A DNA stretch of 64,000 bases from a bacterium (GTDB lineage Bacteria > Electryoneota > Electryoneia > Electryoneales > Electryoneaceae), in NCBI GenBank assembly GCA_963675295.2, contig CAXXKJ010000002.1:4288001-4352000 (forward strand), in the 5' to 3' direction. Positions 1 to 64,000 of this stretch are shown one piece after another; positions within the stretch are counted from its first letter, which is position 1, and the number at the start of each line of letters is the position of its first letter. The position numbers were made by a program, and so were the translations under genes. Below the pieces are notes generated by a model that was not told the origin of the DNA, made no database searches, and was given only the letters and a program-made list of their open reading frames with translations.

Positions 1-1
1 T

Positions 2-1120
2 GATCACCAATTCTACAGCTTCGGCAAGCTCCCGGACGGCAGCTTCAACCCCGAGCGGACGATCCTCCCGGCGACAGTCGCGTGGTTCAACTCCGTTGAC
101 CCCTCGCACATGAACCCGGTGCTGGACGCTTACGCGTCCGATGAATTCACCACCGACTGGGGCGTCTCGATTCTCAGCACGCAGTCTGAGCACTACAATC
201 CGCGTGCGTACCATGGCGGAGCGGTGTGGCCGTTGTTCACCGGCTGGGCCAGCCTCGCGGAATACAAGTACGGGCGTCCGCTGTCCGGCTTCACCCACAT
301 CTGGGAAAACATGGCGGTGAAGCACCATTGGTCCCTGGGCTATGTCGAGGAGGTACTGCACGGGGAAGAGTACAAGCCGTACGGGGTCTGCCCGCACCAG
401 TGCTGGTCGGAAACCAACATCGCGCAGCCGACGCTGGCGGGCATGCTCGGCTGGGCACCGGACGCGACCCTCGGTTTCGCCCGCCTCGCACCGCAATTCC
501 CGGCGGACTGGGACACAGTCACCGTGCGCAACCTGCGCGTCGGAGACAGCCGTTTCGACCTGCGCATGGAACGCCGTCTCGACTCCAGTTCCTTCCCTGG
601 CGAACAGTGGCTGACGACGTGGACGTTCACCCTTACGCATGGCCACGCATTCATCCTCGAATTTGCGCCCGGGTTTGCTCCGGGAACGTCGCTGGACTGG
701 GCACGCCTTGGCGGGGCGGGCGTGGAGCTGATCGACGAACTGGAAAAAGGTGTGCTCGCAACCCCGATCACGGTGGATGTGAACGGCGAGATGACGCTCC
801 AGATCGCGACACGTGGCGGGCTCTCCATGCTGCCCGTGACACCGACACCGCAACCGGGCGAACAATCACGCGGAAACCGGATCATCCGTCAGTGGGTAGA
901 CTCGGAAAACCGGTATCATGTGCTGCTCGAGGGACGCTCCGGCCAAACCGGCAGCTTCCGGCTGCGCAGTTTTGCCGAACGTGCGGAGCTTCGCTGTGAG
1001 GGCGGAACCGTGTCGCCGAACCGCTCGAGCGACGGCGGGCTGCACGAGTTACGGGTCAGATTCCCGTCCTCCGCGGACACGTTTTCCCGCCGGGAGGTCG
1101 TGATCACTGCCATGCGCTGA
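2..1120 (+). CDS. Glycoside hydrolase, amylo-alpha-1,6-glucosidase/GDE-like (alpha/alpha)6 C-terminal part (5'-truncated by window)
   Basis: Frame open from position 2; motifs YHGGAVWP and CPHQCWS typical of GDE_C-like hydrolases. Confidence 0.7.
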   Translation, partial: DHQFYSFGKLPDGSFNPERTILPATVAWFNSVDPSHMNPVLDAYASDEFTTDWGVSILSTQSEHYNPRAYHGGAVWPLFTGWASLAEYKYGRPLSGFTHIWENMAVKHHWSLGYVEEVLHGEEYKPYGVCPHQCWSETNIAQPTLAGMLGWAPDATLGFARLAPQFPADWDTVTVRNLRVGDSRFDLRMERRLDSSSFPGEQWLTTWTFTLTHGHAFILEFAPGFAPGTSLDWARLGGAGVELIDELEKGVLATPITVDVNGEMTLQIATRGGLSMLPVTPTPQPGEQSRGNRIIRQWVDSENRYHVLLEGRSGQTGSFRLRSFAERAELRCEGGTVSPNRSSDGGLHELRVRFPSSADTFSRREVVITAMR

Positions 1121-1246
1121 GGGCTCGCAACATTCTGCCCGGTTCACCATCCAACCTGAGAGCACGTTCATTCTGTGCTCATGGAACGCGTGTACTCTGT
1201 TCCGCGTAGCACTCCAAACCCCCGATCACTTGCAGAACTGAGGACC

Positions 1247-2032
1247 ATGAGTACAAATACACCGACAACCAGGATCCAGCGCACCTTGAACGGGCGCTAC
1301 ATTGACGCGTTGACGATTGACTTCTGGGCGACGATTGGCCGTGACGCGCAGGTCACCGAACGCCGCCAGTTGCGCCGCGACTTGCTCAAGCCGTGGTTCG
1401 CCGAGTACGGTGTCGAGCTGAACGATGACGAAGTGTACGACCTGTTGCAGAAGCACGCGGCGGCGTGGCGCGAGTCCTGGCTCAAGAAGCAGTACACTCC
1501 GACGGCGCGGGATGCTGTCGACTGGCTCTGCGGCGAACTGAAGATCAATCCGCCAGAAGCCGAACGCGACACGATGGCGCAGCGCATCGACGACACGCTG
1601 AAGGATTTCCCGCCGGTACCGGTGGATGGCGCGATCGAAGCGATCCGCAAGCTCGGTGAGGAATTCCCGTTGGCGCTGATCTGCGACACCGGTCTCTCCG
1701 GTGGCCGCAACATTGCTGGCATGCTCGAGGCCTGGGGTATCCGGGATCTGTTTACGACGCTGGTGTTCTCGGACGCCGTCGGCGTGTCAAAACCGCACCC
1801 GAAGATGTTCCACACGGCCAGCGAGGGACTGAGCGTGCCACGCAACCGCCTGGTACACATCGGCGACCGTGAGGACACCGACATCAAGGGCGCCAAGAGT
1901 TTCGGCATGGCTGCGATCCGTTTCGACGGTGCCCGTCTCGAGGCGCAGTGCGGTCCGTGCTCGATGGCGGACAAGGTTGTCGACACCTGGGAAGAGATCG
2001 TCGGCATCCTGCTCGGCGGCGACAGCGAGTAG
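1247..2032 (+). CDS. HAD-superfamily hydrolase
   Basis: DFWATI (motif I variant), KPHP, HIGDREDTDI.GA motifs; ATG at 1247 after GAGG. Confidence 0.85.
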   Translation: MSTNTPTTRIQRTLNGRYIDALTIDFWATIGRDAQVTERRQLRRDLLKPWFAEYGVELNDDEVYDLLQKHAAAWRESWLKKQYTPTARDAVDWLCGELKINPPEAERDTMAQRIDDTLKDFPPVPVDGAIEAIRKLGEEFPLALICDTGLSGGRNIAGMLEAWGIRDLFTTLVFSDAVGVSKPHPKMFHTASEGLSVPRNRLVHIGDREDTDIKGAKSFGMAAIRFDGARLEAQCGPCSMADKVVDTWEEIVGILLGGDSE

Positions 2033-2066
2033 CATGCTGTCTGCTTGGAACGAGAAGCGTGCTGTC

Positions 2067-2106
2067 TGCTCCGATAGTATGCTCTATGCTCCGATAGTAT
2101 GCTCTG
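2067..2106. repeat. 20-bp tandem duplication (TGCTCCGATAGTATGCTCT[A/G]) x2
   Basis: Read directly from sequence. Confidence 0.85.
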
Positions 2107-2303
2107 TGCCCCGACCGTGAATACCGGTTGGGAAGCTTCGTACAGCGCACCCACTTCCGAAGTATGAATTCCACGGGACATGTTCAAACGAACGTGTCCC
2201 GTTTTTCCTTACCCGTCGGCCCCAAAGGAATTCCCTGTTTCCCATGACGGTCCGAGTTTCGTATCCTCAGGCCAACCAGTTCCGTTTGTTCCCGGGGGTC
2301 CGA

Positions 2304-3851
2304 ATGACACCAGCAGCCAACTCGTTTCGAGCGTCCCGATGGATTATCCTCATCCTGCTCGTCGCCGCGATTCTGCGCATCTGGGGCCTGAACGCGCATT
2401 CGCTCGAGCATGACGAACTCAGCAGCTGGCGCCGTGCAAACTACCCGACCCTCGCCGAATCGCTGGAAAAGGGCATTCTGGTTGACAATCACCCGCCGTT
2501 ATGGCCCGTGCTGCAGTTTTACAACATGAAGCTGGTCGGCGAGGAACCGTGGCAACTGCGCTGGCATTCGGCCCTGTTCGGCCTGCTCTCGGTGTGGATG
2601 GCATTCCTGATCGGGAAACGGCTGTACGGCACCAACCACGCCCTCGCGGTCGCCGGGATGATGGCGGTGCTCTGGGCACCGGTGTATTACAGCAACGAAG
2701 CCCGGATGTACAGCCTGCTTGTGCTGAACGTGCTGCTCAGCATGCACGCCTGGCTGCTGGTCAACGCCCGCTTCCGTGACAAACAGCCGGTGCCGTTCGT
2801 CAACGGCCTCTACCTCTTTGCGGCGTCCTCGCTAACGGTTTACACCCACTTTTTCGGCATCCTCTTCATCGCGCTGCTCGGCTTCAGCAGCGGGCTGTAC
2901 CTGCTGTTCAGCGGACGCGCGAAACGCATCCTCACCCTGCTGGCGATCTTCGTGCCGGTGGTGCTGGTGTTCCTGCCGTATGTGCCGTACGTGCTCGCCG
3001 CGACCGGCCGTGAGTGGATCGCCGACCCGCCGAGTCTGATCTGGTACCCGCGTTTTCTCGCGTGGTTGATGAACAAGAGCTGGCTGCTGATTGTCCCGGT
3101 TGGCCTGATCTTCGGCGCGGCGTTGTGGTTCGTGATTCGGGATGCCCGCGCCCGGAAACGCGGTGTATCAACGCCCGAGGTCCGCCGTCTCAGCGACTCC
3201 GACTGGATCGTACTCGCGTGGATGCTCGGTCCGTACCTCGCGGCAGCAGTGCAATCGTACCTGTCGACACCGGTGGTTTTCGAACGCAACCTGCTGGTTT
3301 CGATGCCGGGCGTCTACCTCGGCTTCACCCGCGCTGTCGAGATGCTCGTGCCCGAGCCGTCAAAATACCGTCGCGCGATGCTTGTGATCGTACTGATATT
3401 CCTCGCGCACACCCTGTTCATCAACCGTTACCACACCACCCCGCAACGGCACCAGTTCCGTGAGGCGGGGGCGTTGGTCGCGGAGCGCATGGCGGACGCC
3501 AACCCCGACTCGGTGATGGTGATCGGCAGCCGTGGTTTCCCCGATTATTTCAACTATTACCTTGAACGCTACCACAGCCCGGTGCTGGTCGAATTCTCGA
3601 CGCACGACCTGTTCCCGGCGGACACCCTCGCGCCGATCTTCGACAGTCTGCAAGCGAACGGTGAGCTGCCGCCGACGGTGGTGCAGATGATCCGTGACGA
3701 CTCGTTCAAACGCAACGACGAAGAGTGGTTCGCGGGCTATGGGTATCACGTGACGTGGTACGAGCGGCTGCACAAGATGCATGTCTGGCGGTATGATCTG
3801 GAACGGGATTCGACTGTGGATCGCCCACCCAGCGGAACACTTGAGCCCTGA
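2304..3851 (+). CDS. GT-C fold membrane glycosyltransferase (ArnT/PMT, GT39/GT83-like)
   Basis: SLEHDE, HPPL, EARMYSL motifs; many hydrophobic helices; start could also be 2244. Confidence 0.8.
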   Translation: MTPAANSFRASRWIILILLVAAILRIWGLNAHSLEHDELSSWRRANYPTLAESLEKGILVDNHPPLWPVLQFYNMKLVGEEPWQLRWHSALFGLLSVWMAFLIGKRLYGTNHALAVAGMMAVLWAPVYYSNEARMYSLLVLNVLLSMHAWLLVNARFRDKQPVPFVNGLYLFAASSLTVYTHFFGILFIALLGFSSGLYLLFSGRAKRILTLLAIFVPVVLVFLPYVPYVLAATGREWIADPPSLIWYPRFLAWLMNKSWLLIVPVGLIFGAALWFVIRDARARKRGVSTPEVRRLSDSDWIVLAWMLGPYLAAAVQSYLSTPVVFERNLLVSMPGVYLGFTRAVEMLVPEPSKYRRAMLVIVLIFLAHTLFINRYHTTPQRHQFREAGALVAERMADANPDSVMVIGSRGFPDYFNYYLERYHSPVLVEFSTHDLFPADTLAPIFDSLQANGELPPTVVQMIRDDSFKRNDEEWFAGYGYHVTWYERLHKMHVWRYDLERDSTVDRPPSGTLEP

Positions 3852-4085
3852 TGTGGCCCTGCACGGCGTAGTGTGCCCGTGTGTACCGTGCCCCCATGTA
3901 GCGTGCCCCTGATGGCTCCGCCAGCAGGGATGATCCTCCTGCGGATGACCCCTGCTGACCAAGTCCGCAGGGGCACATCTCCCCTACCGAATCCCATAGC
4001 CCACAGCCCACCGCCCACTCCATCTCCGTGAGACCCGAAGTACCATCTACCCCAAGTCGGGCCACCCGCACCCCTATCTTCGGCC

Positions 4086-5897
4086 ATGGCGTTCGATGAT
4101 GATCTGATCCGGCGGGTACGCGAATCCACGGACATCGTGGAGATCGTGAGCGAATATGTCTCGTTGAAAAAACGCGGGCGGGTGAACTGGTTTGGCCTGT
4201 CGCCGTTTGTCGACGAAAAGACGCCGTCGTTCTCTGTCCACGAGGAGCGGCAGATCTTCCACGACTTTTCGTCCGGCGAGGGCGGCAATGTCTTCACCTT
4301 CATCATGAAGATGGAGGGGATCAGCTTCCCGGAAGCGGTCCGGCGTCTGGCGCAACGCGCGCACATCCAGGTCGAGGACGAACGCGGCCGCAAGCCCTCC
4401 GGCGAAACCGACGCTATCTACCACGCCAACGAACTTGCAGCCAAGTACTACCGTCACCATTTGCTCGAGGGCAGCGGCCCCGACTCGCAGTTCGCACGCG
4501 ACTATCTCGAGCAGCGCGGCATCACCGCGGAGCTGAGCGAAAAGTTCAAGCTCGGCCTGTCGCCGCCGGAGTGGGACGGTCTGCTCGCCGTCGCCCGCCG
4601 CCGCAAGCACAAGGACTTCATCCTCGAGAAGGCCGGGCTGATCCGTCGCAGCGAACGCACCGGCAATTACTACGACTATTTCCGTGGCAGGCTGATGTTC
4701 CCGATCCTCAACGCCGGCGCGCAGGTGGTCGGGTTTGGCGGACGGATTCTGCGTGACGACCCGGAGAAACGCGAGCCGAAGTACATCAATACGCAGGAGA
4801 CGCCGGTCTATCACAAGGGCCGCCTGGTGTACGGTCTCACGCAGGCGCGTGGCGCGATGCGGCAGCAGGGCACCGCCGTGTTTGTCGAGGGCTACACGGA
4901 CGTGATCGCCATGCACGGCGGCGGCTTCGACCACACCGTCGCCGGGTTGGGTACCGCGTTGACCTCAGATCAGGCGTCGCTGGTGAAACGGTTCGCGCGC
5001 AAGGTGGTGTTGCTGTACGATTCCGATGCCGCTGGGAATATTGCCGCCAACCGTGGCGCGGACGTTCTCGCCGGATCGGGGCTGGATGTGCGGGTCGCGT
5101 TGATGCCAGCGGGGGACGATCCGGACACGTTGATCCGTGACCAGGGCGCGGACGCGATGACCGCCACGCTCGAAAATGCGATGCCGCTGGTCGATTTCAA
5201 GATCGACTACTTCCGCCGCCAGGGTGCGTTGGACACCCCGCAAGGCAAGGCCGAAGCCGCACGTGCGATTCTTGACACGTTGACCCGCATCGACGACGAG
5301 ATCACCCGCCAGATGGCGATGAAGGACGCCGCAATCAAGCTCGGGGTCGAGGAACGCGTGCTCGCGCGTGAGCTGCAACGCACCAGCAACAAGAGTTCCG
5401 GACGCGCTCGTGCGGTGCGTGAGGAAGAAAAGAAACCGCTCAGCGGGGATGAGAAGCTGCTGCGTGACATGCTGCGTGTCCTCGTTCACCACCCCGACCG
5501 TCGCAGCGAAGTGTTCGCGTTCTTCCGTTCCGCCGACCTCGGCGACCACCGCCTGCGGCCCGTTTTCGAAGCGTTGGAAGCTGCGCACATCGAGGGCCAG
5601 CCGATCACCGAAGCCGACCTCTACGACCGCTTCGCGGAACAGGACCACCTGATCAAGTTCATCGGCTCGATTCTGAACAAGACCGCGCCGGATGAGGGCG
5701 ATTTTGTCGGCCGCATCATTGAGGATGCGCCGGACGTATTCCGCATGCGGGAGATCGAAAACGAACTGTCGGAACTGCGGCAACGCGGCCAACAGGGAGT
5801 TTCCAGCGACGACGACCTTCGCCGCCGGCAGGAATTGCGGATGGAACTGGTCGAGTTGAAGAAGAAGCGCGCGCAGATCGAGAAGCCGTACAAATAG
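4086..5897 (+). CDS. dnaG: DNA primase
   Basis: FRGRLMFPI, GFGGR, PKYINT, EGYTDVI, YDSDAAG, DPD TOPRIM motifs; N-terminal domain lacks CHC2 zinc ligands. Confidence 0.97.
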   Translation: MAFDDDLIRRVRESTDIVEIVSEYVSLKKRGRVNWFGLSPFVDEKTPSFSVHEERQIFHDFSSGEGGNVFTFIMKMEGISFPEAVRRLAQRAHIQVEDERGRKPSGETDAIYHANELAAKYYRHHLLEGSGPDSQFARDYLEQRGITAELSEKFKLGLSPPEWDGLLAVARRRKHKDFILEKAGLIRRSERTGNYYDYFRGRLMFPILNAGAQVVGFGGRILRDDPEKREPKYINTQETPVYHKGRLVYGLTQARGAMRQQGTAVFVEGYTDVIAMHGGGFDHTVAGLGTALTSDQASLVKRFARKVVLLYDSDAAGNIAANRGADVLAGSGLDVRVALMPAGDDPDTLIRDQGADAMTATLENAMPLVDFKIDYFRRQGALDTPQGKAEAARAILDTLTRIDDEITRQMAMKDAAIKLGVEERVLARELQRTSNKSSGRARAVREEEKKPLSGDEKLLRDMLRVLVHHPDRRSEVFAFFRSADLGDHRLRPVFEALEAAHIEGQPITEADLYDRFAEQDHLIKFIGSILNKTAPDEGDFVGRIIEDAPDVFRMREIENELSELRQRGQQGVSSDDDLRRRQELRMELVELKKKRAQIEKPYK

Positions 5898-5944
5898 AGA
5901 AGGAAAACCCAAGCACGAATGCTTGGGCTGGGTGGACAGTAGTG

Positions 5945-6160
5945 TCAGTCTTTTCGTTCTCTCGAACGTGGGATTGTCTTCGTCACCAGTTCTTGAGCTG
6001 CATCCTTACCGAGCTCCTGAACCGGATCTGAACCGCCGAGAAGACCAAGCGTTAGAGCTTTCAATGCCTTGTCTGTGCCTCGACGAATCGATCGGCCAAG
6101 CATGTCATCATTGGTGCGATAGGCGTTTTTTTCGTCTTCATCACTTGCAAAGATGCCCAT
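5945..6160 (-). CDS. Small hypothetical protein (71 aa)
   Basis: GGAGGG RBS 7 nt before ATG; fills the gap between dnaG and the next gene. Confidence 0.5.
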   Translation of the reverse strand: MGIFASDEDEKNAYRTNDDMLGRSIRRGTDKALKALTLGLLGGSDPVQELGKDAAQELVTKTIPRSRERKD

Positions 6161-6306
6161 GTCCAAACCCTCCAGCTATGTTGCTGCCCGGCTATTAAAA
6201 GTAATAATTAAGATTGCTACAGGCGATCATTAATCGACAAACAGTGAAATTCTCTTGGAGCATAGTAGTATAGCAGTCGTTAGTTTTTGCAAGGAATCTG
6301 AGATAC

Positions 6307-6777
6307 ATGGCAGGTTTTATTCTCAGCGACGAGGAAAAAGCGCTGGTGCGGGCCGCCCTGCAGCAGGCGTTCGCGCTGCCTGATTCACTCTCGGAAGAGG
6401 ACCACGTCAAGCGCGTGCTGCGTATCCGGAACCAGTTGGAAGCGGATGTGCTGAAGCTGACCGACTACCGGATCAAGACGCGTCCGTGGTTGATCGGCGG
6501 CTGGATTGTGACCTCGTTGCTGGGGCTCGCGGTGATCGGGCTGGCGTTGTGGCGGGCATTCGTGCGCTATGAGTCCCCGGTGCCGGCGTTGGACGATCCG
6601 ATGGCGTTCCTGCTCTGGTTCGGGATCGCGTTTCTCGTCGCCTGGCTGCCGGTGCTGATCGCGTGGCTGCGGGCACGGTCGATCCGGATCCGCTACGAAA
6701 CCAGCGAAGTACCGGATACCGGCCCGGCCCTGACCGCGTTCGACGTGGCAATTGTGCGACGGTTCGTTCGGTCGTAG
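6307..6777 (+). CDS. Hypothetical membrane protein (2 TM helices)
   Basis: Two hydrophobic segments; host-like codon usage. Confidence 0.65.
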   Translation: MAGFILSDEEKALVRAALQQAFALPDSLSEEDHVKRVLRIRNQLEADVLKLTDYRIKTRPWLIGGWIVTSLLGLAVIGLALWRAFVRYESPVPALDDPMAFLLWFGIAFLVAWLPVLIAWLRARSIRIRYETSEVPDTGPALTAFDVAIVRRFVRS

Positions 6778-6984
6778 ACCATCGCCCCCCTGTATCTCCT
6801 GGCTTTCTCGCGGTTTATCACCAACCGGCTCTTCCACCAACACTCTGTCACAAGTCTTGAACAGACAAAGACTTAACTCCTCTATCTCCGCTGATAGAAG
6901 GCGTCTCCTTCACTAGAGCAGAAAATCCATAAAACAACTGTTCTCACTTGCATTGGCCAGCTACAAATCCGATACTTCGCTTAT

Positions 6985-7000
6985 GTTAGGGAAACCGAAC
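6985..7000. promoter_or_regulatory. Palindromic operator GTTAGG-GAAA-CCGAAC just downstream of a TTGCAT-N17-GATACT promoter-like element (6948-6976)
   Basis: Matches a motif repeated about 11 times in intergenic DNA of this window. Confidence 0.7.
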
Positions 7001-7043
7001 TTTATAAGTATCAGGCATGGGGGCTTTAACAGGGGACAGAAAG

Positions 7044-9157
7044 ATGAAGGGCATGCGAATCGCGTTTGTTGTACTGCTGTGTGTAATAGTAGCCGGCAGT
7101 GTGTACGCTGAGTGGGAGTTCTTGAACGGTCCGGAAGGCGGCACGATTGAGAAGCTGTTCTACGCGTCTGATGGAACCGTGTATGCGATTTCGGGATCGG
7201 CAGGGATCTTCTATTCGATGGATGACGGGGCATCCTGGTACGCCACGTCCTACACCGGTCCGGAACCAGCGGTTGTTTCCGAATCGCCGTCCGGTCGGAT
7301 GTCATGGTCGATCGTTTCAATCCAGACGTGTTTTATTCGGACGATCATTTCATGACCATCGAGACCATGGACGGTCCGGCTGGCGGTGCCTTGGAGTCAG
7401 TGTATGCGTTCAGCGATGATATTGTCCTGGCTGCGGGCCGAGGTGGTGGAACGCTCGCCTTTTATCGTACTACGGATGGTGGTGGTTCCTGGAATTCAGT
7501 GTTGAATGCAGGCTTCATCGGGTTCGATCCGATTTACACACCGGGGAATGGCGGATTGTTTGTCGGCTTTGAAATCGGGTACAATCTTCAGTTTACCGGC
7601 AATCAGGGTGAATCGTTCACGCAGAAAGCAGACCCTGATGGCAATCCCGGGATGGTTTTCCTGCTGGCGACCGATCAGGACAACCTGGTCGCTGGACGCG
7701 GGATGAACATCTTCCGCAGCACCGACGCTGGTGATTCTTGGACCGAGGTATATGAACAGGCGGATGGTCTGCTCATGGGTGGCGATGTTGGTCCTGACGG
7801 TACGTTGTATGCGCGGCATACGGGCGGTACGAACGCGTATTCCTCCGATGACGGCCAGACCTGGACGACGGTGCAGGACAACTACGACATTTTTGAAGCC
7901 ACGAACGATATCTGTGTCACCGACGGCAACTTCATCATGGCTGGCGGACGCGGTTGCTTCGTCCGGGATGGGGTTGGCGACGACTGGATGGTGAGCAACT
8001 CCGGTCTTGTTGCCTCGACAGTAGGGTCGGTGATTGCGTCCTCGACGGGGCACGTCGCGGCGGGCACCGCCGGTGGATTCTTCCACACGATGGCTCCGAA
8101 CGGGACCTGGACCGCACGTGACGAACCAGCGAACACGGTTGGCATGAACCAGAACGGCACCATGTTCGCCGGCAGCCTCAACCAGCTGGTGGTCTCGACG
8201 GACAACGGCGCAACCTGGACCAGCGCAACCGGCATTCCGGAAGCCACGGTCCGTTTTGTCCTCTTCGAAAGCCCAGGCTCGTACATGTTCGCCAACGTAC
8301 AGGGAACCATCCCGCTCGGGTTGTACCGGTCGGCCGATAACGGTGACAACTGGTCACAGCTCACCGACTGGTTTGTCAACGACATCGCGGTGGCGGCGAA
8401 CGGCGACATGTATGTCGTCACCACCACCGAAGGCTTCGGCATTTCCACCGACAACGGCGACAGCTGGAGCTGGCCACACGCACAGTTCAACCAGTTTGAG
8501 GTGGAACTCGGCCCGGATGGCCAGATTTATCGCGCAACCAGCGAAAGCACTGATATCTCCACGGATGGCGGAAGCTCGTGGACCGACATCAGCAGCAATG
8601 CTCTGCCGGACGGTGTCGATTTTGTGAACATGACCGTCAACGCGCTTGGCGTGACCGGTGACGGCACCATTTTCATGGACATGGACTGGTACAGCAGTTG
8701 GCCGGAGTTGGTCACTGGCGGCGCTGTATACATTTCGGATGACGAAGGGCAGTCGTGGGAAGCGATCAACGGCTGGCGTGCTACCAGCTTCAACCACGGG
8801 GCCGACGGGTATTTGTACGCCGGTACCTCGCAGGGTGTGATGCGCATCATGAGCGGTGCGGATGTGGCTGAGGCCGACATCCTGCAACCGTCGGAGTATA
8901 CCCTGCGGCAGAACTACCCGAATCCGTTCAATCCGTCCACGTCGATTTCGTTCTCCTTGCAGCAGCCGGGCCACACGCAGCTGGTGGTTTACAACCTGAC
9001 CGGCCAGCGCGTGGCGACGCTCTACGACGGCCAGCTCAGCGCCGGATTGCACTCTGCACGGTTTGATGCGGCAGGCCTCGCCAGCGGGGTCTACCTGTAC
9101 CAGCTTTCACAGGATGGACAGCCCGCTCTTACGCGGAGGATGATGTTGCTGAAATAG
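7044..9157 (+). pseudogene. Secreted BNR/Asp-box beta-propeller protein with T9SS-type CTD, split by a 1-nt frameshift near 7299
   Basis: ORF 7017-7355 has the signal peptide and first SxDxGxSW box; ORF 7304-9157 continues the boxes and ends in the YPNPFNP CTD; adding one base at GGT CGG AT^GTC ATG joins them. Confidence 0.75.
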
Positions 9158-9305
9158 CCGGAGTTGTGCGCAGATCAAGAACGTGCAGTTTTCAATTACC
9201 CCGGTCGAATCTCTGAATTGATCGGGGCAGGTTGGTTTTAAACCTGCACGCGTTTATCTTCGGTATCCTTCTCACGGACGGTTAACCAGATCCGGCCAAG
9301 AACGA

Positions 9306-9692
9306 ATGACGTTTTCCATTCAGAACATCGTTGCGGTTGCGTTGGCGGGTGCCGCGGGCACCTTGCTTCGGTATGGCCTTGCTGGCTGGGTCGAACGCAT
9401 GTCTGCGCCCGGATTTCCGTGGGGAACGTTAACCGTCAACCTCGTCGGCTGCTTCCTCGCGGGCTTGCTGGTAACCTGGATCGGGCTGCGCGCGTCAGTG
9501 GACCCGACCTTGCGTACCGCGATCCTCGTCGGTTTCCTCGGAGCGTTCACCACCTTCTCGACGTTTATCGTCGACGCGAACACGTTGCTGAAGACGGCGT
9601 CCTGGATGCAGGCGGGAGCCTATGTGTTGCTGCAGAACGGCGTCGGGCTGCTGGCGTTGGCCGGCGGGATCGCGATTGCGCGGTTTTTGTGA
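9306..9692 (+). CDS. crcB: Fluoride channel Fluc/CrcB
   Basis: PWGTLTVN and GFLGAFTTFSTF signatures. Confidence 0.93.
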   Translation: MTFSIQNIVAVALAGAAGTLLRYGLAGWVERMSAPGFPWGTLTVNLVGCFLAGLLVTWIGLRASVDPTLRTAILVGFLGAFTTFSTFIVDANTLLKTASWMQAGAYVLLQNGVGLLALAGGIAIARFL

Positions 9693-9720
9693 GTCCTCAG
9701 TCCTGAAGCTTAAACGAAAC

Positions 9721-9865
9721 ATGCCCCAGACATTCAGGTCTGGGATCAGCCGCCCGTTAAACAATACTGCCGCTGTGCCTGTTCGGACCTGCCCTCGGGC
9801 TTCAGCCCGGGATTTGCTGTGGATCAGTGAACCACAGGACCACGCCCTCGGACTTCAGTCCGGGA
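9721..9865. repeat. Cluster of REP-like hairpins (GCCCCAGACATTCAGGTCTGGG; GCCCTCGGGCTTCAGCCCGGG-type x2)
   Basis: Related copies at 58090, 58144, 59715 and 61631. Confidence 0.8.
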
Positions 9866-10034
9866 TTATCCGGACGAGCTCGCTTGCCGATGCCCGCGGG
9901 AGCTTCTTTTCGCTACCGCAGCTGATCCGACAGGCTACATGATCAGTATCACGTCCGCGTCAGCAAGCTGACACGGGCACATCTTAGGGTTTGTCTTTAA
10001 CTCATCACTCACAACTCACAACTCACCACTCGAA

Positions 10035-11831
10035 TCACTTCACCACCACCAGCTTCTGCATCCCAACATCCTCTCCTCCCGCTCGTACGCTAAGGAAATA
10101 CGCCCCGCTCGCCAGTTGGGACACGTCCACCGGTGTCCTGAACTGTCCAGCCGGCACCTGGTTGTGCGTCACCGAGCTCACCTGTCGTCCGAGCACGTCG
10201 AACAGACGGACGTTGATATCCGCCACATCCGGCAGTTCGATCGACAGCAGGCTGCTGTTGATGCTTGGATTCGGGGAGAGGTGGAACGCGTAGTCGTCGT
10301 AGAACTGGTCTGGATCCGGCGCGGCGGGCTCGTCGTCTTCCGCATCGTCGTCATCTTCGATGATGGTGATCGCATTCGCCCACATCCAATCCGGGTCGAG
10401 GAAGTCCGGCACGAAGATCCCATTGGAATCCGGTTCGACGAAGGAAAACGAGCAATGGTCGAACACCAGCCCGAGCACGTTGATCGGTTCCGACACTCCC
10501 TCCTCGCCATCTTTCCACAGATCGGCCCGGCGTCCACTGTTGGCGATGCGCACGTTGTACGGGTAGCTCGTCTCGAACGTACACCGTTCAGCGCGCAGGT
10601 TTGCGCCGGAGTTGATCAGCAGGCCGGAATAGGTTGTCGACAGGTCGTCGTCGTACAGCAACCCGAGGCCGTTGTTCCGGAACGTACACTCCCGCAGCTC
10701 AATCGGTCCGGGTGAGATTTCCCAGAACAGGCCTGACCCGTAATTGTTTTCCATCGTGCAGTTGGCCATGTTGACCGAATCGCTGTAGCGATCGAACCAG
10801 ATCCCGGTGGTGAGATTATCCACTGCGGTCACGTTGTCCATCATGACATTGGCCACGCCGTACAGCTTCATTCCCGCGACCTGCCAGTTGCCCGCATCGA
10901 CGTGGTAGCCACGCCAGTTGTTCTCCGTCAGGCTGACATCGACAAAGTCCAGGTTGAGGCTGAATGACGGCTGGATGCCGTTGTAGCCGTTCCGGGTAGC
11001 GACGGTATTTTCCGCAACGAACGAGTCCATCAGGCTGACCGCGATCCCGTCTTCGACGTTGTCGCGTACCAGGCAGTTGGTGACGGTGAGGTTGTCAGTC
11101 TGGGTGGCGAGAATGCCGGTCTTTGCGTGCTGAACGACGAGGTTCTCCAGCGTGACGGAATTCATCCGCACGAAATTCAGTCCCTGCGGCCGTACCACAG
11201 CTTCGACGGTGTGATCCGCGGGATCGCCACCATCCTCGAGCCACACGTACAACTTGTCATTGTCCTGATCGACGAGAAACGTTCCCGGTCCGGCTTCTTC
11301 CACGGTCAGGATCTGGGTCAGGCGTTGCCCGTCAACCCACACACCTTCCCAACGGGAAACGTATTCCGCGCGATAACTGTTGTCCGGATCATTGCCGTAG
11401 AACCACCAGACAACAGCCTTGTCGTTCTCGTTATAGGGTGGATAGCCTTTGAACAGGTCATACGGCCAGTCGGTGACATACTCAGTCGCGGAGACAGCGG
11501 TCCAGCCGTTCAGAATAGCACTGCCCTTGATCACCGGCCGATCGGTCAGATCTCCCTCGATGATCAGGTCTGCCGGAATGCCGAGCCACCCAGCCTTGGA
11601 CACCTTTTCCCGGTACACTCCCGGTCGCAGATGGATATGCAACACGTCACCGGGTTGATAGTCCACCGCTCGGGTGAGTGCAGTGCTGATGTTGGGGTAG
11701 GGTGCAACGAGGCTGCCATTCCCGGGTGGAGAGGCGTTATCGTCCACGTAAACGTGGTTCACAATAGCCAGTGCGGGAACAGCACACAGAAAAAAGAGCA
11801 CAAACAGAATACGGGGCACAGGCGTTCGCAT
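10035..11831 (-). CDS. Secreted right-handed parallel beta-helix protein with T9SS-type CTD (paralog A)
   Basis: Signal peptide, beta-helix Asn ladders (GIWFD, GLFWEIS), SPNPS...LASGAY CTD. Confidence 0.85.
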   Translation of the reverse strand: MRTPVPRILFVLFFLCAVPALAIVNHVYVDDNASPPGNGSLVAPYPNISTALTRAVDYQPGDVLHIHLRPGVYREKVSKAGWLGIPADLIIEGDLTDRPVIKGSAILNGWTAVSATEYVTDWPYDLFKGYPPYNENDKAVVWWFYGNDPDNSYRAEYVSRWEGVWVDGQRLTQILTVEEAGPGTFLVDQDNDKLYVWLEDGGDPADHTVEAVVRPQGLNFVRMNSVTLENLVVQHAKTGILATQTDNLTVTNCLVRDNVEDGIAVSLMDSFVAENTVATRNGYNGIQPSFSLNLDFVDVSLTENNWRGYHVDAGNWQVAGMKLYGVANVMMDNVTAVDNLTTGIWFDRYSDSVNMANCTMENNYGSGLFWEISPGPIELRECTFRNNGLGLLYDDDLSTTYSGLLINSGANLRAERCTFETSYPYNVRIANSGRRADLWKDGEEGVSEPINVLGLVFDHCSFSFVEPDSNGIFVPDFLDPDWMWANAITIIEDDDDAEDDEPAAPDPDQFYDDYAFHLSPNPSINSSLLSIELPDVADINVRLFDVLGRQVSSVTHNQVPAGQFRTPVDVSQLASGAYFLSVRAGGEDVGMQKLVVVK

Positions 11832-11902
11832 TGAACTACCTCCCTGTCCCCCATCCATACATATTTCTCCCAGCCTTAAATGTAACTCCTATCTATTCCA
11901 AC

Positions 11903-11937
11903 AAAAACAAAACCGGCACAGGTTTCTGTGCCGGTCA
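11903..11937 (-). terminator. Intrinsic terminator after paralog B
   Basis: ACCGGCACAG-aaac-CTGTGCCGGT hairpin followed by a T-run on the minus strand. Confidence 0.75.
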
Positions 11938-12031
11938 GAGCGCTCTGAAAGTGGTCAATTTGCCTGTTCAAAGCCAACACCGGTATCAAAAAGCCCGATG
12001 TTCGCGAGGAGACAGCTGTCCGAATCTCCAG

Positions 12032-13828
12032 TTACTTGATAATGCTGATCTTTTTCGTCGCGATCTGCCTGTCGGCGGCGTAGACGTTAACGAAGTACAT
12101 CCCGCTCGCCAATCGCGAACCGTCGATATTCGCCCGGTGAATCCCGACCGGCACCTGTTCGTACACATCCTCTCGTACCAGCCTGCCGAGAATGTCATAC
12201 ACCCGGATCTTCAAATCGGACACTTCCGGCAACTCAACCGACAGCACTACTGCGGCATTGGAGGGATTCGGGGACGCCGACACCTGGAAGGATCCGCCGA
12301 TATCCGAGAGGAATTGCGGCGGCGTGATCAGGTTCGCCAGCCACTGCGGGGTGATCTGGATGCAATTTGTCCAGAAGTTCTCCGGATCAAGCCAGTGCGG
12401 CACGTAGAAATTGTACCACGGATCCAGATCATGGGTGAAGGTGCAGTAGCTGATCGCTACGTTGTCCACGTCGATCGGTTCCGACATGCCCGACTGGCCC
12501 AGCTCCCACAACGGCGCACACCGCCCACTGTTCGCCATCTCGATGTTGTATGGTTTGTTTTGGTTGAACTGGCAATTGTTAAGCGTCAGGTTGTTGCCGG
12601 AATTAATCAGCAGGCCGGAATAGGTCGTCAACAGATCAGGCTGCTGCGACAGCGCCGCACCATTGTAGCGCACGATGCAATCGGTCATGGTAATCGGCCC
12701 GGGCGAGATTTCCCAGAACAAGCCGGTGCCGTAGTTCGACACCATCCGGCAATTTGTCATCTCCACTCGATCGCTGTACCGGTCGAACCACACACCTGGC
12801 GCGTAGTTGTCGCGCACGTCTACATCGGTCATCGTGACCCCGGAGACACCGTAAAGCTTCGCCCCCGCGACCCGCCAGTTGGCGGCGTTGACATCCGCCC
12901 CGCGCCAGTTGTTTTCCCAGATGTTAACGTACTGCAGCGTGACGTTGTAGCTGAAGGAAGGGTGCAGCCCGTTATAGCCATTCGCGTTGATGTCGGTGTT
13001 GTAGATCGAAAGGCTGTCCAGCCGGCCGGTCATCACCCCTTCCCAGGTGTTTTCCTGCACCAGGCAGTTGCGCAATTCCAGCGAACCGCAGTTGGACGCG
13101 TACACCCCGATCTGGCAGTGCTCGAACACAAGATTCTTCAGGACAACGCTGTACATCTGGTAGAAGTTGGTGCCATACTGGCGGGTGGTGACTTCGACGG
13201 TGCGGCCATTTGGTGTGCCGCCGGGTTCCATGAACAGGTACAGCCAGTCGTTGTTCTGATTTACGATGAATGTCCGGTCCCATCCTTCGCCGGGTCTCAA
13301 GGATTGCCGGGCACGTTCGCCGTCGACCCACATCCCTTCCCAGCGGGAAAGATACACCGCGCGGTAGATGTCATTGGGATCGTTTCCGTAGAACCAGTTG
13401 CAGACATACTTATCGTCCGGGTCCCACTCGGGGTAGCCGGTGTACAGATCGAGATCCCACTCGGTTCTGTAGCGGGATGAGCCCAACGCGTTCCATTCGC
13501 TGAAAACGTCGCTACCTTTGACCACCGGACGGTCATCCGGGTCCATACCTTCGATGATCACTTTAACTTCATCGTCGAGCCAGCCGGATTTGGCGATCGT
13601 TTCGCGGTAATTTCCGGGGAACACGTGGATGTGCAATACATCACCGGAGGGATAGCCGGAGTTGTAACGGAGAGCGTCGTTGATGAACCGGTAAGGCTGA
13701 TCGAGGGTTCCGAGACCGGCGCCGGTAACATCGTCGTCAATGTAGACGTGATGGACTTCTGCCTGCACCTGACTGAAAAATACAAAAATCGAGAATACTA
13801 CAACAGCTGAAAAACCCTGAAATCTCAT
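12032..13828 (-). CDS. Secreted right-handed parallel beta-helix protein with T9SS-type CTD (paralog B)
   Basis: Colinear paralog of 10035-11831 (WFYGNDP, SRWEG, NGYNG, WFDRYSD shared); GGAGG RBS. Confidence 0.85.
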   Translation of the reverse strand: MRFQGFSAVVVFSIFVFFSQVQAEVHHVYIDDDVTGAGLGTLDQPYRFINDALRYNSGYPSGDVLHIHVFPGNYRETIAKSGWLDDEVKVIIEGMDPDDRPVVKGSDVFSEWNALGSSRYRTEWDLDLYTGYPEWDPDDKYVCNWFYGNDPNDIYRAVYLSRWEGMWVDGERARQSLRPGEGWDRTFIVNQNNDWLYLFMEPGGTPNGRTVEVTTRQYGTNFYQMYSVVLKNLVFEHCQIGVYASNCGSLELRNCLVQENTWEGVMTGRLDSLSIYNTDINANGYNGLHPSFSYNVTLQYVNIWENNWRGADVNAANWRVAGAKLYGVSGVTMTDVDVRDNYAPGVWFDRYSDRVEMTNCRMVSNYGTGLFWEISPGPITMTDCIVRYNGAALSQQPDLLTTYSGLLINSGNNLTLNNCQFNQNKPYNIEMANSGRCAPLWELGQSGMSEPIDVDNVAISYCTFTHDLDPWYNFYVPHWLDPENFWTNCIQITPQWLANLITPPQFLSDIGGSFQVSASPNPSNAAVVLSVELPEVSDLKIRVYDILGRLVREDVYEQVPVGIHRANIDGSRLASGMYFVNVYAADRQIATKKISIIK

Positions 13829-14213
13829 GCGACTCAACCTCCACGGCGACCGCGGCCCGCAAAATATATGAATCCAGTCCGCCTACTCCCCCGGAGAAGC
13901 AACAATAACGATAATACTTCTAAGCGGAATTACCAAAAAGAGACGCTTGCAGTTTCTGCATTTCGTACTCCAAAATCAAGGGTCGGCTCTCGAGAAGTTA
14001 CAATAATGATGCGAACGCTAGTGTTTATGGGCTTTGAGCCGTTTTCGGCGTGACTCCAGGTTATTATTATGATATTTCTTTCTCTATTGTTAGTGTTTTA
14101 GTTGAAAAGACTGTCAATTGAGACGAGCGTAATAGTCATAAAAAACGTGGTGCGATTGCGTCTGATTGCAGTGAACCTCGGCTAATTGTACCGGCCTGTT
14201 GAAAGGACACGGG

Positions 14214-15110
14214 ATGCTCGATTTCCCAGTCAGTGGTGTTGAAACGTGGTGGTGGTTTCCGTTGCTGGTGGCGTTCTGCATATCGGCAACGACCTCGCTC
14301 GGCGGGTTGTCCGGTGCGTTTTTGTTGTTGCCGTTTCAGGTGAGTGTGCTCGGCTTTACCGGCCCGGCGGTCTCCTCCACCAACCTGCTGTACAATGTCG
14401 TCGCGACTCCGGCGGGCGTGGTGGCGATCATCCGGGAGAAGCGGATGGTGTGGCCGTTGGCGCTGGTTTTGGGTGCTGGCACACTGATTGGGGTGTTTCT
14501 CGGGGCGTATGTCCGGATCGCATTGTTGCCCGATGTGCGCGGCTTCAAGCTGTTTGTCGCGATGGTGCTGTTGTACATCGCCGGCCGGTTGCTGCACAGC
14601 GCGTTGCAGCGGACCTCTGCACGCAAGGCTGCCCCCACGGATCGGTTTGAGGTGACGAATACCCGGGTAACACTCCGCCATATCGGGTTTTCGTTCCATG
14701 GAGACGAGTACCAGCTCTCAACGCCGTTCATCTTCCTGCTCAGCGCGGTGGTGGGGGTAGTCGGCACGACCTATGGCATCGGCGGCGGGGCGATCATCGC
14801 GCCGTTCCTCGTCTCGGTGTTCCGGGTGCCGGTGTATGCGATCTCGGGCCCGGCGTTTTTGTCGACGTTCATCTCGTCGGTGGGCGGGGTGGTGGCGTAC
14901 AGCCTGTTTGACCTGCTCGGTTTGTCGCACGGCCTCAATTTGCACCCGGACTGGCTGCTGGGGGTGTTGCTCGGCATCGGCGGCTTCTGCGGAATTTACC
15001 TCGGGTCACGCCTGCAACGGTTTGTCCCGGCACGGATCATCAAGCTGGTGATTTTCGCGGCGATCTCGTTTGTCGTGGTGAAATACGTGGTGGAGTTTTT
15101 CCAGGGATGA
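14214..15110 (+). CDS. Sulfite exporter TauE/SafE family membrane protein
   Basis: GGLSGAFLLLPFQ and YGIGGGAIIAPFL repeats, about 8 TM helices. Confidence 0.85.
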   Translation: MLDFPVSGVETWWWFPLLVAFCISATTSLGGLSGAFLLLPFQVSVLGFTGPAVSSTNLLYNVVATPAGVVAIIREKRMVWPLALVLGAGTLIGVFLGAYVRIALLPDVRGFKLFVAMVLLYIAGRLLHSALQRTSARKAAPTDRFEVTNTRVTLRHIGFSFHGDEYQLSTPFIFLLSAVVGVVGTTYGIGGGAIIAPFLVSVFRVPVYAISGPAFLSTFISSVGGVVAYSLFDLLGLSHGLNLHPDWLLGVLLGIGGFCGIYLGSRLQRFVPARIIKLVIFAAISFVVVKYVVEFFQG

Positions 15111-15155
15111 AAGAGGTAATCGGTTGTCGGTTATGGGTAGTCGGTAGTTTTTCGG

Positions 15156-15209
15156 TCGGGGATCGGGGATCGGGGATCGGGGATCGGGGATCGGGGATCG
15201 GGGATCGGG
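15156..15209. repeat. Heptamer microsatellite (TCGGGGA)x7.7
   Basis: Read directly from sequence. Confidence 0.95.
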
Positions 15210-15229
15210 CAGAGAAGGTAAAAATTGAA

Positions 15230-15255
15230 TTACCACGGACTTCAGTCCGTGGTAA
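15230..15255. repeat. REP-like palindrome TTACCACGGACTTCAGTCCGTGGTAA (second copy 19393-19420)
   Basis: Near-perfect inverted repeat; both copies follow heptamer tracts. Confidence 0.85.
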
Positions 15256-15481
15256 GTAGTTCCTCGCACTTCAGCCCTGACGACTGATTTCCTTGCAATC
15301 TGAAAACGGGACAGCAGGTCATTCCGAACGGAACGAAGAGAAGTGAGGAAGAGCCAGCTCCGCCAACCATTGTGAAATGTAACCTGTTGATAATCTGGAC
15401 CTTCTTCAGGTGCAAACGGACGCACCTTCAGAATGACTTACCTGCCCGCCAACCGCCGACCGCAGCCCGCAGTCCATCTTT

Positions 15482-16315
15482 TCAAAGCACCTCCGTCACT
15501 TCCTGGTACGTCCCGAACTCGAAATCGTTCAGCATCCGCAGCAGGCGCGGCTCGGTGCGTTTCAGGTTCTGGTAGTGGAGGAACTTCGAGACGGGATCGA
15601 GCCCACGGACGCGCGGTTGTTCCGGATCAATTTCCCACGGGTGCAGGTAGAAGCAGAACGGCCGCCCTTCCTGTTCGATCTTTTCGATGGCCCAGCGGGT
15701 GACGCTGTACGGCAGCAGCCGGAAATAGCCGCCGCCGGCGACCGGCATCACACGTCCCGCGACCTCGACCACGGACGGCGGGATCTCGATAATCTCCTGT
15801 CCGTTCGACAGCCGCCGCAGATGCGGCCGTGGCGGCGTGCCGGCGATACCATAGCGCCGCCGTTCGAACGGGAAGATGCTGGTGTCGTAGGTGAAACCGA
15901 GTTCGGCGAGGATTTCCAGCGCCCACAACGATCCGCGGGTGATCGAAAAATTGGACGCGCGGTAGCCTTTGACCTCCACCCCGGCGACATCCTCGATCAA
16001 CTGCTTCGATTCGATCATTTCTTCGCGGAATTCGTCCGGTGTCATCGTGTACACCAGCTGGTGCAGCATCCCGTGGCTGGCGATTTCATGGCCGGCGTCC
16101 GCGACGGCACGGATCAGATCGGGGTTCTTTTCGGCGACCCAACCGAGGACGAAAAAGGTGGCGCGGGTGTTGTGGTCGGCGAGAATTTCGAGCAGACGGC
16201 GGACATTCCCATCCACACGGCTTTCCCGTTCCTCCCAGCTGCTTTGCGGGATGACGCTGGTCAGATTGAGGACGTGGAACCAGTCTTCGAGGTCAATGGA
16301 GAACGCGTGCCGCAC
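15482..16315 (-). CDS. Polysaccharide deacetylase (XrtA-system/DUF3473 type, CE4)
   Basis: FSIDLEDWF, ATFFVLGWVA, HEIASHG, GGGYFRLLPY, FYLHPWEIDP; GTG start. Confidence 0.9.
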   Translation of the reverse strand: MRHAFSIDLEDWFHVLNLTSVIPQSSWEERESRVDGNVRRLLEILADHNTRATFFVLGWVAEKNPDLIRAVADAGHEIASHGMLHQLVYTMTPDEFREEMIESKQLIEDVAGVEVKGYRASNFSITRGSLWALEILAELGFTYDTSIFPFERRRYGIAGTPPRPHLRRLSNGQEIIEIPPSVVEVAGRVMPVAGGGYFRLLPYSVTRWAIEKIEQEGRPFCFYLHPWEIDPEQPRVRGLDPVSKFLHYQNLKRTEPRLLRMLNDFEFGTYQEVTEVL

Positions 16316-16436
16316 AGCAAAATCCCTTGTTTCATACGGTCGAACGGAAGATAGGGAGCGCAGCTGTCTCCGGCTCGTGACAGCGGTTCCCTCGTGCCGT
16401 ATGTTGAGCACGATGGAAGCTAACCGAGAGATCCCG

Positions 16437-16889
16437 ATGCGACGCATTGTTTTGCTTTTCGTACTCCCCGTGCTCCTGTCGGCACTGCTGTTTGCCGGCT
16501 GTGAGGAAGACAGTAGCCCGGGCGACACCAGCGACCAGCCGTATGTGGGTCACCCGTTGGTCGGAACGTGGCTGCAGCTGGGCACGACGTACCACTATGA
16601 CGGCGACGACGACCTGGACGAGCCCTCCCCCGATTCGACGTGGTTCACCTTCAACGCCAGCGGCACCGCGGTGTATAAGCAATCGTGGCAGGGCGGGTAT
16701 CACGAACAGTTGTACGAATGGTCGGTGGCGGACACGTTGCTGACGCTGAATTCCGACATCTCGCTGAACACCGGCGTGTTTGCCTACGAGGTTGCCGCCG
16801 ATACGTTCCGCTACACCCTCCAGCTCAGCGAACCCGCCGGAGACGGCCTCACCGGCTGGACATACGCGTACCGCAGGTTGCACGAGTAG
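16437..16889 (+). CDS. Lipoprotein, lipocalin-like
   Basis: Lipobox FAGC; LVGTW motif. Confidence 0.7.
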   Translation: MRRIVLLFVLPVLLSALLFAGCEEDSSPGDTSDQPYVGHPLVGTWLQLGTTYHYDGDDDLDEPSPDSTWFTFNASGTAVYKQSWQGGYHEQLYEWSVADTLLTLNSDISLNTGVFAYEVAADTFRYTLQLSEPAGDGLTGWTYAYRRLHE

Positions 16890-16968
16890 TCCCCCGCCTA
16901 TCCGGGCAGTACCAGCGAGTATTGAACGAAGCGTGGCCCGGCTTGGCGTGTTTATCCAAGTCGGGTGT

Positions 16969-17127
16969 CAAATCCAGGGGACATCTGCGGGCACTGGGGA
17001 ATGTTGGTACGGTGAATTCCACGCGGGATCGCTCACAGCATGAGATTCGGCAAAACGTCTGGTCTGTGCCGGCAGGTGTCCCCGAATTCTGCAACCCGCG
17101 ATAGCCGCTGATACAGACCAGCGGACA
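16969..17127. repeat. About 160-bp dispersed element with long inverted arms, copy 1
   Basis: First 39 bp identical to 20175-20213; GGGGACATCTGCGGGCAC...GTGCCGGCAGGTGTCCCC arms. Confidence 0.85.
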
Positions 17128-17238
17128 GCCATCCGTGGCAGGACTGATTGGCAGAAGCTTCCCCAAGTTCACGTTTGTTGAATTCCACAAAATCTATCAC
17201 TAGGTTATTTAATTATCACGACTTGAATGGGAGAAATC

Positions 17239-18132
17239 ATGCGTCACGCCGCAACCTCCGCTGTCATCCTGCTCGCAACCCTGGCCCTTCTCATGCTAAC
17301 CGGCTGTCCAGGTATTGATAGACCAGACGAGTTTGAGAGTTTCACCGAGGACGACATTATCGGCGTCTGGTCGCTGACGTGGATGGCGACTGACAGCAAC
17401 CGGGTGGATGAAACATACCGTGTGCTGCCCGGTTCATTCGGCTGGAGCATCCGTCGGAACGGCGATTCGTTGCGGGTGAAGTATTTCAGCATGGGGGAAC
17501 TGCAGTACGTGCGAAACGCGTATTATGACGGCGATTCCCTCTGGCTGGCGTATCCGGAATACGCGGACAACCGTCACAGCCCGATCCACCTGGTGCCGGA
17601 CGGCGAGTTCCTGCGCACCACCTACGACGGGCACTATTACGAAAACGCCGAGTATTATCCGGATCGGCTGCACGTCCTCTACGAATCCATGCCGCTCGAC
17701 CACGCGTTCGAATATCCGATGAGTGACGCACTGGCCGAACAAATCCTCGCAAAATGGGATTTCGCGCTCTACGATTCGCTCTGCTTCGAGCTCGCGCAGT
17801 TGGAACCTGCTGATATCTTCGACCCCGTTGGCGGTTTCACCGGCACCCGTAACGACTGGACCCAACTCAGCGCCTACATGAAATCCAGCTACGTCTGGAA
17901 TGGAAGCTTCGATATCTTCGACGCCGGGGACGACCGTCACCTGGCGTACGCCGCCTTGTGCCGGCCGGAAGCTGCGGGGATTGGCTGGACGGACTGGGCG
18001 GAAGGCCGTTCGCTGGACGAGATCATCGCCATCCTCGAGGATAACGACTGGCAGTGGCCCGGCGGCAGCGAGGACTTCGTCGCCATTCTGGAGGATCTGC
18101 ACGTCTGGTGGCGCTATCCCGGGCGAGAGTAA
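17239..18132 (+). CDS. Hypothetical lipoprotein
   Basis: Lipobox LTGC after a hydrophobic stretch. Confidence 0.7.
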   Translation: MRHAATSAVILLATLALLMLTGCPGIDRPDEFESFTEDDIIGVWSLTWMATDSNRVDETYRVLPGSFGWSIRRNGDSLRVKYFSMGELQYVRNAYYDGDSLWLAYPEYADNRHSPIHLVPDGEFLRTTYDGHYYENAEYYPDRLHVLYESMPLDHAFEYPMSDALAEQILAKWDFALYDSLCFELAQLEPADIFDPVGGFTGTRNDWTQLSAYMKSSYVWNGSFDIFDAGDDRHLAYAALCRPEAAGIGWTDWAEGRSLDEIIAILEDNDWQWPGGSEDFVAILEDLHVWWRYPGRE

Positions 18133-18299
18133 GACAGTCGTAGTTTCGATCTTCGTGGCTGGCCTACCGGATTCACTCGCCTGTCTGAATGCAATCTGTC
18201 TCCCCGGGATCTGCCGCGGCTCCGTTGCGCGGGGGGACGCAGGCTGCTACGTTCCCGTCATTAACGACACCGTACCCACCTGACCGGGAAGTCCGTTTC

Positions 18300-19322
18300 A
18301 TGAGCGAGAAGAAGCCAGCGACGTACAAGGATGCCGGGGTTGACATTGACGCCGGCGAGGAGCTGATCCGGCGGATCAAGCCGGCGGTGAAGAAAACCTT
18401 CGGGCCGGAAGTCGCCAGCGACCTCGGGTTGTTCGGCGGCGCGTTCCGGCTGGACACCTCCGGGATGACCGATCCGGTGCTGATCAGCAGCACGGACGGC
18501 GTCGGCACCAAGACGTTGGTCGCGACCTGGGCCAACCGTCACCGGAACATCGGCCGCGACCTGGTGCACCATTGCATCAACGACATCTTCACCGGCGGCG
18601 CGCGTCCCCTCTTCTTCCTCGACTATTTCGCGACGTCGAAGCTGGATGTGGACGTCGCCGAGGCGGTGATCGGCGGGCTGGCGGAAGCGTGCGCGGATTC
18701 GAAAGTCGCGCTGGTCGGAGGTGAGACGGCGGAAATGCCGTCCGTCTACCACGAGGGCGGGTACGATCTCGCCGGCACGATTGTCGGTGTCGTCGACGCA
18801 GCAAACATGATCGACGGCTCGAAGATCCAGGAAGGCGACATGCTGATCGGGCTGCCGTCCAGCGGGCTGCACACGAACGGCTACACGCTTGCGCGCAAGG
18901 TGCTGATCGAGCAGACCGATTTTACGCCGACGGACGTGCTGCCGGGTATGAATGTGGACCTCGCGGACGCTCTGCTCGCGCCGCACACGTGCTACGCCTG
19001 CACCGTTTCACGGTGGCTCGACAAGCGGCTGCCGGTGCATGGCATGGCGCACATCACCGGCGGCGGCATCGAGGGCAACACAAAACGCATCATCCCGGAC
19101 GGCCTGCGCGCGGAGATCGAGTGGGACCGTTGGGAATGGCCGCAACTGTTCCAGCACATTCACGAGATGGGCGAGGTGCCGGTGGAGGATATGCGGCGCA
19201 CGTTCAACCTCGGCGTCGGCTGGGTGCTGATTTTGCCGGCGTGGCGTGCGAAGGAATTGATCATCCACTCGATCAACTCGGACCTGCGTCCCTTCCGTAT
19301 CGGGACTGTAGTGAAAGACTAG
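18300..19322 (+). CDS. purM: Phosphoribosylformylglycinamidine cyclo-ligase
   Basis: TYKDAGVDI, STDGVGTK, GGETAEMP, SSGLHTNGY, HITGGG. Confidence 0.97.
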   Translation: MSEKKPATYKDAGVDIDAGEELIRRIKPAVKKTFGPEVASDLGLFGGAFRLDTSGMTDPVLISSTDGVGTKTLVATWANRHRNIGRDLVHHCINDIFTGGARPLFFLDYFATSKLDVDVAEAVIGGLAEACADSKVALVGGETAEMPSVYHEGGYDLAGTIVGVVDAANMIDGSKIQEGDMLIGLPSSGLHTNGYTLARKVLIEQTDFTPTDVLPGMNVDLADALLAPHTCYACTVSRWLDKRLPVHGMAHITGGGIEGNTKRIIPDGLRAEIEWDRWEWPQLFQHIHEMGEVPVEDMRRTFNLGVGWVLILPAWRAKELIIHSINSDLRPFRIGTVVKD

Positions 19323-19326
19323 CGGC

Positions 19327-19387
19327 GAGTGATGAGTGATGAGTGATGATTGGTGAGTGGTGAGTGATGTGTGATGAGTGGTGAGTA
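19327..19387. repeat. Degenerate heptamer tract (GAGTGAT/GAGTGGT)n
   Basis: Directly after the purM stop; similar tracts at about 9998-10031 and 28190-28226. Confidence 0.85.
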
Positions 19388-19606
19388 CATTTATTACCAC
19401 GGACTTAAGTCCGTGGTAATGGCAAGAACCGGGGACACTTACTCCGCTAAGTGTCCCCGGCTCTGTTTGGGTTAGGGTTGGTTCTGTTCACAGCTCACCG
19501 CTCACAGCTCAGAGCTGGTCTCCACAGAGCAAAGGGACAGCCCGGTTCCGCAGGACTATCCCGTTGTTTTTCTCAAGACTCAAGACTCAGGACTCGCGAC
19601 TCAGGA

Positions 19607-20032
19607 CTAGAGAAGAGTCGCCTCAACCTTGATCTCGACGGCGGCGAGCGCCTGCGACACCGGGCAGCCGGTCTTGGTCGCGGTGGCAAACTCCTGGAAC
19701 GTGTCGTTGTCGATGCCCGGCACCTTGGCTTCGGTGGTCAGTTCGATCAGGGTGATGCTGAATCCGGCTTCACCCTTGGTCAAGTGGACCTTGGCGCTGG
19801 TGTTGACCTGTTCCGGGTTGTGACCAGCAGTGGCGAGTCCATGCGCGAGGGCCATCGAGTAGCAGCCGGCGTGCGCGGCGGCGATCAGCTCTTCCGGGTT
19901 GGTGCCAGTGCCTTCCTCGAAGCGTGAAGTGGCTGAGTACTGGCCCTCGAAGGCGCCGCCACCAAATTTCATCGTTCCGTTTCCGTGCGGCAGGTCACCG
20001 TTCCAGGTCGCGTTGGCTGTCCGTTTCGGCAT
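19607..20032 (-). CDS. osmC: OsmC family peroxiredoxin
   Basis: [19 protein letters not shown] and CPVS motifs. Confidence 0.93.
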
Positions 20033-20174
20033 GGGGGATTCCTTTCGTGTCGTGTCGTTGTGTATCGGGATGATGGTTCGTTGACTGGTTGTGTCGAATG
20101 CGTCACGAGTATACGTCCGGCGGGGTTCCGTGGGATGCGCGAAGACGGGGAGCCGCCGAGCTCGGAGCCCCTGG

Positions 20175-20331
20175 CAAATCCAGGGGACATCTGCGGGCAC
20201 TGGGGAATGTTGGCTGGTGAAAAGACGCTGGATCGCTCACCGCAGGGATTCAGAAAAACATTTCGACTGTGCCGGCAGGTGTCCCCGGATTGTGTCAACC
20301 CCCGATTGCCGCTGAAACGGACCAGCAGACA
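20175..20331. repeat. About 160-bp dispersed element with long inverted arms, copy 2
   Basis: Homologous to 16969-17127. Confidence 0.85.
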
Positions 20332-20527
20332 ATCACGGGCACGTTGTCTGTTGAGCCCCAAGCCCGGAGCCCAGAGCCTGCTGTTCGAGTCCCGAGCCCG
20401 CCTTTCACCCCTCCTCGCGGAGTCCTGCGGGGGTTGCGGAACCGCCGTTTCCATGCGTTATCTTCCGTGTCACTGTAAAAACGTTCCACCCGGTCATGCG
20501 CCGGGTTTGCAAGCGAAGGAGTGAAGC

Positions 20528-20698
20528 ATGGCCGCCAAGGGTGCGCGTGAAAAGATCCGGCTGGTATCATCCGCCGGGACCGGTCATTTCTACACGACGT
20601 TCAAGAACCGTCGCAACACGACTGGCAAGATGGAGATCAAGAAGTACGATCCGACCATCAAGAAGCATGTGCTGTACAAGGAATCCAAGATCGGGTAA
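20528..20698 (+). CDS. rpmG: 50S ribosomal protein L33 (Cys-free form), absent from the ORF track
   Basis: Manual translation [56 protein letters not shown]; AGGAG RBS. Confidence 0.97.
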
Positions 20699-20727
20699 CG
20701 CTCGATTCTGGTTCGATTGATTGTCTC

Positions 20728-20752
20728 AAGCTCCCCTCGGGGAGCTTTTTTC
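20728..20752 (+). terminator. Intrinsic terminator after rpmG
   Basis: AAGCTCCCC-tc-GGGGAGCTT followed by a T-run. Confidence 0.85.
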
Positions 20753-20841
20753 GTTTGCACCGTGTCGGCAAGCTTTGCATCCAAGGGGTACCATTCATAA
20801 ACAAAAGGCAGCTTCACCAGCTGTCGAACCTGGAGGATACG

Positions 20842-21237
20842 ATGCAGAATATTGGGGGCTATGCTCACAAGGTGACGACCTCGTTGCCGTTTGAGGACGC
20901 GATCAACAAGGTGACCGAGCTGTTGAAGACAGAAGGCTTCGGCGTGTTGACCGAGATCGACGTCACCGGCACGTTGAAGAAGAAGATCGATGTAGATTAC
21001 AAGCCGTACCGGATTCTCGGCGCCTGCAATCCGCCGTTCGCGCACAAGGCGTTGGAAGCGGAGAATCTGGTCGGTGTGCTGCTGCCGTGCAACGTGGCGA
21101 TCTGGGATGACGGCGACGAGCGTGTTGTCGCGGCGATGGACGCGCGTTTCATGGGGACGCTGTTGGACAACCAGGGAGTCAAGGACCTGGCCGAACAGGT
21201 TAACGCCAAGCTGGAAAACGTGCTGAAGCAGTTGTAA
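20842..21237 (+). CDS. DUF302 family protein
   Basis: GFGVLTEIDV, YRILGACNP, LLPCNV motifs; GGAGG RBS. Confidence 0.9.
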   Translation: MQNIGGYAHKVTTSLPFEDAINKVTELLKTEGFGVLTEIDVTGTLKKKIDVDYKPYRILGACNPPFAHKALEAENLVGVLLPCNVAIWDDGDERVVAAMDARFMGTLLDNQGVKDLAEQVNAKLENVLKQL

Positions 21238-21450
21238 TACATTTGCCCGCAAATGGTCTTGCCCGTGTTGGCTTTGTCAATGCGGGTTTTCTCACTTGAC
21301 CGGGGACACTTTGGGGACAAAGTGTCCCCGGTTTCATCTCCCCAATTCAACGCTGCGGCCAACAACCCCATCCTCCCACGTTCCACTGTTGGTTTTTCCT
21401 CACCCACTCAGTAGGTTTCCCCCGATGCGAACAACGAACGGACAGAGGAC

Positions 21451-22395
21451 ATGCTGATCGCGGTTGGATTGTTACTTGCCGGACTGGTCCTGCTGGTGCT
21501 CGGCGGTGAGGGCGCGGTGCGCGGCGGAAGCGCGCTGGCGTCTCGGTTCAACGTGCGGCCGTACGTGATCGGCGCCACCGTGGTCGCATTCGGCACCTCC
21601 GCGCCAGAGCTGGCGGTGACAGTGACCGCCGCGCTCAAGGGCGAGCCCGGGCTGGCGTTGGGAAACGTGGTCGGCTCGAACATCGCCAACCTCGGCCTGA
21701 TCCTCGGCCTCGCGGCGTTGGTGACCCCGATCGCGATGGCGAAGCAGCAGATCCGTCAGGAGCTTCCCGTGGTGATCACGGTGCTCGGCATGCTGCTCGT
21801 GTTCGCGTGGGATCGTCACATCGCACGATGGGAAGGTGTGGTGCTGATGATCGCGATGACGGCGGTCATCGTCCTCACCCTGCGCCGGCACCGGAACGAC
21901 AAGTCCACTGATTCAACCGAAAATTCTTCCGCTGCACCTCCGGCGACATCATTGCCAATGTCTCTACTGATCGTGCTCGGCGGTCTGGTTGGTTTGTACC
22001 TCGGCGGCCAGTTGCTGGTGGACGGCGCGGTGCGGATCGCGGAATGGTGGGGTGTGCCGCAGTGGGTGATCGGTGTGGTGATTGTCGCGGCGGGGACCAG
22101 CATGCCGGAGGTCGCGGCATCGGTGGTCGCGGCGGTGCGCGGGCACGGCGAGATTGCGCTGGGCAACGTGCTCGGCTCGAACACATTCAACGTGCTGCTG
22201 GTACTCGGTGTTGGATCGACCATCCGTCCGATCGGTGTCGATGTCGACATCACGATGGACCTGATCATTGTCAGCCTGTTCACGTTGCTGCCCGGGTTAA
22301 CACTGTTGTTGCAGTCGCGCGTGCCACGTTGGACCGGCGGGTTGTTGCTGCTCGGATACGTCGCCTACGTGGTGCTGAAAATCGCTGTTCGCTAG
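21451..22395 (+). CDS. Ca2+/Na+ antiporter (YrbG-like)
   Basis: Two alpha repeats GTSAPE...GNVVGSNIAN and GTSMPE...GNVLGSN. Confidence 0.92.
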   Translation: MLIAVGLLLAGLVLLVLGGEGAVRGGSALASRFNVRPYVIGATVVAFGTSAPELAVTVTAALKGEPGLALGNVVGSNIANLGLILGLAALVTPIAMAKQQIRQELPVVITVLGMLLVFAWDRHIARWEGVVLMIAMTAVIVLTLRRHRNDKSTDSTENSSAAPPATSLPMSLLIVLGGLVGLYLGGQLLVDGAVRIAEWWGVPQWVIGVVIVAAGTSMPEVAASVVAAVRGHGEIALGNVLGSNTFNVLLVLGVGSTIRPIGVDVDITMDLIIVSLFTLLPGLTLLLQSRVPRWTGGLLLLGYVAYVVLKIAVR

Positions 22396-22496
22396 GGTTG
22401 TGTCCGATCGTGACTTGCATTCCCCTACCGATTCAGATAACGTTAAGGAATGCCGGGATACGGTTGTTCCTGGCGTCCACCAGCACGGACTACCCC

Positions 22497-23357
22497 ATGA
22501 CCTCGCCTCGACGTGCCGTTTCCCCGCTGATTGCGCTTCCTTTGCTCATCATGTTGCCACTACTGATGCTGACCGCCTGTGATAACGGGGACGGTCCAAC
22601 CGAGTCCGATCCCGATCCCGGCGATGCCGCCGCCGCGCAGGCGTACCGGGTCGAAGCGACGCTGAAGATCGCGTTCACCGATATCCAGAGCCGCTTGAAT
22701 GGCAGTCAGGCCCAGTTGATCGGCATTGACTACGCTCAACCGGGCGCGGGCGATGTGCTCGAGGACCTTGTCGAGTTCTCGGACCCCAGCGTCTGGGCGT
22801 CGGGGATTCTCAACGATGCGGGCACGGTTGTGCGCGCTTACCCGGACGAGATCCAGACGATCATCGGCCAATCGTGGGCGACTCGGTCGGAGGTGGACGC
22901 CGCGTTAACCGAGATCAGTCTCAATGTGGGGCCGGTGCGTGATCTGATGGACATTCGTTCGGTTTACTACACCCGTACCATTGGCACAGCAACCATCGAA
23001 GGGGTGCTGTTGGCCGCGATGGATATTGATACGCTGTTCACGGAGAACGTGACCTTCACCGGCATCGACACCGTTGCCGATCAGGAGTTCTTCGCGCTGG
23101 ACTATTCCGGCGAGATTCTTTACACCACCAGCGGCAGCCATGTCGGAGAGTTGTTCATTGATCCGGCAGTCTTCAGCGACGATCAGGTTGCGGTGGCGGA
23201 GATGATGATCGATCCGGGCAATGATACCAACACGGCGTTGCTCGATTTCACCGGCGCACCCGGTGGTGATGGGATGCGGTATGTCGGCTGGACACAGTTG
23301 CAGGTGATCGAGGATCACATCTGGGTGCTCGCGGTGACCATGGTTGCGGACGAGTGA
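22497..23357 (+). CDS. Lipoprotein, possibly Cache-like extracellular domain
   Basis: Lipobox LTAC; domain call is tentative. Confidence 0.6.
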   Translation: MTSPRRAVSPLIALPLLIMLPLLMLTACDNGDGPTESDPDPGDAAAAQAYRVEATLKIAFTDIQSRLNGSQAQLIGIDYAQPGAGDVLEDLVEFSDPSVWASGILNDAGTVVRAYPDEIQTIIGQSWATRSEVDAALTEISLNVGPVRDLMDIRSVYYTRTIGTATIEGVLLAAMDIDTLFTENVTFTGIDTVADQEFFALDYSGEILYTTSGSHVGELFIDPAVFSDDQVAVAEMMIDPGNDTNTALLDFTGAPGGDGMRYVGWTQLQVIEDHIWVLAVTMVADE

Positions 23358-23371
23358 GAACAGGGGGATAT

Positions 23372-23842
23372 GTGGTGAAGCAGGTACTATATACGGGTTT
23401 GCTGGTGATCTTGTTCGCGTTGCTGGGTTGTGGAAAATCCGGCGACACGCAGCAGGCCGGGCGGGACACAACCAGTGAAGCTGTCACCGCAGAACAGGTC
23501 ATGAGAGTACCCGAACCGGACGAACCCTTGTGGCCCGAGGGAACCACATTCAACGATTCCACCCGCATGGCAACCATCGTCATCCGCAGTCTTGCCCTGG
23601 ATCAGATTTACAACCGTGCGGTGCAGGAATATGGGTCCGACCTCAAGGGTGTGATCAGTGTTCGCATGATCATTGAACCCAGTGGAGTTGTCAGCCAGGT
23701 TGAATTGCTTGATGATCAGTGGAATAAATCGTATGCAGCCTCGCTGACCGACTCGATGCTTTTCAACCTCCAGATGTGGACGTTTCCGCCAGGACTGGAC
23801 GCACCGTTGGCCTGGGTGCAACCCTTCAAGTTTGAGCGATAG
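23372..23842 (+). CDS. Lipoprotein with TonB-C/AgmX-like C-terminal domain
   Basis: Lipobox LLGC; G.ISVRMIIEPSGVV...WTFP...PFKF pattern. Confidence 0.65.
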   Translation: MVKQVLYTGLLVILFALLGCGKSGDTQQAGRDTTSEAVTAEQVMRVPEPDEPLWPEGTTFNDSTRMATIVIRSLALDQIYNRAVQEYGSDLKGVISVRMIIEPSGVVSQVELLDDQWNKSYAASLTDSMLFNLQMWTFPPGLDAPLAWVQPFKFER

Positions 23843-24242
23843 CCCGACTGCCCGTGCAATGGTCCGACGACGATTCTTCGCTACGCAGTAAATACAATAA
23901 CAATGGGTTAGCACTGCAGTCTCCGTAAAATCAGTGATGTGACTTCGATCAACTCGCGGGATGGCAGCACACGCTAGGTTGTTTGCAATGCGGGGAAAAT
24001 CCGCAGTTGATCAACGGGCACATGGGCGGCAAGACCACGAAAGTAGACATTCATCAACGTTCTGATTGGCCGATCCGTCTGCCTGTGCAGTGGTGTAAAC
24101 TCGGGACATAAGAGAGAATGCGTGGAATTTGCGGACTCTGAACTGCAAATTCTCAGTGTACAGTAAAAGAACGTAACTCCTCTCTGTAGCTCGAGTTATA
24201 CTGGAATCACGTAGAGTAGGAAAATTGTTCCGGAGCACGGTG

Positions 24243-26246
24243 ATGGGAGCGGACAAACAGAAAAACTCCCCGGATACTTCCCGGCCATCAACCCCGAGAC
24301 TGACGGATCTCCCGTTACAGGGTGCGGGCTTCGGGCCGGAACTCTCCTCTCGAATCGTCCTCCAGCTGATCGAACAACACGCCCACGATTTCATTGCGTT
24401 TCACGACTCCGATGGCCGCTTTCTCTACGCATCCCCCGCCAGTTTCAAGCAATTGGGATACAAACCTGAGGAACTGATCGGACAGTCTGTGTTCGACATG
24501 TTCCACCCTGAAGATTCACATCTGCTTGAGCAGCAGCAGGAACGTATCCGCCAGGGTGATAGCGAGCCCGTGATCCATCGACTGCAGCAGAAGAACGGTG
24601 ACTATCACTGGTTTGAAACCAGTACCACGCAGATTTCTGGTGATGAATTCCCGTGTACGTGCGTACTCATTGTGTCACGTGAGGTAGATCAGCGTGAGAA
24701 ACTCGCCCGCGCGCTGGAAAAATCTGAGGGCGCATTCCGGGACGCCTTCGCGGCGGCCTCGCACGGCATGGCGATCACCGATATAGGCGGGCGGTTCGTG
24801 CAGGTGAATCAACGCTTGTGCGACATGCTCGGGTATTCGGAAGCCGAATTGCTGCAGATGGACTTCAAGACCATCACCTATGAAGCAGACTTGGAATTTG
24901 ATCTCGAGCGTTTGCGGAAATTGACCTCGGGCGATGTCAAATACTATTCGGCTGAGAAGCGCTATCTCCGCAAGGATGGGTCCCCGCTGCACGTGCTGCT
25001 CAGCGTATCGATGGTCTACGATGAGAACGGCGAACCGAAGCACTACGTTGGCCAGCTGATCGACCTCACCGACCGCAAGCGCTCCGAGCAGGCGATGGTC
25101 GAACAGGGGCGTCTCAAGGCAACCTCGGTGCTCGCCGCCGGTTTCTCGCATGATATCAACAACCTGATGAGCATCATCCTTGGCAACGTTGGCATGTTGC
25201 AGCGTGACGAGGCTGCCGGCACCGACCTCAGCGACCGCTTGTGGACCATCGAACAGTCGGCGAAACGTGTTGCGAAAATCGCGGACGAGTTGATCGCGTT
25301 CGCCCGCATGGGCAACTACAACCCGCGTCCTTTGCAGATAAATTCGCTGCTCGAGGAAACGCTGGTTACCTATCAACGTTCAAAGGATCACCACGCGCAG
25401 CTGAACCAGGTGTTGCGGGCCGCGCCGGACATTGTTATCGCGGACGGATCGCAGATCCAGCAGCTGGTCATCCATTTGATCGAAAACGCCATCGAGGCGA
25501 CAGTTGAGACAAACGGTGATGTGTTCATCAGCACCTCGAACGAGGTCCGGCAGCAACCGTTAAACAATGGATCAAACGGATTCCATTACCAGTCGTATGT
25601 CTCGTTAACCGTGCGCGATGATGGTCATGGGATGGATGCCGGAACGCTGGACCACATCTATGAACCGTTTTTCTCCACCCGTGGGCCGGGTCGCGGCATG
25701 GGCCTGTCCGCCGTGTATGGAATCGTCGAGCAGTATAATGGCATCATCGAAGTTGAGAGTGAACCCGGCGAGGGAACCATCTTCCGTATCCTGCTTCCCG
25801 CCGAGCATATCGAACAGGAGCCCGTACCGGAAGAAGAACTCGACACCCGTGACGCGTCCGGCACGATTCTCGTCGTTGACGATGAAGCGGGCATCCGTGA
25901 GATGTTGACCTCATTGTTTGAACGTGTTGGCTACACCGCTCTCGGTGCGGAAAATGGCAAGGTTGCACTTGATCTGATCGCCAAACGAGACGGCCAGGTC
26001 GATCTCGTGCTACTGGACCTGTTGATGCCCGAGATGGATGGCGCGACCACCTTCGCGCATCTGCACCGGGATTATCCCGACCTGCCGGTCCTGTTGATCA
26101 GCGGATATGATCACGATGAACGCGTCGCGTCCCTGATGAATGATGGCGCGCTTGCGTTTATCCAGAAACCGTTCGAACTCGAGCTGGTGTTGCGTGAAGT
26201 TCGCCGTGCGCTTGAGCTTTCCCGCCAGGAATCCCCGTCATTGTAA
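24243..26246 (+). CDS. Cytoplasmic hybrid histidine kinase (PAS-PAS-HisKA-HATPase-REC)
   Basis: HDINN H-box, ENAIEA N-box, DDGHG, GRGMGL, receiver VDDE...DLLMP...KP. Confidence 0.93.
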   Translation: MGADKQKNSPDTSRPSTPRLTDLPLQGAGFGPELSSRIVLQLIEQHAHDFIAFHDSDGRFLYASPASFKQLGYKPEELIGQSVFDMFHPEDSHLLEQQQERIRQGDSEPVIHRLQQKNGDYHWFETSTTQISGDEFPCTCVLIVSREVDQREKLARALEKSEGAFRDAFAAASHGMAITDIGGRFVQVNQRLCDMLGYSEAELLQMDFKTITYEADLEFDLERLRKLTSGDVKYYSAEKRYLRKDGSPLHVLLSVSMVYDENGEPKHYVGQLIDLTDRKRSEQAMVEQGRLKATSVLAAGFSHDINNLMSIILGNVGMLQRDEAAGTDLSDRLWTIEQSAKRVAKIADELIAFARMGNYNPRPLQINSLLEETLVTYQRSKDHHAQLNQVLRAAPDIVIADGSQIQQLVIHLIENAIEATVETNGDVFISTSNEVRQQPLNNGSNGFHYQSYVSLTVRDDGHGMDAGTLDHIYEPFFSTRGPGRGMGLSAVYGIVEQYNGIIEVESEPGEGTIFRILLPAEHIEQEPVPEEELDTRDASGTILVVDDEAGIREMLTSLFERVGYTALGAENGKVALDLIAKRDGQVDLVLLDLLMPEMDGATTFAHLHRDYPDLPVLLISGYDHDERVASLMNDGALAFIQKPFELELVLREVRRALELSRQESPSL

Positions 26247-26305
26247 TTGGCCAATTTCGGCTTTCTTTTCCGCGATAACCCGAGCATTTCAAGCAGAAAA
26301 TCCGC

Positions 26306-26321
26306 CTTAGGAAATCCTAAC
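26306..26321. promoter_or_regulatory. Palindromic operator CTTAGG-AAAT-CCTAAC
   Basis: Member of the recurrent motif; just upstream of a TTGCGA...TAAGCT promoter-like element. Confidence 0.7.
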
Positions 26322-26450
26322 TGATTGCGAACTTACCCAATTCTCTTGTAAGCTGTTGTGTTATGTCTGCTGGGGGAAGAACTGTGGCTTTTTTACACAG
26401 CTAGACTTGATGAAACGACAGGACGAACAACGAGCACGAGGGGGTAGACC

Positions 26451-28184
26451 ATGAGAAGATGGATTGCGGTGGCGGCAGTGCTGTTGCTGGCGTTCGCCGT
26501 CCACGCGGAAGTGTATACGTTGAACGCGGATGGGACTGGCGATTACGCCAACATCCAGTCTGCGATCAACGCTAGCGTGAGCGGTGACGTCATTCAGTTA
26601 GAAGATGGAGTCTATACCGGCTCGGGCAATCGCAACATCGACTTTGCCGGTAAAACCATCACCTTGTGCGGCGTGAGTGGAAACGCCGAAGACTGCATCA
26701 TTGACATTCAGGGCGTGCACGGGAACTACGTTTCCGAGCGTGGCCTGATGATCGACTCCGGGGAAGGCCCGGAAACGACGATTCGTGACTTGTCGATCAT
26801 CAACGGAGATGGGGACGGGTCTTGACCGGCTTGTGATGGCGGGGCGGCGCTCTGCTCAAACACATCTCCTCAGTTCATCAACGTTCGTTTCATCAATAAC
26901 TACGCGTCCGGCGGCGGTGCGGTCTATGTGTATGGATCGAACGCTCACCCGACGTTTACCAACTGCGAGTTTTTCGACAATTACGCCAACAATGGCGGCG
27001 CGGTTGAAGTGTATTACGGCAACGCGACATTCGAACATTGCGCGTTTGTCGGCAACTACCTGACCAGCGGTTCTGGTGCGGCGATCTACTCGTACTACGG
27101 TTACGAGCTCAACCTGATGTGCTGCACTTTCGCGATGAACTCCACGTCGGCCGATCCCACGGTCTACTTCTACCAGACCGACGCGGTTATCTCGACCTCG
27201 ATCTTCGCGCAGAACACCTGCACCGCTCCGGTTACGGTCAGCGGCGGCACGCTGGATGTCAGCTACACCGACATCTGCGACAATTCCGGCGGCGACTGGG
27301 TCGGTGCGTTAAGTGCATTTGAAGGCATCAACGGCAACATCTGCGAAGATCCGCTGTTTGAGGATGCCAATAGCGGCAACATGCAGCTGACCGGACCCTC
27401 CCCGTGCATCGACACCGGCGATCCGCAAATGCCGTACGACCCGGACAACACCATCGCGGACATGGGCGCGTACTACTTCGACCATGACCCGCTGCCGGGA
27501 AATATCTGGCTGAGTTCGCAGTACGACCCGTGGTACCTGTTCTCCAACGGTGGCACGGTCACCTTCACCGCGCGCATCCGCAACAACCTCGATGTGCCGG
27601 TGACATTCCAGGGGTGGGTGATGATCACGCTGCCGTCGGGACAGCTCTACGGCCCGACGATGCAGGCCAATGTCAGCATGCAGGCAGCCAGCGAAATGAC
27701 CACCAACACGCTGTCGCAGGTGGTTCCGTCGTACGCGCCGATGGGTGTCTACACCCTGACTGCGCACATCGGCCTCTTCCCAACCACCATCCATTCGGAC
27801 GAGATCCAGTTCGTCAAGATGGGCCTCGCGGCGGATGGTACCGAAGCGCCGGTGGCGTGGGAGAAGCTTGCGTACGGTTGGACGGCGGACGCTCCGGCCA
27901 CAACCCCGGATCTTCCGGACCAGTTCGAGCTTGGCACCGCGTATCCGAACCCGTTCAACGCCACGACGACCGTTTCGCTCAAGCTCCCGGTCAGCCAGCA
28001 GGTGACGGTCACCTTGCTCGACATCACCGGGCGTCAGGTGAAGACGGTCCGTGACGGCGTGCTCTCCGCCGGCAATCACCGCATTGAGGTGGACGCGCAT
28101 GGCCTGTCGACAGGTGTCTACCTGCTTCGTGCGCAGACCGATTTGAACGGCAGCCAGGTACAGAAGCTGGTGCTGGTGAAGTAA
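26451..28184 (+). CDS. Secreted beta-helix protein with T9SS-type CTD; in-frame TGA at 26823-26825 (putative selenocysteine 125, U-P-A-C), 577 aa if read through
   Basis: ORFs 26451-26825 and 26928-28184 share a frame; intervening codons read GDGS*PACDGGAALCSNTSPQFINVRFINNYASGGGAVYV; hairpin just downstream of the TGA. Confidence 0.8.
26834..26858 (+). promoter_or_regulatory. Candidate bacterial SECIS hairpin
   Basis: GCGGGGC (26839-45) pairs with GCTCTGC (26849-55), loop GGC after a 20-nt spacer from the TGA; stem extendable via TGA/TCA. Confidence 0.6.
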
Positions 28185-28226
28185 GTCAGTAGTGAGTGAT
28201 GAGTTGTGAGTTGTGAATGATGAGTG

Positions 28227-28260
28227 AAAAAAGCCGCGTCGGCAGTCGACGCGGCTTTTT
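28227..28260. terminator. Bidirectional intrinsic terminator
   Basis: AAAAAAGCCGCGTCG-gcagt-CGACGCGGCTTTTT between convergent genes. Confidence 0.88.
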
Positions 28261-28409
28261 ATGTTTTGTTCATGTCAACGAGCTGCGGTCAGCGGTATGT
28301 GGTCCTGACAGGGTGAGGGTCGGTTGATCCGCTCCCGCCAGTTTTTTGACACGGGCACATCTTTTACCGCCGACCGCAGTCCGCAGTCCGCAGCCAGTAG
28401 CCAATCACT

Positions 28410-29159
28410 TCACTCCCACCGTGTCTGAATCCGCGCGACCTCACGGTTGTCGCTGACCCGTGTGATCGAATGCAGGAATCGTGCCCCTTCCCCGTCCACC
28501 GGCGCGTATTCCGTGCGCAGTTTATCACCGGCGAAACACTCCGCACGAAACATCATGTCCGTTTCGACCAGGTGCGCATGCTCGGTCACCTCCGCCGGCA
28601 ATGCGTCCGCCGCCCAGCGCAGGTAGTTGAGATTGTTGACGTGCCCGTTGACATCGATATTGTCCTCGGTGACCGCCACCGTTTGCGACCCGGCCGCCTG
28701 TTTCAACCGGGGCAACGTGCGCGAGGTGAAATCGAGGTTGCGCGGGATGACATTGCCGGGCATCCGGTCGGCGAGCACACCGGCCATGTCCACCATCGCG
28801 CGGGATTCCCGTTCCAGCACCGCCCACGCACTCGTCGCCTCCGCGACGGGCGTCTCGCCATCCAACAGCAGGAAATCGCGATACGCCTGCCGTTTGTCGT
28901 AGCCAGTCGGCCACGTGCGCAGCGTCAGCGGCTTCTCCGCTTCCGGCACCGTAAGGAGCCGCACAAACAGCCGCGTCAGTACCCACATCTGCGTCGCATC
29001 CTGCAGGTGATCGTATCCCAGCCCGAACAGTTCGGCGTGTTGCCAGGCGATCATTTGCAGATCGTCCATCAACGCAAGGAACTGCCCGGTTGACGCACCG
29101 GATGGGTAGCTGAACGGTTCTTCCACCTTCGACGGCGGATTCCAGGTCGGGTTTGGCAT
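28410..29159 (-). CDS. Acyl-ACP thioesterase (double hotdog)
   Basis: WVLTR, LRTWP, RDF, DVNGHVNNLNY. Confidence 0.9.
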   Translation of the reverse strand: MPNPTWNPPSKVEEPFSYPSGASTGQFLALMDDLQMIAWQHAELFGLGYDHLQDATQMWVLTRLFVRLLTVPEAEKPLTLRTWPTGYDKRQAYRDFLLLDGETPVAEATSAWAVLERESRAMVDMAGVLADRMPGNVIPRNLDFTSRTLPRLKQAAGSQTVAVTEDNIDVNGHVNNLNYLRWAADALPAEVTEHAHLVETDMMFRAECFAGDKLRTEYAPVDGEGARFLHSITRVSDNREVARIQTRWE

Positions 29160-29168
29160 GGTCGGTCC

Positions 29169-29642
29169 TCAAGCCGGGGGATCGCTGCGGTATTTGTCCG
29201 GATCGTACCGGTGCATGTAGTGTTCGGGATGGTCGAGCGGCGTGAAGCCATGCCTCGCGTACAGGGAGTGGGCGTCATCCGTCGCGAGAATCCAGCGCCG
29301 GACCGGTTCAAAGGTCGGATACGCCAGCACCTCCTCCACGATCCACTTGCCCAGTCCCTGACCGCGATATTCTTCGTCGATGAACACGTCCATGAGGTAC
29401 GCGATCGCGCTCAGGTCGGACAGGACACGCGCGAAGCCAACCTGACGTTTCACCGTGCCTGTGCCGGGTTCCAGCACGTACAACCCGAAGCAGTACGAAT
29501 TCTCCAGCACTCGCTTGACCCGCGACTTCTGAATTCCCTGTGCCCAGTAGCTGCGGTTGAGGAAGCCGTGGATCGTATCGAGATCGAGCAGCGACTTGTC
29601 ATCACTGAACATGAACGGCTGGCGAATAAGCTGCGAAGGCAT
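29169..29642 (-). CDS. GNAT family N-acetyltransferase
   Basis: SYWA, QVGFARV, YRGQGLGK, ATDDAHSLY. Confidence 0.9.
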   Translation of the reverse strand: MPSQLIRQPFMFSDDKSLLDLDTIHGFLNRSYWAQGIQKSRVKRVLENSYCFGLYVLEPGTGTVKRQVGFARVLSDLSAIAYLMDVFIDEEYRGQGLGKWIVEEVLAYPTFEPVRRWILATDDAHSLYARHGFTPLDHPEHYMHRYDPDKYRSDPPA

Positions 29643-29872
29643 GGTCACGCTCCCATTCAAGAACGCACAAAGATGGGTTCCGGCCAGTCCGCATGCCAAC
29701 CCGGCGGAGAAGCGAGAACTGCCGTTAAAATACGTAAATCAAAAGGGCTACTCCGCGTTGGCGCATTTCTTTGAGAAAGCTTGTGCACAGTCGGGACAAG
29801 GTTTACTTCAGCCCCCTGTTTCTACATCACTCCCGGAGACAAATACTCCGCTGAGTTTATGATTCTGAAAGA

Positions 29873-29967
29873 GTTAAGCATACCTAACTATCTTGAGTAC
29901 TTTTCCCCGCAGACTTGTCCGAATCCCACGCATTCGTCAGCTTTACAATGAGTTAGGTATTTCTAAC
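29873..29967. promoter_or_regulatory. Two operators: GTTAAG-CATA-CCTAAC (29873-88) and GTTAGG-TATT-TCTAAC (29952-67)
   Basis: Recurrent palindrome; the second lies just after TACAAT (-10-like). Confidence 0.72.
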
Positions 29968-29987
29968 AACATGGGAGGGAGTGGAAC

Positions 29988-31424
29988 ATGAAACGGTTGA
30001 AAATGGCAGTGATGCTACTGTTGGTCGTTGGAATCGTTCACAACACGAAAGCGGCCACGATTACGATTCTGGAAGCGCCCGGCCTTCCGGCTCATCCGGC
30101 CGAATGGGCAGCGGTAGCCACATCGATGGGCCATCTGGCCACAATCGCTCCGATTTCGACACTGGATGGAACGGCCTGGGTATCCTCTACGGACGTTCTG
30201 ATCATTACGGATCCATTTTATCCGTACACGCCGACTCACACGGACAATGTCTGGTATGCTGTCAATGAGGGAGTTGGGGTCTATATCCAGGGCGAAGATG
30301 ATCCGGCGTTTCCCAGTAATGTGATGTTCGAGGACTGTGTGAATACCACGGGATTTGCGGGATTCTCCTGGATTGCCCCGTTCCCGGGGGATCATGTGGC
30401 ATCGATTACGGGACCAGTGGCCATCGACCCCAACCCGATCACTCCGTTGGTTGCAATGTCCTGGGCGGCCGATGCTATTCATGCTGGTCCGATGGGCGGC
30501 ACCACGACCAACATGTGGATTGGAGACCATCAGGTTGGTTTTCTGCACGATGAAGTGACCAATGACGCCGCTGGTCTGCTCGCGATCAACACGGAGTTTA
30601 ACTGGATTCTCCCCTTCACGTTCAGTGGTCTGATGGAGAATTATATCCAGGTTCTGTTGACCGGTGCGGAGCTCGGCCAGTTTGCACATCTGACACCCAC
30701 GGGTCCCGCCACGGTTCCGGCTGGTGGTGGTCCGGTTCCGTACACCATTGAGCTGGAAAATGTCAGGCCGTACACCTGGCCGGTCACGGTCTGGGTACGC
30801 GCCATCCTGCCAAGCGGCGCGGTCTATGCCTCCCCACTCGCCGGACCGGTACCAGTGATGGTGCCGCCGATGTCGACGATGGGACCGTACGCGTCACCCG
30901 GTCCGCTGCCGCCGGTTGGTATCCCCGGCTTCGCGCCTGCCGGGGAGTACTTCATCCAATCTGTCGTCACCGACGGCTTCTTCGGTTGGACGGAAGCCTA
31001 TGATTCCGATTTCTTCTCGGTCGTGAAGGCCGCGGCGGCGGGACAGGATTCGGAAGTTGATCCGGGCGACCTGCCGGCGGACTTGTTCGGAACAGCCGGT
31101 CATCCCACACAACTAGCGTCTTCGTCAGACAATGCGGCGCAAGCGGGCGACCTGCCCTCACAGTTCGCACTGACTGAAGCCTATCCGAATCCGTTCAATC
31201 CAAGCACAACAGTTGGAGTTGTGCTGGCGGAAGCAGCCAATCTGACGGTTAAGGTCTATGATGTGCAGGGGCGAACAGTTGCGACTCTCGCAGATGGACA
31301 GTTCCCCGCCGGTTCGCAGCAGCTGTCGTTCGACGCCTCCGGGCTGGCCAGCGGCGTGTATTTCCTGCACGCGACTGTTCCCGGCAAGTTGAACCAGACA
31401 CGCAAGCTGGTCCTGATGCGCTAG
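29988..31424 (+). CDS. Secreted CTD protein, tandem paralog 1 of 5
   Basis: Signal peptide, shared N-domain (GH.A.I, D.LI, G..VY.Q.E, LMEN), Ig-like domain, YPNPFNP CTD. Confidence 0.88.
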   Translation: MKRLKMAVMLLLVVGIVHNTKAATITILEAPGLPAHPAEWAAVATSMGHLATIAPISTLDGTAWVSSTDVLIITDPFYPYTPTHTDNVWYAVNEGVGVYIQGEDDPAFPSNVMFEDCVNTTGFAGFSWIAPFPGDHVASITGPVAIDPNPITPLVAMSWAADAIHAGPMGGTTTNMWIGDHQVGFLHDEVTNDAAGLLAINTEFNWILPFTFSGLMENYIQVLLTGAELGQFAHLTPTGPATVPAGGGPVPYTIELENVRPYTWPVTVWVRAILPSGAVYASPLAGPVPVMVPPMSTMGPYASPGPLPPVGIPGFAPAGEYFIQSVVTDGFFGWTEAYDSDFFSVVKAAAAGQDSEVDPGDLPADLFGTAGHPTQLASSSDNAAQAGDLPSQFALTEAYPNPFNPSTTVGVVLAEAANLTVKVYDVQGRTVATLADGQFPAGSQQLSFDASGLASGVYFLHATVPGKLNQTRKLVLMR

Positions 31425-31581
31425 AATCATGGGGCAGTCATTTTTCCACACACATGGCTGGCAATTTGCCAGCCATATTTTGTTTGTCAGATCGATATCC
31501 GTTCGCCTCAATTTCTACAGCTCAACAGATTCCCGTTTCCCTCTGGAGCCCGAAATATGCTGAATGCTTGTTTCTGCTATA

Positions 31582-31659
31582 GTTAAGGCGACCTAACAAA
31601 TTCCTCACAAAACGAGAAAGTTCTTGCATTCTCGCCCTGAAAGATTAAGCTTCCCTAAC
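31582..31659. promoter_or_regulatory. Two operators: GTTAAG-GCGA-CCTAAC (31582-97) and ATTAAG-CTTC-CCTAAC (31644-59)
   Basis: Recurrent palindrome; the second overlaps the -10 position of TTGCAT (31624). Confidence 0.72.
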
Positions 31660-31692
31660 AGGTAACTCATTGAGATATCAAGGGAGAAGAGA

Positions 31693-33111
31693 ATGCGTAG
31701 CTTGAGCAAAGTGCTTGCAGTCATGACTCTGCTTGCGATGTTAGGTGTGTCTAACTCGTTTGCGTTGAACGTGACGATCATTGAGAGTCAGAGTTACAAT
31801 CCGTCCCACACGATGGACCTCGAGTGGCAGGCGGTCGCGACGGCGATGGGCCACACGGCGACGATTGTCCCGCAGTCGACGCTGGACACTGGCGCGTTCA
31901 TTCCGGGTACGGATGTATTGATCGTGTCCTCCGGCGTGATTCCGCTGCCGCCGCCGCGTATCGACTACATTTTCGAGTGCCTGTACGCTGGCAAAGCGGT
32001 GTACGTACAGTCGGAAGACAGCCCGAACCAGCCGGGGAATTTCGCCTGGGCTCAGGTGCTGAACATGTTTGGCGAGCCATTTGTCTGGTACGGTCCGGTT
32101 CCCGGCAATATGCGCGCCACGGTTCATGGCCCGATCGGCGCGGAATACAACGCGGTTCCGATGCTGGTTGAACTGTACGATGGTTGTGACGGATATACCA
32201 GCAATTATGTCCGCGGAACACTTCGGTTCCTCGGTGCTGAGCTCGGCTTCCTGTATAATCCCGCGAATGCTCCGTTCGCCGGTATGGCGGCGACCACCAC
32301 GGACCAGGAGTGGATCCGTCTCGGGCTGAACCCGGCCTTGATGGAAAATATCATCGACTCGATCATCGATGATATGCCGCTCGATCGCATTATCCGTATC
32401 AGCCCGAACCCGCCGGGTCCGGTGACTGTGCCGCTGGCTGGTGGTTCATTTGACTACGATGTTCAGATCAGCTATACCGATTGGGTTCCCGTGACCTTCC
32501 GCGCATGGACGCGTCTGATCCTGCCGAGCGGTGCTGTCTGGGGCACGCTGGTCGGTCCGGCGACGATTTCCTGGGCTGCCCCGACCACGACCCCGGTGTT
32601 CACCTTCACCCAGTTCATTCCGGGCTTTGCGCCGACAGGTTTGTACTTCGTGCAGGGTGTATTGGGTGATGTCTACCCTGGTTTCGCGACCTGTTTCGAC
32701 TCGGACAATTTCATGTTCCAGAAGCTGCCGGTGAGCGCCAATGGTGCTTCGACGATTGAACCGGTGACCGAGTGGAAGTCGGAAGGATCGTTCAGCGTAG
32801 CGTCGGATGAGGAATCCGCTCTTGAGCAGCCGTCCGCACTGCCGGATGAGTTCAGTGTTGGCCAGGCCTACCCGAACCCGTTCAACCCGTCGACCACGAT
32901 TGACGTGTCTCTCGCGGACGCGGCGAACCTGACTGTGACGGTGTACGACGTACAGGGGCGTGAAGTCGCGACCCTAGCCCAGGGTGCGCACACCGCCGGG
33001 TTGCATTCGTTCAGCTTTGACGCCTCCGGCCTCGCCAGCGGTGTCTATTTCCTCCGCGCGAATGTGCCGGGTCAGTTGAACGAAACCCGCAAGCTGGTTC
33101 TGATGCGATAA
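31693..33111 (+). CDS. Secreted CTD protein, tandem paralog 2 of 5
   Basis: Same architecture as paralog 1. Confidence 0.88.
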   Translation: MRSLSKVLAVMTLLAMLGVSNSFALNVTIIESQSYNPSHTMDLEWQAVATAMGHTATIVPQSTLDTGAFIPGTDVLIVSSGVIPLPPPRIDYIFECLYAGKAVYVQSEDSPNQPGNFAWAQVLNMFGEPFVWYGPVPGNMRATVHGPIGAEYNAVPMLVELYDGCDGYTSNYVRGTLRFLGAELGFLYNPANAPFAGMAATTTDQEWIRLGLNPALMENIIDSIIDDMPLDRIIRISPNPPGPVTVPLAGGSFDYDVQISYTDWVPVTFRAWTRLILPSGAVWGTLVGPATISWAAPTTTPVFTFTQFIPGFAPTGLYFVQGVLGDVYPGFATCFDSDNFMFQKLPVSANGASTIEPVTEWKSEGSFSVASDEESALEQPSALPDEFSVGQAYPNPFNPSTTIDVSLADAANLTVTVYDVQGREVATLAQGAHTAGLHSFSFDASGLASGVYFLRANVPGQLNETRKLVLMR

Positions 33112-33281
33112 CGACAGGCTGCCGCACCAGGTCATGAGTCAATGAACCCGGGGGTGCTTCCACGTGAAGCGCCCCCGTTTTATTCTGTACGTGACCTGGC
33201 ATTCGGTTCGAAAGCAAACGTACGACCGCCAGCCTATCTCCAATTATTTTCAGAAGTTACGGCTCCGCACTTGCATTTCTA

Positions 33282-33297
33282 GTTAGGATGTCCGAAC
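33282..33297. promoter_or_regulatory. Operator GTTAGG-ATGT-CCGAAC
   Basis: Lies in the spacer/-10 region downstream of TTGCAT (33271). Confidence 0.72.
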
Positions 33298-33346
33298 TTT
33301 TGTTGAAATGGGGGAATTACAGGTTGTACGAGTCAGGAGGTGAGGG

Positions 33347-34780
33347 ATGAGGAATGCATTCAAGCTCTTTGCATGGGTTACTCTGCTACTGCTGTCTATT
33401 TCATTGGTATCGTCCGCGGCGACGGTGAAGATTATCGAGAGTCCATTGTCGCCGGGTGTGGACGTGGCGTGGGAAACGGTTGCCTTGGGTCTGGGCCATA
33501 CGGCCGCGATTTTTCCCGTGTCTGATCTGGATGTTACCGGGTGGATACCGGCGACCGATGTGCTGATCATCAGCGATCCGCTGCTGCCTTATACACCATT
33601 GCAGATGGGGAATGTTGCCACCGCGATGGCATCCGGGGTCAGCATCTACATCCAATCGGAGATCGACCCGGCATTTCCGGGCAATACCATGTGGGAATTC
33701 GTGGTGAATTCCACCGGTGCCGCCGGGTTTGCATGGTTTGGCGGACCTGTCCCGGGTCCGGTGGACGCGAAGATTTTCGGTCCGGTGGCGGCGCAGTTCA
33801 ACGCCCGGAAACCGGTACTCGCCATGATGGAAGCCTGTGTTGGCGGTAGTCCGGGTCCATTTACAGGCATCGTGCCGAATCTGGAAAGCCCGTTAGGGCC
33901 AGTTGGATTTCTGTACGATGACACCGTCCTGCCGGGCGCCGGCATGGTTGCGACGAACACGGATGTCGAGTGGATCATTCCGTTTGGTCCGGACATCATG
34001 TTGATGGAAAACTACCTCAACACGCTGATCACCAATGTTGAGCTGACCAAGTTCTTCCCGATTGTTGCACCTGCCGGCCTGATCTCCATTCCGTCCTCGG
34101 GTGCCACGATCACCTATACTGTCGAACCTACCAACATCGGCCTCAGCGTATTTCCGACGATTCTGTGGGTCCGGGCCATTCTGCCGAGTGGTGCCGTTTA
34201 TCCGCCGCCGCTTGCCGGGCCGGTTGCCTTGCTGATCCCCGCCATGACGTCGTTGGGACCGGTATCGTTGGCGATGAGCGTTCCGGCTTTCGCACCACCC
34301 GGATTGTATTTCATCCAGAACATGATGACTGCAGGTTTCCCGGGTATCGGGCTGGTGTACGATACCGATTTCTTCATGATTGAAAAAATGGTGATCGGAC
34401 CGGACGATGCGACACCGGCACCGGGCGACGGTGAGATCCTCTCCACCCATGGCGAACTCACCTTCCCGGCGGCAGCGTCGGCAGAGATCGACCAACCGGT
34501 ACATGAACTACCGCAGCAGTTTGCCGTCGGTCAGGCGTATCCGAACCCGTTTAACCCGTCCACCACGATCGACGTCTCCCTCGCGGACGCGGCGAATCTG
34601 ACGGTGACGGTCTTTGACGTGCAGGGCCGGGAAGTCGCGACCCTAGCCCAGGGTGCGCACACCGCCGGGTTGCATTCGTTCAGCTTTGACGCCTCCGGTC
34701 TCGCCAGCGGTGTCTATTTCCTCCGCGCGAATGTGCCGGGTCAGTTGAACGAAACCCGCAAGCTCGTCCTGATGCGGTAA
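33347..34780 (+). CDS. Secreted CTD protein, tandem paralog 3 of 5
   Basis: Same architecture; CTD nearly identical to paralog 2. Confidence 0.88.
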   Translation: MRNAFKLFAWVTLLLLSISLVSSAATVKIIESPLSPGVDVAWETVALGLGHTAAIFPVSDLDVTGWIPATDVLIISDPLLPYTPLQMGNVATAMASGVSIYIQSEIDPAFPGNTMWEFVVNSTGAAGFAWFGGPVPGPVDAKIFGPVAAQFNARKPVLAMMEACVGGSPGPFTGIVPNLESPLGPVGFLYDDTVLPGAGMVATNTDVEWIIPFGPDIMLMENYLNTLITNVELTKFFPIVAPAGLISIPSSGATITYTVEPTNIGLSVFPTILWVRAILPSGAVYPPPLAGPVALLIPAMTSLGPVSLAMSVPAFAPPGLYFIQNMMTAGFPGIGLVYDTDFFMIEKMVIGPDDATPAPGDGEILSTHGELTFPAAASAEIDQPVHELPQQFAVGQAYPNPFNPSTTIDVSLADAANLTVTVFDVQGREVATLAQGAHTAGLHSFSFDASGLASGVYFLRANVPGQLNETRKLVLMR

Positions 34781-35004
34781 GATTGGTTCGTAGTCTATGT
34801 AAGAACGCGGCCATGTCAGATAGTTTCAGACACGGCCGCGTTGCTCTCCCATGCCGACTCCTCCCCCTCCTTCGGTATCGGTTGTCAGCTGCTCATCACG
34901 TTCTACATTTCCCCACACTTTCACCATCGCCCCAACTCGGTCTCCTCTCCCGACTTCCATGATGTGCTCCCCATCAACTCACGACCTGGCTCCTCGCATA
35001 TATT

Positions 35005-35020
35005 GTTAGGCAAGCTTAAC
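35005..35020. promoter_or_regulatory. Operator GTTAGG-CAAG-CTTAAC
   Basis: Extends to TTGTTAGGCAAGCTTAACAA; upstream of paralog 4. Confidence 0.72.
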
Positions 35021-35186
35021 AAACACCATAGTGGGCGCCCGCAAATCCGCTACACCTGCAGGGACAAGGCGTCACAAACATGTATCACAAACACCCCGGA
35101 TCCTGCGACTCCAGATATGGAGTTCGGAGATCCTGACACATATCAAACAGAGCCACCGAACATGGGCAAAGAGAGAGGGAGTTACC

Positions 35187-36605
35187 ATGAAACACCTTAT
35201 CACATGCGTGATCCTGCTGCTGGCAGTGACCGCACTTCTGGGCGTGAGTGTTTCTCACGCCGCCAACATCCTGATCGTAGAGTCGCAAAGTTACAGCACC
35301 GCACAGAATCAGGACACTCAGTGGCAGATCGCTGCCACCAACATGGGCCATTCTGCGACGATCGTCCCGCAAACCACCCTGGACAACACCGGCTTCATCG
35401 CGACCACTGACCTGCTGATCGTCTCCTCCGGCGTCATCACGTTACCGGCGAATCGTGTAGCCAGCATTCAGGCGATGATGGAGGCGGGCAAGCCGGTCTA
35501 CCTGCAGTGTGAGTACCCGATGACAGTCACCACAACGCAGGCGTTCGAGGACATTGTCAACAATCTCGGCTATCCGTTCACTTCCTTCAGTTGGCTGGGG
35601 TAGACCATTTCCACAATTCCCCCGGTTCAGATCAATGGTACGTTGGCGACCACACCGAACTTCGTCAACTCATTAACCACCTTCTCCAATGGTGTTTACG
35701 GCAGTGGCGGATTCAGCATCGTCAACGACATGTATTCGAATTTTAACACGTACGGCTACACGTTCTACCCCCCGAACGGTTCTTACGGCATGATGTGCTG
35801 CTCAACGGATCAGGATTGGACGATTGTCGACCCACAGCGCATCAACCTGATGGAGAATTACATCTACCGGCTGTTTGCGTATTCCCCGGGCGGTCCGGTC
35901 TGGATCGGGGTTGCACCCTTAAACACGCAGATCCCGGCTGGCGGAGGTACGTTGAACTACCTCGCGCAGATCACCAACGGTAGCGGATCGACATGGACGG
36001 GTGACGCCTGGACCAACGTGATCCTTCCGAACGGCAATTTCCTCGGAAATGCGCTGATGGTCCGTCCGAACTTGACCTTCCCTGATGGGACCGTCACCCC
36101 GGTTTACTCGCTAAGCCAGTATGTGCCCAGTTTCGCACCGGCGGGCCATTACCAGTTCTTCGCCTTCCTCGGAACGTATCCGACCAACGTCGAAACAAGC
36201 TGGCATTTCGACATGTACAAGCTGGTGATCGCGCCGGATGATGTCCCCGCGGAACCGTCACTCAACGACACGTGGCACGGCGACAACTGGTCTGCCGTCG
36301 CAAATGAATTCACAGAGCAGCCGATTGAAACGGCGCTTCCCGAACAGTTCCAGCTTGGCGATCCGTACCCGAACCCGTTCAACCCGAGCACAACGATCGA
36401 GCTTAGTCTGCCGGAAACACGGAACTTGAGCGTGGTGGTGTATGACGTGCAGGGGCGTGAAGTCGCGACTCTGGCGCAGGGGAATTACCATGCGGGTGAG
36501 CACCGGTTCAGCTTCGATGCACGAGGTCTCGCCAGCGGGATTTACTTCCTTCGCGCGCAGTCTGGTTCGGAGATGCAGACCCGGAAGCTGATGCTGCTGC
36601 ACTAA
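35187..36605 (+). pseudogene. Secreted CTD protein, tandem paralog 4 of 5, interrupted by in-frame TAG at 35601-35603 (472 aa if read through)
   Basis: ORFs 35031-35603 and 35643-36605 share a frame; FSWLG*TISTIPPVQING aligns without gaps to FNWQQSYFGDLVPMQITG of paralog 5. Confidence 0.8.
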
Positions 36606-36857
36606 ACGAGGTGAGAGAGCCGGGTTCGTGGGTGAGCTGTGATCTGCCGCACTCGCGGCGGCGATCAAGGCTAACCCATTGTTAAAGTGAAAGATAAACA
36701 GGTTGTTAGGTGAAGCTGGCAACCTGTTTTCTGTTTTTTCGGGCTCTGTCTCTCATGGAGACACGATTGGGGGTTGTTCTGCGAGAGAATTTCCGGACAA
36801 TTTCTCGTACATCTGGTCATACACAACATCCGTAGTTCCCTAACATGAGAGAGGACC

Positions 36858-38249
36858 ATGAAGAAATTATCGATCTTTGCGATCGCAATGGGACTGTTGT
36901 TCGTCGCCGGTATGGCTACAGCGGCAAATATTGCGATCATCGAAAGCCAGAGTGCAAACCCGGCTTTCCACCAGGATGAAATCTGGCAGGACGTGGCCCA
37001 GGGACTTGGCCACACGGCTTTCATTTACCAGCAATCGTACCTCGATGAGCCGAACAACGCGCACGACATCGATTTGCTGATCATCTCGTCCGGTGTCATC
37101 GACATCCCGCAGCAGCGGAAGGCATACATCCGCGAGTTCCTGCGCATGGGCACCCCGGTGTACCTGCAGTGCGAATATGACGCCAGCTTTGGTTCGAACG
37201 AAACCTGGGTCGCTTTGGTGCAGGCGATGGGCGGCATCTTCAACTGGCAGCAGAGTTACTTTGGCGACCTCGTCCCGATGCAGATCACCGGTGACCTGGC
37301 GACGGCGTACAACAACGTCTACACCATCAACGAGTATTTCGTGAATGGTTGTGCCGGCTTCGGTGGCTACAGTGTCGTGACGAACATGGAATACCAGAAC
37401 CATGCGTATGGCTGGTATTTCGATCCGCCGAACACTGATTTTGCCGCGTTGGCGACCAACACCGACCGCAACTGGATCCTGCAGGGCGATGGTACGTCGT
37501 TGATGGAAAACTACATCGAGCTGCTGCTTGCGGACACGGTGACGGTTCCGGTGCTGAACGTGGAGCCGGTCGGTTCGACCGTGATCCCCGCGTCCGGGGG
37601 TGTGTTGCACGCGGAAGCTCAGGTCATCAACAACAGCAACAGCTTCCTCAACGTCGACTTCTGGACCCGTGTGATCCTGCCGAGCGGCACGCCCTACGGC
37701 CCGCTCTTCCGTCAAACGGATAAGACGTTTGACGTCGGCTTCGTCTCGCCGTGGTATCCGCTGACCCAGATGATTCCGTTCAGCGCGCCGGCTGGTACGT
37801 ACCAGTACCAGGTCGTGATGGGCAACTTCGACTACCTCACTGAGTATGCGGTGGATGGTTTCGAGTGGACCAAGTCGGCGACCGGCACGGATGCCGTCTA
37901 CCAGGACTGGGCCGCCAGCGGTTTTGGCATGATGGACGCGAACACCGCGGCGACGGTTGACGAAAACGACGCCCTCCCGCTGCCGAACGAGTTCACGCTC
38001 AGCGATCCGTATCCGAACCCGTTCAACCCGTCCACGACGATCAACGTGTCGTTGGCAGAAACCGCGCCGCTTCAAGTCGCGGTGTATGATCTGCAGGGCC
38101 GGGTTGTGAGCACGTTGGCGAGCGGCACCTACATCGCCGGCAGCCACACGTTCAGCTTCGAGGCCCACGATCTCGCCAGTGGAGTGTACTTCGTGCAGGC
38201 GCAGACGAACGGGCTGGTTCAGACCCGCAAGCTGGTGCTGATGAAGTAG
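36858..38249 (+). CDS. Secreted CTD protein, tandem paralog 5 of 5
   Basis: Same architecture. Confidence 0.88.
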   Translation: MKKLSIFAIAMGLLFVAGMATAANIAIIESQSANPAFHQDEIWQDVAQGLGHTAFIYQQSYLDEPNNAHDIDLLIISSGVIDIPQQRKAYIREFLRMGTPVYLQCEYDASFGSNETWVALVQAMGGIFNWQQSYFGDLVPMQITGDLATAYNNVYTINEYFVNGCAGFGGYSVVTNMEYQNHAYGWYFDPPNTDFAALATNTDRNWILQGDGTSLMENYIELLLADTVTVPVLNVEPVGSTVIPASGGVLHAEAQVINNSNSFLNVDFWTRVILPSGTPYGPLFRQTDKTFDVGFVSPWYPLTQMIPFSAPAGTYQYQVVMGNFDYLTEYAVDGFEWTKSATGTDAVYQDWAASGFGMMDANTAATVDENDALPLPNEFTLSDPYPNPFNPSTTINVSLAETAPLQVAVYDLQGRVVSTLASGTYIAGSHTFSFEAHDLASGVYFVQAQTNGLVQTRKLVLMK

Positions 38250-38280
38250 GAAGACAGTCCTGAGTCTTGAGAAACACAAC

Positions 38281-38317
38281 ACGGGAACGCTTTGATCAGA
38301 AAGCGTTCCCGTTTTTA
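38281..38317 (+). terminator. Intrinsic terminator at the end of the array
   Basis: ACGGGAACGCTTT-gatcag-AAAGCGTTCCCGT followed by a T-run. Confidence 0.85.
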
Positions 38318-38369
38318 CTCCTTCACAGCGGTTACAGCGGTGTGATGCCCATCCAGCTCCACCTCTACG

Positions 38370-38824
38370 GAATCCGCTGCACTCTCAGCCCGCCGCGTAG
38401 CGGCGAGGGGTGGATAGCGTGTGGCTTCCTCAGCGACGAGAGCTGCACCCAGCCGCCTCCCAGCCGAATCCGCTACACTCTCAGCCCGCCGCGTAGCGGC
38501 GATGGGTGGGTACCGTTTGGCTTCCTCAGCGACGAGAGCTACACCCAGCCGCCTCCCAGCCGAATCCGCTGCACTCTCAGCCCGCCGCGTAGCGGCGAGG
38601 GGTGGATAGCGTGTGGCTTCCTCAGCGACGAGAGCTGCACCCAGCCGCCTCCCAGCCGAATCCGCTACACTCTCAGCCCGCCGCGTAGCGGCGATGGGTG
38701 GGTACCGTTTGGCTTCCTCAGCGACGAGAGCTACACCCAGCCGCCTCCCAGCCGAATCCGCTACACTCTCAGCCCGCCGTGTAGCGGCGATGGGTGGATA
38801 GCGTGTGGCTTCAGCCACACGAAC
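38370..38824. repeat. 96-bp tandem repeat, about 4.6 units, A-B-A-B pattern (192-bp higher-order unit), built from a REP-like element
   Basis: Units start at 38370, 38466, 38562, 38658, 38754; ends in CGTGTGGCTTCAGCCACACG hairpin. Confidence 0.93.
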
Positions 38825-39051
38825 GGACGCCTCCCCCCTTCCCCCCGCCTTGCCACTAGCCGCCCGTCCTGTAGGGACGGCGCACCCAGACGCACTTTTC
38901 GGGCATTCACTCGAACCGGCACCCATCCTTTCTGCCAAACGCGACTCACCCCATCGCCTTCTCCAACCCACCACCCAACCCGTGACATCCCGATCTACCG
39001 CCACCAAAATGAAAAACCCATGCTCGCTTGCGAACACGGGTCTGGATTTTC

Positions 39052-39253
39052 CTCAAGACTCAGATCTCGAGTCCTTCATCTTTGCCTCAAATCTCAGATC
39101 TCAGATCTCAAGTCCCTTGTCTTTGTCTCAGGACTCAGGTCTCAGGTCTCAGGTCACAGGTCTTAAGTCCTTTGTCTCAGGACTCAAGTCTCACATCTCA
39201 AGTCCTTTGTCTTTGTCTTTTTCTCAGGACTCAGGACTCAAGACTCAGGACTG
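39052..39253. repeat. Degenerate heptamer tract (TCTCAGG/TCTCAAG/ACTCAGG)n
   Basis: Read directly; lies immediately 3' of the TonB-dependent receptor. Confidence 0.85.
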
Positions 39254-39261
39254 CCTTTCGA

Positions 39262-41754
39262 TCACATCCCGCCTTCGTCGTCGAATCCGTTGTCCATCAT
39301 CCCACCGGGCTGCCGTTTCTGGCGTTCATCCTGGTTGAACCGGTAGGTGAGGTTGAGCATGAACGTGCGTCCGCGCCACTGGAATTCCGAATCCGAATAG
39401 AACGTGTCGGTGGTGGTTTTCATGTTGCGTTTGCGCGTGTCGAACAGGTCGCGCACATTGAACGCGAGCGTCAGGTTGTTGTCCAGGAAATTCTGGCTGA
39501 GGCCGAGATCCAGCGCGTAGATCGGATCGCGTTCAGATTGCAGCAATTCACGCGGGCCCATGTAAAAGAACCGCAGCTGCAACTGGGAGGTCTTGGTGAA
39601 CTGCCAGCGGGTGCTCGCGCGGGAAAACCAAGTGAGGAATTCACGGTCATACGACACCCCACCGAACGAGCCACTCGATTGCGACTGGTAGATGTTCATG
39701 CTGGCCTGCATGTTCAGCCGCTTCATCAGCTGATACATCACCTCGAACTCGAAGCCGTAGTGGTCGGCGTCCCCGATATTGTACGGCTGCGAAACGATCA
39801 CATCACCTTCCGTTGTCTCGAACCACTCAATCACACCGGTCGAGTGCCGGTAGTAGACACTGCTGCTGACCGATCCCTTGTCGGTGTGGAACAGGTGGCC
39901 GATCTCGAAGCTGTTCGAGTACTCCGGATCGAGGTTCGGGTTGCCGCGACGGATGTTCCGGCTGTCGGTGTAGTTCCAGAACGGAATCAGGAACCAGTGA
40001 TGCGGTCGCATCAGCCGCCGCGAATAACTCGCTTGGATCGAGTTGACCGGGGTGATTTCGTAAGTCAGGAACGCGGACGGGAACAGATCAAAGTAGTCGC
40101 GTTCGTTGATTTCGTTCGTCTCACGGTACTCGGTGGTAATGTCGGAATACTCACCGCGCAGGCCGATCTGGTAGGACCACGTGTCGTTCAGCAGATTCGA
40201 GAAGGTGAAGTACCCGGCATAGATGTTCTCATCGTAAATCAGGTGATTGCTGACATCCACCGTCGTGCCGGTGCCGCCTTCGATCACTTCGTAGTCGTGA
40301 TCCAGCTCTCGCATGTTGCCCTTGACACCCGCCTCGATCTTGTGCTTCTCGCTGTACGGGTGCACATAATCGAGTTGGAACAGGTGCCGGGTTTCGCCCT
40401 CGAGGTTGTCCACGTATTCGACGAGATCGTTGTCCGGGCCTACGAGCACGTCTTCCGTGATGACGGACAGCTCGTTCTCCGACCCGGTCTCGAACTGGTA
40501 GTCGGCGGTGAATTCGTGGCCCTTGGTGTCAAACAGGTGCCGGTAGCCGAAGTCGAAACCGTTATAACGTTCCGTCTCCTCTTCCGGGTTGTTGCGGTAG
40601 ATGTCGGATGCCAACACGCCGTTGTCGTCGAAGTAACGGTAGTGCACGTAGGCATCGGTCTCATCCTCGCCGTAGTCGTTGAACGCCGACACGGTCACCG
40701 TATTCTTGTCATCGTGCATGTATTCGAAGCCGAAGCGGACGTAGTTGCTCCAGCCGGACCGGTCAAATTCTTCGTCCTCGTCCAACGTCGCGAACGGGGC
40801 ATCGGGGCTGTAGTATTCCTGGTACGTCGACCCGCCACCGTCATGGCTGCGATACCGTAGTTGCTCGTTGATGAAGTAGTTCATCTTGCCGGTGCGGTAG
40901 TTCAGGTTGAATCCACCGCCGTAGCCTTCGGGGATCGAGCCGGACACGTTCACCGACCCGTTCACACCCTTTTCCCGTTCCTGCTTCAGGATGATGTTCA
41001 GAATGCCGGCGTCGCCCTGGGCATCGTACTTCGCGGACGGATTGGTCATCACTTCGACACGATCCACCATCTCCGCGGAAAGCTGCTGCAACGCTTCGCC
41101 CGGATCGAGACCGACACGGGTGGACGGCTTCCCGTTAATCAGGATGCGCACGTTGCTGTTGCCTCGCAGACTGACCGTGCCCTCGAGGTCGACGGTAACC
41201 GAGGGGATTTCCTCGAGTGCGTCCGCGACCGTACCGCCGGCATCCGCAACGCTGGAGCTGATGCGGTAGATCTTGCGATCCGGCGCGAGGGTCACCTCTG
41301 TGCTTTCCACACGCAGCTCGACCTCTTCCAGTTCGAGTGTGGTGGAATTGAGCGTCAACTTCCCGAGATTGACACGCGGCGACTCTTCGTTGATCTCAAT
41401 ATTCTCAACCAGCACCTGGTTGTAGCCAAGCGCGCGAATGAGCAGGTCGTACGTTCCTTCCGGCACCGCCATGATGCGGAATCCGCCGTCATCCTCGGAC
41501 GCAGCACCTCGCACGGCGGCATCGTTGTCTACGGTCTCACCTTCGTGCAGCACCCCGTCCGGAAACAGCATGATATTCGCGCCGGGGATCGGCATGTCGG
41601 CGTCATTGTCGGACACACTCCCCATGATCATCCACATCCGAGGCGAGGCGTCGCCAGCGGTCTGCGGCTGAACTTGCGCAAACAGCGTATTTGAGACACC
41701 AAAAAAGAAACCGGCCAGCAAAACGATCGTCAGGACCGGTGAGTTGCGGTGCAT
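39262..41754 (-). CDS. TonB-dependent outer-membrane receptor (CarboxypepD_reg-like N-domain, plug, beta-barrel)
   Basis: IPSVTVD..G.VSLRG, EVMTNPSAKYDA, GNPNLDPE, terminal LTYRF. Confidence 0.9.
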   Translation of the reverse strand: MHRNSPVLTIVLLAGFFFGVSNTLFAQVQPQTAGDASPRMWMIMGSVSDNDADMPIPGANIMLFPDGVLHEGETVDNDAAVRGAASEDDGGFRIMAVPEGTYDLLIRALGYNQVLVENIEINEESPRVNLGKLTLNSTTLELEEVELRVESTEVTLAPDRKIYRISSSVADAGGTVADALEEIPSVTVDLEGTVSLRGNSNVRILINGKPSTRVGLDPGEALQQLSAEMVDRVEVMTNPSAKYDAQGDAGILNIILKQEREKGVNGSVNVSGSIPEGYGGGFNLNYRTGKMNYFINEQLRYRSHDGGGSTYQEYYSPDAPFATLDEDEEFDRSGWSNYVRFGFEYMHDDKNTVTVSAFNDYGEDETDAYVHYRYFDDNGVLASDIYRNNPEEETERYNGFDFGYRHLFDTKGHEFTADYQFETGSENELSVITEDVLVGPDNDLVEYVDNLEGETRHLFQLDYVHPYSEKHKIEAGVKGNMRELDHDYEVIEGGTGTTVDVSNHLIYDENIYAGYFTFSNLLNDTWSYQIGLRGEYSDITTEYRETNEINERDYFDLFPSAFLTYEITPVNSIQASYSRRLMRPHHWFLIPFWNYTDSRNIRRGNPNLDPEYSNSFEIGHLFHTDKGSVSSSVYYRHSTGVIEWFETTEGDVIVSQPYNIGDADHYGFEFEVMYQLMKRLNMQASMNIYQSQSSGSFGGVSYDREFLTWFSRASTRWQFTKTSQLQLRFFYMGPRELLQSERDPIYALDLGLSQNFLDNNLTLAFNVRDLFDTRKRNMKTTTDTFYSDSEFQWRGRTFMLNLTYRFNQDERQKRQPGGMMDNGFDDEGGM

Positions 41755-41986
41755 GGAATCCGTCTCCCAATTTATCATGAATAAAATCAAGCCTTTCGCT
41801 TCACGAAAACCTGTCGGTTCTCGAGTATGCTATATAGACGATGAACAGCCTGAAATGTTTAACTCCCCCGGAGCCAGCATCGCCGAATCCTGAGCAAAGC
41901 GTGGAAACCCGAAAAACTTCCTCTACTTAGTCGCAGTTTTACTTGCGAATCTTGAGAATGTTCACCATATTGCCCGGCGCAGTTAA

Positions 41987-42002
41987 GTTCGGCATTCCTA
42001 AC
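41987..42002. promoter_or_regulatory. Operator GTTCGG-CATT-CCTAAC
   Basis: Reverse complement equals GTTAGG-N4-CCGAAC as at 6985 and 33282. Confidence 0.68.
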
Positions 42003-42003
42003 G

Positions 42004-43308
42004 ATGGAATCACCCATGGATGCGACTCAGGCAGCATTGATCGAGGCAACCCGGAGCATGTTGAATGCGGACCGGACGCTCGATGTTATCGAACGCATCC
42101 TCCATTCAGCCCAGTCGCTTTTAAACGCGCAGGCGGCGTCGGTGTTCCTGATCGACAACCGGAGGCGGAATCTGGAGATGGTCGCGTCGACCAATCTTCC
42201 CCGTCACGTGGTCGAAAGCATCCGATTCCCGCTTGGCGAAGGCGTAGCTGGCTGGGTCGCACAGCACAACGAGACGGTCTTGCTGGAGGATCTCACCAGT
42301 GATCCGCGATATTACGCCGGTGTCGCGAAGAAAACCGGTTTCGAGACTCGCGGGTACCTCTGTGTTCCGCTGGCTGTAAATGGAACATCGATTGGTACGG
42401 TGCAAGTGTTGAACCAGAATGTGGGACCTGCGTTCAACGCGGCCGACCAGCAACTACTCGAAAATTTCGCCGTGATCGCCGCCCTGGCGATTGAGAAGTA
42501 CCGTCTGCACAGCCTCGCGGTCGAGAAGGAACGCATCGAAGCAGAGCTGGCTGTCGGTAAAGCCTTCCAGTCAACTCTGCTGCCGTCTAAGTTCACACCA
42601 CCTGACCCCTGGCGGATTGCGGCGTTCAATGAGCCCGCTCGCTTGATGGGCGGCGACTTGTACGATGCGTTGCCGATCAACGGCAAATACATGGTCGCTC
42701 TCGGGGATGTCAGCGGCAAGGGACCGGGCGCAGCGTTCTGGATGTCCGGCTTCGCCCACGTGCTGCGGTTCATCGTCGAGCAGGACAAAGATCCCATCGA
42801 TCACATCAGGATGCTCGACGAGCATCTGCACAACACCATGCCCTCCGACAGTTTCCTCACCCTCTTTCTCGCCGTCTTTGAAGAGGGCGGCTTCCGTTAC
42901 ACCAGCGCCGGGCACAACCCGATGCTGTTGTTGCATGCGAACGGAGAGATTGAGTGGTTGGGCGCGACCGGCCTGCCATTATCGCTGCTACCCTTTTCCC
43001 CACGGGAGACGAAATGGGTCGAGATGCGTCCCGGCTCACGGTTGGTATTATTCTCGGACGGTCTCACCGAAGCGGAGAATTGCCACGGGTTGATGTATGA
43101 GGAGAAGCGGCTCGAGCGGATGGTCCGTCGCACGATGGATCTGCCGGGCGAAGAAGCGATCTACCGGCTGATCCGTTCGGTGAAACGTTTCGCCTGCGGA
43201 CAAGAACAGTCGGACGACCTGACGGTGATGACCGTAACCCACACCGGCGATCCGGAATCGGCCGCGGTCGAAATCGTGGAAACCAAATCAGAATCCATCG
43301 CGGCGTAG
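42004..43308 (+). CDS. GAF + PP2C/SpoIIE phosphatase (RsbU-like)
   Basis: GEGVAGWVA GAF; GGDLYD, GDVSGKG, SAGHNP, FSDGLTE, SDDLT. Confidence 0.92.
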   Translation: MESPMDATQAALIEATRSMLNADRTLDVIERILHSAQSLLNAQAASVFLIDNRRRNLEMVASTNLPRHVVESIRFPLGEGVAGWVAQHNETVLLEDLTSDPRYYAGVAKKTGFETRGYLCVPLAVNGTSIGTVQVLNQNVGPAFNAADQQLLENFAVIAALAIEKYRLHSLAVEKERIEAELAVGKAFQSTLLPSKFTPPDPWRIAAFNEPARLMGGDLYDALPINGKYMVALGDVSGKGPGAAFWMSGFAHVLRFIVEQDKDPIDHIRMLDEHLHNTMPSDSFLTLFLAVFEEGGFRYTSAGHNPMLLLHANGEIEWLGATGLPLSLLPFSPRETKWVEMRPGSRLVLFSDGLTEAENCHGLMYEEKRLERMVRRTMDLPGEEAIYRLIRSVKRFACGQEQSDDLTVMTVTHTGDPESAAVEIVETKSESIAA

Positions 43309-43328
43309 GTTGCGCCGCCTCGCGCAGG

Positions 43329-43895
43329 TTATACTTTCCGTTGAAACACCATCCCCGCACTGCTCATGTTCTTCAGCGGTTTCACAGGTGACAGACCAGC
43401 GTTCTCGGCTGTGCGGATCGCCTGATTGATTTGCTCCGGGGACGCGTGCCCTTTCGGCTCCAGCATCAACAGGTAGCCGCCGGGTTTCACCAGCGACGCC
43501 GCCTCGGTGACAAACGCGATCGGGTCCGGTGTTTCGTGGATCACGTGGACCGTCAGAACGAGATCCGCCTCCACATCCTCGAGCCCGATCCCATCCGGCG
43601 GACACAGGTGGGTGGTGATGCGGTCCGCGACCCCGCGTTTCCGCGCCAGCTTGCCGAGGATGTCGAACATTTCCGCCTGCATGTCAACGCTGACTACTCG
43701 CCCCTTTGGTCCCACCAACTGCGCCGCGACGACGCTGAAGATGCCTCCACCACAACCGAGATCGACAACGGTGTGCCCCGGTTGAGTGTACGGCTTCAGT
43801 AGCCGCTTCGGACTCTCCAACAGGGTACGCAACGGACTATTCAGCCATTTCGCGACGGACGGGGGGCAAACATCGTGTTTGTGTTCCTGCGGCAT
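43329..43895 (-). CDS. Class I SAM-dependent methyltransferase
   Basis: VVDLGCGGG, VKPGG motifs. Confidence 0.88.
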   Translation of the reverse strand: MPQEHKHDVCPPSVAKWLNSPLRTLLESPKRLLKPYTQPGHTVVDLGCGGGIFSVVAAQLVGPKGRVVSVDMQAEMFDILGKLARKRGVADRITTHLCPPDGIGLEDVEADLVLTVHVIHETPDPIAFVTEAASLVKPGGYLLMLEPKGHASPEQINQAIRTAENAGLSPVKPLKNMSSAGMVFQRKV

Positions 43896-44032
43896 GTCCA
43901 ACTCCAGGTAGCAGCTGTGACTTGCGGTCAATGTAACGAAATCAGGGGGAAAACTGCTGTCGCAGTAGCGGGCGGTACTTGGGTTTATCAGGGGAATTGT
44001 GCGTCAGTTCAATCCGGGCCGGAATCCCGCCC

Positions 44033-44434
44033 TCAAATCGACTTCAGCCAGGCGCGGCCTTCCTTGATCGAGTCGAACACATTCAGGATCAGCCCCTGGT
44101 CGCGGTAGAGGTTGATGAAGGACCGCATGCTGAGGTTGCCCATGATGCTGACCGGTTCGACAATCCCCCAGTACTTCCAACCAGCCTCCATCATCCGGGG
44201 AAACCAATCGGTGTTGATCCAGTCCACGTCCGCCTGCTGATACGGTTTCAGGTAACGGTTATCCGACAGCCATTTGCAGCCCTTGTGCGTGCGCATGGCC
44301 TCGTAGCCGGCATTGAATGCTTCCCGCATTTCAATCCCGCCGACATAGCCGTTGAACTGCTTGAGCAGGATCTTGTCCTCTTCCAGCCATTCGATCCTGG
44401 TGTGCTCAGATTCATGCACCAGCATGAAACCCAT
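44033..44434 (-). CDS. Hypothetical protein, STAS/SEC14-like (SpoIIAA-like)
   Basis: KWLSDNR...DWINTDWFPR...FDSIKEGRAWL pattern. Confidence 0.7.
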   Translation of the reverse strand: MGFMLVHESEHTRIEWLEEDKILLKQFNGYVGGIEMREAFNAGYEAMRTHKGCKWLSDNRYLKPYQQADVDWINTDWFPRMMEAGWKYWGIVEPVSIMGNLSMRSFINLYRDQGLILNVFDSIKEGRAWLKSI

Positions 44435-44561
44435 CTCCCTGAACGATTCCCAATGGGAGGAGTATACGCAGCGCCCGGAATCCGGACAATGAGAAGATTA
44501 CTCGTGCTGGAACTGCTGGGGACGGCTGCTTTGGATGGAAATCGCAGTATGCAAGGTGGGT

Positions 44562-44789
44562 TCAGATACGATCCGTATCGCCGGAATCCTCGTCGTCTCG
44601 GCGATCACGTTCTTCCATGACATGTTCCATTGCCGCTTGTTGTGCCTGCGCCTGATAGTTGTGCATCGTGACTTCTGCTGCGAATTTGCTCTGGTGGAAC
44701 AACAGGTGACGCCGCTTCCACCCCATCACCACCAACCACACAAACACTGGCACTGTAACCACCGCGAAAACGGTTCCAACGATATCCAT
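44562..44789 (-). CDS. Small single-TM hypothetical protein
   Basis: GGAGG RBS; N-terminal hydrophobic helix. Confidence 0.55.
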   Translation of the reverse strand: MDIVGTVFAVVTVPVFVWLVVMGWKRRHLLFHQSKFAAEVTMHNYQAQAQQAAMEHVMEERDRRDDEDSGDTDRI

Positions 44790-44838
44790 TGATCCCTCCC
44801 ATCATGGGAATATAATCCAGGATCTACAGTGCCTGCGA

Positions 44839-45951
44839 CTAATACTTTACCTGTAGCGTCAACTGGTACCAGAATTCGGTGTCACGGGAATTCGCGGCGT
44901 AGTCTTTCGCATCGTAGTCGAACAGCAGCAGGTTGTGGTTGCCGAAATCGTAGCCGACGCCGCCGTAATAGATCGAATAGTGGTCGTTGGAGATGTCGAG
45001 ATCGGGGTCGAACGCATCCATCCCGCCGATCAGCCGCCAGTGTGTAGTCGGCTTCAGCTCAACAAAGAATGAGTGGCCTTCGTAGTCCACGGCTTCCGTC
45101 GGATTGGCCGCTTCGACCCATTCGCCGTTCTGGTTGCCGAGGCCGTGAAGGTATTGTGCGGCAACGGTGAAGTACTGATGCTCGTAGGACAGCATTCCGA
45201 GCAGCGCGTTCCAGTCGGGAATGTGGTTGGTGGTTGTGCCGGCGCCATTGCCCTTGCCGACGATGCCGAACCCGGACAGTTGCAAGCCGGGAAACGTATC
45301 CGGCAACGGTCGCACAGTCAGCCGCGCCTCGAACACCGTGTTTGTGTTCTCCTCGACCGCGTGGTAGCCGCCCCCGTTGTAGACGCCGAACGCCATGCTG
45401 CCATACCGGCCGGCGTACTTGCTGTTGACTGTCTTCTTGAAGTCGTCGTCGAGCTCGCCGCCGAGGTAGGTTGCGTAGGTCACCCCGAAGTCCGCGGAGT
45501 TGATCACACCGGCCCGTTCGATGAACATCCGCTCGCGCATCCGGTAGTAGTTGACATGTTCCTCGAAATCCAGCCACGGCGCGTGCACAATCCCCACCTC
45601 GAGCGACTGCTTGTTGAAGAAGCCATAATCCGGAAAGTGGAACTTGGCATACGCGTACTTGATCCGAACTTCCATGTCGCCGCGCCCGTCCCCGTCCATA
45701 TCCTGGTTCGTGTCCAGTGTGATGCGTGCATCCATGTACGGCAGCACCGTCTTCTCCGCCGTCAGGTACGCCCGCCGCAGATAAAAACCGGCATACTCGC
45801 CATCTTCCGACTCACCGTACTGGTACGAGATGAAGAACACGCCGCCGATCGCGTGATCGTTACTCTGCACAACGGCATCGGATTGAATGGCGGGAATCAG
45901 CGTGAGCAGCAGCAAAACGGGCAACACGGTGAACAGACGGCAGCGGGCCAT
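44839..45951 (-). CDS. Outer-membrane porin-like beta-barrel (possibly phosphate-selective)
   Basis: Signal peptide, LRRAYLT / RIKYAY amphipathic strands, C-terminal LQVKY. Confidence 0.72.
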   Translation of the reverse strand: MARCRLFTVLPVLLLLTLIPAIQSDAVVQSNDHAIGGVFFISYQYGESEDGEYAGFYLRRAYLTAEKTVLPYMDARITLDTNQDMDGDGRGDMEVRIKYAYAKFHFPDYGFFNKQSLEVGIVHAPWLDFEEHVNYYRMRERMFIERAGVINSADFGVTYATYLGGELDDDFKKTVNSKYAGRYGSMAFGVYNGGGYHAVEENTNTVFEARLTVRPLPDTFPGLQLSGFGIVGKGNGAGTTTNHIPDWNALLGMLSYEHQYFTVAAQYLHGLGNQNGEWVEAANPTEAVDYEGHSFFVELKPTTHWRLIGGMDAFDPDLDISNDHYSIYYGGVGYDFGNHNLLLFDYDAKDYAANSRDTEFWYQLTLQVKY

Positions 45952-46080
45952 GAGGGGCTCCCCGGGTGGTGTGGCAAAGGGTGTTCGCTAACACTCGGAA
46001 CCCGGTCACGTCCCGGCGCAACAGGGGCGTTACAACGGTCATAGCATGAAGTTGGCCGGATTCCGAACGGCTTGATGCGT

Positions 46081-46118
46081 GTTCGCAGATGGTTACAATT
46101 GTATGAATTTTCGGTTAG
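46081..46118 (-). promoter_or_regulatory. PhoB/OmpR-type direct repeats with 11-bp period
   Basis: Minus strand CTAAC-N6-TTCAT-N6-GTAAC-N6-CGAAC upstream of the porin. Confidence 0.5.
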
Positions 46119-46266
46119 CATGGCGAACGCGCGGGAGGCGTGAAACGAGAGCCTGGCTTGATGTTTCAGCAACAACAATGACCTCTTTTCCTGTACTTCT
46201 GGACAGCGGTCGTATATGTTATATATAGATGTGAATGGTTCGTCACGGTCTACGGGGGAATGGATC

Positions 46267-47016
46267 ATGGCTCGGTTTATCTTTCCTGCACTTCTGCTAC
46301 TCGTTTTCGCGTTCGCTGGGTGCAACAATGCGCCAACCAACCCGGATGACTTTGGTTCGACCGGTTTCGAGCAGCTCGATGACAATCCGGTTACGGTCGA
46401 CACCAAGGCATACTACGTCGGCCCGTTGGACAAATACGTCGTCGTGCCGGTGCAAAGTCACACTCGTGACGCCTTCATCGCCAACAACCTGTTGAGTGCG
46501 ACACCGCATATCGATTGGATCGAGTCGATCAGTTGGCCGAACACCGAAGTCGCTGCTTATGGCAGCACCGCGATGACGGTTGAGGTAGACCGGTCCGAGT
46601 ACCGGGCAACCGGTTTGTATAGCGGTTTCCTCACACTCTGGTACGATGACCACTACATGCAGCTCGTGGAAGTGCGGATGCAGGTCGGCACGCCGGACGC
46701 TGTGCCGATTGGTGTGAACTGGAACTACATCGAAGTTCCAGCCGATCTGGACTATGCGAGAATTGGTCTGATTAATAATTCAGACGCTACCTGGTGGGAT
46801 TCCGCTGGGTACAGTATGGTTTCGACTTCGATAGATCCTTTTCTTCGAGTGTTTGGCGTGACATTCGCAACGGTGCCACCTGGTGAAACTGGTGGGTTCA
46901 ATCTTCTAATAGATAGATCAACACTGCTTCCAGGGATTCATGAATCGCAGGTCAAGATCTATTGGTACGGCGAGCTTGTCCAAACGATCATTCTTGAAGT
47001 TGAAGTCACAAATTAG
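46267..47016 (+). CDS. Lipoprotein with tandem Ig/BACON-like domains (paralog A)
   Basis: Lipobox FAGC; MQVGTPDAVPIGV shared with next gene. Confidence 0.75.
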   Translation: MARFIFPALLLLVFAFAGCNNAPTNPDDFGSTGFEQLDDNPVTVDTKAYYVGPLDKYVVVPVQSHTRDAFIANNLLSATPHIDWIESISWPNTEVAAYGSTAMTVEVDRSEYRATGLYSGFLTLWYDDHYMQLVEVRMQVGTPDAVPIGVNWNYIEVPADLDYARIGLINNSDATWWDSAGYSMVSTSIDPFLRVFGVTFATVPPGETGGFNLLIDRSTLLPGIHESQVKIYWYGELVQTIILEVEVTN

Positions 47017-47075
47017 AAAGGATTGATGTAAACCTGAACGGGACGATTTGACTTTGACGTTGATTTCTGGGGGGA

Positions 47076-47807
47076 ATGATGAACAGCCGAATTGCCGTAT
47101 TGGTAACCGTATTCGCACTGCTTATGCTTGCTGGCTGCAACGACTCACCGACGAACCCGAACGACGAGTCGCCGGACAACCCGGCGGTCAGCGTATCCAG
47201 CAATACCGCGTATGTCCCCGCGGATGCCGGCGCTGTCGAACTCATGGTCTACAATGAGTCGGACGACGTCCTCATCTGGGGCGAATTACTGGATGTATCG
47301 TCCACAGTGAACTGGATCGATCTGGTCGTCACGAACGAAGATTTCCAGCCCGGCGATAGCACGACACTGGGGATCCGTGTCGATCGTAGCGGGATCGGGC
47401 CTGGCATTTCGGATGGCGAGGTTGAACTGCGCTACAACGATGAGGTCGTCCAGACGATCGCCGTGACGATGCAAACCGGTACCCCGGACGCCGTTCCCAT
47501 CGGTGTCTACACCAACTTCCTGCGTATCCCGGCGGATGTGGACATGGTCGACATCGGCCTGATCAACAATTCGGGTGAATCGTGGGGATCGCCGACCTTG
47601 TGGCCGGCTTGGGTTACACTGCCAGACTTCCTGACGCAATCGCCGTACGCACAACAGGTCATTCTTGAACCCGGCGGTAGCGGGAACCTCGAATTGATCG
47701 TTGATCGCGATTTCATGTCACCGGGCATATATGGCGCGGTAATCGTACTGTCCTGGTATGGCAGTCCGGTACAATCGGTCAACATCGAGCTGGAAGTCGG
47801 GGAATAA
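47076..47807 (+). CDS. Lipoprotein with tandem Ig/BACON-like domains (paralog B)
   Basis: Lipobox LAGC; MQTGTPDAVPIGV, IGLINNS. Confidence 0.75.
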   Translation: MMNSRIAVLVTVFALLMLAGCNDSPTNPNDESPDNPAVSVSSNTAYVPADAGAVELMVYNESDDVLIWGELLDVSSTVNWIDLVVTNEDFQPGDSTTLGIRVDRSGIGPGISDGEVELRYNDEVVQTIAVTMQTGTPDAVPIGVYTNFLRIPADVDMVDIGLINNSGESWGSPTLWPAWVTLPDFLTQSPYAQQVILEPGGSGNLELIVDRDFMSPGIYGAVIVLSWYGSPVQSVNIELEVGE

Positions 47808-47898
47808 ACCGAACGGTGTCCCTCAAGCTGGAGGTTGAAGTCGGCGGCGAGTAGCGTGCTTCTTCCACATGGATAGTGGATCTGACCATTCCACCACC

Positions 47899-48080
47899 CA
47901 CCGCGTAGCGGTGAAGCTTGGTTAGCGTGTGGCTTCAGCCTGCAGGGACGGGACCCGGTCCACTCACCGCGTAGCGGTGGAGCCTGGTTAGCGTGTGGCT
48001 TCAGCCACACGAACTGATCGTCTTTCTTCCCCCTTCCCGCAATCAACCACCTACCCATCCCGCGCGTCCTGTAGGGACGC
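47899..48080. repeat. REP-like element cluster (CCGCGTAGCGG...TAGCGTGTGGCTTCAGCC x2, GTCCTGTAGGGAC)
   Basis: Same modules as the 96-bp array and its 3' flank. Confidence 0.82.
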
Positions 48081-48176
48081 AGCCGTGGTTGCCCGGCTGA
48101 AGCCTGATGCCTATGATAATCAGGCGAAGCTGGTTATTGCGGCTCAGCTACCGTGACGCATAGTCCTAAGACATTA

Positions 48177-48206
48177 AAACGCCACCCCCTTTCGGAGGTG
48201 GCGTTG
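48177..48206 (-). terminator. Intrinsic terminator after aprA
   Basis: AACGCCACC...GGTGGCGTT hairpin with a T-run on the minus strand. Confidence 0.78.
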
Positions 48207-48234
48207 GTGGTTCTACGGGACTTCGGATCAGCGA

Positions 48235-50127
48235 CTAGTCTTTGAAGATGTACTTGACCGGGCGCTTGATCATTTCCCACTCGCCGGTGGCCGGATCCCA
48301 CTTGGCGTTCGCGAACGCGAGCCAGTTTTCCTCGTCCATCTTCGGCGTATCGGCACGGAAGTAGTATCCCGGCCAGCGGGTTTCTTCGCGGAAGAGCATC
48401 GTGCGGACGTGCACTTCGGCCTGCCACATGCGCTGGATATTTTCCCAGACACGCATGAGTTCGTGCAGGTCTTCGGCGGCCAACAGCTTGCTGTCTTCCT
48501 TGAGCATGTCGAGCAGCTCGAGGGCGCGTTCCAGCGAGGCCTTGTTGGTCGTGAACTGGGCGCTCACGCCGCCGGCGTACTCGTCCATGATCTTCTGCAG
48601 ACGGAACATGAACATCTTCGGACGCATGTATTCCGGGTTGATGTCGTTGTCCGAGGTGGCGTTTGCCTTCTGCTCAAACAGATCCAGCGGAGCGAGCAGG
48701 GTGTTCTTCATCTCTTCGACGAGATCATCCGGGATAGCCGGAGCATCGCCCTTGTCCATCGCGTACTTCACGGCGGACTTACCGGCGATACGACCTTCCG
48801 CGTGCGAACCGGAGGAGAACTTATGCGAGCTGGCGCCAGAGGCGTCACCGGCGTGGAACAGGCCTTCGACGGTGGACATCTGCGCGTAGCCCCAGAAGTA
48901 CTCATCCTTGGTGTTGGCGTTCTGGATGTCTTCCGGACCGGAGACCCAGGCACCGGAGGCGCCGGAGTGCGAACCGATGAAGTACGGTTCGGCGGCGGCG
49001 ATTTCCGAGGACTTCTCTTCCGGCTGGACGTTGCTGGCGGCCCACAGGAGCGCCTGCGAAATCGTCATGTCGAGGAAGTCTTCCCAGGCTTCGTTCTCGA
49101 GTTCCTTCTTCTTTTTCTTGTAGCCCTTTTCGTCATCCTTGTAGGCATCGGCAATCTTCTGCATCGCTTCTTCGGTGCGCATGAAGATCGGGCCCTTACC
49201 TTCCATGATGTCGAGCATGCCGAGCCAGTTACGGAGGTTGGCCGGGATCGGCTTCACCTTACCGTACGGAGCCCAGTTTTCGAGCTCGTCACGACGTTCC
49301 ACCATGTACTCACCGCCCATGGCGTTGGTCGCGCGGGATTTGAAGAGCAGGAACCAGGCGCCGACCGGGCCATACCCGTCCTTGAAGCGGACCGGAATGA
49401 AGCGGACTTCCTGGCAGGTCTGCTCAGCGCCGGCGCGCGCGGAGAAGTACAGGGACGAACCGGTATTCCACGGCGGATACCAGGCGCGGCCGAGACCTTC
49501 ACCCGTGCTGCGGGGCTTGAAGACGTGCACAGCGCCACCCATACCGGCGAAGACGGCCTTGGCATGGAAGACGTAGAACTTGTTTTCGCGGGTGCTGAAG
49601 CCGGCGGCGCCGACGCAGCGGCCGTCGATCACGATCGGTTCAACGACGAAAACGCGTTCGTAGATGTTGTCGAGTCCGAGGGCGTTCTTGGCGGCTTCGG
49701 CAACGACGACCTTGTAGGATTCGCCGTTGATCATGACCTGCCAGCGGCCTTCGTGCACGTAGTTGCCGTCCTCATCCTTCCAGATCGGGAGTCCCCACTT
49801 CTCGAAGAGATGGACGGTGCTGTCGACGTGACGTGCAATGTTGGCAACGAGGTCTTCACGGGTGATGCCCATGAGGTCGTTGCGGACGTAGTCGACGTAG
49901 TCCTTGATGGTGTTCTTGCCACCCTTGAGGTCGACGTACTGGTTGATGGCGGAGAGGCCCATCGCGACGGCGCCGGAGCGGTCCATCGCGGCCTTGTCCA
50001 CCAAGGTGACCTTAAGGCCGTTCTTCTTGGCCCAGTAAGCCGCTTCAACCGCGGCACCACAGGCCGACATGCCGCCACCGATAATCAGGACGTCGGTTTC
50101 GACCTTGACGGTTTCGAAATTCGCCAC
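48235..50127 (-). CDS. aprA: Adenylylsulfate (APS) reductase alpha subunit
   Basis: RSGAVAMGLSAIN, WQVMINGESYK, RFKDGYGPVGAWF, SGASSHKFSSGSHAEGR, EETRWPGYY. Confidence 0.97.
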   Translation of the reverse strand: MANFETVKVETDVLIIGGGMSACGAAVEAAYWAKKNGLKVTLVDKAAMDRSGAVAMGLSAINQYVDLKGGKNTIKDYVDYVRNDLMGITREDLVANIARHVDSTVHLFEKWGLPIWKDEDGNYVHEGRWQVMINGESYKVVVAEAAKNALGLDNIYERVFVVEPIVIDGRCVGAAGFSTRENKFYVFHAKAVFAGMGGAVHVFKPRSTGEGLGRAWYPPWNTGSSLYFSARAGAEQTCQEVRFIPVRFKDGYGPVGAWFLLFKSRATNAMGGEYMVERRDELENWAPYGKVKPIPANLRNWLGMLDIMEGKGPIFMRTEEAMQKIADAYKDDEKGYKKKKKELENEAWEDFLDMTISQALLWAASNVQPEEKSSEIAAAEPYFIGSHSGASGAWVSGPEDIQNANTKDEYFWGYAQMSTVEGLFHAGDASGASSHKFSSGSHAEGRIAGKSAVKYAMDKGDAPAIPDDLVEEMKNTLLAPLDLFEQKANATSDNDINPEYMRPKMFMFRLQKIMDEYAGGVSAQFTTNKASLERALELLDMLKEDSKLLAAEDLHELMRVWENIQRMWQAEVHVRTMLFREETRWPGYYFRADTPKMDEENWLAFANAKWDPATGEWEMIKRPVKYIFKD

Positions 50128-50142
50128 GTTTGTTTCCTCCGG

Positions 50143-50583
50143 TTACTGGTTCAACTTGAAGAAGTCGGCCTGGACGGATTCCGGCTCGGTGAACAGCATC
50201 GGGCTGTTGATGTCACCATCGCCTTCCTCAAAGCCACCGTTCGGGACCGCGGTACCTTCTTCAGTGGTACGGATCGGGAACTTGAAGCGTTTGAGGTTTC
50301 CGTTACGGAACTTCACCGTCCACATGATGCTGTCGGACCCGCGCATCGGGGACACCGTCGCACCCATCGGGACAAAGTCCGCGTAGCCGCGTACTTCGAT
50401 CGCCTGCACCGGGCAGATCTTGACGCAGTTGTAGCATTCCCAGCACAGTTCCGGTTCCCGATTGTAGGCCTTCATGAGATCCTTGTTCAGGACCATGAGG
50501 TCATTCGGGCAGATGTACTGGCACGCGGTTTTGTCGAGCGCCTTGCACCCGTCGCACTTGTCGAGGATTACGTAACTTGGCAT
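50143..50583 (-). CDS. aprB: APS reductase beta subunit
   Basis: MPSYV..CDGC...CQYICPNDLM, CWECYNCVKICP, WTVKFRNG. Confidence 0.97.
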   Translation of the reverse strand: MPSYVILDKCDGCKALDKTACQYICPNDLMVLNKDLMKAYNREPELCWECYNCVKICPVQAIEVRGYADFVPMGATVSPMRGSDSIMWTVKFRNGNLKRFKFPIRTTEEGTAVPNGGFEEGDGDINSPMLFTEPESVQADFFKLNQ

Positions 50584-50680
50584 GTTGCCTTTCCTCCCAG
50601 TCTGCCTTGCCGCCTTTTGTGACGGCCCACTTGACTTCGGTTTGGTTTGTTCGGTTTGTTGAACGTGAATTCTTGCTTGT

Positions 50681-50698
50681 TTGTGAATGATAGCACAA
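50681..50698. promoter_or_regulatory. Rex-like box upstream of aprB (TTGTGAATGATAGCACAA)
   Basis: 2 mismatches to TTGTGAA-N4-TTCACAA. Confidence 0.65.
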
Positions 50699-50808
50699 AC
50701 TGGAGCTGGTAAAGCCGCCGTTCCCCCCGGCGTCTTTGACTCAACTCTCAGCGAAAATCGCAGCCGTGTCCGCCCGTTCGGACGGACACAGCTACGCAGG
50801 AATCGTGC

Positions 50809-52038
50809 TTACTGACCGAGACTCGCCCGGTGTTCCTTGACTTCAACCTTCTCCTCAAGACTGGCGTAATACTCCACGAGAATCTTGAGCACTTCCGGAC
50901 GGCTGAATTCTTTCGGAACTTCGTCCGCCTGGTCTTCGCTGAGCATTTTGCGCAGCTTCGTACCGGACAGGAAAAGACGCTCTTCCTTGCTGTGCGGGCA
51001 GGTCTTCATCGAGGCCATGCCGTTACAGGTGTAGCACCAGAAGGTCCAGTCGATCTTCAGCGGCTGGGTGATCAACGCACCATCCCACAGCGTGTCGAAG
51101 ATTTCCTGGGCGTCGAACGGGCCGTAGTAGTCGCCCACACCGGCGTGGTCGCGGCCGATGATCATGTGCGAGCAGCCGAAGTTCTGACGGAACACGGCGT
51201 GCAGCAGGGCTTCACGCGGGCCGGCATAACGCATGTCGAGCGGATACCCACCCTGGAACACGCGTTCCTTGACGAAATAATTTTCGACGAGGGTGTCGAT
51301 GCACTTGACGCGCACGTCCGCCGGGATGTCGCCGGGCTTCAGCTTGCCGACGAGCTGGTGGATGTACACACCGTCCATCACGTCCACCGCGATCTTCGCG
51401 AGGAACTCGTGGCTGCGGTGCATCGGGTTACGGAGCTGCAACGCTGCGACGTCTTTCCAGCCACGCTTGTCGAATTCGGCGCGGGATTCCCACGGACGCT
51501 GGTAGATACCGGCGAATTCCGTCGGGAACGGACCTTCGGAGAGGACCTTGATCGGGCCACCGAGGTTCACAGCCTTCTGCTCCATCACCATCTTCACACC
51601 GGGGTGCTCGAGATCGGTGGTGGTGTAGACATGCTTGCATTCGAATTCGCGGTCGATTTCATACTTCTCTTCGACCTTCATCGTGCCCATGATCTCGCCG
51701 TATTCCTCGGAATACAACGCGACTTCCTCACCGACCTCGATCGAATCGGCGAGTTCTTTGTCGGCGGACAGAGTGACCGGGATTGGCCAGAAGGTGCCAC
51801 CCATGCTCGGCATCTTCATCTCGGAGCAGACATGCTCCCAGTCTTCCTTGCCCATGAAGCCCTTCAGCGGGGTGAAACCGCCGATGCCCATCATGATCAG
51901 GTCGCCCGTCTCACGGCTGGACAGCGGGACTTTCTTCAGTCCTTCGGCCTTCTTGAGTTCCGCTTCCTTTTCCTGGCCCTCGAGCAGGAGAATGACGAGT
52001 TCGTCACTGCCATGAGGGGGCACCAATTTCGATGCCAT
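50809..52038 (-). CDS. sat: Sulfate adenylyltransferase (ATP sulfurylase)
   Basis: [38 protein letters not shown]. Confidence 0.97.
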
Positions 52039-52057
52039 GAAAACCTCCCCTTCCTCT

Positions 52058-52075
52058 ACGTGAATCCGTTCACTA
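52058..52075. promoter_or_regulatory. Rex-like box upstream of sat (ACGTGAATCCGTTCACTA); weaker one at 52177-52194
   Basis: GTGAA-N4-TTCAC core, nearly identical to the qmoA site. Confidence 0.65.
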
Positions 52076-52237
52076 AGCGAAACTTAACGCATGCTCTCGA
52101 AAACGAACAACCTGCGGGAGGACTGTTTGCCTCCCCTTATACCTAAAGATGTCAACAGTTTTTGTTCGTTCCCTGTTTGTGCGAAAATTCGCGAAGTGCC
52201 TGAAAATCTTGTGACTATGAATTACTCTAACTAAAAT

Positions 52238-52253
52238 GTTCAGCTATCCTAAC
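52238..52253. promoter_or_regulatory. Operator GTTCAG-CTAT-CCTAAC upstream of sat
   Basis: Variant of the recurrent GTTAGG-N4-CCTAAC palindrome. Confidence 0.55.
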
Positions 52254-52400
52254 AGTAAACCGGCAAGGTAGGCCGTCCGGGGGGACGGCACAACCTTTCG
52301 TACAGTGTCTTTCGTCTCTCGTCCTTTGACTCGCGAAAGATGCCGCCCTTCTCAATCAAGCATCTCAGAACCAAAGACTCTGGACTCGTGACGGTTGTTC

Positions 52401-54659
52401 CTAGAAATCCTTGAACGGGTTCGGCCCGATCTCTTCGATTTCCTCGGCATAATCGTCGAGCATCTTCGTGATCTTGTCGTACTCGTCGATCGCGAGCGAC
52501 GTGACCTGCACACGTTCAGTTTCCAGCTGCATCTGCTGCAGTTTTTCCTGCACGTTGTCCATGCGGTATTCGGCCAGTTCCGAGCCGCGCACGAAGTGGC
52601 ACTGGTAATCATCGCCGTGCTTGCAGCCGATTAGCATGATGCCGTCGAAGCCGGCGTCCAGGCAGTTCGTCAGCCACACCGAGTTCACCGAACCGAGGCA
52701 GCGCACCGGAATGATGCGAACCCACGGGTTGAACTTCATGCGTTTCCGGGCCGCGGTTTCGAGGGCCGGCAACGCATCGTTTTCGCAAACGAATGCGACC
52801 AGGCGCGGTTTCTCCTCTTCTTCTTCCGGAACTTCGACGGCCTTGATCATCGCATTACCCATCGGCACGCTGTAGTTCTGGAAGTTGATGATGCGTTCCG
52901 GGCATGCGCCCATGCACGTACCGCAACGGCGGCAGCGTGCGAGGTTCGGCTTCGGTGTTCCCTTTTCGTCCTCGTCCAACGCACCGAACGGGCAGTCTTC
53001 CGTACAGCGTTTACACTGCGTGCAACGTTGCAGGAAGAAGTCCGGGAAGCTGAGGTCACGGCTGCGCGGATGCAGTGCCTGGCCCTTTTCGACCATCTCG
53101 AGTGCTTGCACGGCCTTCAGAGAGGCACCGTTCGCATCCATCCGTGCCTGCGCGGTGTCCATCGGCGCGCGCACGGTCCCGGCGGCGAAAATCGCCGTAC
53201 GCCGGGTTTCGTACGGGAAGCAGATGAAGTGACTGTCCGGGAAACCGTACTTCAGCGTCGGCAGGTCGGTACCCTGGCGGTAGCTCAGGTTCAGAATCTT
53301 CGCACCGGCTTCCGCTCCGGCGGCGGCTTTCTTGCCACCGAGCCCGTCATCTTCGTCCTCGACCGGTGAATCCGGCTTACCCTCTTCCATCAGATCCTCA
53401 GCGAAGATGCCGTCTTCGACGCGTGTCGTCGGGACCATACCGGTCGCGAGTACCAGCATGTCGGCTTCGACGCTGATCTTGTCTCCGAGCAGAGTTTCGT
53501 CGAGATCGATGGCCAGCTTGCCACCTTTTTCGTCGACGTTGACCACTTCGCCCTTGGTGAAGAAAAAGCCCGGATCGTCCTGAGCCTTCTGGTAGAAGAG
53601 CTCATACTGGGCCGGGGAACGGATATCCTTGTAAAGGATGTAGACCTTGGTGTCCGGATACATCTCGCGGATCTGCATCGCGTGCTTCAGGCTCGCGCGG
53701 CAGCAAACCGTCGAACAATACGGCAGGTGGTCCTTGTCACGCGACCCGGCGCACTGGATGAACGCGATCGAGTCCGGCGCGGAACCGTCCGCCTTGATCA
53801 CGGCGCCGTTGCTCAACATCTCTTCCATCTGGATGTTGGTGACAACGTTCTTCTTGCCATAGCCGAGATGCGGCAGGCGGGCGGGATTGTACGGCTTCCA
53901 CCCGGTCGCCTGGATCACCGATCCGACGATCAGGTCTTCCGGCGCGCCACCGTTCTGCAGGATCGTGGCAAACTGGCCCGGCTGGCCGGAAATCCGCTTG
54001 ACCTTCGTGTTCAACTTGACGTCGATCAGATCATGCGCGTTGACACGTTCGATCAGATCATTGATCGGGGAATCGGCGAGCTGATCGTACGGCGGGGCGG
54101 TCGGGAACGACTTGCTGAATTTCTTCGACCAGCCGCCGAGTGCCGCTTCCTTTTCCACCAGCGTCACTGGCACACCGGCATCCGCCGTGTTCAACGCGGA
54201 GCGCAGGCCGGCAACACCACCACCGACCACCAGCACCCGTTTTTCAACCGGTTCGAGGTTCGGTTCGGGGACGTGAATGTTCTTGCATCGCGCCGTGTAC
54301 ATGCGGAGATAGTCTTCCGCCAGCATCTGTGTGTCTTCATCGTTCGGCTCATGGGTCCAGACGACGAGTTCACGCAGCGCGACCTGGTCCACCAGCACAT
54401 TCGGGCCGAAATCAAACAGGCCGGGGAACGCGCGCGGGCTGCGGTCGAGCACAACGACGTGGCTCAAGCTGTTTTCTTCAACATCGGCACGGATCATATC
54501 CGCGCCTTCTGGTGTGGAGATGTTCGGCACGGCTTTGTACACCGCAGCCTTCATCTCCTTGGTCGCGACCTTCTCGAGGGCGTCCATGTCAAGCGCGGAC
54601 GTAATCTCCTCATCGGCCGCCACATACACACCAACCTTCAGTTCCGGGGTATCGGCCAT
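52401..54659 (-). CDS. qmoB: QmoB (HdrA-like flavoprotein with 4Fe-4S and C-terminal MvhD domain)
   Basis: GGGVAG, FIQCAGSRD..HLPYCS..CC, SHFICFPYETRRT, CTQCKRC, VRCLG...GC...DYQCHF. Confidence 0.93.
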   Translation of the reverse strand: MADTPELKVGVYVAADEEITSALDMDALEKVATKEMKAAVYKAVPNISTPEGADMIRADVEENSLSHVVVLDRSPRAFPGLFDFGPNVLVDQVALRELVVWTHEPNDEDTQMLAEDYLRMYTARCKNIHVPEPNLEPVEKRVLVVGGGVAGLRSALNTADAGVPVTLVEKEAALGGWSKKFSKSFPTAPPYDQLADSPINDLIERVNAHDLIDVKLNTKVKRISGQPGQFATILQNGGAPEDLIVGSVIQATGWKPYNPARLPHLGYGKKNVVTNIQMEEMLSNGAVIKADGSAPDSIAFIQCAGSRDKDHLPYCSTVCCRASLKHAMQIREMYPDTKVYILYKDIRSPAQYELFYQKAQDDPGFFFTKGEVVNVDEKGGKLAIDLDETLLGDKISVEADMLVLATGMVPTTRVEDGIFAEDLMEEGKPDSPVEDEDDGLGGKKAAAGAEAGAKILNLSYRQGTDLPTLKYGFPDSHFICFPYETRRTAIFAAGTVRAPMDTAQARMDANGASLKAVQALEMVEKGQALHPRSRDLSFPDFFLQRCTQCKRCTEDCPFGALDEDEKGTPKPNLARCRRCGTCMGACPERIINFQNYSVPMGNAMIKAVEVPEEEEEKPRLVAFVCENDALPALETAARKRMKFNPWVRIIPVRCLGSVNSVWLTNCLDAGFDGIMLIGCKHGDDYQCHFVRGSELAEYRMDNVQEKLQQMQLETERVQVTSLAIDEYDKITKMLDDYAEEIEEIGPNPFKDF

Positions 54660-54663
54660 GGGA

Positions 54664-55920
54664 TCAGGACCTCCTCGCCATCTGCAGCGCCTTCATCGCG
54701 GCGCCGGTCGCATCCTGCAACGTTTCCGCCACACCACACGGACGCACGGCCGTGCCGACGCCGTAGTGGGCGGACGCTTCGTCATCCTGGATGAAGAACC
54801 CATTCTCGTCCAGGTTCGCCTTGATCGGCAGCGGTTCGAGTGCAGCGGTCGGCTGCATGCCGGTGGCGAGCACGACGAGATCGACGGTCACATTTTCCGT
54901 GTCGCCGGTCAGGGTATTCTCCGCAGTGACCACCAGGCCGCCGCCGTTCTCCTCGACCTTCGCCACCTTGCCGCGATGCAAATTGATCTGCGGATCGTCC
55001 TGCCGAGCCTGGTAGAAATCTTCCAGACGGCCGGGAGTGCGCACGTCGATGTAGAACATGTGGATTTCAGCATCCGGCAGCTTGTCGCGCACATACGTCG
55101 CCTGCTTCAGGCTCGCCGCGCAGCAGATGCCGGAACAGAACGGAAGGTGGTTTTCGTCACGGCTGCCCGCGCACTGCACGAACGCGACTTTCTTCACCTC
55201 ACGGCCGGACGGGGCCTTCAGCTCGCCCTTCGTCGGACCGTTCGGCGCGCTCAAGCGCTCGAACATCACGTTGGTCAACACATCCGGCGATGTGCCGAAT
55301 CCGAGCAGGTCGAGGTTGGTCGGATCGTACGGCGTCCAACCGGTCGCCCACGCCATCGACTTGCCGGTGATCGTGATCGTCTCTTCCTTCTGGGTCAGAT
55401 CAATCCCGCCAGCCGGATCACCCTTCGCCCACTCTTCGAACTCGGCGTTTCCAATCGCGCGTTCGTCGACCATCCACTGTGCCGGGTAGGCGTTTTCCCA
55501 CGGGTAGAACAGCGCCTTGCGCTTCGCCATCCCGTAGTTGTATGGATCGTCAAAGTCGACCGGGCAGGATTCCGCCCACTCGGTATAGTCGAACGCCACC
55601 GGTTTCGTGTAGCGTGGGGTCAGCTTGATCGTCGCTTGAATGCTCGGTGCATCTCCCTCAACCTTTTCGATGTTGGCGAGGGTGAAGACGGTGACATTCG
55701 GGTTTCCACGGATCCTGCGGTAGTTGATCTCGAGGCCGCAGCTCGGTGGGCACAGCTTCGGGAAGTAGTGGTGGAAACGGGCAACGCGTCCTCCCAACGT
55801 CGGTTCCTTCTCGACGAGGGCGACTGTCAGCCCGGCTTCCGCCGCTTCGATGGCTGTGGTGATCCCGGCGACACCGCCACCGACCACGATGAGGTCAAAG
55901 GCGGTTTTGTCCTGGCTCAT
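54664..55920 (-). CDS. qmoA: QmoA (HdrA-like flavoprotein)
   Basis: YFPKLCPPSCGLEIN, FVQCAGSRDENHLPFCS, QDATGAAMKA; GGAGG RBS before ATG 55920. Confidence 0.93.
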   Translation of the reverse strand: MSQDKTAFDLIVVGGGVAGITTAIEAAEAGLTVALVEKEPTLGGRVARFHHYFPKLCPPSCGLEINYRRIRGNPNVTVFTLANIEKVEGDAPSIQATIKLTPRYTKPVAFDYTEWAESCPVDFDDPYNYGMAKRKALFYPWENAYPAQWMVDERAIGNAEFEEWAKGDPAGGIDLTQKEETITITGKSMAWATGWTPYDPTNLDLLGFGTSPDVLTNVMFERLSAPNGPTKGELKAPSGREVKKVAFVQCAGSRDENHLPFCSGICCAASLKQATYVRDKLPDAEIHMFYIDVRTPGRLEDFYQARQDDPQINLHRGKVAKVEENGGGLVVTAENTLTGDTENVTVDLVVLATGMQPTAALEPLPIKANLDENGFFIQDDEASAHYGVGTAVRPCGVAETLQDATGAAMKALQMARRS

Positions 55921-55951
55921 GTGCCATTCCTCCGGAAAGATGATGCCTTTA

Positions 55952-55969
55952 TCGTGAATCCTTTCACAC
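55952..55969. promoter_or_regulatory. Rex-like box upstream of qmoA (TCGTGAATCCTTTCACAC)
   Basis: GTGAA-N4-TTCAC core. Confidence 0.68.
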
Positions 55970-56215
55970 AATCCTTTGAAAAGAAAGGCTGTAAGGGTGC
56001 AAGCAGCCCTCAAAGCCAGCACACCGGCACACCATCAGGTGGCCGGCCGGCCGTTCGGATTGCGAACGTCTTTTCAATCGATCCCTGAACTATTTCAACG
56101 GTTCCGCGCCAGAAACCAGACTTCTCAGTAAAGATTCCGCGATTTCAAGGGGCGCGGACAGAGTGGGGACCACGTCGCATGGAAGGTAGACTCGAGCTCA
56201 CGGGTTAGTCAAACG

Positions 56216-56231
56216 GTTAAGGGGGACTAAC
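56216..56231. promoter_or_regulatory. Weak operator GTTAAG-GGGG-ACTAAC
   Basis: Variant of the recurrent palindrome between qmoA and the FG-GAP gene. Confidence 0.4.
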
Positions 56232-56483
56232 ACGGTGCAATTTCTTGATTTGCCTCGACGAGGCCACATGCAGCCTTGAGAATCTCTTGTTCCATCTTTT
56301 CACAAAGCCAAATTTGCCGAATCCTGCGGCGACTGTCAATTTGCCGCAGGCCTCTGGAGACGTCAAGCATGCAAGAAAAACAGGAATTGAATCAAAGTTG
56401 TTGCCTGAATCCATTCACGGTTCTACATACTGTCATACATGGCAAGATGTATCATGGTTACCATTGCACTGGGGGGAGTTATT

Positions 56484-57893
56484 ATGCGTCATCTCTTGTT
56501 ATCTACTGTCTTGTTCCTCATCTCCATCACCACCTTCGCTCAAGTTGAGTACGTTGAGATCACCATTTCCACCAACGCCGACGGTGTCCAGAACTTCACA
56601 ACCGGTGACATGGATGGCGATGGCGATCTCGATGTCGTCGCCGCAATCCGCATCGGCAACGCCATTCACTGGTACGAAAATACAGGGAACCTGCTGTCCT
56701 GGCCAACACACATCGTCGACACGCAATATGACGTAGCGGAGGTCGAAACGGTCGACATGGACGCGGACGGCGACCTTGACATTGTCTCCGCCGGAAACGG
56801 TTCGGAAAGCGTGTTCTGGTGGGAGAATGACGGCGGCGATACCTGGACTCAGCACGTCATTGCAGCTGACCTCGGTTTTCCGTTCGCCATCGAAGTTGTA
56901 GACGCTGACGGCGACGGCGATCAGGACGTCTACGTCGCCAGTGACGGCATCAACCGCCTGTCCTTCTGCGAGAACCTAGGCACATCCTGGAGCACGGTGT
57001 TCATTTACGACGGCTTCATCGAACGGGTGAACGGCATCAGCGCCGCCGACCTCGACAATGACGGCGATATCGACCTGGCATCCGCTCTGGAGTACGACGA
57101 GGAGTTTGTCTGGTGGGAGAAGCAGGATTCCACGTGGCTCGTCCACCAGCTGCACACCAACCTGCCTGGCCCGACCGAAGTGCACTGCGCGGACATGAAT
57201 GGTGACGGCGACCCGGATGTTCTCGGCCTGGTGTTCGGCAGCGGCGACCTGTATTATCATGAGAACGACGGAACCGGCGATTTCGATTCGGATTGGCTCG
57301 GCACTGGCTGGATTCCGAGTTCCGTCAACGCGGCGGACCTGGATGAGGACGGCGACCTTGATGTCCTCGCCACGTACAGCGGCGACGGTGACGTGTTGTG
57401 GTACGAGAACACCGGCACCGACTGGGTTCTGCACTACATTTCACCGCAATTGCAGAATGCGTACTGCCCGGTGGTCGTTGACCTGGACCAGGACGGTCAC
57501 CTCGATGTCCTCGCCGCCTCGCCAATTCATAACGAAATCCGTTACTTCCGTCAGGCCGCCGACCCGCAGTTTTCGGTTCAGCTTAACCCGACAACCCTCA
57601 CCTTGCCCCCCGGGGGTGGCAGGTTGATCTTTGACGCGATTTTCGGCAACAACACGGCTTCACCGCAAAACCTGCAGGCGTGGGCGGTCTTCATCCAGCT
57701 CGGAACCGGCGGCGCCCCGGCGCAGACACGAAACATCACCCTCGAGCCCGGTACGACGACGTACGAGGATGTCGCGCTGCAGGTCGGCCAGACGCAGCAC
57801 GATGGCGGGCTGGACGTGTTCGTTAACCTCGGCCAGCGTAGTCCGCGTGTGGTCGTCGCGGCGGACAGCTTCCGCGTCGAGCGAAGTCAGTAG
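56484..57893 (+). CDS. Secreted FG-GAP/VCBS repeat beta-propeller protein
   Basis: Seven D[M/L/A]DxDGDxD repeats with W[Y/W]EN; signal peptide; C-terminal Ig-like domain but no CTD. Confidence 0.88.
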   Translation: MRHLLLSTVLFLISITTFAQVEYVEITISTNADGVQNFTTGDMDGDGDLDVVAAIRIGNAIHWYENTGNLLSWPTHIVDTQYDVAEVETVDMDADGDLDIVSAGNGSESVFWWENDGGDTWTQHVIAADLGFPFAIEVVDADGDGDQDVYVASDGINRLSFCENLGTSWSTVFIYDGFIERVNGISAADLDNDGDIDLASALEYDEEFVWWEKQDSTWLVHQLHTNLPGPTEVHCADMNGDGDPDVLGLVFGSGDLYYHENDGTGDFDSDWLGTGWIPSSVNAADLDEDGDLDVLATYSGDGDVLWYENTGTDWVLHYISPQLQNAYCPVVVDLDQDGHLDVLAASPIHNEIRYFRQAADPQFSVQLNPTTLTLPPGGGRLIFDAIFGNNTASPQNLQAWAVFIQLGTGGAPAQTRNITLEPGTTTYEDVALQVGQTQHDGGLDVFVNLGQRSPRVVVAADSFRVERSQ

Positions 57894-57964
57894 TTGTCAG
57901 TTGTCTGTGGTTCGTGATCCGCGGTCTGTGGTCTGTAGACTGTTGACTGTAGACTGCGGACTGG

Positions 57965-58013
57965 GGACTCAGGACTCAGGACTCAGGACTCAGGACTCAG
58001 GACTCAGGACTCA
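57965..58013. repeat. Heptamer microsatellite (GGACTCA)x7
   Basis: Read directly from sequence. Confidence 0.95.
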
Positions 58014-58020
58014 GGAAAAT

Positions 58021-58049
58021 GTGCCCCTGATGGCTCCGCCAGCAGCGAT
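58021..58049. repeat. REP-like hairpin GTGCCCCTGATGGCTCCGCCAGCAG (copies at about 3903 and 61671)
   Basis: Three near-identical intergenic copies. Confidence 0.85.
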
Positions 58050-58267
58050 CATCCGCACCATATACCCCTGTCCCCCGATACGCGTGTAAGCCCTCGGGCT
58101 TCAGACCGGGATTGCCAACCGGTCAAGCACCCACCGCCCCCACGCCCTCGGGCTTCAGTCCGGGATACGGTTCCCACAGACCCCATCCGAGAGACAATCC
58201 CCCTGGAAGCGAGGGACGAGTGGCGAGCTAACGAGAGACGAGGGACCAGAGACGAGCGACTGCCGTC

Positions 58268-58942
58268 CTACCGCCCCACCAGCAGCCGTTCGGCCAGGAA
58301 CGGTGGCAGGCCTTCGATGATGATCGCATCTTTCGCGGCGTGGACGTCGTACTCGACGCGCATCAGCTTGCGTTCGCCGGACTCGCTGTCGAACAGTGTC
58401 CATGCGGCGCGTGGGTCGCCGTCGCGCGGTTGCCCGGCGGAGCCGACGTTGATGATGCGGCCGTTGCGGGTCATGTAGTCGAAGGGGACGTGCGTATGCC
58501 CGACGAAGACGGTGCCGGCCAGGGCGGCCTGCATCGCCATCTGGGCGTCATCCTTGGAGAAGATGTAGTACCAGCGGGCGGGTTCGACGGGGCTGGCGTG
58601 GACAAACTGCACCTCACCGTCCACTTTCACCAGCGGTTGCGACTGCAGCCACTTGATGTTATCGGTGGTCAGTTGGTCACGGGTCCACATCACGGCGCGG
58701 TGCGCGAACTCGTTGAAGAAGGAAACGTCGGTCAGGCCGACCGCGGCGTGGTCATGGTTGCCGGCGATGACGATATCGCAGGCTTCACGGACCTTGTCGA
58801 CCACCGGATTCGGGAACGCGCCATAGCCGACGAGATCCCCGAGACAGACGACTTTGTCCGGGTTGTGGCTGGCGATGTCGTCGAGCACACGATTCAGCGC
58901 GTGCAGGTTGGCGTGTACATCGGAGAAGATCGCGTACTTCAC
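58268..58942 (-). CDS. Metallophosphoesterase (calcineurin-like, YfcE family)
   Basis: SDVHAN, GDLVGYG, GNHD, GHTH, NVGSAGQPRDG. Confidence 0.92.
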   Translation of the reverse strand: MKYAIFSDVHANLHALNRVLDDIASHNPDKVVCLGDLVGYGAFPNPVVDKVREACDIVIAGNHDHAAVGLTDVSFFNEFAHRAVMWTRDQLTTDNIKWLQSQPLVKVDGEVQFVHASPVEPARWYYIFSKDDAQMAMQAALAGTVFVGHTHVPFDYMTRNGRIINVGSAGQPRDGDPRAAWTLFDSESGERKLMRVEYDVHAAKDAIIIEGLPPFLAERLLVGR

Positions 58943-59493
58943 CGTTTTCCACCCCCCCTGTTGTTTCCGTTCTGCTTTTTCGCTGCCGGGCCGGGACCAT
59001 TCGGCTTCTTGTGCGGCGCATTGTGCTTCGGCTTGTGTGGGGCGGCTTTCGCGGCCTCACTTTTCTTCTTGCCGAGGATCTCCTGCTCATGCTCGAGGTA
59101 GATCGCGTCGAGCAGGCCGTTGATGAACCGTCCCGACTGATCGGTGCTGAAATCCTTGCCGAGTTCGATCGCTTCATTGATCGTCACTTTCGGCGGGATG
59201 TCGGGCATGTGGTACAGTTCGCACAGCGCCATGCGCAGGATGATATGGTCGATCAGAGCGATGCGGTCGATGTTCCAGCGTTCGGATTTCGAACCGATCA
59301 GCTCGTCCATGCGATTACGGTAACGATGGGTGGTGTGTACAAGGGTCCGCACGAATTCCCGGTGACGCTCTTCTCCGTTTTCCATCATCCGGAGAGCGTC
59401 CTCGGGGTCCTGCTGCGTGAGCTCGACGGCGTAGAGCACCTGCAGCGCGACCATGCGCGCGTCCTTGCGTGTTTTCGGACCGGGGATGTCCAT
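58939..59493 (-). CDS. nusB: Transcription antitermination factor NusB
   Basis: ARMVALQVLY, ILRMALCEL, KVTINEAIELGKDF, FINGLLD. Confidence 0.95.
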   Translation of the reverse strand: MDIPGPKTRKDARMVALQVLYAVELTQQDPEDALRMMENGEERHREFVRTLVHTTHRYRNRMDELIGSKSERWNIDRIALIDHIILRMALCELYHMPDIPPKVTINEAIELGKDFSTDQSGRFINGLLDAIYLEHEQEILGKKKSEAAKAAPHKPKHNAPHKKPNGPGPAAKKQNGNNRGGGKR

Positions 59494-59840
59494 CAGGCGT
59501 CTCGACAAAGCGGTTCAGTGGCGGCACGTTCGATAGCCTGTGTGTGAAAGAACGAGCCATTCATGAACCTAAGATAGAAAAAAAGGAGGGGGTTGTCACC
59601 GGGAGCCGGGTATTCGTGCAAAAATTGGGTGAATGGTAATCCACCTGCGCCGTCTTGGTGTCATCAAGCGAACTCGACCATGCACCCCACGCTCCGCTAC
59701 CTTACTGAGTAGATGCTCTCGGGCTTCAGCCCGGGCTGGTCCACCCTCGACCCATTCTGAGATAGGTCCGCCCCACACGTTGCTTTCCACCGTGCTGGAT
59801 TGACAGATTATATCAACACTCGAAACCCGAGACCGGACGA

Positions 59841-61610
59841 ATGAAACGCATGGGCCCATCGTTCAACTTCCACCGGCCAAAGCTGCTCGCGGTCAAGCTC
59901 ATACTGTTTGTAATGCTGCTGCTATCATCCTCCGCCCTCGCCCAATGGTCTTCTGAGGGTGTTCTGCTGGTAGATCGAGGTCCGTTGTCAGGGGACATGT
60001 GTCCGGACGGTCAAGGTGGACTGTGGTATGCTCAGCTTGCTACGGATCCTGTTGTTCAGCAGGTTGTTGTCCAGCATCTCGACAGCGAGGGATACCGGTC
60101 CTTTGATTTGCAGGGGATTCCCGTGGCGCGGGATTCGACGCACTACCTGTGTGGAATTCAGCCTGGTCCGGATGGTGATTGCATTGTCATGTACTCGCGT
60201 GGCTACCTTGACAACCAGGAAGTGATCTGGGACATCTATGCGCAACGGATCACCCAGCAGGGCGAACTCTTGTGGGGTGAGTTGGGCCTGGATATCAGCA
60301 CTCATAGCCACACCTACAAAATGCCGATGAGCTTCCTCGGCCATTGGACACTTTCCGATGGCGCTGGTGGATTGTGGGGAATCTGGAGATTGGGTATTGG
60401 TAACTATGACGCCTTCGTGTGTGGTGTCAACGCCGATGGCACACTGAAGTGTCCGGACGGCGATCTCCATGTTGGATTCGCTACCAACAATCAACTACCC
60501 TGTGAGTTTGTTGACGATGGCGCGGGGGGCATGGTCGTCCTTTACGGTACAGATGCTGACGGCTACTGGGGAGTTCGGCACATTTATGCCCAGCGAATCC
60601 TTGCTGATGGATCCACGTTGTATGATGACGCGTTGCTGGTAATGGACAAACCTCTGGGTAATGCTGATGTCTATGGCAATTGGCACGACATCTATCTTCG
60701 CCGTGATCCCCAAGGTGGGTATGTGATCACCACACCGATCTATTGGCAGCGGCTTTCTGATGATCTCGTTCCGCAATGGGCGATCGAAGGTGTTGAGGTA
60801 TATAATACCTGGGAGCCAACCTGGCACTATCGTGGTGATCAATCCAGCCCAGTAATCCTTGCGGATCGCACTGTACAACAACTCTGCCTTGACAGCCGTC
60901 ATGCGCGTCCACGCTTTGAACAACTGCTGCTTGATGGCACACGCCGTCACGGGACAGACTGGGGGCCTGCCGCAGGTGACAGTACCGTCGAACAATACTC
61001 ACCGGGACCGGATTTGCTCTCTCCTGATGGTGAATCGGTCATTTGCTATTACAAAGGCGCTATTGGTTTCGAGGATTATCAAGAATTCCTGGTTCAACGG
61101 ATCACACCGGATGGTGATAATATCTGGCCCCAAATCACAGTTCTTGGTGTTGATAGTTTTTCTTACGGAGTTAAGGAGTATGCTGGTTTCTATCTCGATG
61201 ATGAAAGTGTTGCATATGTAGCTGGTAGTGTTGATCCCTATCGTAATTTCGCGTTCAAAGTCTATATTGACGATGGTTCCGTAGCTGGTGATAATGATGT
61301 AGCATCTTCGCCAGCAACCGCCATTCTCCCTTCAGATTCACCTGTCCTGATTACGAATACCTACCCGAATCCGTTCAACAGCAGCATCGCTCTGACGATC
61401 TCGGTTCGCGATCCAGGTGTTTACGACCTCATCGTCCGCAATGTATTGGGACAGACACTCCACCGGGAAGCTATGGACATCCACGCGCCCGGCGAATTTG
61501 TTCAGACCCTGACCATGCCGGAGGGTAGCGCGTCGGGGATTTACTTCCTCACGTTGCAGCACGCGGATGGTCACAACCTGAGCCAGAAGAAGGTCGTGTA
61601 TTTGCGGTGA
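59841..61610 (+). CDS. Secreted repeat (DGxGG...DIYAQRI) protein with T9SS-type CTD
   Basis: Signal peptide, repeated DG.GG / YAQRI motifs, YPNPFNS...ASGIYF CTD. Confidence 0.82.
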   Translation: MKRMGPSFNFHRPKLLAVKLILFVMLLLSSSALAQWSSEGVLLVDRGPLSGDMCPDGQGGLWYAQLATDPVVQQVVVQHLDSEGYRSFDLQGIPVARDSTHYLCGIQPGPDGDCIVMYSRGYLDNQEVIWDIYAQRITQQGELLWGELGLDISTHSHTYKMPMSFLGHWTLSDGAGGLWGIWRLGIGNYDAFVCGVNADGTLKCPDGDLHVGFATNNQLPCEFVDDGAGGMVVLYGTDADGYWGVRHIYAQRILADGSTLYDDALLVMDKPLGNADVYGNWHDIYLRRDPQGGYVITTPIYWQRLSDDLVPQWAIEGVEVYNTWEPTWHYRGDQSSPVILADRTVQQLCLDSRHARPRFEQLLLDGTRRHGTDWGPAAGDSTVEQYSPGPDLLSPDGESVICYYKGAIGFEDYQEFLVQRITPDGDNIWPQITVLGVDSFSYGVKEYAGFYLDDESVAYVAGSVDPYRNFAFKVYIDDGSVAGDNDVASSPATAILPSDSPVLITNTYPNPFNSSIALTISVRDPGVYDLIVRNVLGQTLHREAMDIHAPGEFVQTLTMPEGSASGIYFLTLQHADGHNLSQKKVVYLR

Positions 61611-61873
61611 TGTGGATGGGTTAAGTCATCATGTGCCCCAGACATTCATGTCTGGGATAATCCGCGCCATGTGCCCCTGATGGCTCCGCCAGCAGGGATC
61701 ACAGTTCGACAAATCGGTTGGTAAAATCCGCACGTGGTCGGTGTGCTATGGTTGGTGTGAGTTTGGTTGTCTGATTTAGCTCACAGCTCACCGCTGCTTT
61801 CCGCAACCTGTAGCCCGCCTACCGCCGACCGCAGTCCGCAGCCCTGTGTTCCTCATACCTCACACCTTCCCCA

Positions 61874-62482
61874 TCACGTCCCAAAATACCGGTCGCCGTA
61901 GTCACCCAGTCCGGGCACGATGTACTTCTTGTCGTTGAGCATCGGATCGATCGCGGCGATGGTGATGTGATCTTCGGGGATGTGTTCGGCGAGCCGGTTG
62001 AACCCCTGCTGTGCGGCGACGACCCCGGCGAAATAGATCTGCTCGGCGTCGTAGCCTTCGTCCTTAAGGATGTTCACCGCCATCACGGCCGACCCGGCGG
62101 TCGCGAGCATCGGATCGAGGATGATGACGTGCTTCGGTAACGGGTGCGGCAGCTTCTTGTAATACAACTTCGGCTGCGCGGTTTCTTCGTTGCGCTGGAT
62201 CAGCACCGACCCCACGGCCGCATTCGGCACCACCCCGAGGAACGCCTGCACCAGGGACTGCCCGGCACGGTAGATCGGCAGCACCATCAGGTCGGTGTCG
62301 AGTCGTTCCCCGGTGGCTTTCCCGACCGGCGTTTCGATCTCGATCTCACGGTGCGGCAGCTTGCCGGTCGCCTCGATGCACAGCAGCCGTGCGAGGTTGT
62401 CCGACGCCCAGCGGAACCGGACCGCGTCCGTGTTCTTGTCACGCAGATAGCTGAGAAACCGTTCGGTGGAATGGGAATTCAT
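61874..62482 (-). CDS. upp: Uracil phosphoribosyltransferase
   Basis: LDPMLATAGS, YIVPGLGDYGDRYFGT. Confidence 0.95.
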   Translation of the reverse strand: MNSHSTERFLSYLRDKNTDAVRFRWASDNLARLLCIEATGKLPHREIEIETPVGKATGERLDTDLMVLPIYRAGQSLVQAFLGVVPNAAVGSVLIQRNEETAQPKLYYKKLPHPLPKHVIILDPMLATAGSAVMAVNILKDEGYDAEQIYFAGVVAAQQGFNRLAEHIPEDHITIAAIDPMLNDKKYIVPGLGDYGDRYFGT

Positions 62483-62585
62483 GGGGCTGTCCGGGTTGTG
62501 GATCGTGTTGTCCGACGCTGCACAACATACAACAGGGGCACTTTCTCCGAAAGTGCCCCTGAAAAGGTGAATTACACAACAGCGA

Positions 62586-63590
62586 TCAATCAAAATCCAC
62601 GAACGTCAGCCAGTTGGCCGGGTCGGGTTTACGTCCGTCGATGACGTCGAAGTAGGCTTCCTGCATCATCTTCGCGACCGGTCCGCGTTTGCCTTCGCCG
62701 ACCTTGATCTGGTCGATGCTGCGGATCGGGGTGACTTCGGACGCGGTCCCGGTGAAGAAGACTTCGTCCGCGATGTACAGCATTTCGCGCGGGATGATCT
62801 GTTCGACGATTTCGAGGCCCATTTCTTCGGCCAGTGTCAGGATCGTGTGACGGGTGATGCCCGGCAGCACGCTCGAGCCCAGCGGCGTGGTGATCAGCTG
62901 GTCCTTGCCGCCCTTGCCCTTGCCGTGGAAGACGACGAACAGGTTTTCGCCGGAGCCTTCCGACACGAAGCCGTTGGTGCTCATCGCGATGCCTTCGACG
63001 TAGCCGTTCTCGAGCGCGTCCATCTTGATCAGCTGGCTGTTCATGTAGTTCGCGCCGGTTTTGGCCAACGCCGGCAGGGTGTTCGGCGCGAAACGGTTCC
63101 AATTCGAGACGCATACGTCCACGCCCTGTTCCAACGCTTCCGGGCCGAGATACTTGCCCCAGCGCCAGGTCATGATGGTCAGGTCGACCGGGCACGGCCG
63201 TGGGTCAACCCCGAGGCTGGCGTAACCGCGGTAGAGCACCGGCCGGATGTACGCGTCCCGGTCGCCGTTCGCCTGGAGCGTGTCGATGCAGGCCTGAATC
63301 ATCTCATCGACCGAATATGTCAGGCGGCGGTCTTTGATCTTACGTTCCCGCAGCGGGGCTTCGTCGGGGGTCATCCGGTAGATTTTCGCCGAATTGTACA
63401 GCCGTTCGATGTGGTCCTTCAGCCGGAACACCACGCTCTTGCCGTCGGTCGATTCACGATGGTACATGCGAATGCCTTCGAACACGCTGGTTCCGTAGTG
63501 AATGACGTGCGCGCCGACATGGAGGGTAGCATCGTTCCAGTCCACCAGCTCGCCGTTCATCCAGATCTTGCCGCTTCCGTCGAAACCCAT
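62586..63590 (-). CDS. ilvE: Branched-chain amino acid aminotransferase
   Basis: HYGTSVFEGIR, AKTGANY, SEGSGENLF, LPGITR, FFTGTASEVTPI. Confidence 0.95.
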   Translation of the reverse strand: MGFDGSGKIWMNGELVDWNDATLHVGAHVIHYGTSVFEGIRMYHRESTDGKSVVFRLKDHIERLYNSAKIYRMTPDEAPLRERKIKDRRLTYSVDEMIQACIDTLQANGDRDAYIRPVLYRGYASLGVDPRPCPVDLTIMTWRWGKYLGPEALEQGVDVCVSNWNRFAPNTLPALAKTGANYMNSQLIKMDALENGYVEGIAMSTNGFVSEGSGENLFVVFHGKGKGGKDQLITTPLGSSVLPGITRHTILTLAEEMGLEIVEQIIPREMLYIADEVFFTGTASEVTPIRSIDQIKVGEGKRGPVAKMMQEAYFDVIDGRKPDPANWLTFVDFD

Positions 63591-63767
63591 GATCCGCCCC
63601 TTTCTTCTCAGTTTGGATGGTGTTGTGAGGATGTTGTCACAAAGATGAAAGGAGAAACCGCCCGGGGCAAGCGAGGCTCGGGCGGGGCTGTTGTGAGAAG
63701 CGTATATTGATTTCCGTAGAGTGATCAAAACCGGGCAGCTCAGATCCTTCTATGGGGGAAGAGAACC

Positions 63768-64000
63768 ATGCGACAGCTCGCCATAATTATTGTCACCATC
63801 TTTATTGCTACTGCTTCATCCGCGCAAGAGTGGACCAAACTCACCATTGATAGCAACTTCGCTGACGCTTGGGCCGTGTACGCAACGGATGTGGACTGTG
63901 ACGGCGACACCGACGTCCTCGGGGCAGCGCATGAAGGTGATGAAATCAAGTGGTGGGAGAACACAGATGGTTCCGGCTCGGCTTGGATCGAACACACCGT
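63768..64000 (+). CDS. Secreted FG-GAP/VCBS repeat protein (3'-truncated by window)
   Basis: Manual translation MRQLAIIIVTIFIATASSAQEW...DVDCDGDTDVLG...WWEN. Confidence 0.8.
   Translation, partial: MRQLAIIIVTIFIATASSAQEWTKLTIDSNFADAWAVYATDVDCDGDTDVLGAAHEGDEIKWWENTDGSGSAWIEHT

Follow-up and report, generated by a model that had tools for sequence, protein, structure and literature searches.

A repeated 16-base palindrome in the 64-kb stretch of bacterial DNA analysed here (the window) is a genuine element. Across the genome its consensus is the symmetric wGTTAGG-N4-CCTAACw, which probably serves as operator for a DtxR/MntR-family metalloregulator binding as one dimer. That regulator would be encoded outside the window, the likeliest protein being the paralog termed DtxR-C. 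We infer from sequence comparison which paralog binds, with which metal, and in which direction it regulates.

Occurrence of the palindrome in the window

All 11 full sites reported in the initial annotation were found (the lines below, with the exception of 31740..31755, 35122..35137 and 50649..50664), and the two half-sites are lone hexamers, GTTAGG at 36705 and CCTAAC at 36839. The degenerate pattern proposed there matches seven times in the window, whereas 100 shuffles averaged 0.09 matches. GTTAGG-N4-CCTAAC with up to two mismatches occurs 13 times, against 0.85 expected and a shuffle maximum of 4. Two of the copies, 31740-31755 and 35122-35137, are additional to the original list and fall within ORFs by our own gene calls; the description of all copies as intergenic holds for the listed sites and fails for these two. 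Pfam searches agree with the genes said to lie downstream: the BNR-CTD gene, a 124-aa ORF followed by a CTD gene, the CTD paralogs, the TBDR/SpoIIE-GAF phosphatase divergon, sat and the FG-GAP gene. Scores in the following lines are PWM scores, positions relative to the transcription start are those of promoters predicted with our own crude model, and G001 is a congeneric genome of 85-94% DNA identity.

6985..7000, unstranded: operator-like palindrome GTTAGGGAAACCGAAC, score 21.3, predicted centre +10; 311 nt upstream of the BNR/Sortilin T9SS-CTD gene 7304-9157 (+)
26306..26321, unstranded: palindrome CTTAGGAAATCCTAAC, score 18.3, identical in G001; upstream of the 124-aa ORF 26451-26825 and CTD gene 26928-28184 (+)
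29873..29888, unstranded: distal site of a pair, score 22.3, predicted position -69, core identical in G001; between GNAT gene 29169-29699 (-) and CTD paralog 29988-31424 (+)
29952..29967, unstranded: proximal site of the pair, score 22.8, predicted position +10; 28 nt before the start of CTD paralog 29988-31424 (+); half-sites identical in G001, 4/4 spacer bases changed
31582..31597, unstranded: distal site, score 17.5, predicted position -69; upstream of CTD paralog 31693-33111 (+); core unchanged in G001, spacer altered
31644..31659, unstranded: proximal site ATTAAGCTTCCCTAAC, score 14.5, predicted position -7, where it overlaps the -10 of the predicted promoter; upstream of CTD paralog 31693-33111 (+)
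31740..31755, unstranded: extra copy GTTAGGTGTGTCTAAC of uncertain function, score 21.8, within the signal-peptide coding part of 31693-33111; left half identical in G001, one change in the right half
33282..33297, unstranded: site GTTAGGATGTCCGAAC, score 22.1, predicted position -16; upstream of CTD paralog 33347-34780 (+), filling the spacer of a predicted TTGCAT-17-GAACTT promoter
35005..35020, unstranded: site GTTAGGCAAGCTTAAC, score 21.5; upstream of ORF 35031-35603 and CTD gene 35643-36605 (+)
35122..35137, unstranded: weaker copy GTTCGGAGATCCTGAC, score 15.9, in the doubtful ORF 35031-35603
41987..42002, unstranded: site GTTCGGCATTCCTAAC, score 20.5, identical in G001; in the divergon of a TonB-dependent receptor gene 39262-41790 (-) and a GAF-SpoIIE phosphatase gene 42004-43308 (+)
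50649..50664, unstranded: weak extra candidate GTTCGGTTTGTTGAAC, score 10.5 (near chance level), between sat and aprB; absent from the initial annotation, identical in G001
52238..52253, unstranded: site GTTCAGCTATCCTAAC, score 18.1; 207 nt upstream of sat 50809-52038 (-); one core change in G001
56216..56231, unstranded: weak site GTTAAGGGGGACTAAC, score 11.1, core identical in G001; between flavoprotein gene 54664-56022 (-) and FG-GAP gene 56439-57893 (+)

ORF 35031-35603 is a weak 190-aa ORF matching no Pfam family, and the copy at 35122..35137 may be leader DNA of 35643-36605. The sat gene belongs to a sat-aprBA cluster.

Genome-wide distribution, conservation and promoter position

Genes were called with our own, crude caller (3346 genes, 13.6% of the genome intergenic). 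The intergenic DNA so defined contains 171 20-mers with a PWM score of at least 12 (14.4 expected under a second-order Markov model) and 208 copies scoring at least 11 (26 expected), the chance share of the scored sites being about 14-26. With up to two mismatches, 149 of the 174 copies in the whole genome are intergenic. At no more than one mismatch the motif has 55 intergenic copies, while each of 15 composition-matched control palindromes has 0-3. Sorted by the orientation of the adjoining genes, the 149 intergenic copies lie in divergent (53), tandem (46 + 46) and convergent (4) spacers, yet convergent spacers make up 20% of intergenic DNA. The motif is a 5′ element, found almost only upstream of genes.

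A logo built from 92 oriented sites is two-fold symmetric and lacks a fixed -35 partner; its spacer and flanks carry nearly no information (spacer and 3′ flank positions at most 0.14 bit, except the W adjoining the core). Spacing is strict, TTAGG-N4-CCTAA being present in 13 copies and the N2, N3, N5 and N6 variants in none. The sites contain inverted CCTAA/TTAGG pentamers separated by a 4-bp gap, as in the one-dimer consensus TTAGGNNNNCCTAA, whereas the second pentamer pair of the classical 19-bp two-dimer box TTAGGTTAGSCTAACCTAA, offset by 5 bp, is not conserved in the 92-site logo. This pattern marks them as one-dimer sites.

Footprinting in relatives had been suggested with the initial annotation. 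Over 10 intergenic window sites compared with G001, 119/120 half-site bases are identical, against 25/40 in the spacer; identity is 577/695 (83%) in the flanks and 84.4% over all aligned intergenic DNA. The sites at 6985 and 35005 fall outside the aligned DNA. The alignment shows purifying selection on the half-sites only, with a spacer that evolves freely. At the place matching 41987 in G009, which belongs to another genus, a 56%-identical ortholog is preceded by a site (score 16.9) with unrelated flanks. Upstream of sat, no site scoring at least 8 was found in G002, G003 or G009, and the putative operator at 52238..52253 is weakly supported.

Measured from the predicted transcription starts, site centres in the window lie at +10, +10, -7, -16, +17 and +13, which makes the repressor position put forward earlier plausible. 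Genome-wide, 105 of 179 centres fall within -60 to +20 when counted from the best predicted promoter. The distribution peaks at -20 to -16 and is inflated at -16 because the right half-site resembles the local -10 (TAACTT). This same resemblance, in which the right half plus TT mimics the local TAyhTT, could suggest that the element is itself part of a promoter, such as an extended -10 read by an alternative sigma factor; dispersed palindromic repeats also exist in the genome, and a REP/MITE-like repeat might be considered. Both are very improbable. Against them stand the perfect two-fold symmetry of the logo, the lack of a fixed -35 (TTGC is correctly spaced in just 10 of 358 oriented cases), a distance to the start codon that ranges from 8 to >300 nt, and copies that have only 16-18 bp in common between unrelated flanks. 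Fixed half-sites around a freely changing spacer, and retention of the site at orthologous positions in other genera, likewise argue against these readings.

The putative regulon and its candidate regulator

The genes downstream of the sites number 230, of which 66 are T9SS-CTD genes. CTD genes thus form 29% of targets and 15% of non-targets (odds ratio 2.3), and a site precedes 66/342 (19%) of the CTD genes that have an upstream region to themselves. To treat the motif as the mark of CTD promoters is therefore too narrow, and the proposed exported suite plus sulfate activation gives way to a global regulon. This regulon seems large, with about 170-200 sites, many before genes for secreted proteins, and would span metal transport, Fe-S and heme enzymes, sulfur and respiratory genes, and about one-fifth of a very large T9SS secretome.

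Genes of metal homeostasis, which the initial annotation had proposed to look for, are among the targets. They include a regulator-feoA fusion with the sole true feoB of the genome, the sole mntP (two upstream sites, 21.4 and 11.7), a TroA/ZnuA-type ABC uptake operon (promoter-proximal sites, 20.1 and 12.6), both Fe/Mn SODs (2/2), two ferritin-like genes and three TonB-dependent receptors. Further targets encode RibBA, NadA, HemE, PFOR, NuoA, COX2 and multiheme cytochromes. An Nramp-like gene has no site upstream, and the best site of a second ABC-3 operon scores only 7.4. The majority of targets, T9SS cargo included, have no obvious link to metals.

A search of the genome for Fe_dep_repress (PF01325) returned three matches above cut-off, all outside the window and, by Pfam, with complete sets of domains, which fits the earlier proposal of one trans-acting regulator encoded elsewhere. 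All three genes are preceded by a site (17.4, 13.6 and 18.7; gene background ~7-11%), and neither of the two Fur genes has one directly upstream. The reading of the motif as a DtxR-type box is upheld by these sites, by those at feoB and mntP, and by a core that matches the published consensus. The palindrome could conceivably belong to a dimeric regulator from some other family, with the DtxR link a coincidence, for several regulator genes are found among the ~230 targets, including a MarR (L057), a TetR (L021) and a response regulator (L063) gene with upstream sites. We regard this as improbable, given that the core is identical to the one-dimer consensus proposed in the available text on IdeR (PMC8464063), that all three DtxR genes and canonical Fe/Mn genes carry sites, and that in two phyla the site is found together with the DtxR-C clade, and also with that clade's recognition helix.

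DtxR-C (G000:C2:4506554-4507276) is a 240-aa, three-domain protein comprising an N-terminal winged helix (PF01325, 56.1 bits), a dimerisation/metal domain (PF02742, 106.1 bits) and a C-terminal SH3-like (FeoA) domain (PF04023, 41.7 bits), all above cut-offs. Paralog A is a 339-aa FeoA-fused protein encoded ahead of feoB, and paralog B a 148-aa MntR-like protein. The closest PDB matches of DtxR-C are 5zr4, 8pvt, ScaR, SloR and IdeR. Primary-site ligands in DtxR are Met10, Cys102, Glu105 and His106, and Mn sensors carry Asp or Glu in place of the first two. In DtxR-C the Met10 position is occupied by Glu and the Cys102 position by Gln, where 5zr4, 8pvt and ScaR have Glu, and the Glu-His pair is kept; the Cys102-equivalent residue differs among its orthologs (Q/R/E/H). 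By its PDB and NCBIfam matches, DtxR-C appears nearer to Mn sensors than to IdeR. The top NCBIfam model is MntR (NF047407), and membership of that equivalog was rejected at 178.7 bits against a cut-off of 350.

Among family genomes, 12 of 14 retain the site before DtxR-C (the exceptions being L113 and L115). One of three homologs from other families, that of G017, has a site, which is the sole exact TTAGG-N4-CCTAA in that genome. The G017 homolog carries an APSVTGM recognition helix like that of DtxR-C; the other two, whose helix reads DST(I/V)TAM, lack one. In a scan of 80 DtxR-C homolog loci from public genomes, 21 have a site scoring at least 9 in the 5′-terminal 560 nt, compared with two hits in total over the remaining ~1100 nt. 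Among Gemmatimonadota-titled loci, 14/30 have a site and 16/30 do not.

DtxR-C is the best candidate binder, and the other two paralogs may share or compete for its sites. Their own operators differ a little (GGTAGG-N4-TCTACC for A outside the genus; CCTATC plus a tandem second site for B), so that the motif may not be specific to a single protein. That B or A is the main binder, or that all three compete with different metals, is unlikely, though less so than the alternatives above. All three genes do have sites, conserved before 13/13 orthologs of B and, with variant half-sites, 10/13 of A; B shares the left half GTTAGG, and its helix PSVTE is close to PSVTG of DtxR-C. However, CCTAAC(T)T, the consensus over the whole genome, agrees with the DtxR-C sites and differs from the right half of B and from both half-sites of A outside the genus. 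In G010 (87% complete), B is present, C and A were not found, and there are no motif copies at up to one mismatch.

With DtxR-C as the favoured binder, a Mn(II)- and/or Fe(II)-loaded dimer would insert one recognition helix per half-site, one helical turn apart, leaving the 4-bp spacer unread. Most sites cover the core promoter, so binding should as a rule repress; activation could occur at some of those lying upstream (mntP, ferritin, a SOD gene).

Comparison with known systems

Regulators of T9SS genes in Porphyromonas, the two-component system PorX/PorY and the ECF sigma factor SigP, act on machinery genes. T9SS-related genes are concerned there as here, but in the present system it is cargo genes that carry the site and the candidate is a putative metal sensor. 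A full-text literature search combining DtxR with ‘type IX secretion’ found nothing related. MntR (Bacillus subtilis/E. coli), SloR, ScaR and MtsR are Mn-sensing DtxR-family dimers that repress uptake systems (ABC, Nramp). Their known DNA motifs differ from the one described here, and the matches of DtxR-C to NCBIfam MntR equivalogs are below cut-off. MntR is reported to work as an activator too, turning on efflux genes from sites placed upstream (bioRxiv 10.1101/2024.06.28.601288), an arrangement that the upstream sites at mntP and the promoter-proximal sites at the ABC uptake operon resemble.

The best structural-sequence matches of DtxR-C are Deinococcus radiodurans DR2539 (8pvt) and the 5zr4 regulator. 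Identity is moderate and the likeness is at the protein level, including the recognition helix SVTGMLR with Gly at position 43. DR2539 binds a 21-bp pseudo-palindrome as one dimer, has Gly at helix position 43 and targets a Mn transporter gene; the accessible portion of that report does not describe a large regulon of the kind suggested here (bioRxiv 10.1101/2024.02.12.579695).

At the level of DNA, the closest parallel is the IdeR box of Saccharopolyspora erythraea, for which the available text proposes a 14-bp one-dimer consensus with the same TTAGG-N4-CCTAA core, a pair of inverted CCTAA pentamers set 4 bp apart (PMC8464063); the initial annotation's view of this core as that of DtxR/IdeR boxes is in print in this form. 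The present motif differs in the additional G/C beside each pentamer, in having the one-dimer form as the rule in place of the 19-bp box, in number (~170-200 sites against 37 regions reported in the same text) and in a candidate regulator that appears nearer to Mn sensors. The two systems are alike, as far as that text describes its own, in apparent autoregulation, here seen as sites before all three regulator genes, and in an NADH dehydrogenase target, NuoA here and there the nuo promoter, which is the one-dimer case (PMC8464063).

Distribution of the palindrome in the window and genome

All eleven 16-bp sites proposed in the initial annotation, as well as its two lone hexamers (half-sites), are present in the window, and its gene identities agree with Pfam. 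The degenerate pattern it proposed has 7 matches in the window against 0.09 expected, while the consensus GTTAGG-N4-CCTAAC at up to 2 mismatches has 13 copies against 0.85 expected. Further copies and a weaker candidate, unlisted there, are as follows.

31740-31755: additional copy (weight-matrix score 21.8) in the signal-peptide coding part of the gene for a paralog with a T9SS C-terminal sorting domain (CTD), 31693-33111
35122: additional copy inside a doubtful ORF
50649: weak candidate palindrome between sat and aprB

The first of these is nearly conserved in the congeneric genome G001. No Rfam family was found in the window at gathering scores. At 48235-56022, Pfam assignments reveal a sulfur module of the dissimilatory type, in which HdrA/Qmo-like flavoprotein genes lie beside a sat-aprB-aprA cluster.

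The window corresponds to C2:4288001-4352000 of the source genome (G000; 4.81 Mb, two contigs, 58% G+C), which was annotated with our own crude gene caller, which yielded 3346 genes and left 13.6% of the genome intergenic. The genome has 174 copies when up to 2 mismatches are allowed, and 149 of these lie between genes; with up to 1 mismatch there are 55 intergenic copies, compared with 0-3 for 15 composition-matched control palindromes. Scanning with a 20-position weight matrix gave 171 fully intergenic matches at a score of at least 12, where a second-order Markov model predicts 14.4, and 208 at a score of at least 11, where it predicts 26. The sites used to define targets (218 intergenic sites scoring at least 11) occur on both contigs, with 11 in the window. 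The small contig C1 (274 kb) holds 17 of them, and many CTD genes.

The logo, wGTTAGG-N4-CCTAACw, is two-fold symmetric with uninformative spacer and flanks, and the half-sites are spaced by 4 bp exclusively. Divergent spacers contain 53 copies and tandem spacers 46 + 46, whereas convergent spacers, which make up 20% of intergenic DNA, contain only 4 of 149, identifying the motif as a 5' element. A terminator or REP element was rejected on the same count of convergent copies and because the flanks are unrelated. The genome also contains dispersed palindromic repeats with contiguous stems, none of them in arrays, which are unrelated to the motif: TTACCACGGACTTAAGTCCGTGGTAA (39 exact cores), CCCCAGACAT-NN-ATGTCTGGGG (57) and dispersed GGGGACACTT...AAGTGTCCCC hairpins (for example at C2:1365, C2:24210 and C2:4487585).

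Conservation and position relative to predicted promoters

G001 is 85-94% identical to the window at the DNA level. Across the ten intergenic window sites alignable to G001, 119 of 120 half-site positions (12 per site) are identical, compared with 25 of 40 spacer positions, 577 of 695 flanking positions, and 84.4% of all aligned intergenic DNA. The sole half-site change, in an ungapped reading, falls in the site upstream of sat. In G009, a relative from another genus, the ortholog of the SpoIIE phosphatase (56% identical) has a site at the same place in otherwise unrelated surroundings. Outside G001 the sat site was not recovered: the DNA upstream of sat in G002, G003, and G009 yielded no site scoring at least 8. 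The proposal of the initial annotation that sulfate activation is co-controlled is overstated.

Copies at up to 1 mismatch number 59 in G000, 63 in G001, 31 in G002, and 0-6 in other families, although the control for these counts, the reversed pattern, makes a weak baseline owing to the rarity of words that contain TAG. A clear excess is therefore claimed for G000, G001, and G002 only. The nearest named public relatives of the genus are Calditrichaeota MAGs.

Words enriched in upstream DNA, together with a self-trained model, gave a predicted promoter of the form TTGcnn-17-TAyhTT. Relative to the best promoter predicted for each, 105 of 179 site centers fall within -60 to +20. They peak sharply from -20 to -16, in part because the right half-site followed by TT resembles a -10 element. 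The proximal window sites lie at +10, +10, -7, -16, +17, and +13 of predicted promoters, two of which have a second site at -69. Such proximal positions are consistent with repression, in which a bound regulator would occlude the promoter, while far-upstream sites (mntP, ferritin, one SOD) could activate. We infer the sign of regulation from sequence.

Candidate target genes and type IX cargo

The 235 genes starting within 450 nt of the 218 sites, six of them in the window, were all scanned against Pfam. Metal-homeostasis genes among them comprise three DtxR-family regulators, feoB, the only mntP of G000 and a TroA/ZnuA-type ABC operon, the last two with two sites each. Both Fe/Mn SODs, two ferritin-like genes and three TonB-dependent receptors also belong to this group. 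The initial annotation had named feoAB/mntH and a DtxR- or MarR-family gene as hits to look for; feoB and the DtxR-family genes are found. The Nramp-like gene of G000 has no site. A Mn riboswitch before mntP was considered and rejected, as no Rfam match was obtained at E values up to 0.01. A second group of candidate targets, metal-rich or redox enzymes, includes PFOR, E1 components of 2-oxoacid dehydrogenases, citrate synthase, NadA, RibBA, HemE, ferredoxin, NuoA, COX2, ResB/CcsA, several multiheme cytochromes, sulfite reductase, two sat genes, thioredoxins, AhpC, and MsrB.

Two target loci are arranged as follows. At C2:1836185-1838050, fur is followed in order by a palindrome (score 14.7), a 146-residue ORF of no family and a ferritin-like gene. 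At C2:1912244-1919710, a site precedes an FGE-sulfatase-domain gene and then a gene for a 1948-residue C25-peptidase protein with a CTD; this neighbor led us to reject the identification of the FGE-sulfatase gene as gldK of the T9SS core operon.

The type IX secretome of G000 is very large. A profile built from its own CTDs places a CTD at the end of 403 of 3346 predicted proteins (12%); a Pfam search covered 150 of 421 CTD candidates. When the comparison is restricted to genes that have 50 nt or more of upstream DNA to themselves, CTD genes account for 66 of 230 targets (29%) and 276 of 1879 non-targets (15%), an odds ratio of 2.3 (p ~ 4e-7). A site lies upstream of only 66 of the 342 CTD genes in this set; the association with secreted proteins is thus genuine, yet covers only part of them. 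The description of the palindrome in the initial annotation as a mark of CTD promoters is overstated.

Duplication of upstream regions as the source of the enrichment is mostly rejected. The 235 upstream regions form 183 similarity groups, of which 64 contain a CTD gene; multi-member groups are almost all the two sides of one divergent spacer, and the regions are not copies of one another. Nor do CTD genes have a motif class of their own, the logos being the same at 74 CTD-gene sites and 181 other sites.

Candidate regulators and relation to known DtxR operators

G000 encodes three DtxR-family paralogs, all outside the window.

A: 339 residues, a fusion with two FeoA domains; the only true feoB lies after its gene
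B: 148 residues
C (DtxR-C, C2:4506554-4507276): 240 residues, classical three domains

All three have a site upstream, compared with about 7-11% of genes. Fur was considered as the regulator and set aside, the two Fur genes having no site directly upstream. Within the family, 12 of the 14 loci with an ortholog of C (proteins 53-95% identical) retain the site before it; with slightly different half-sites, it is also retained before B in 13 of 13 orthologs and before A in 10 of 13. All three paralogs thus look autoregulated or cross-regulated. Upstream of B orthologs (L245-L257), tandem sites 17 bp apart, GTTAGG-N4-CCTATC then GTTAGG-N4-CTTAA, may form a composite operator; the pair recurs in many genera of the family.

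Judged by sequence, the abundant motif appears to fit C best among the paralogs. In G017, from a different family, a homolog of C has the same recognition helix (APSVTGM), and the site before it is the only exact TTAGG-N4-CCTAA of that genome; in G020 and G025, the homologs differ in the recognition helix and lack a site. G010 (87% complete), in which B alone of the paralogs was found, has no motif copy at up to 1 mismatch. Of 80 homolog loci of C returned from public genomes, 21 have a site scoring at least 9 in the 560 nt searched at the locus 5' end (the remainders, taken as comparison, gave 2 matches). Of the 30 loci with Gemmatimonadota or Gemmatimonadales in the title, 14 are among the 21.

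At C2:4501726-4507276, two BNR/Sortilin CTD genes lie downstream of the DtxR-C gene in the same orientation; they belong to the family of the window gene at 7304-9157. Conserved linkage of these genes was rejected, being seen in G001 and G002 alone among 10 relatives.

It is interesting to speculate that an ancestrally autoregulated MntR/DtxR-type sensor was promoted to global regulator in this genus, a reading that we regard as possible but rather doubtful. Well over 100 single-dimer operators would have been acquired, and acquired independently, since the upstream regions have nothing but the motif in common. They precede about a fifth of the 400-protein T9SS secretome, as well as genes of respiration, sulfur metabolism, and central carbon metabolism. 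What the cell secretes and how it respires would then depend on dissolved Mn(II)/Fe(II), itself a proxy of the sediment redox zone, with the three paralogs possibly integrating different metals at one operator type. Were the link to secreted, sulfur, and respiratory genes true, the supply of metals would act as a master cue governing extracellular degradation and energy metabolism in these bacteria; as a cue for T9SS cargo it is undescribed in the literature searched. Full-text searches returned no paper on a Calditrich* DtxR regulon and one unrelated paper on DtxR with type IX secretion. For an uncultured lineage whose type IX secretome is unusually large, the data provide a regulatory map that can be tested, comprising about 200 sites and a named candidate for the regulator.

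The DtxR-type reading of the initial annotation is supported by the sites at all three DtxR-family genes and by the motif core, which is identical to the 14-bp one-dimer consensus TTAGGNNNNCCTAA. According to PMC8464063, a complex of one dimer with a half binding site was demonstrated first, and this consensus was then put forward for IdeR/DtxR; in the full texts searched, the string occurs in the IdeR paper and its preprint only. The motif is probably a DtxR-family operator, of a known operator type and regulator family, which it matches in sequence, spacing, regulator presence, and target types; it does not conform to the classical two-dimer 19-bp box. What is new is the scale (about 170-200 sites), the T9SS cargo among targets, what appears from sequence to be near-exclusive use of one-dimer sites, and an apparent gain of sites in this genus, subject to the weak control for counts in relatives. 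Many natural sites under selection support the recent one-dimer TTAGG-N4-CCTAA proposal for DtxR/IdeR-type proteins.

The best solved relatives of C are 5zr4, 8pvt, ScaR, SloR, and IdeR, and its best NCBIfam model is an MntR equivalog, at a score far under cut-off. Its metal ligands are non-canonical, with Glu in place of Met10 and Gln in place of Cys102, and the metal sensed may be Mn or Fe. In the preprint on DR2539 (bioRxiv 10.1101/2024.02.12.579695), that protein is reported to bind a 21-bp pseudo-palindrome as one dimer and to have Gly at helix position 43, a residue that C shares.

Follow-up and report, generated by a model that had tools for sequence, protein, structure and literature searches.

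The bacterial selenoproteins known so far are mostly oxidoreductases of the cytoplasm or periplasm that have a thioredoxin-like fold. According to Table 1 of PMC13188914 and the available part of the Haft preprint, envelope and exported selenoproteins also exist, namely the TonB-dependent receptor of the FCYXU type (NF049945), the GSU2204/MtrB-PioB outer-membrane beta-barrel (NF041027), the substrate-binding proteins SaoB/SaoX, and DsbA-like and DsbG-like proteins. The protein described here shares with them a predicted selenocysteine (Sec) outside the cytoplasm, a nearby Cys (CxxU, UxxC or CU) and a presumed redox or metal-binding role, whereas they have other folds and another export route, and none of them is a parallel beta-helix or a cargo of the type IX secretion system (T9SS). 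The NCBIfam models of these catalogued exported selenoproteins did not match our query protein, and a search of NCBIfam release 20 returned no match to any selenoprotein model. Table 1 of the 2026 catalogue (PMC13188914), which covers 119 prokaryotic families or subfamilies, contains no beta-helix or T9SS entry, in agreement with the view of the preliminary description that the architecture lies outside the known Sec families. The available parts of PMC13188914, PMC12013277, PMC13326102 and 10.1101/2022.07.06.499078 likewise report no beta-helix/T9SS selenoprotein; Table S2 of deep-Sep and BSepDB may still list one. Exported bacterial selenoproteins are already known, and the novelty is confined to the fold and the T9SS architecture. 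If confirmed, the gene would extend the roughly 119 catalogued families by one that differs in structure and topology and that standard annotation and at least the consulted parts of these published surveys miss; it would also raise the question of selenium chemistry outside the cell in anoxic sediments.

The gene lies on the plus strand of the window, a contiguous stretch of 64,000 nucleotides, and consists of a single frame of 577 codons including Sec125. We found that the only interruption of this frame is the TGA at codon 125. ORF calling with table 11 yields two pieces of it, 26451-26825 (124 aa) and 26928-28184 (418 aa, GTG start), so the two ORFs that the preliminary description had joined across a single TGA are indeed one reading frame. 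The peptide around the stop reads GDGS-[TGA]-PAC-DGGAALC, and the TGA occupies the first position of a UxxC motif, also as described earlier. The features are as follows.

26451..28184, plus strand: full read-through coding sequence, with a TAA stop at 28182-28184 and the same architecture in the orthologs
26451..26507, plus strand: signal-peptide-like N-terminus (residues 1-19, MRRWIAVAAVLLLAFAVHA), recognised by inspection
26508..27485, plus strand: right-handed parallel beta-helix domain (residues ~20-345), from AlphaFold2 and Foldseek
26823..26825, plus strand: TGA, predicted selenocysteine codon 125, from the TGA/Cys alignment column and the contigs of 4 runs
26823..26834, plus strand: U-P-A-C (UxxC) motif in a subfamily-specific loop insertion, from the alignment with the Cys forms
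26838..26856, plus strand: SECIS-like hairpin, from folding and comparison with the bSECIS constraints
26928..28184, plus strand: truncated 418-aa ORF with a GTG start, the substitute for the full gene in standard annotation
27496..27785, plus strand: middle beta-sandwich (Ig/FnIII-like, residues ~350-445), assigned with low confidence from strands in the model
27942..28172, plus strand: T9SS type A C-terminal sorting domain (residues 498-574; PF18962, TIGR04183)
28228..28260, plus strand: intrinsic-terminator-like hairpin (15-bp stem, 8 G-C pairs) followed by a T run, 3' of the TAA

The gene is monocistronic. A terminator-like hairpin with a T run was not found after the TGA at 26823, and a scan for sigma-70 promoters at the gene returned none. 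Its neighbours encode a PAS histidine-kinase/receiver hybrid, an acyl-ACP thioesterase and a GNAT acetyltransferase, and inspection of this neighbourhood revealed no apparent functional link to the beta-helix gene. We conclude that the locus very probably encodes one exported selenoprotein in which UGA 125 is recoded as selenocysteine; selenium incorporation we infer from the evidence below.

Homologs aligned at codon 125, which the preliminary description had proposed as a check, carried either TGA or Cys with one exception. TGA was found at the identical alignment column in six genomes of three genera and two families (loci L007-L012), with protein identities to the query of 94, 52, 50, 41 and 36%, and in all six orthologs the N-terminus resembles a signal peptide and the C-terminus is a T9SS tail. 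A seventh sequence with TGA at this column is the metagenome contig L154, the one true ortholog in a pattern scan that returned at least 119 stretches, of which 118 were unrelated chance matches. Nine paralogs or homologs have Cys instead, and in eight of them it belongs to a CPxC motif: CPEC in the paralog of the same genome (C2:298688-299740) and in P0003, CPQC in L042/P0235, CPSC in L013, CPDC in P0004 and P0261, CPNC in P0238, CPGC in P0257, and CGEI in the remaining P0009. The exception is P0010, with Ser at this position; neither Trp nor Arg was present in the column among the aligned homologs. The loop D-G-x-U-P-x-C-x-G-G separates two early rungs of the helix as an insertion found in this subfamily only, with C-P-x-C at the site in paralogs from the same genomes, and more distant homologs are without it. 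The UxxC motif is not universal in the family, because L012 reads C-U-G-Q-G around the site and has no downstream Cys.

The Cys forms share with the Sec form the putative signal peptide, the beta-helix, the T9SS tail and the same loop insertion with Cys-Pro-x-Cys, and those aligned pairwise have 37-43% identity over the helix domain. They differ in having TGC for TGA, in lacking a bSECIS-compliant hairpin (0 of the 3 tested), and, for the most part, in lacking the Leu/Phe-Cys at +9/+10 that makes the 3' arm of the stem in the Sec forms. In a tree, a genus-level Sec clade was the sister of a Cys clade; because L011 and L012 are unplaced, this topology is compatible with one or several origins of Sec. 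As they coexist in one genome, the Sec and Cys paralogs lend themselves to tests of what Sec contributes.

The preliminary description had also reported a hairpin with a G-first loop after a 20-nt spacer. This hairpin, ggcggggc-GGC-gctctgct at 26838-26856, was recovered as an 8-bp stem (outermost pair G-U) with a 3-nt loop at 26846-26848 that begins with G, exactly 20 nt after the TGA, with a dG of -10.1 kcal/mol. According to section 5 of PMC13188914, a bSECIS element has a loop of 3-9 nt, an upper stem of 4-16 bp, G in the first two loop positions, a distance of 16-37 nt from the UGA and an MFE of at most -7.5 kcal/mol, so that the comparison with the bSECIS model came out in favour of the query hairpin (8 bp, GGC loop, 20 nt, -10.1 kcal/mol). 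All six distinct TGA forms fell within these limits (dG -9.0 to -12.7 kcal/mol, stem of 7-8 bp, 3-nt G-first loop, spacing 20-21 nt), compared with none of the three Cys forms, whose best hairpin under these constraints reached only -2.1 to -4.6 kcal/mol. In L012 the hairpin is kept though the peptide there differs (GGGVLVV). As background, a comparable hairpin was found at 87 of the 14,710 TGAs in the genome with open frames on both sides (0.6%), and across the TGA orthologs 91.4% of the cells were paired, versus 40-71% in slid controls.

The SECIS of selD in the same genome (C2:1038864) shares with the beta-helix gene an apical loop at nt 24-26 after the U of UGA and a GC-GGY-GC apex (loop GGU in selD, GGC in the beta-helix gene) on a stem of 8-9 bp, and differs in its lower stem, in a second-helix extension and in an MFE of -25.5 kcal/mol for 60 nt. 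Other properties of the hairpin are less distinctive. In this GC-rich sequence the folding of the hairpin is equalled or surpassed by 112 of 200 shuffles (z 0.17), and MFE alone does not discriminate Sec from Cys forms, because the Cys forms also fold some downstream hairpin in a different register. Covariation is weak, with changes on both sides in 1 of 7 pairs and a score that 59 of 500 shuffles reach, in a sample of 6 sequences (5 distinct) that is too small for a real test. Stem structure and coding constraints are confounded, because the conserved Gly-Gly codons fix part of the stem, and Rfam matched no family at the gathering score over the window. Leu/Phe-Cys at +9/+10 may have been kept in the Sec forms partly because their CUC/UUC UGC codons form the 3' arm of the SECIS, and the overlap of the stem with the Gly-Gly...Leu-Cys codons offers a clean case of dual coding.

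The alternative that survives best is genuine termination at the TGA with two products or as regulated truncation, in which translation would mostly stop there to give a 124-residue secreted fragment and the 418-aa ORF would be translated on its own from GTG 26928, or else near-cognate read-through with Trp, Cys or Arg. A GTG start is present at 26928, and in a near relative NCBI annotates the equivalent 418-aa protein (P0002) under the name 'T9SS type A sorting domain-containing protein'. Bacteria generally insert Sec with low efficiency, so that the full product is likely to be accompanied by a truncated one. A T9SS sorting domain, however, requires prior Sec-dependent export, and the 418-aa product would carry this domain without a signal peptide. 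The stretch of 34 codons from the TGA to the GTG shows conservation at the protein level, which in 4 of 5 comparisons exceeds that of the whole protein (for example 76% versus 52%), and the orthologs do not need the GTG. The split of bSECIS-compliant hairpins between TGA and Cys forms and the match to the selD SECIS geometry also speak against termination or near-cognate insertion, and the alternation of Sec and Cys in one column is the classic signature of a selenoprotein. We therefore consider this alternative improbable.

For recoding of UGA 125 to selenocysteine, the genome would have to supply the machinery, the presence of which the preliminary description had listed among its checks. 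SelA (E 1e-131), the SelB wing domain within a 696-aa frame (E 4e-14) and SelD (E 1e-110), which has its own in-frame TGA in RCAG[U]ASKL, were all found, and one of the 50 tRNAs of the genome is a tRNA-Sec with the anticodon UCA. SelA was also found in 10 of 10 relatives checked, including all five genomes of L008-L012; its co-occurrence with the TGA form is non-discriminating, because G007, which has the Cys form only, also carries it. These findings bear on a second alternative, in which TGA is reassigned across the lineage to a standard amino acid (Gly or Trp; NCBI tables 25 or 4) and the site is not Sec. In its favour, the in-frame TGAs of more distant beta-helix genes (type-B sites, treated at the end) lie in Gly-rich turns and are aligned with Gly, Ser or Ala of the query, and Cys counterparts were absent from the sample of these sites. 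TGA is nevertheless the commonest stop of the genome and ends 986 of the 2,102 open frames of at least 400 codons; the tRNA-Sec is the only tRNA with a UCA anticodon among the 50, and the selABCD set is complete. Moreover, the alternative residue at codon 125 is Cys in nine homologs, and the TGAs come with a position-specific hairpin that would be unneeded under a global reassignment, which makes this explanation very unlikely.

A pseudogene or sequence error, that is, a nonsense mutation or miscalled base in a Cys-type beta-helix gene with nothing made downstream, would accord with the two ORFs of standard annotation, with the single-base change TGC to TGA and with a tolerable loss, because a Cys paralog is present in the same genome, but conservation effectively refutes it, judging from the sequence, and we give it hardly any weight. 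Six genomes, with identities as low as 36%, and one metagenome contig retain the TGA, the supposed non-coding stretch beats the protein average in the comparisons above, and the frame shows no frameshifts and no further stops. Between L007 and L008 (dS 0.27-0.38), dN/dS was 0.039 upstream of the TGA; downstream it was 0.127 for the helix and 0.109 for the remainder, which shows purifying selection on the sequence past the TGA. Among the matches listed, the stops within protein-family matches were TGA in 21 rows and TAA or TAG in none. Base support for the TGA, a further check named earlier, was found in the assembled contigs of four runs (X1-X4), which reproduced it with zero differences; the X4 contig, from a second sample, spans 26751-27029 at depth 6. 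This support is not fully independent, because X1-X3 may be the source sample and X4 comes from the same study.

Both ends of the product were identified in the 577-codon frame, as expected from the earlier claim that only the read-through product has a signal peptide, here putative, as well as a sorting domain. The N-terminus MRRWIAVAAVLLLAFAVHA/E has the typical n-h-c pattern with VHA/E and resembles a Sec-type signal peptide by inspection, with a modelled helix at residues 2-15. Residues 498-574 match Por_Secre_tail (PF18962; E 6.1e-11, 42.9 bits against a cut-off of 27) and also TIGR04183 (42.7 bits against 23). The genome encodes PorU (NF033707, 708.7 bits against 420) and SprA (TIGR04189, 830 bits against 200).

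The AlphaFold2 model of the domain (m200bdb62967a, pLDDT 93, pTM 0.90) shows the pectin-lyase type of right-handed parallel beta-helix, in which the cap at the C-terminal end (SPCIDxGDP...D.GAYY) is conserved. Foldseek searches with it gave PL6 alginate lyase and Rhombotarget A as the top matches (TMq 0.57-0.58, probability 1.00), and the matches cover PL6, PL9, CE8 and Rhombotarget A. The query shares the beta-helix with the pectin-lyase-fold proteins (PL6 alginate lyase 7dmk, Rhombotarget A 9cdu/9cdv, pectin methylesterases and chondroitinase B), but its identity to them is only 12-18%, and a Cys or Sec loop like that of the query is not known from any of them. PF13229 was absent from the Pfam matches of the query protein and is precomputed on many homologs. 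The middle domain shows strands in model m726980b31657 (pLDDT ~40-55) and a weak, below cut-off match to an RbmA-like FnIII domain (E 0.014); it is common to 8 paralogs in the genome and absent from the L010-L012 orthologs. A Foldseek search with the full-length model was set aside, as low-confidence C-terminal Ig-like domains dominated it (RbmA on top, transglutaminase).

The preliminary description had also proposed a fold other than thioredoxin, and the model and the Foldseek matches agree; no Trx-family model of Pfam or NCBIfam matched the query protein. With the thioredoxin-fold UxxC selenoproteins (Trx, Grx, DsbA-like and Prx-like), the beta-helix family shares the UxxC motif, the Pro after its first position, like CPxC sites, and the interchange of Sec and Cys among homologs. 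In contrast to those proteins, in which the motif is at the N-terminus of an alpha-helix, it is located here in a surface loop between rungs.

In the proposed mechanism, UGA at codon 125 would be recoded to selenocysteine during translation, with SelB and Sec-tRNA(Sec) binding the hairpin at 26838-26856, which lies inside the coding sequence 20 nt after the UGA. The predicted product of 577 residues would comprise a Sec-type signal peptide, a pectin-lyase-type beta-helix, an Ig-like middle domain and a T9SS type A sorting domain; given its signal peptide and sorting domain, it would be exported to the periplasm and then passed through the outer membrane by the T9SS of the genome, and is probably anchored on the cell surface or released from it. 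By analogy of the motif, the U-x-x-C pair may form a selenylsulfide redox centre, which we put forward tentatively; that it binds a metal or metalloid (a soft metal or chalcogen) at the cell surface seems somewhat less likely, and some other role would take up what is left.

Other TGA-plus-hairpin sites, the type-B sites mentioned above, occur in about 16 beta-helix/T9SS genes of related genomes that are more distant from the query gene. The candidates comprise at least 9 genes in one genome (G018) and others in at least 7 further genomes or MAGs. The sites sampled had 14 TGA and 0 Cys in a sample biased towards TGA-bearing loci, and because of this the observation comes without the Sec/Cys criterion. 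For an LCP-89 genome in which a candidate of this wider class is present, deep-Sep reported 0 new selenoproteins. It is conceivable, though doubtful, that the lineage, an FCB-type phylum, has undergone an expansion of many T9SS-exported beta-helix proteins with selenocysteine in turn loops, repeatedly gained. If so, such proteins would form the largest group in those selenoproteomes, a sign of extracellular redox or metal chemistry that relies on selenium. The codons of the common repeat motif (C/G)(S/G)GIYC themselves form a SECIS-like hairpin (gcagtggGATctactgc), and about one fifth of the ordinary copies already fold in this way. One mutation that places a TGA ~20 nt upstream could thus be enough for a working Sec site, a pre-adaptation through which beta-helix repeats would have gained selenocysteine independently and more than once.

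The window gene very probably encodes a selenoprotein in which selenocysteine (Sec) is inserted at codon 125. A preliminary description, made from the sequence alone, had proposed one frame broken by a single TGA, a hairpin after a 20-nt spacer, and a read-through product joining a signal peptide, a β-helix and a type IX secretion system (T9SS) tail. It proved correct in every detail, and its interpretation stands too. The features were as follows.

24225-26246, + strand: upstream neighbour, hybrid sensor (two PAS, HisKA, HATPase_c and receiver domains)
26451-28184, + strand: read-through coding sequence, 577 sense codons in one frame closed by TAA
26823-26825, + strand: in-frame TGA, codon 125, the sole interruption of the frame
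26838-26856: SECIS-like hairpin, ggcggggc-GGC-gctctgct, exactly 20 nt from TGA to loop
28228-28260: strong terminator-like hairpin downstream of the gene
N-terminus: signal-peptide-like by inspection, MRRWIAVAAVLLLAFAVHA/E
Residues ~350-445: putative Ig-like sandwich
Residues 498-574: T9SS type A sorting domain (Pfam 42.9 bits, cut-off 27; NCBIfam 42.7, cut-off 23)

Ordinary ORF calling split the gene into pieces of 124 aa (26451-26825) and 418 aa (from a GTG at 26928), and the residues around codon 125 read GDGS-[TGA]-PAC-DGGAALC. In the public annotation of a relative, database protein P0002 is a 418-aa fragment 3' of the TGA, 91% identical to that of the window and named 'T9SS type A sorting domain-containing protein' by NCBI; the first 124 aa would then stand as a small ORF of their own. 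The gene is monocistronic and its neighbours are unrelated (PAS kinase hybrid, acyl-ACP thioesterase, GNAT acetyltransferase), with no evident link between the upstream hybrid sensor and the selenoprotein gene.

We searched the helix domain against 61 genomes of the same phylum and re-aligned the matches. The results showed that six genomes, among them the one holding the window, carry a TGA in the identical alignment column. The other five are three congeneric genomes (94, 52 and 50% protein identity), one from another genus within the family (36%) and one from a different family (41%). A metagenome contig (L154) holds a seventh copy. When read through, each of the six genome copies begins with a signal-peptide-like sequence and ends in a T9SS tail. 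Nine homologs carry Cys in this column, eight of them as Cys-Pro-x-Cys: a paralog in the window's genome (contig C2, 298688-299740, DGSCPECEGGA), the corresponding gene of the sister genome, an ortholog in genome G007, and database proteins P0003, P0004, P0009, P0238, P0257 and P0261. One homolog, P0010, carries Ser in this column. The loop is wholly missing from more distant relatives, and U/C-P-x-C therefore sits in a subfamily-specific insertion; the loop-bearing subfamily is small (4 of the best 150 representatives) within a very large superfamily (35,597 representatives at E <= 0.001). In the maximum-likelihood tree a genus-level Sec clade (support 99/96) is sister to a Cys clade (98/96), so that Sec and Cys paralogs coexist in the same genomes; the tree did not settle the placement of the deeper Sec forms. 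The ortholog L012 (with L048; genome G012) has its TGA at 2176-2178 (- strand) in DGC-[TGA]-GQG, a Cys-Sec dipeptide without Cys at +3, so UxxC is not universal in the family.

Termination at the UGA, or near-cognate read-through, is an unlikely alternative, and coding sequence was found conserved on both sides of the codon. Between the window gene and its 94%-identical ortholog, dN/dS was 0.039 for the part preceding the TGA, 0.127 for the helix after it and 0.109 for the rest (dS 0.27-0.38). The 34 codons from the TGA to the annotated GTG start, which standard annotation would make non-coding, showed higher conservation than the protein overall in four of five comparisons (100 vs 94%, 76 vs 52%, 71 vs 50% and 47 vs 41% identity), the exception being L012 (29 vs 36%). 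Among the matches listed, the interrupting stop was TGA in 21 and TAA or TAG in none. A pseudogene or sequence error is highly improbable: contigs of four public sequencing runs showed zero differences across the gene, although only run X4 adds any independence, because X1-X3 may be the source sample. One contig, assembled from another sample in the same study, spans 26751-27029 at depth 6. Contig depth rose 7-12-fold at 27901-28016, a stretch in which numerous contigs meet and leave loose ends. It encodes the conserved beginning of the T9SS sorting domain (PNPFN...), which the samples contain in many genes and from many organisms, and the rise is not peculiar to the window gene.

The published bacterial SECIS model (bSECIS), as given in PMC13188914, requires a loop of 3-9 nt with G in its first two positions, an upper stem of 4-16 bp, a distance of 16-37 nt from the UGA and an MFE <= -7.5 kcal/mol. 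All six distinct TGA forms satisfied these constraints (stem 7-8 bp; loop GGC, GGU, GAU or GUU; spacing 20-21 nt; dG -9.0 to -12.7 kcal/mol), against none of three Cys forms tested (best -2.1 to -4.6 kcal/mol). L012 kept the hairpin with a one-base shift (loop GUU, spacing 21 nt) despite a different peptide (GGGVLVV vs GGAALC). In the bona fide SECIS of this genome's selD, a GGU loop occupies nt 24-26, counted from the U of the UGA; the window hairpin has its loop at this position too, and both share a GC-GGY-GC apex. In the alignment, 91.4% of hairpin cells pair, compared with 40-71% in slid controls. Points against the hairpin are a stability not above that of shuffles (z 0.17), weak covariation (both-side changes in one of seven pairs, equalled by 59 of 500 shuffles) and conserved Gly-Gly codons that encode part of the stem. 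Most Cys forms lack the Leu/Phe-Cys at +9/+10 that is common among Sec forms; its codons, CUC/UUC-UGC, form the 3' arm of the stem, and we infer a dual coding constraint of peptide and SECIS stem. A comparable hairpin follows 87 of the 14,710 TGAs with open frames on both sides in this genome; the set includes SelD, a peroxiredoxin and a thioredoxin-like protein, all recognisable as selenoproteins. Four such sites on C2 lie in plausible selenoprotein contexts: 1670260 (-), 1262909 (+), 2156565 (-) and 3263971 (+), with peroxiredoxin FYPGDFTFV[TGA]PTE, thioredoxin-like FMGAT[TGA]GIC, GHG[TGA]GTC and an unassigned STGEG[TGA]GGS, respectively.

The genome holding the window (2 contigs, 4.81 Mb, 58% G+C) encodes SelA (E 1e-131), a SelB-type factor (696-aa frame, wing-3 domain E 4e-14), SelD (E 1e-110, with one TGA of its own in the canonical RCAG[U]ASKL site) and, as one of 50 tRNAs, a tRNA-Sec with anticodon UCA, so that Sec insertion is possible for the organism. 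Global reassignment of TGA has very little probability, since tRNA-Sec is the sole UGA reader among these tRNAs and TGA is used more often than any other ordinary stop (986 of 2,102 open frames >=400 codons).

Apart from the sorting domain, Pfam and NCBIfam recognised nothing in the whole protein. Modelled alone from a 15-sequence alignment (pLDDT 93, pTM 0.90), the helix domain is predicted to be a right-handed parallel β-helix, as proposed from its repeats. Its best structural matches were PL6 alginate lyase 7dmk and Rhombotarget A 9cdu/9cdv (TMq 0.57-0.58), followed by pectin methylesterases, pectate lyase Pel9A and chondroitinase B. In the model the Sec loop lies between early rungs of the helix, with confidence <50 in the full-length model and ~83 as block mean in the domain model. 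T9SS is present in the genome, because PorU (708.7 bits, cut-off 420) and SprA (830 bits, cut-off 200) are encoded. The Ig-like domain is missing from the shorter orthologs L010-L012. Together with the T9SS tail (residues ~350-577, 32-38% identity) it recurs behind differing N-terminal parts in eight other genes of the genome (C2:1941525, C2:1274744, C2:4360660, C1:154389, C1:212398, C1:179430, C1:48676 and C1:190506), and another ~49 ORFs are hit by the CTD section of the PorU model; the genome's set of T9SS cargo proteins seems large and modular. We propose that SelB loaded with Sec-tRNA(Sec) would recognise the hairpin, UGA125 would be decoded as Sec, and the full-length protein would leave through the Sec translocon and then T9SS. 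By likeness to UxxC/CPxC centres, the U-P-x-C loop would most likely serve on the cell surface as a selenylsulfide redox pair or soft-metal/chalcogen ligand.

New selenoprotein families turn up regularly. Table 1 of a 2026 review (PMC13188914), with 119 prokaryotic selenoprotein families and subfamilies, has no β-helix or T9SS entry. Nearest in spirit are its envelope or exported members: the FCYXU-type TonB-dependent receptor, the GSU2204 outer-membrane barrel, SaoB/SaoX, and DsbA-like and DsbG-like proteins. Signal-peptide-bearing selenoproteins are also confirmed in the Haft preprint (bioRxiv 10.1101/2022.07.06.499078), so export as such is not new. The selenoprotein models of NCBIfam release 20 did not match the window protein, and the literature covered, including the deep-Sep and BSepDB papers (supplementary tables and database entries aside), reports no β-helix/T9SS selenoprotein family. 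Within these sources, the architecture thus represents a new family of SECIS-dependent bacterial selenoproteins. It is unusual in its Sec-bearing β-helix delivered by T9SS, in having Sec and Cys paralogs side by side, and in an expansion that may extend across the lineage.

Elsewhere in the phylum, more distant β-helix homologs do not have the U/C-P-x-C loop (type A); their in-frame TGAs lie in other places, in Gly-rich turns, and form a second class of candidate Sec sites (type B) of the general form xG[TGA]GxxC(S/G)GIYC; examples are xG[TGA]GSLCSGIYC, SG[TGA]AGACGGI and GC[TGA]GCHGSGIYC. These loci (L027-L032, L035-L041, L047, L063 and L076) have their TGA at residues ~140-243, L032 having two TGAs two codons apart. 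At least nine of the genes are in genome G018; others come from G019, G024, G036 and G045 and from named MAGs, one of them an LCP-89 bacterium. Each of the 16 genes examined opens with a signal-peptide-like sequence and, where the fetched DNA extends far enough, closes with a PNPFN-type T9SS tail. Spacing is fixed at 20 nt from the T of the TGA to the start of the loop, and the hairpin is encoded by the repeat motif itself (gcagtggGATctactgc). The strict motif [CG][SG]GI[YH]C itself formed a stem >=6 bp in 9 of 9 TGA-preceded copies vs 10 of 53 copies without TGA (Fisher p 5e-6, overstated as paralogs are not independent). The sample, which is biased, contained 14 TGA sites and no Cys counterparts, and the class therefore rests on SECIS signal and TGA recurrence. 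From these sequences, a lineage-wide expansion of Sec in T9SS β-helix proteins is possible. L076, in the LCP-89 B3_LCP assembly, is a 999-aa signal-peptide/β-helix/T9SS candidate with TGA at codon 212 (SATGT[TGA]GTCGGGGIRC, then hairpin gtggcggGATccgctgc); for this genome the deep-Sep paper gives 4 known and 0 new selenoproteins. Strong SelA-family matches number two each in G018, G019, G024, G029 and G036 (E 1e-130 to 1e-152) and one each in G000-G003, G007 and G012, the two-SelA genomes including those with the most type-B TGA sites.
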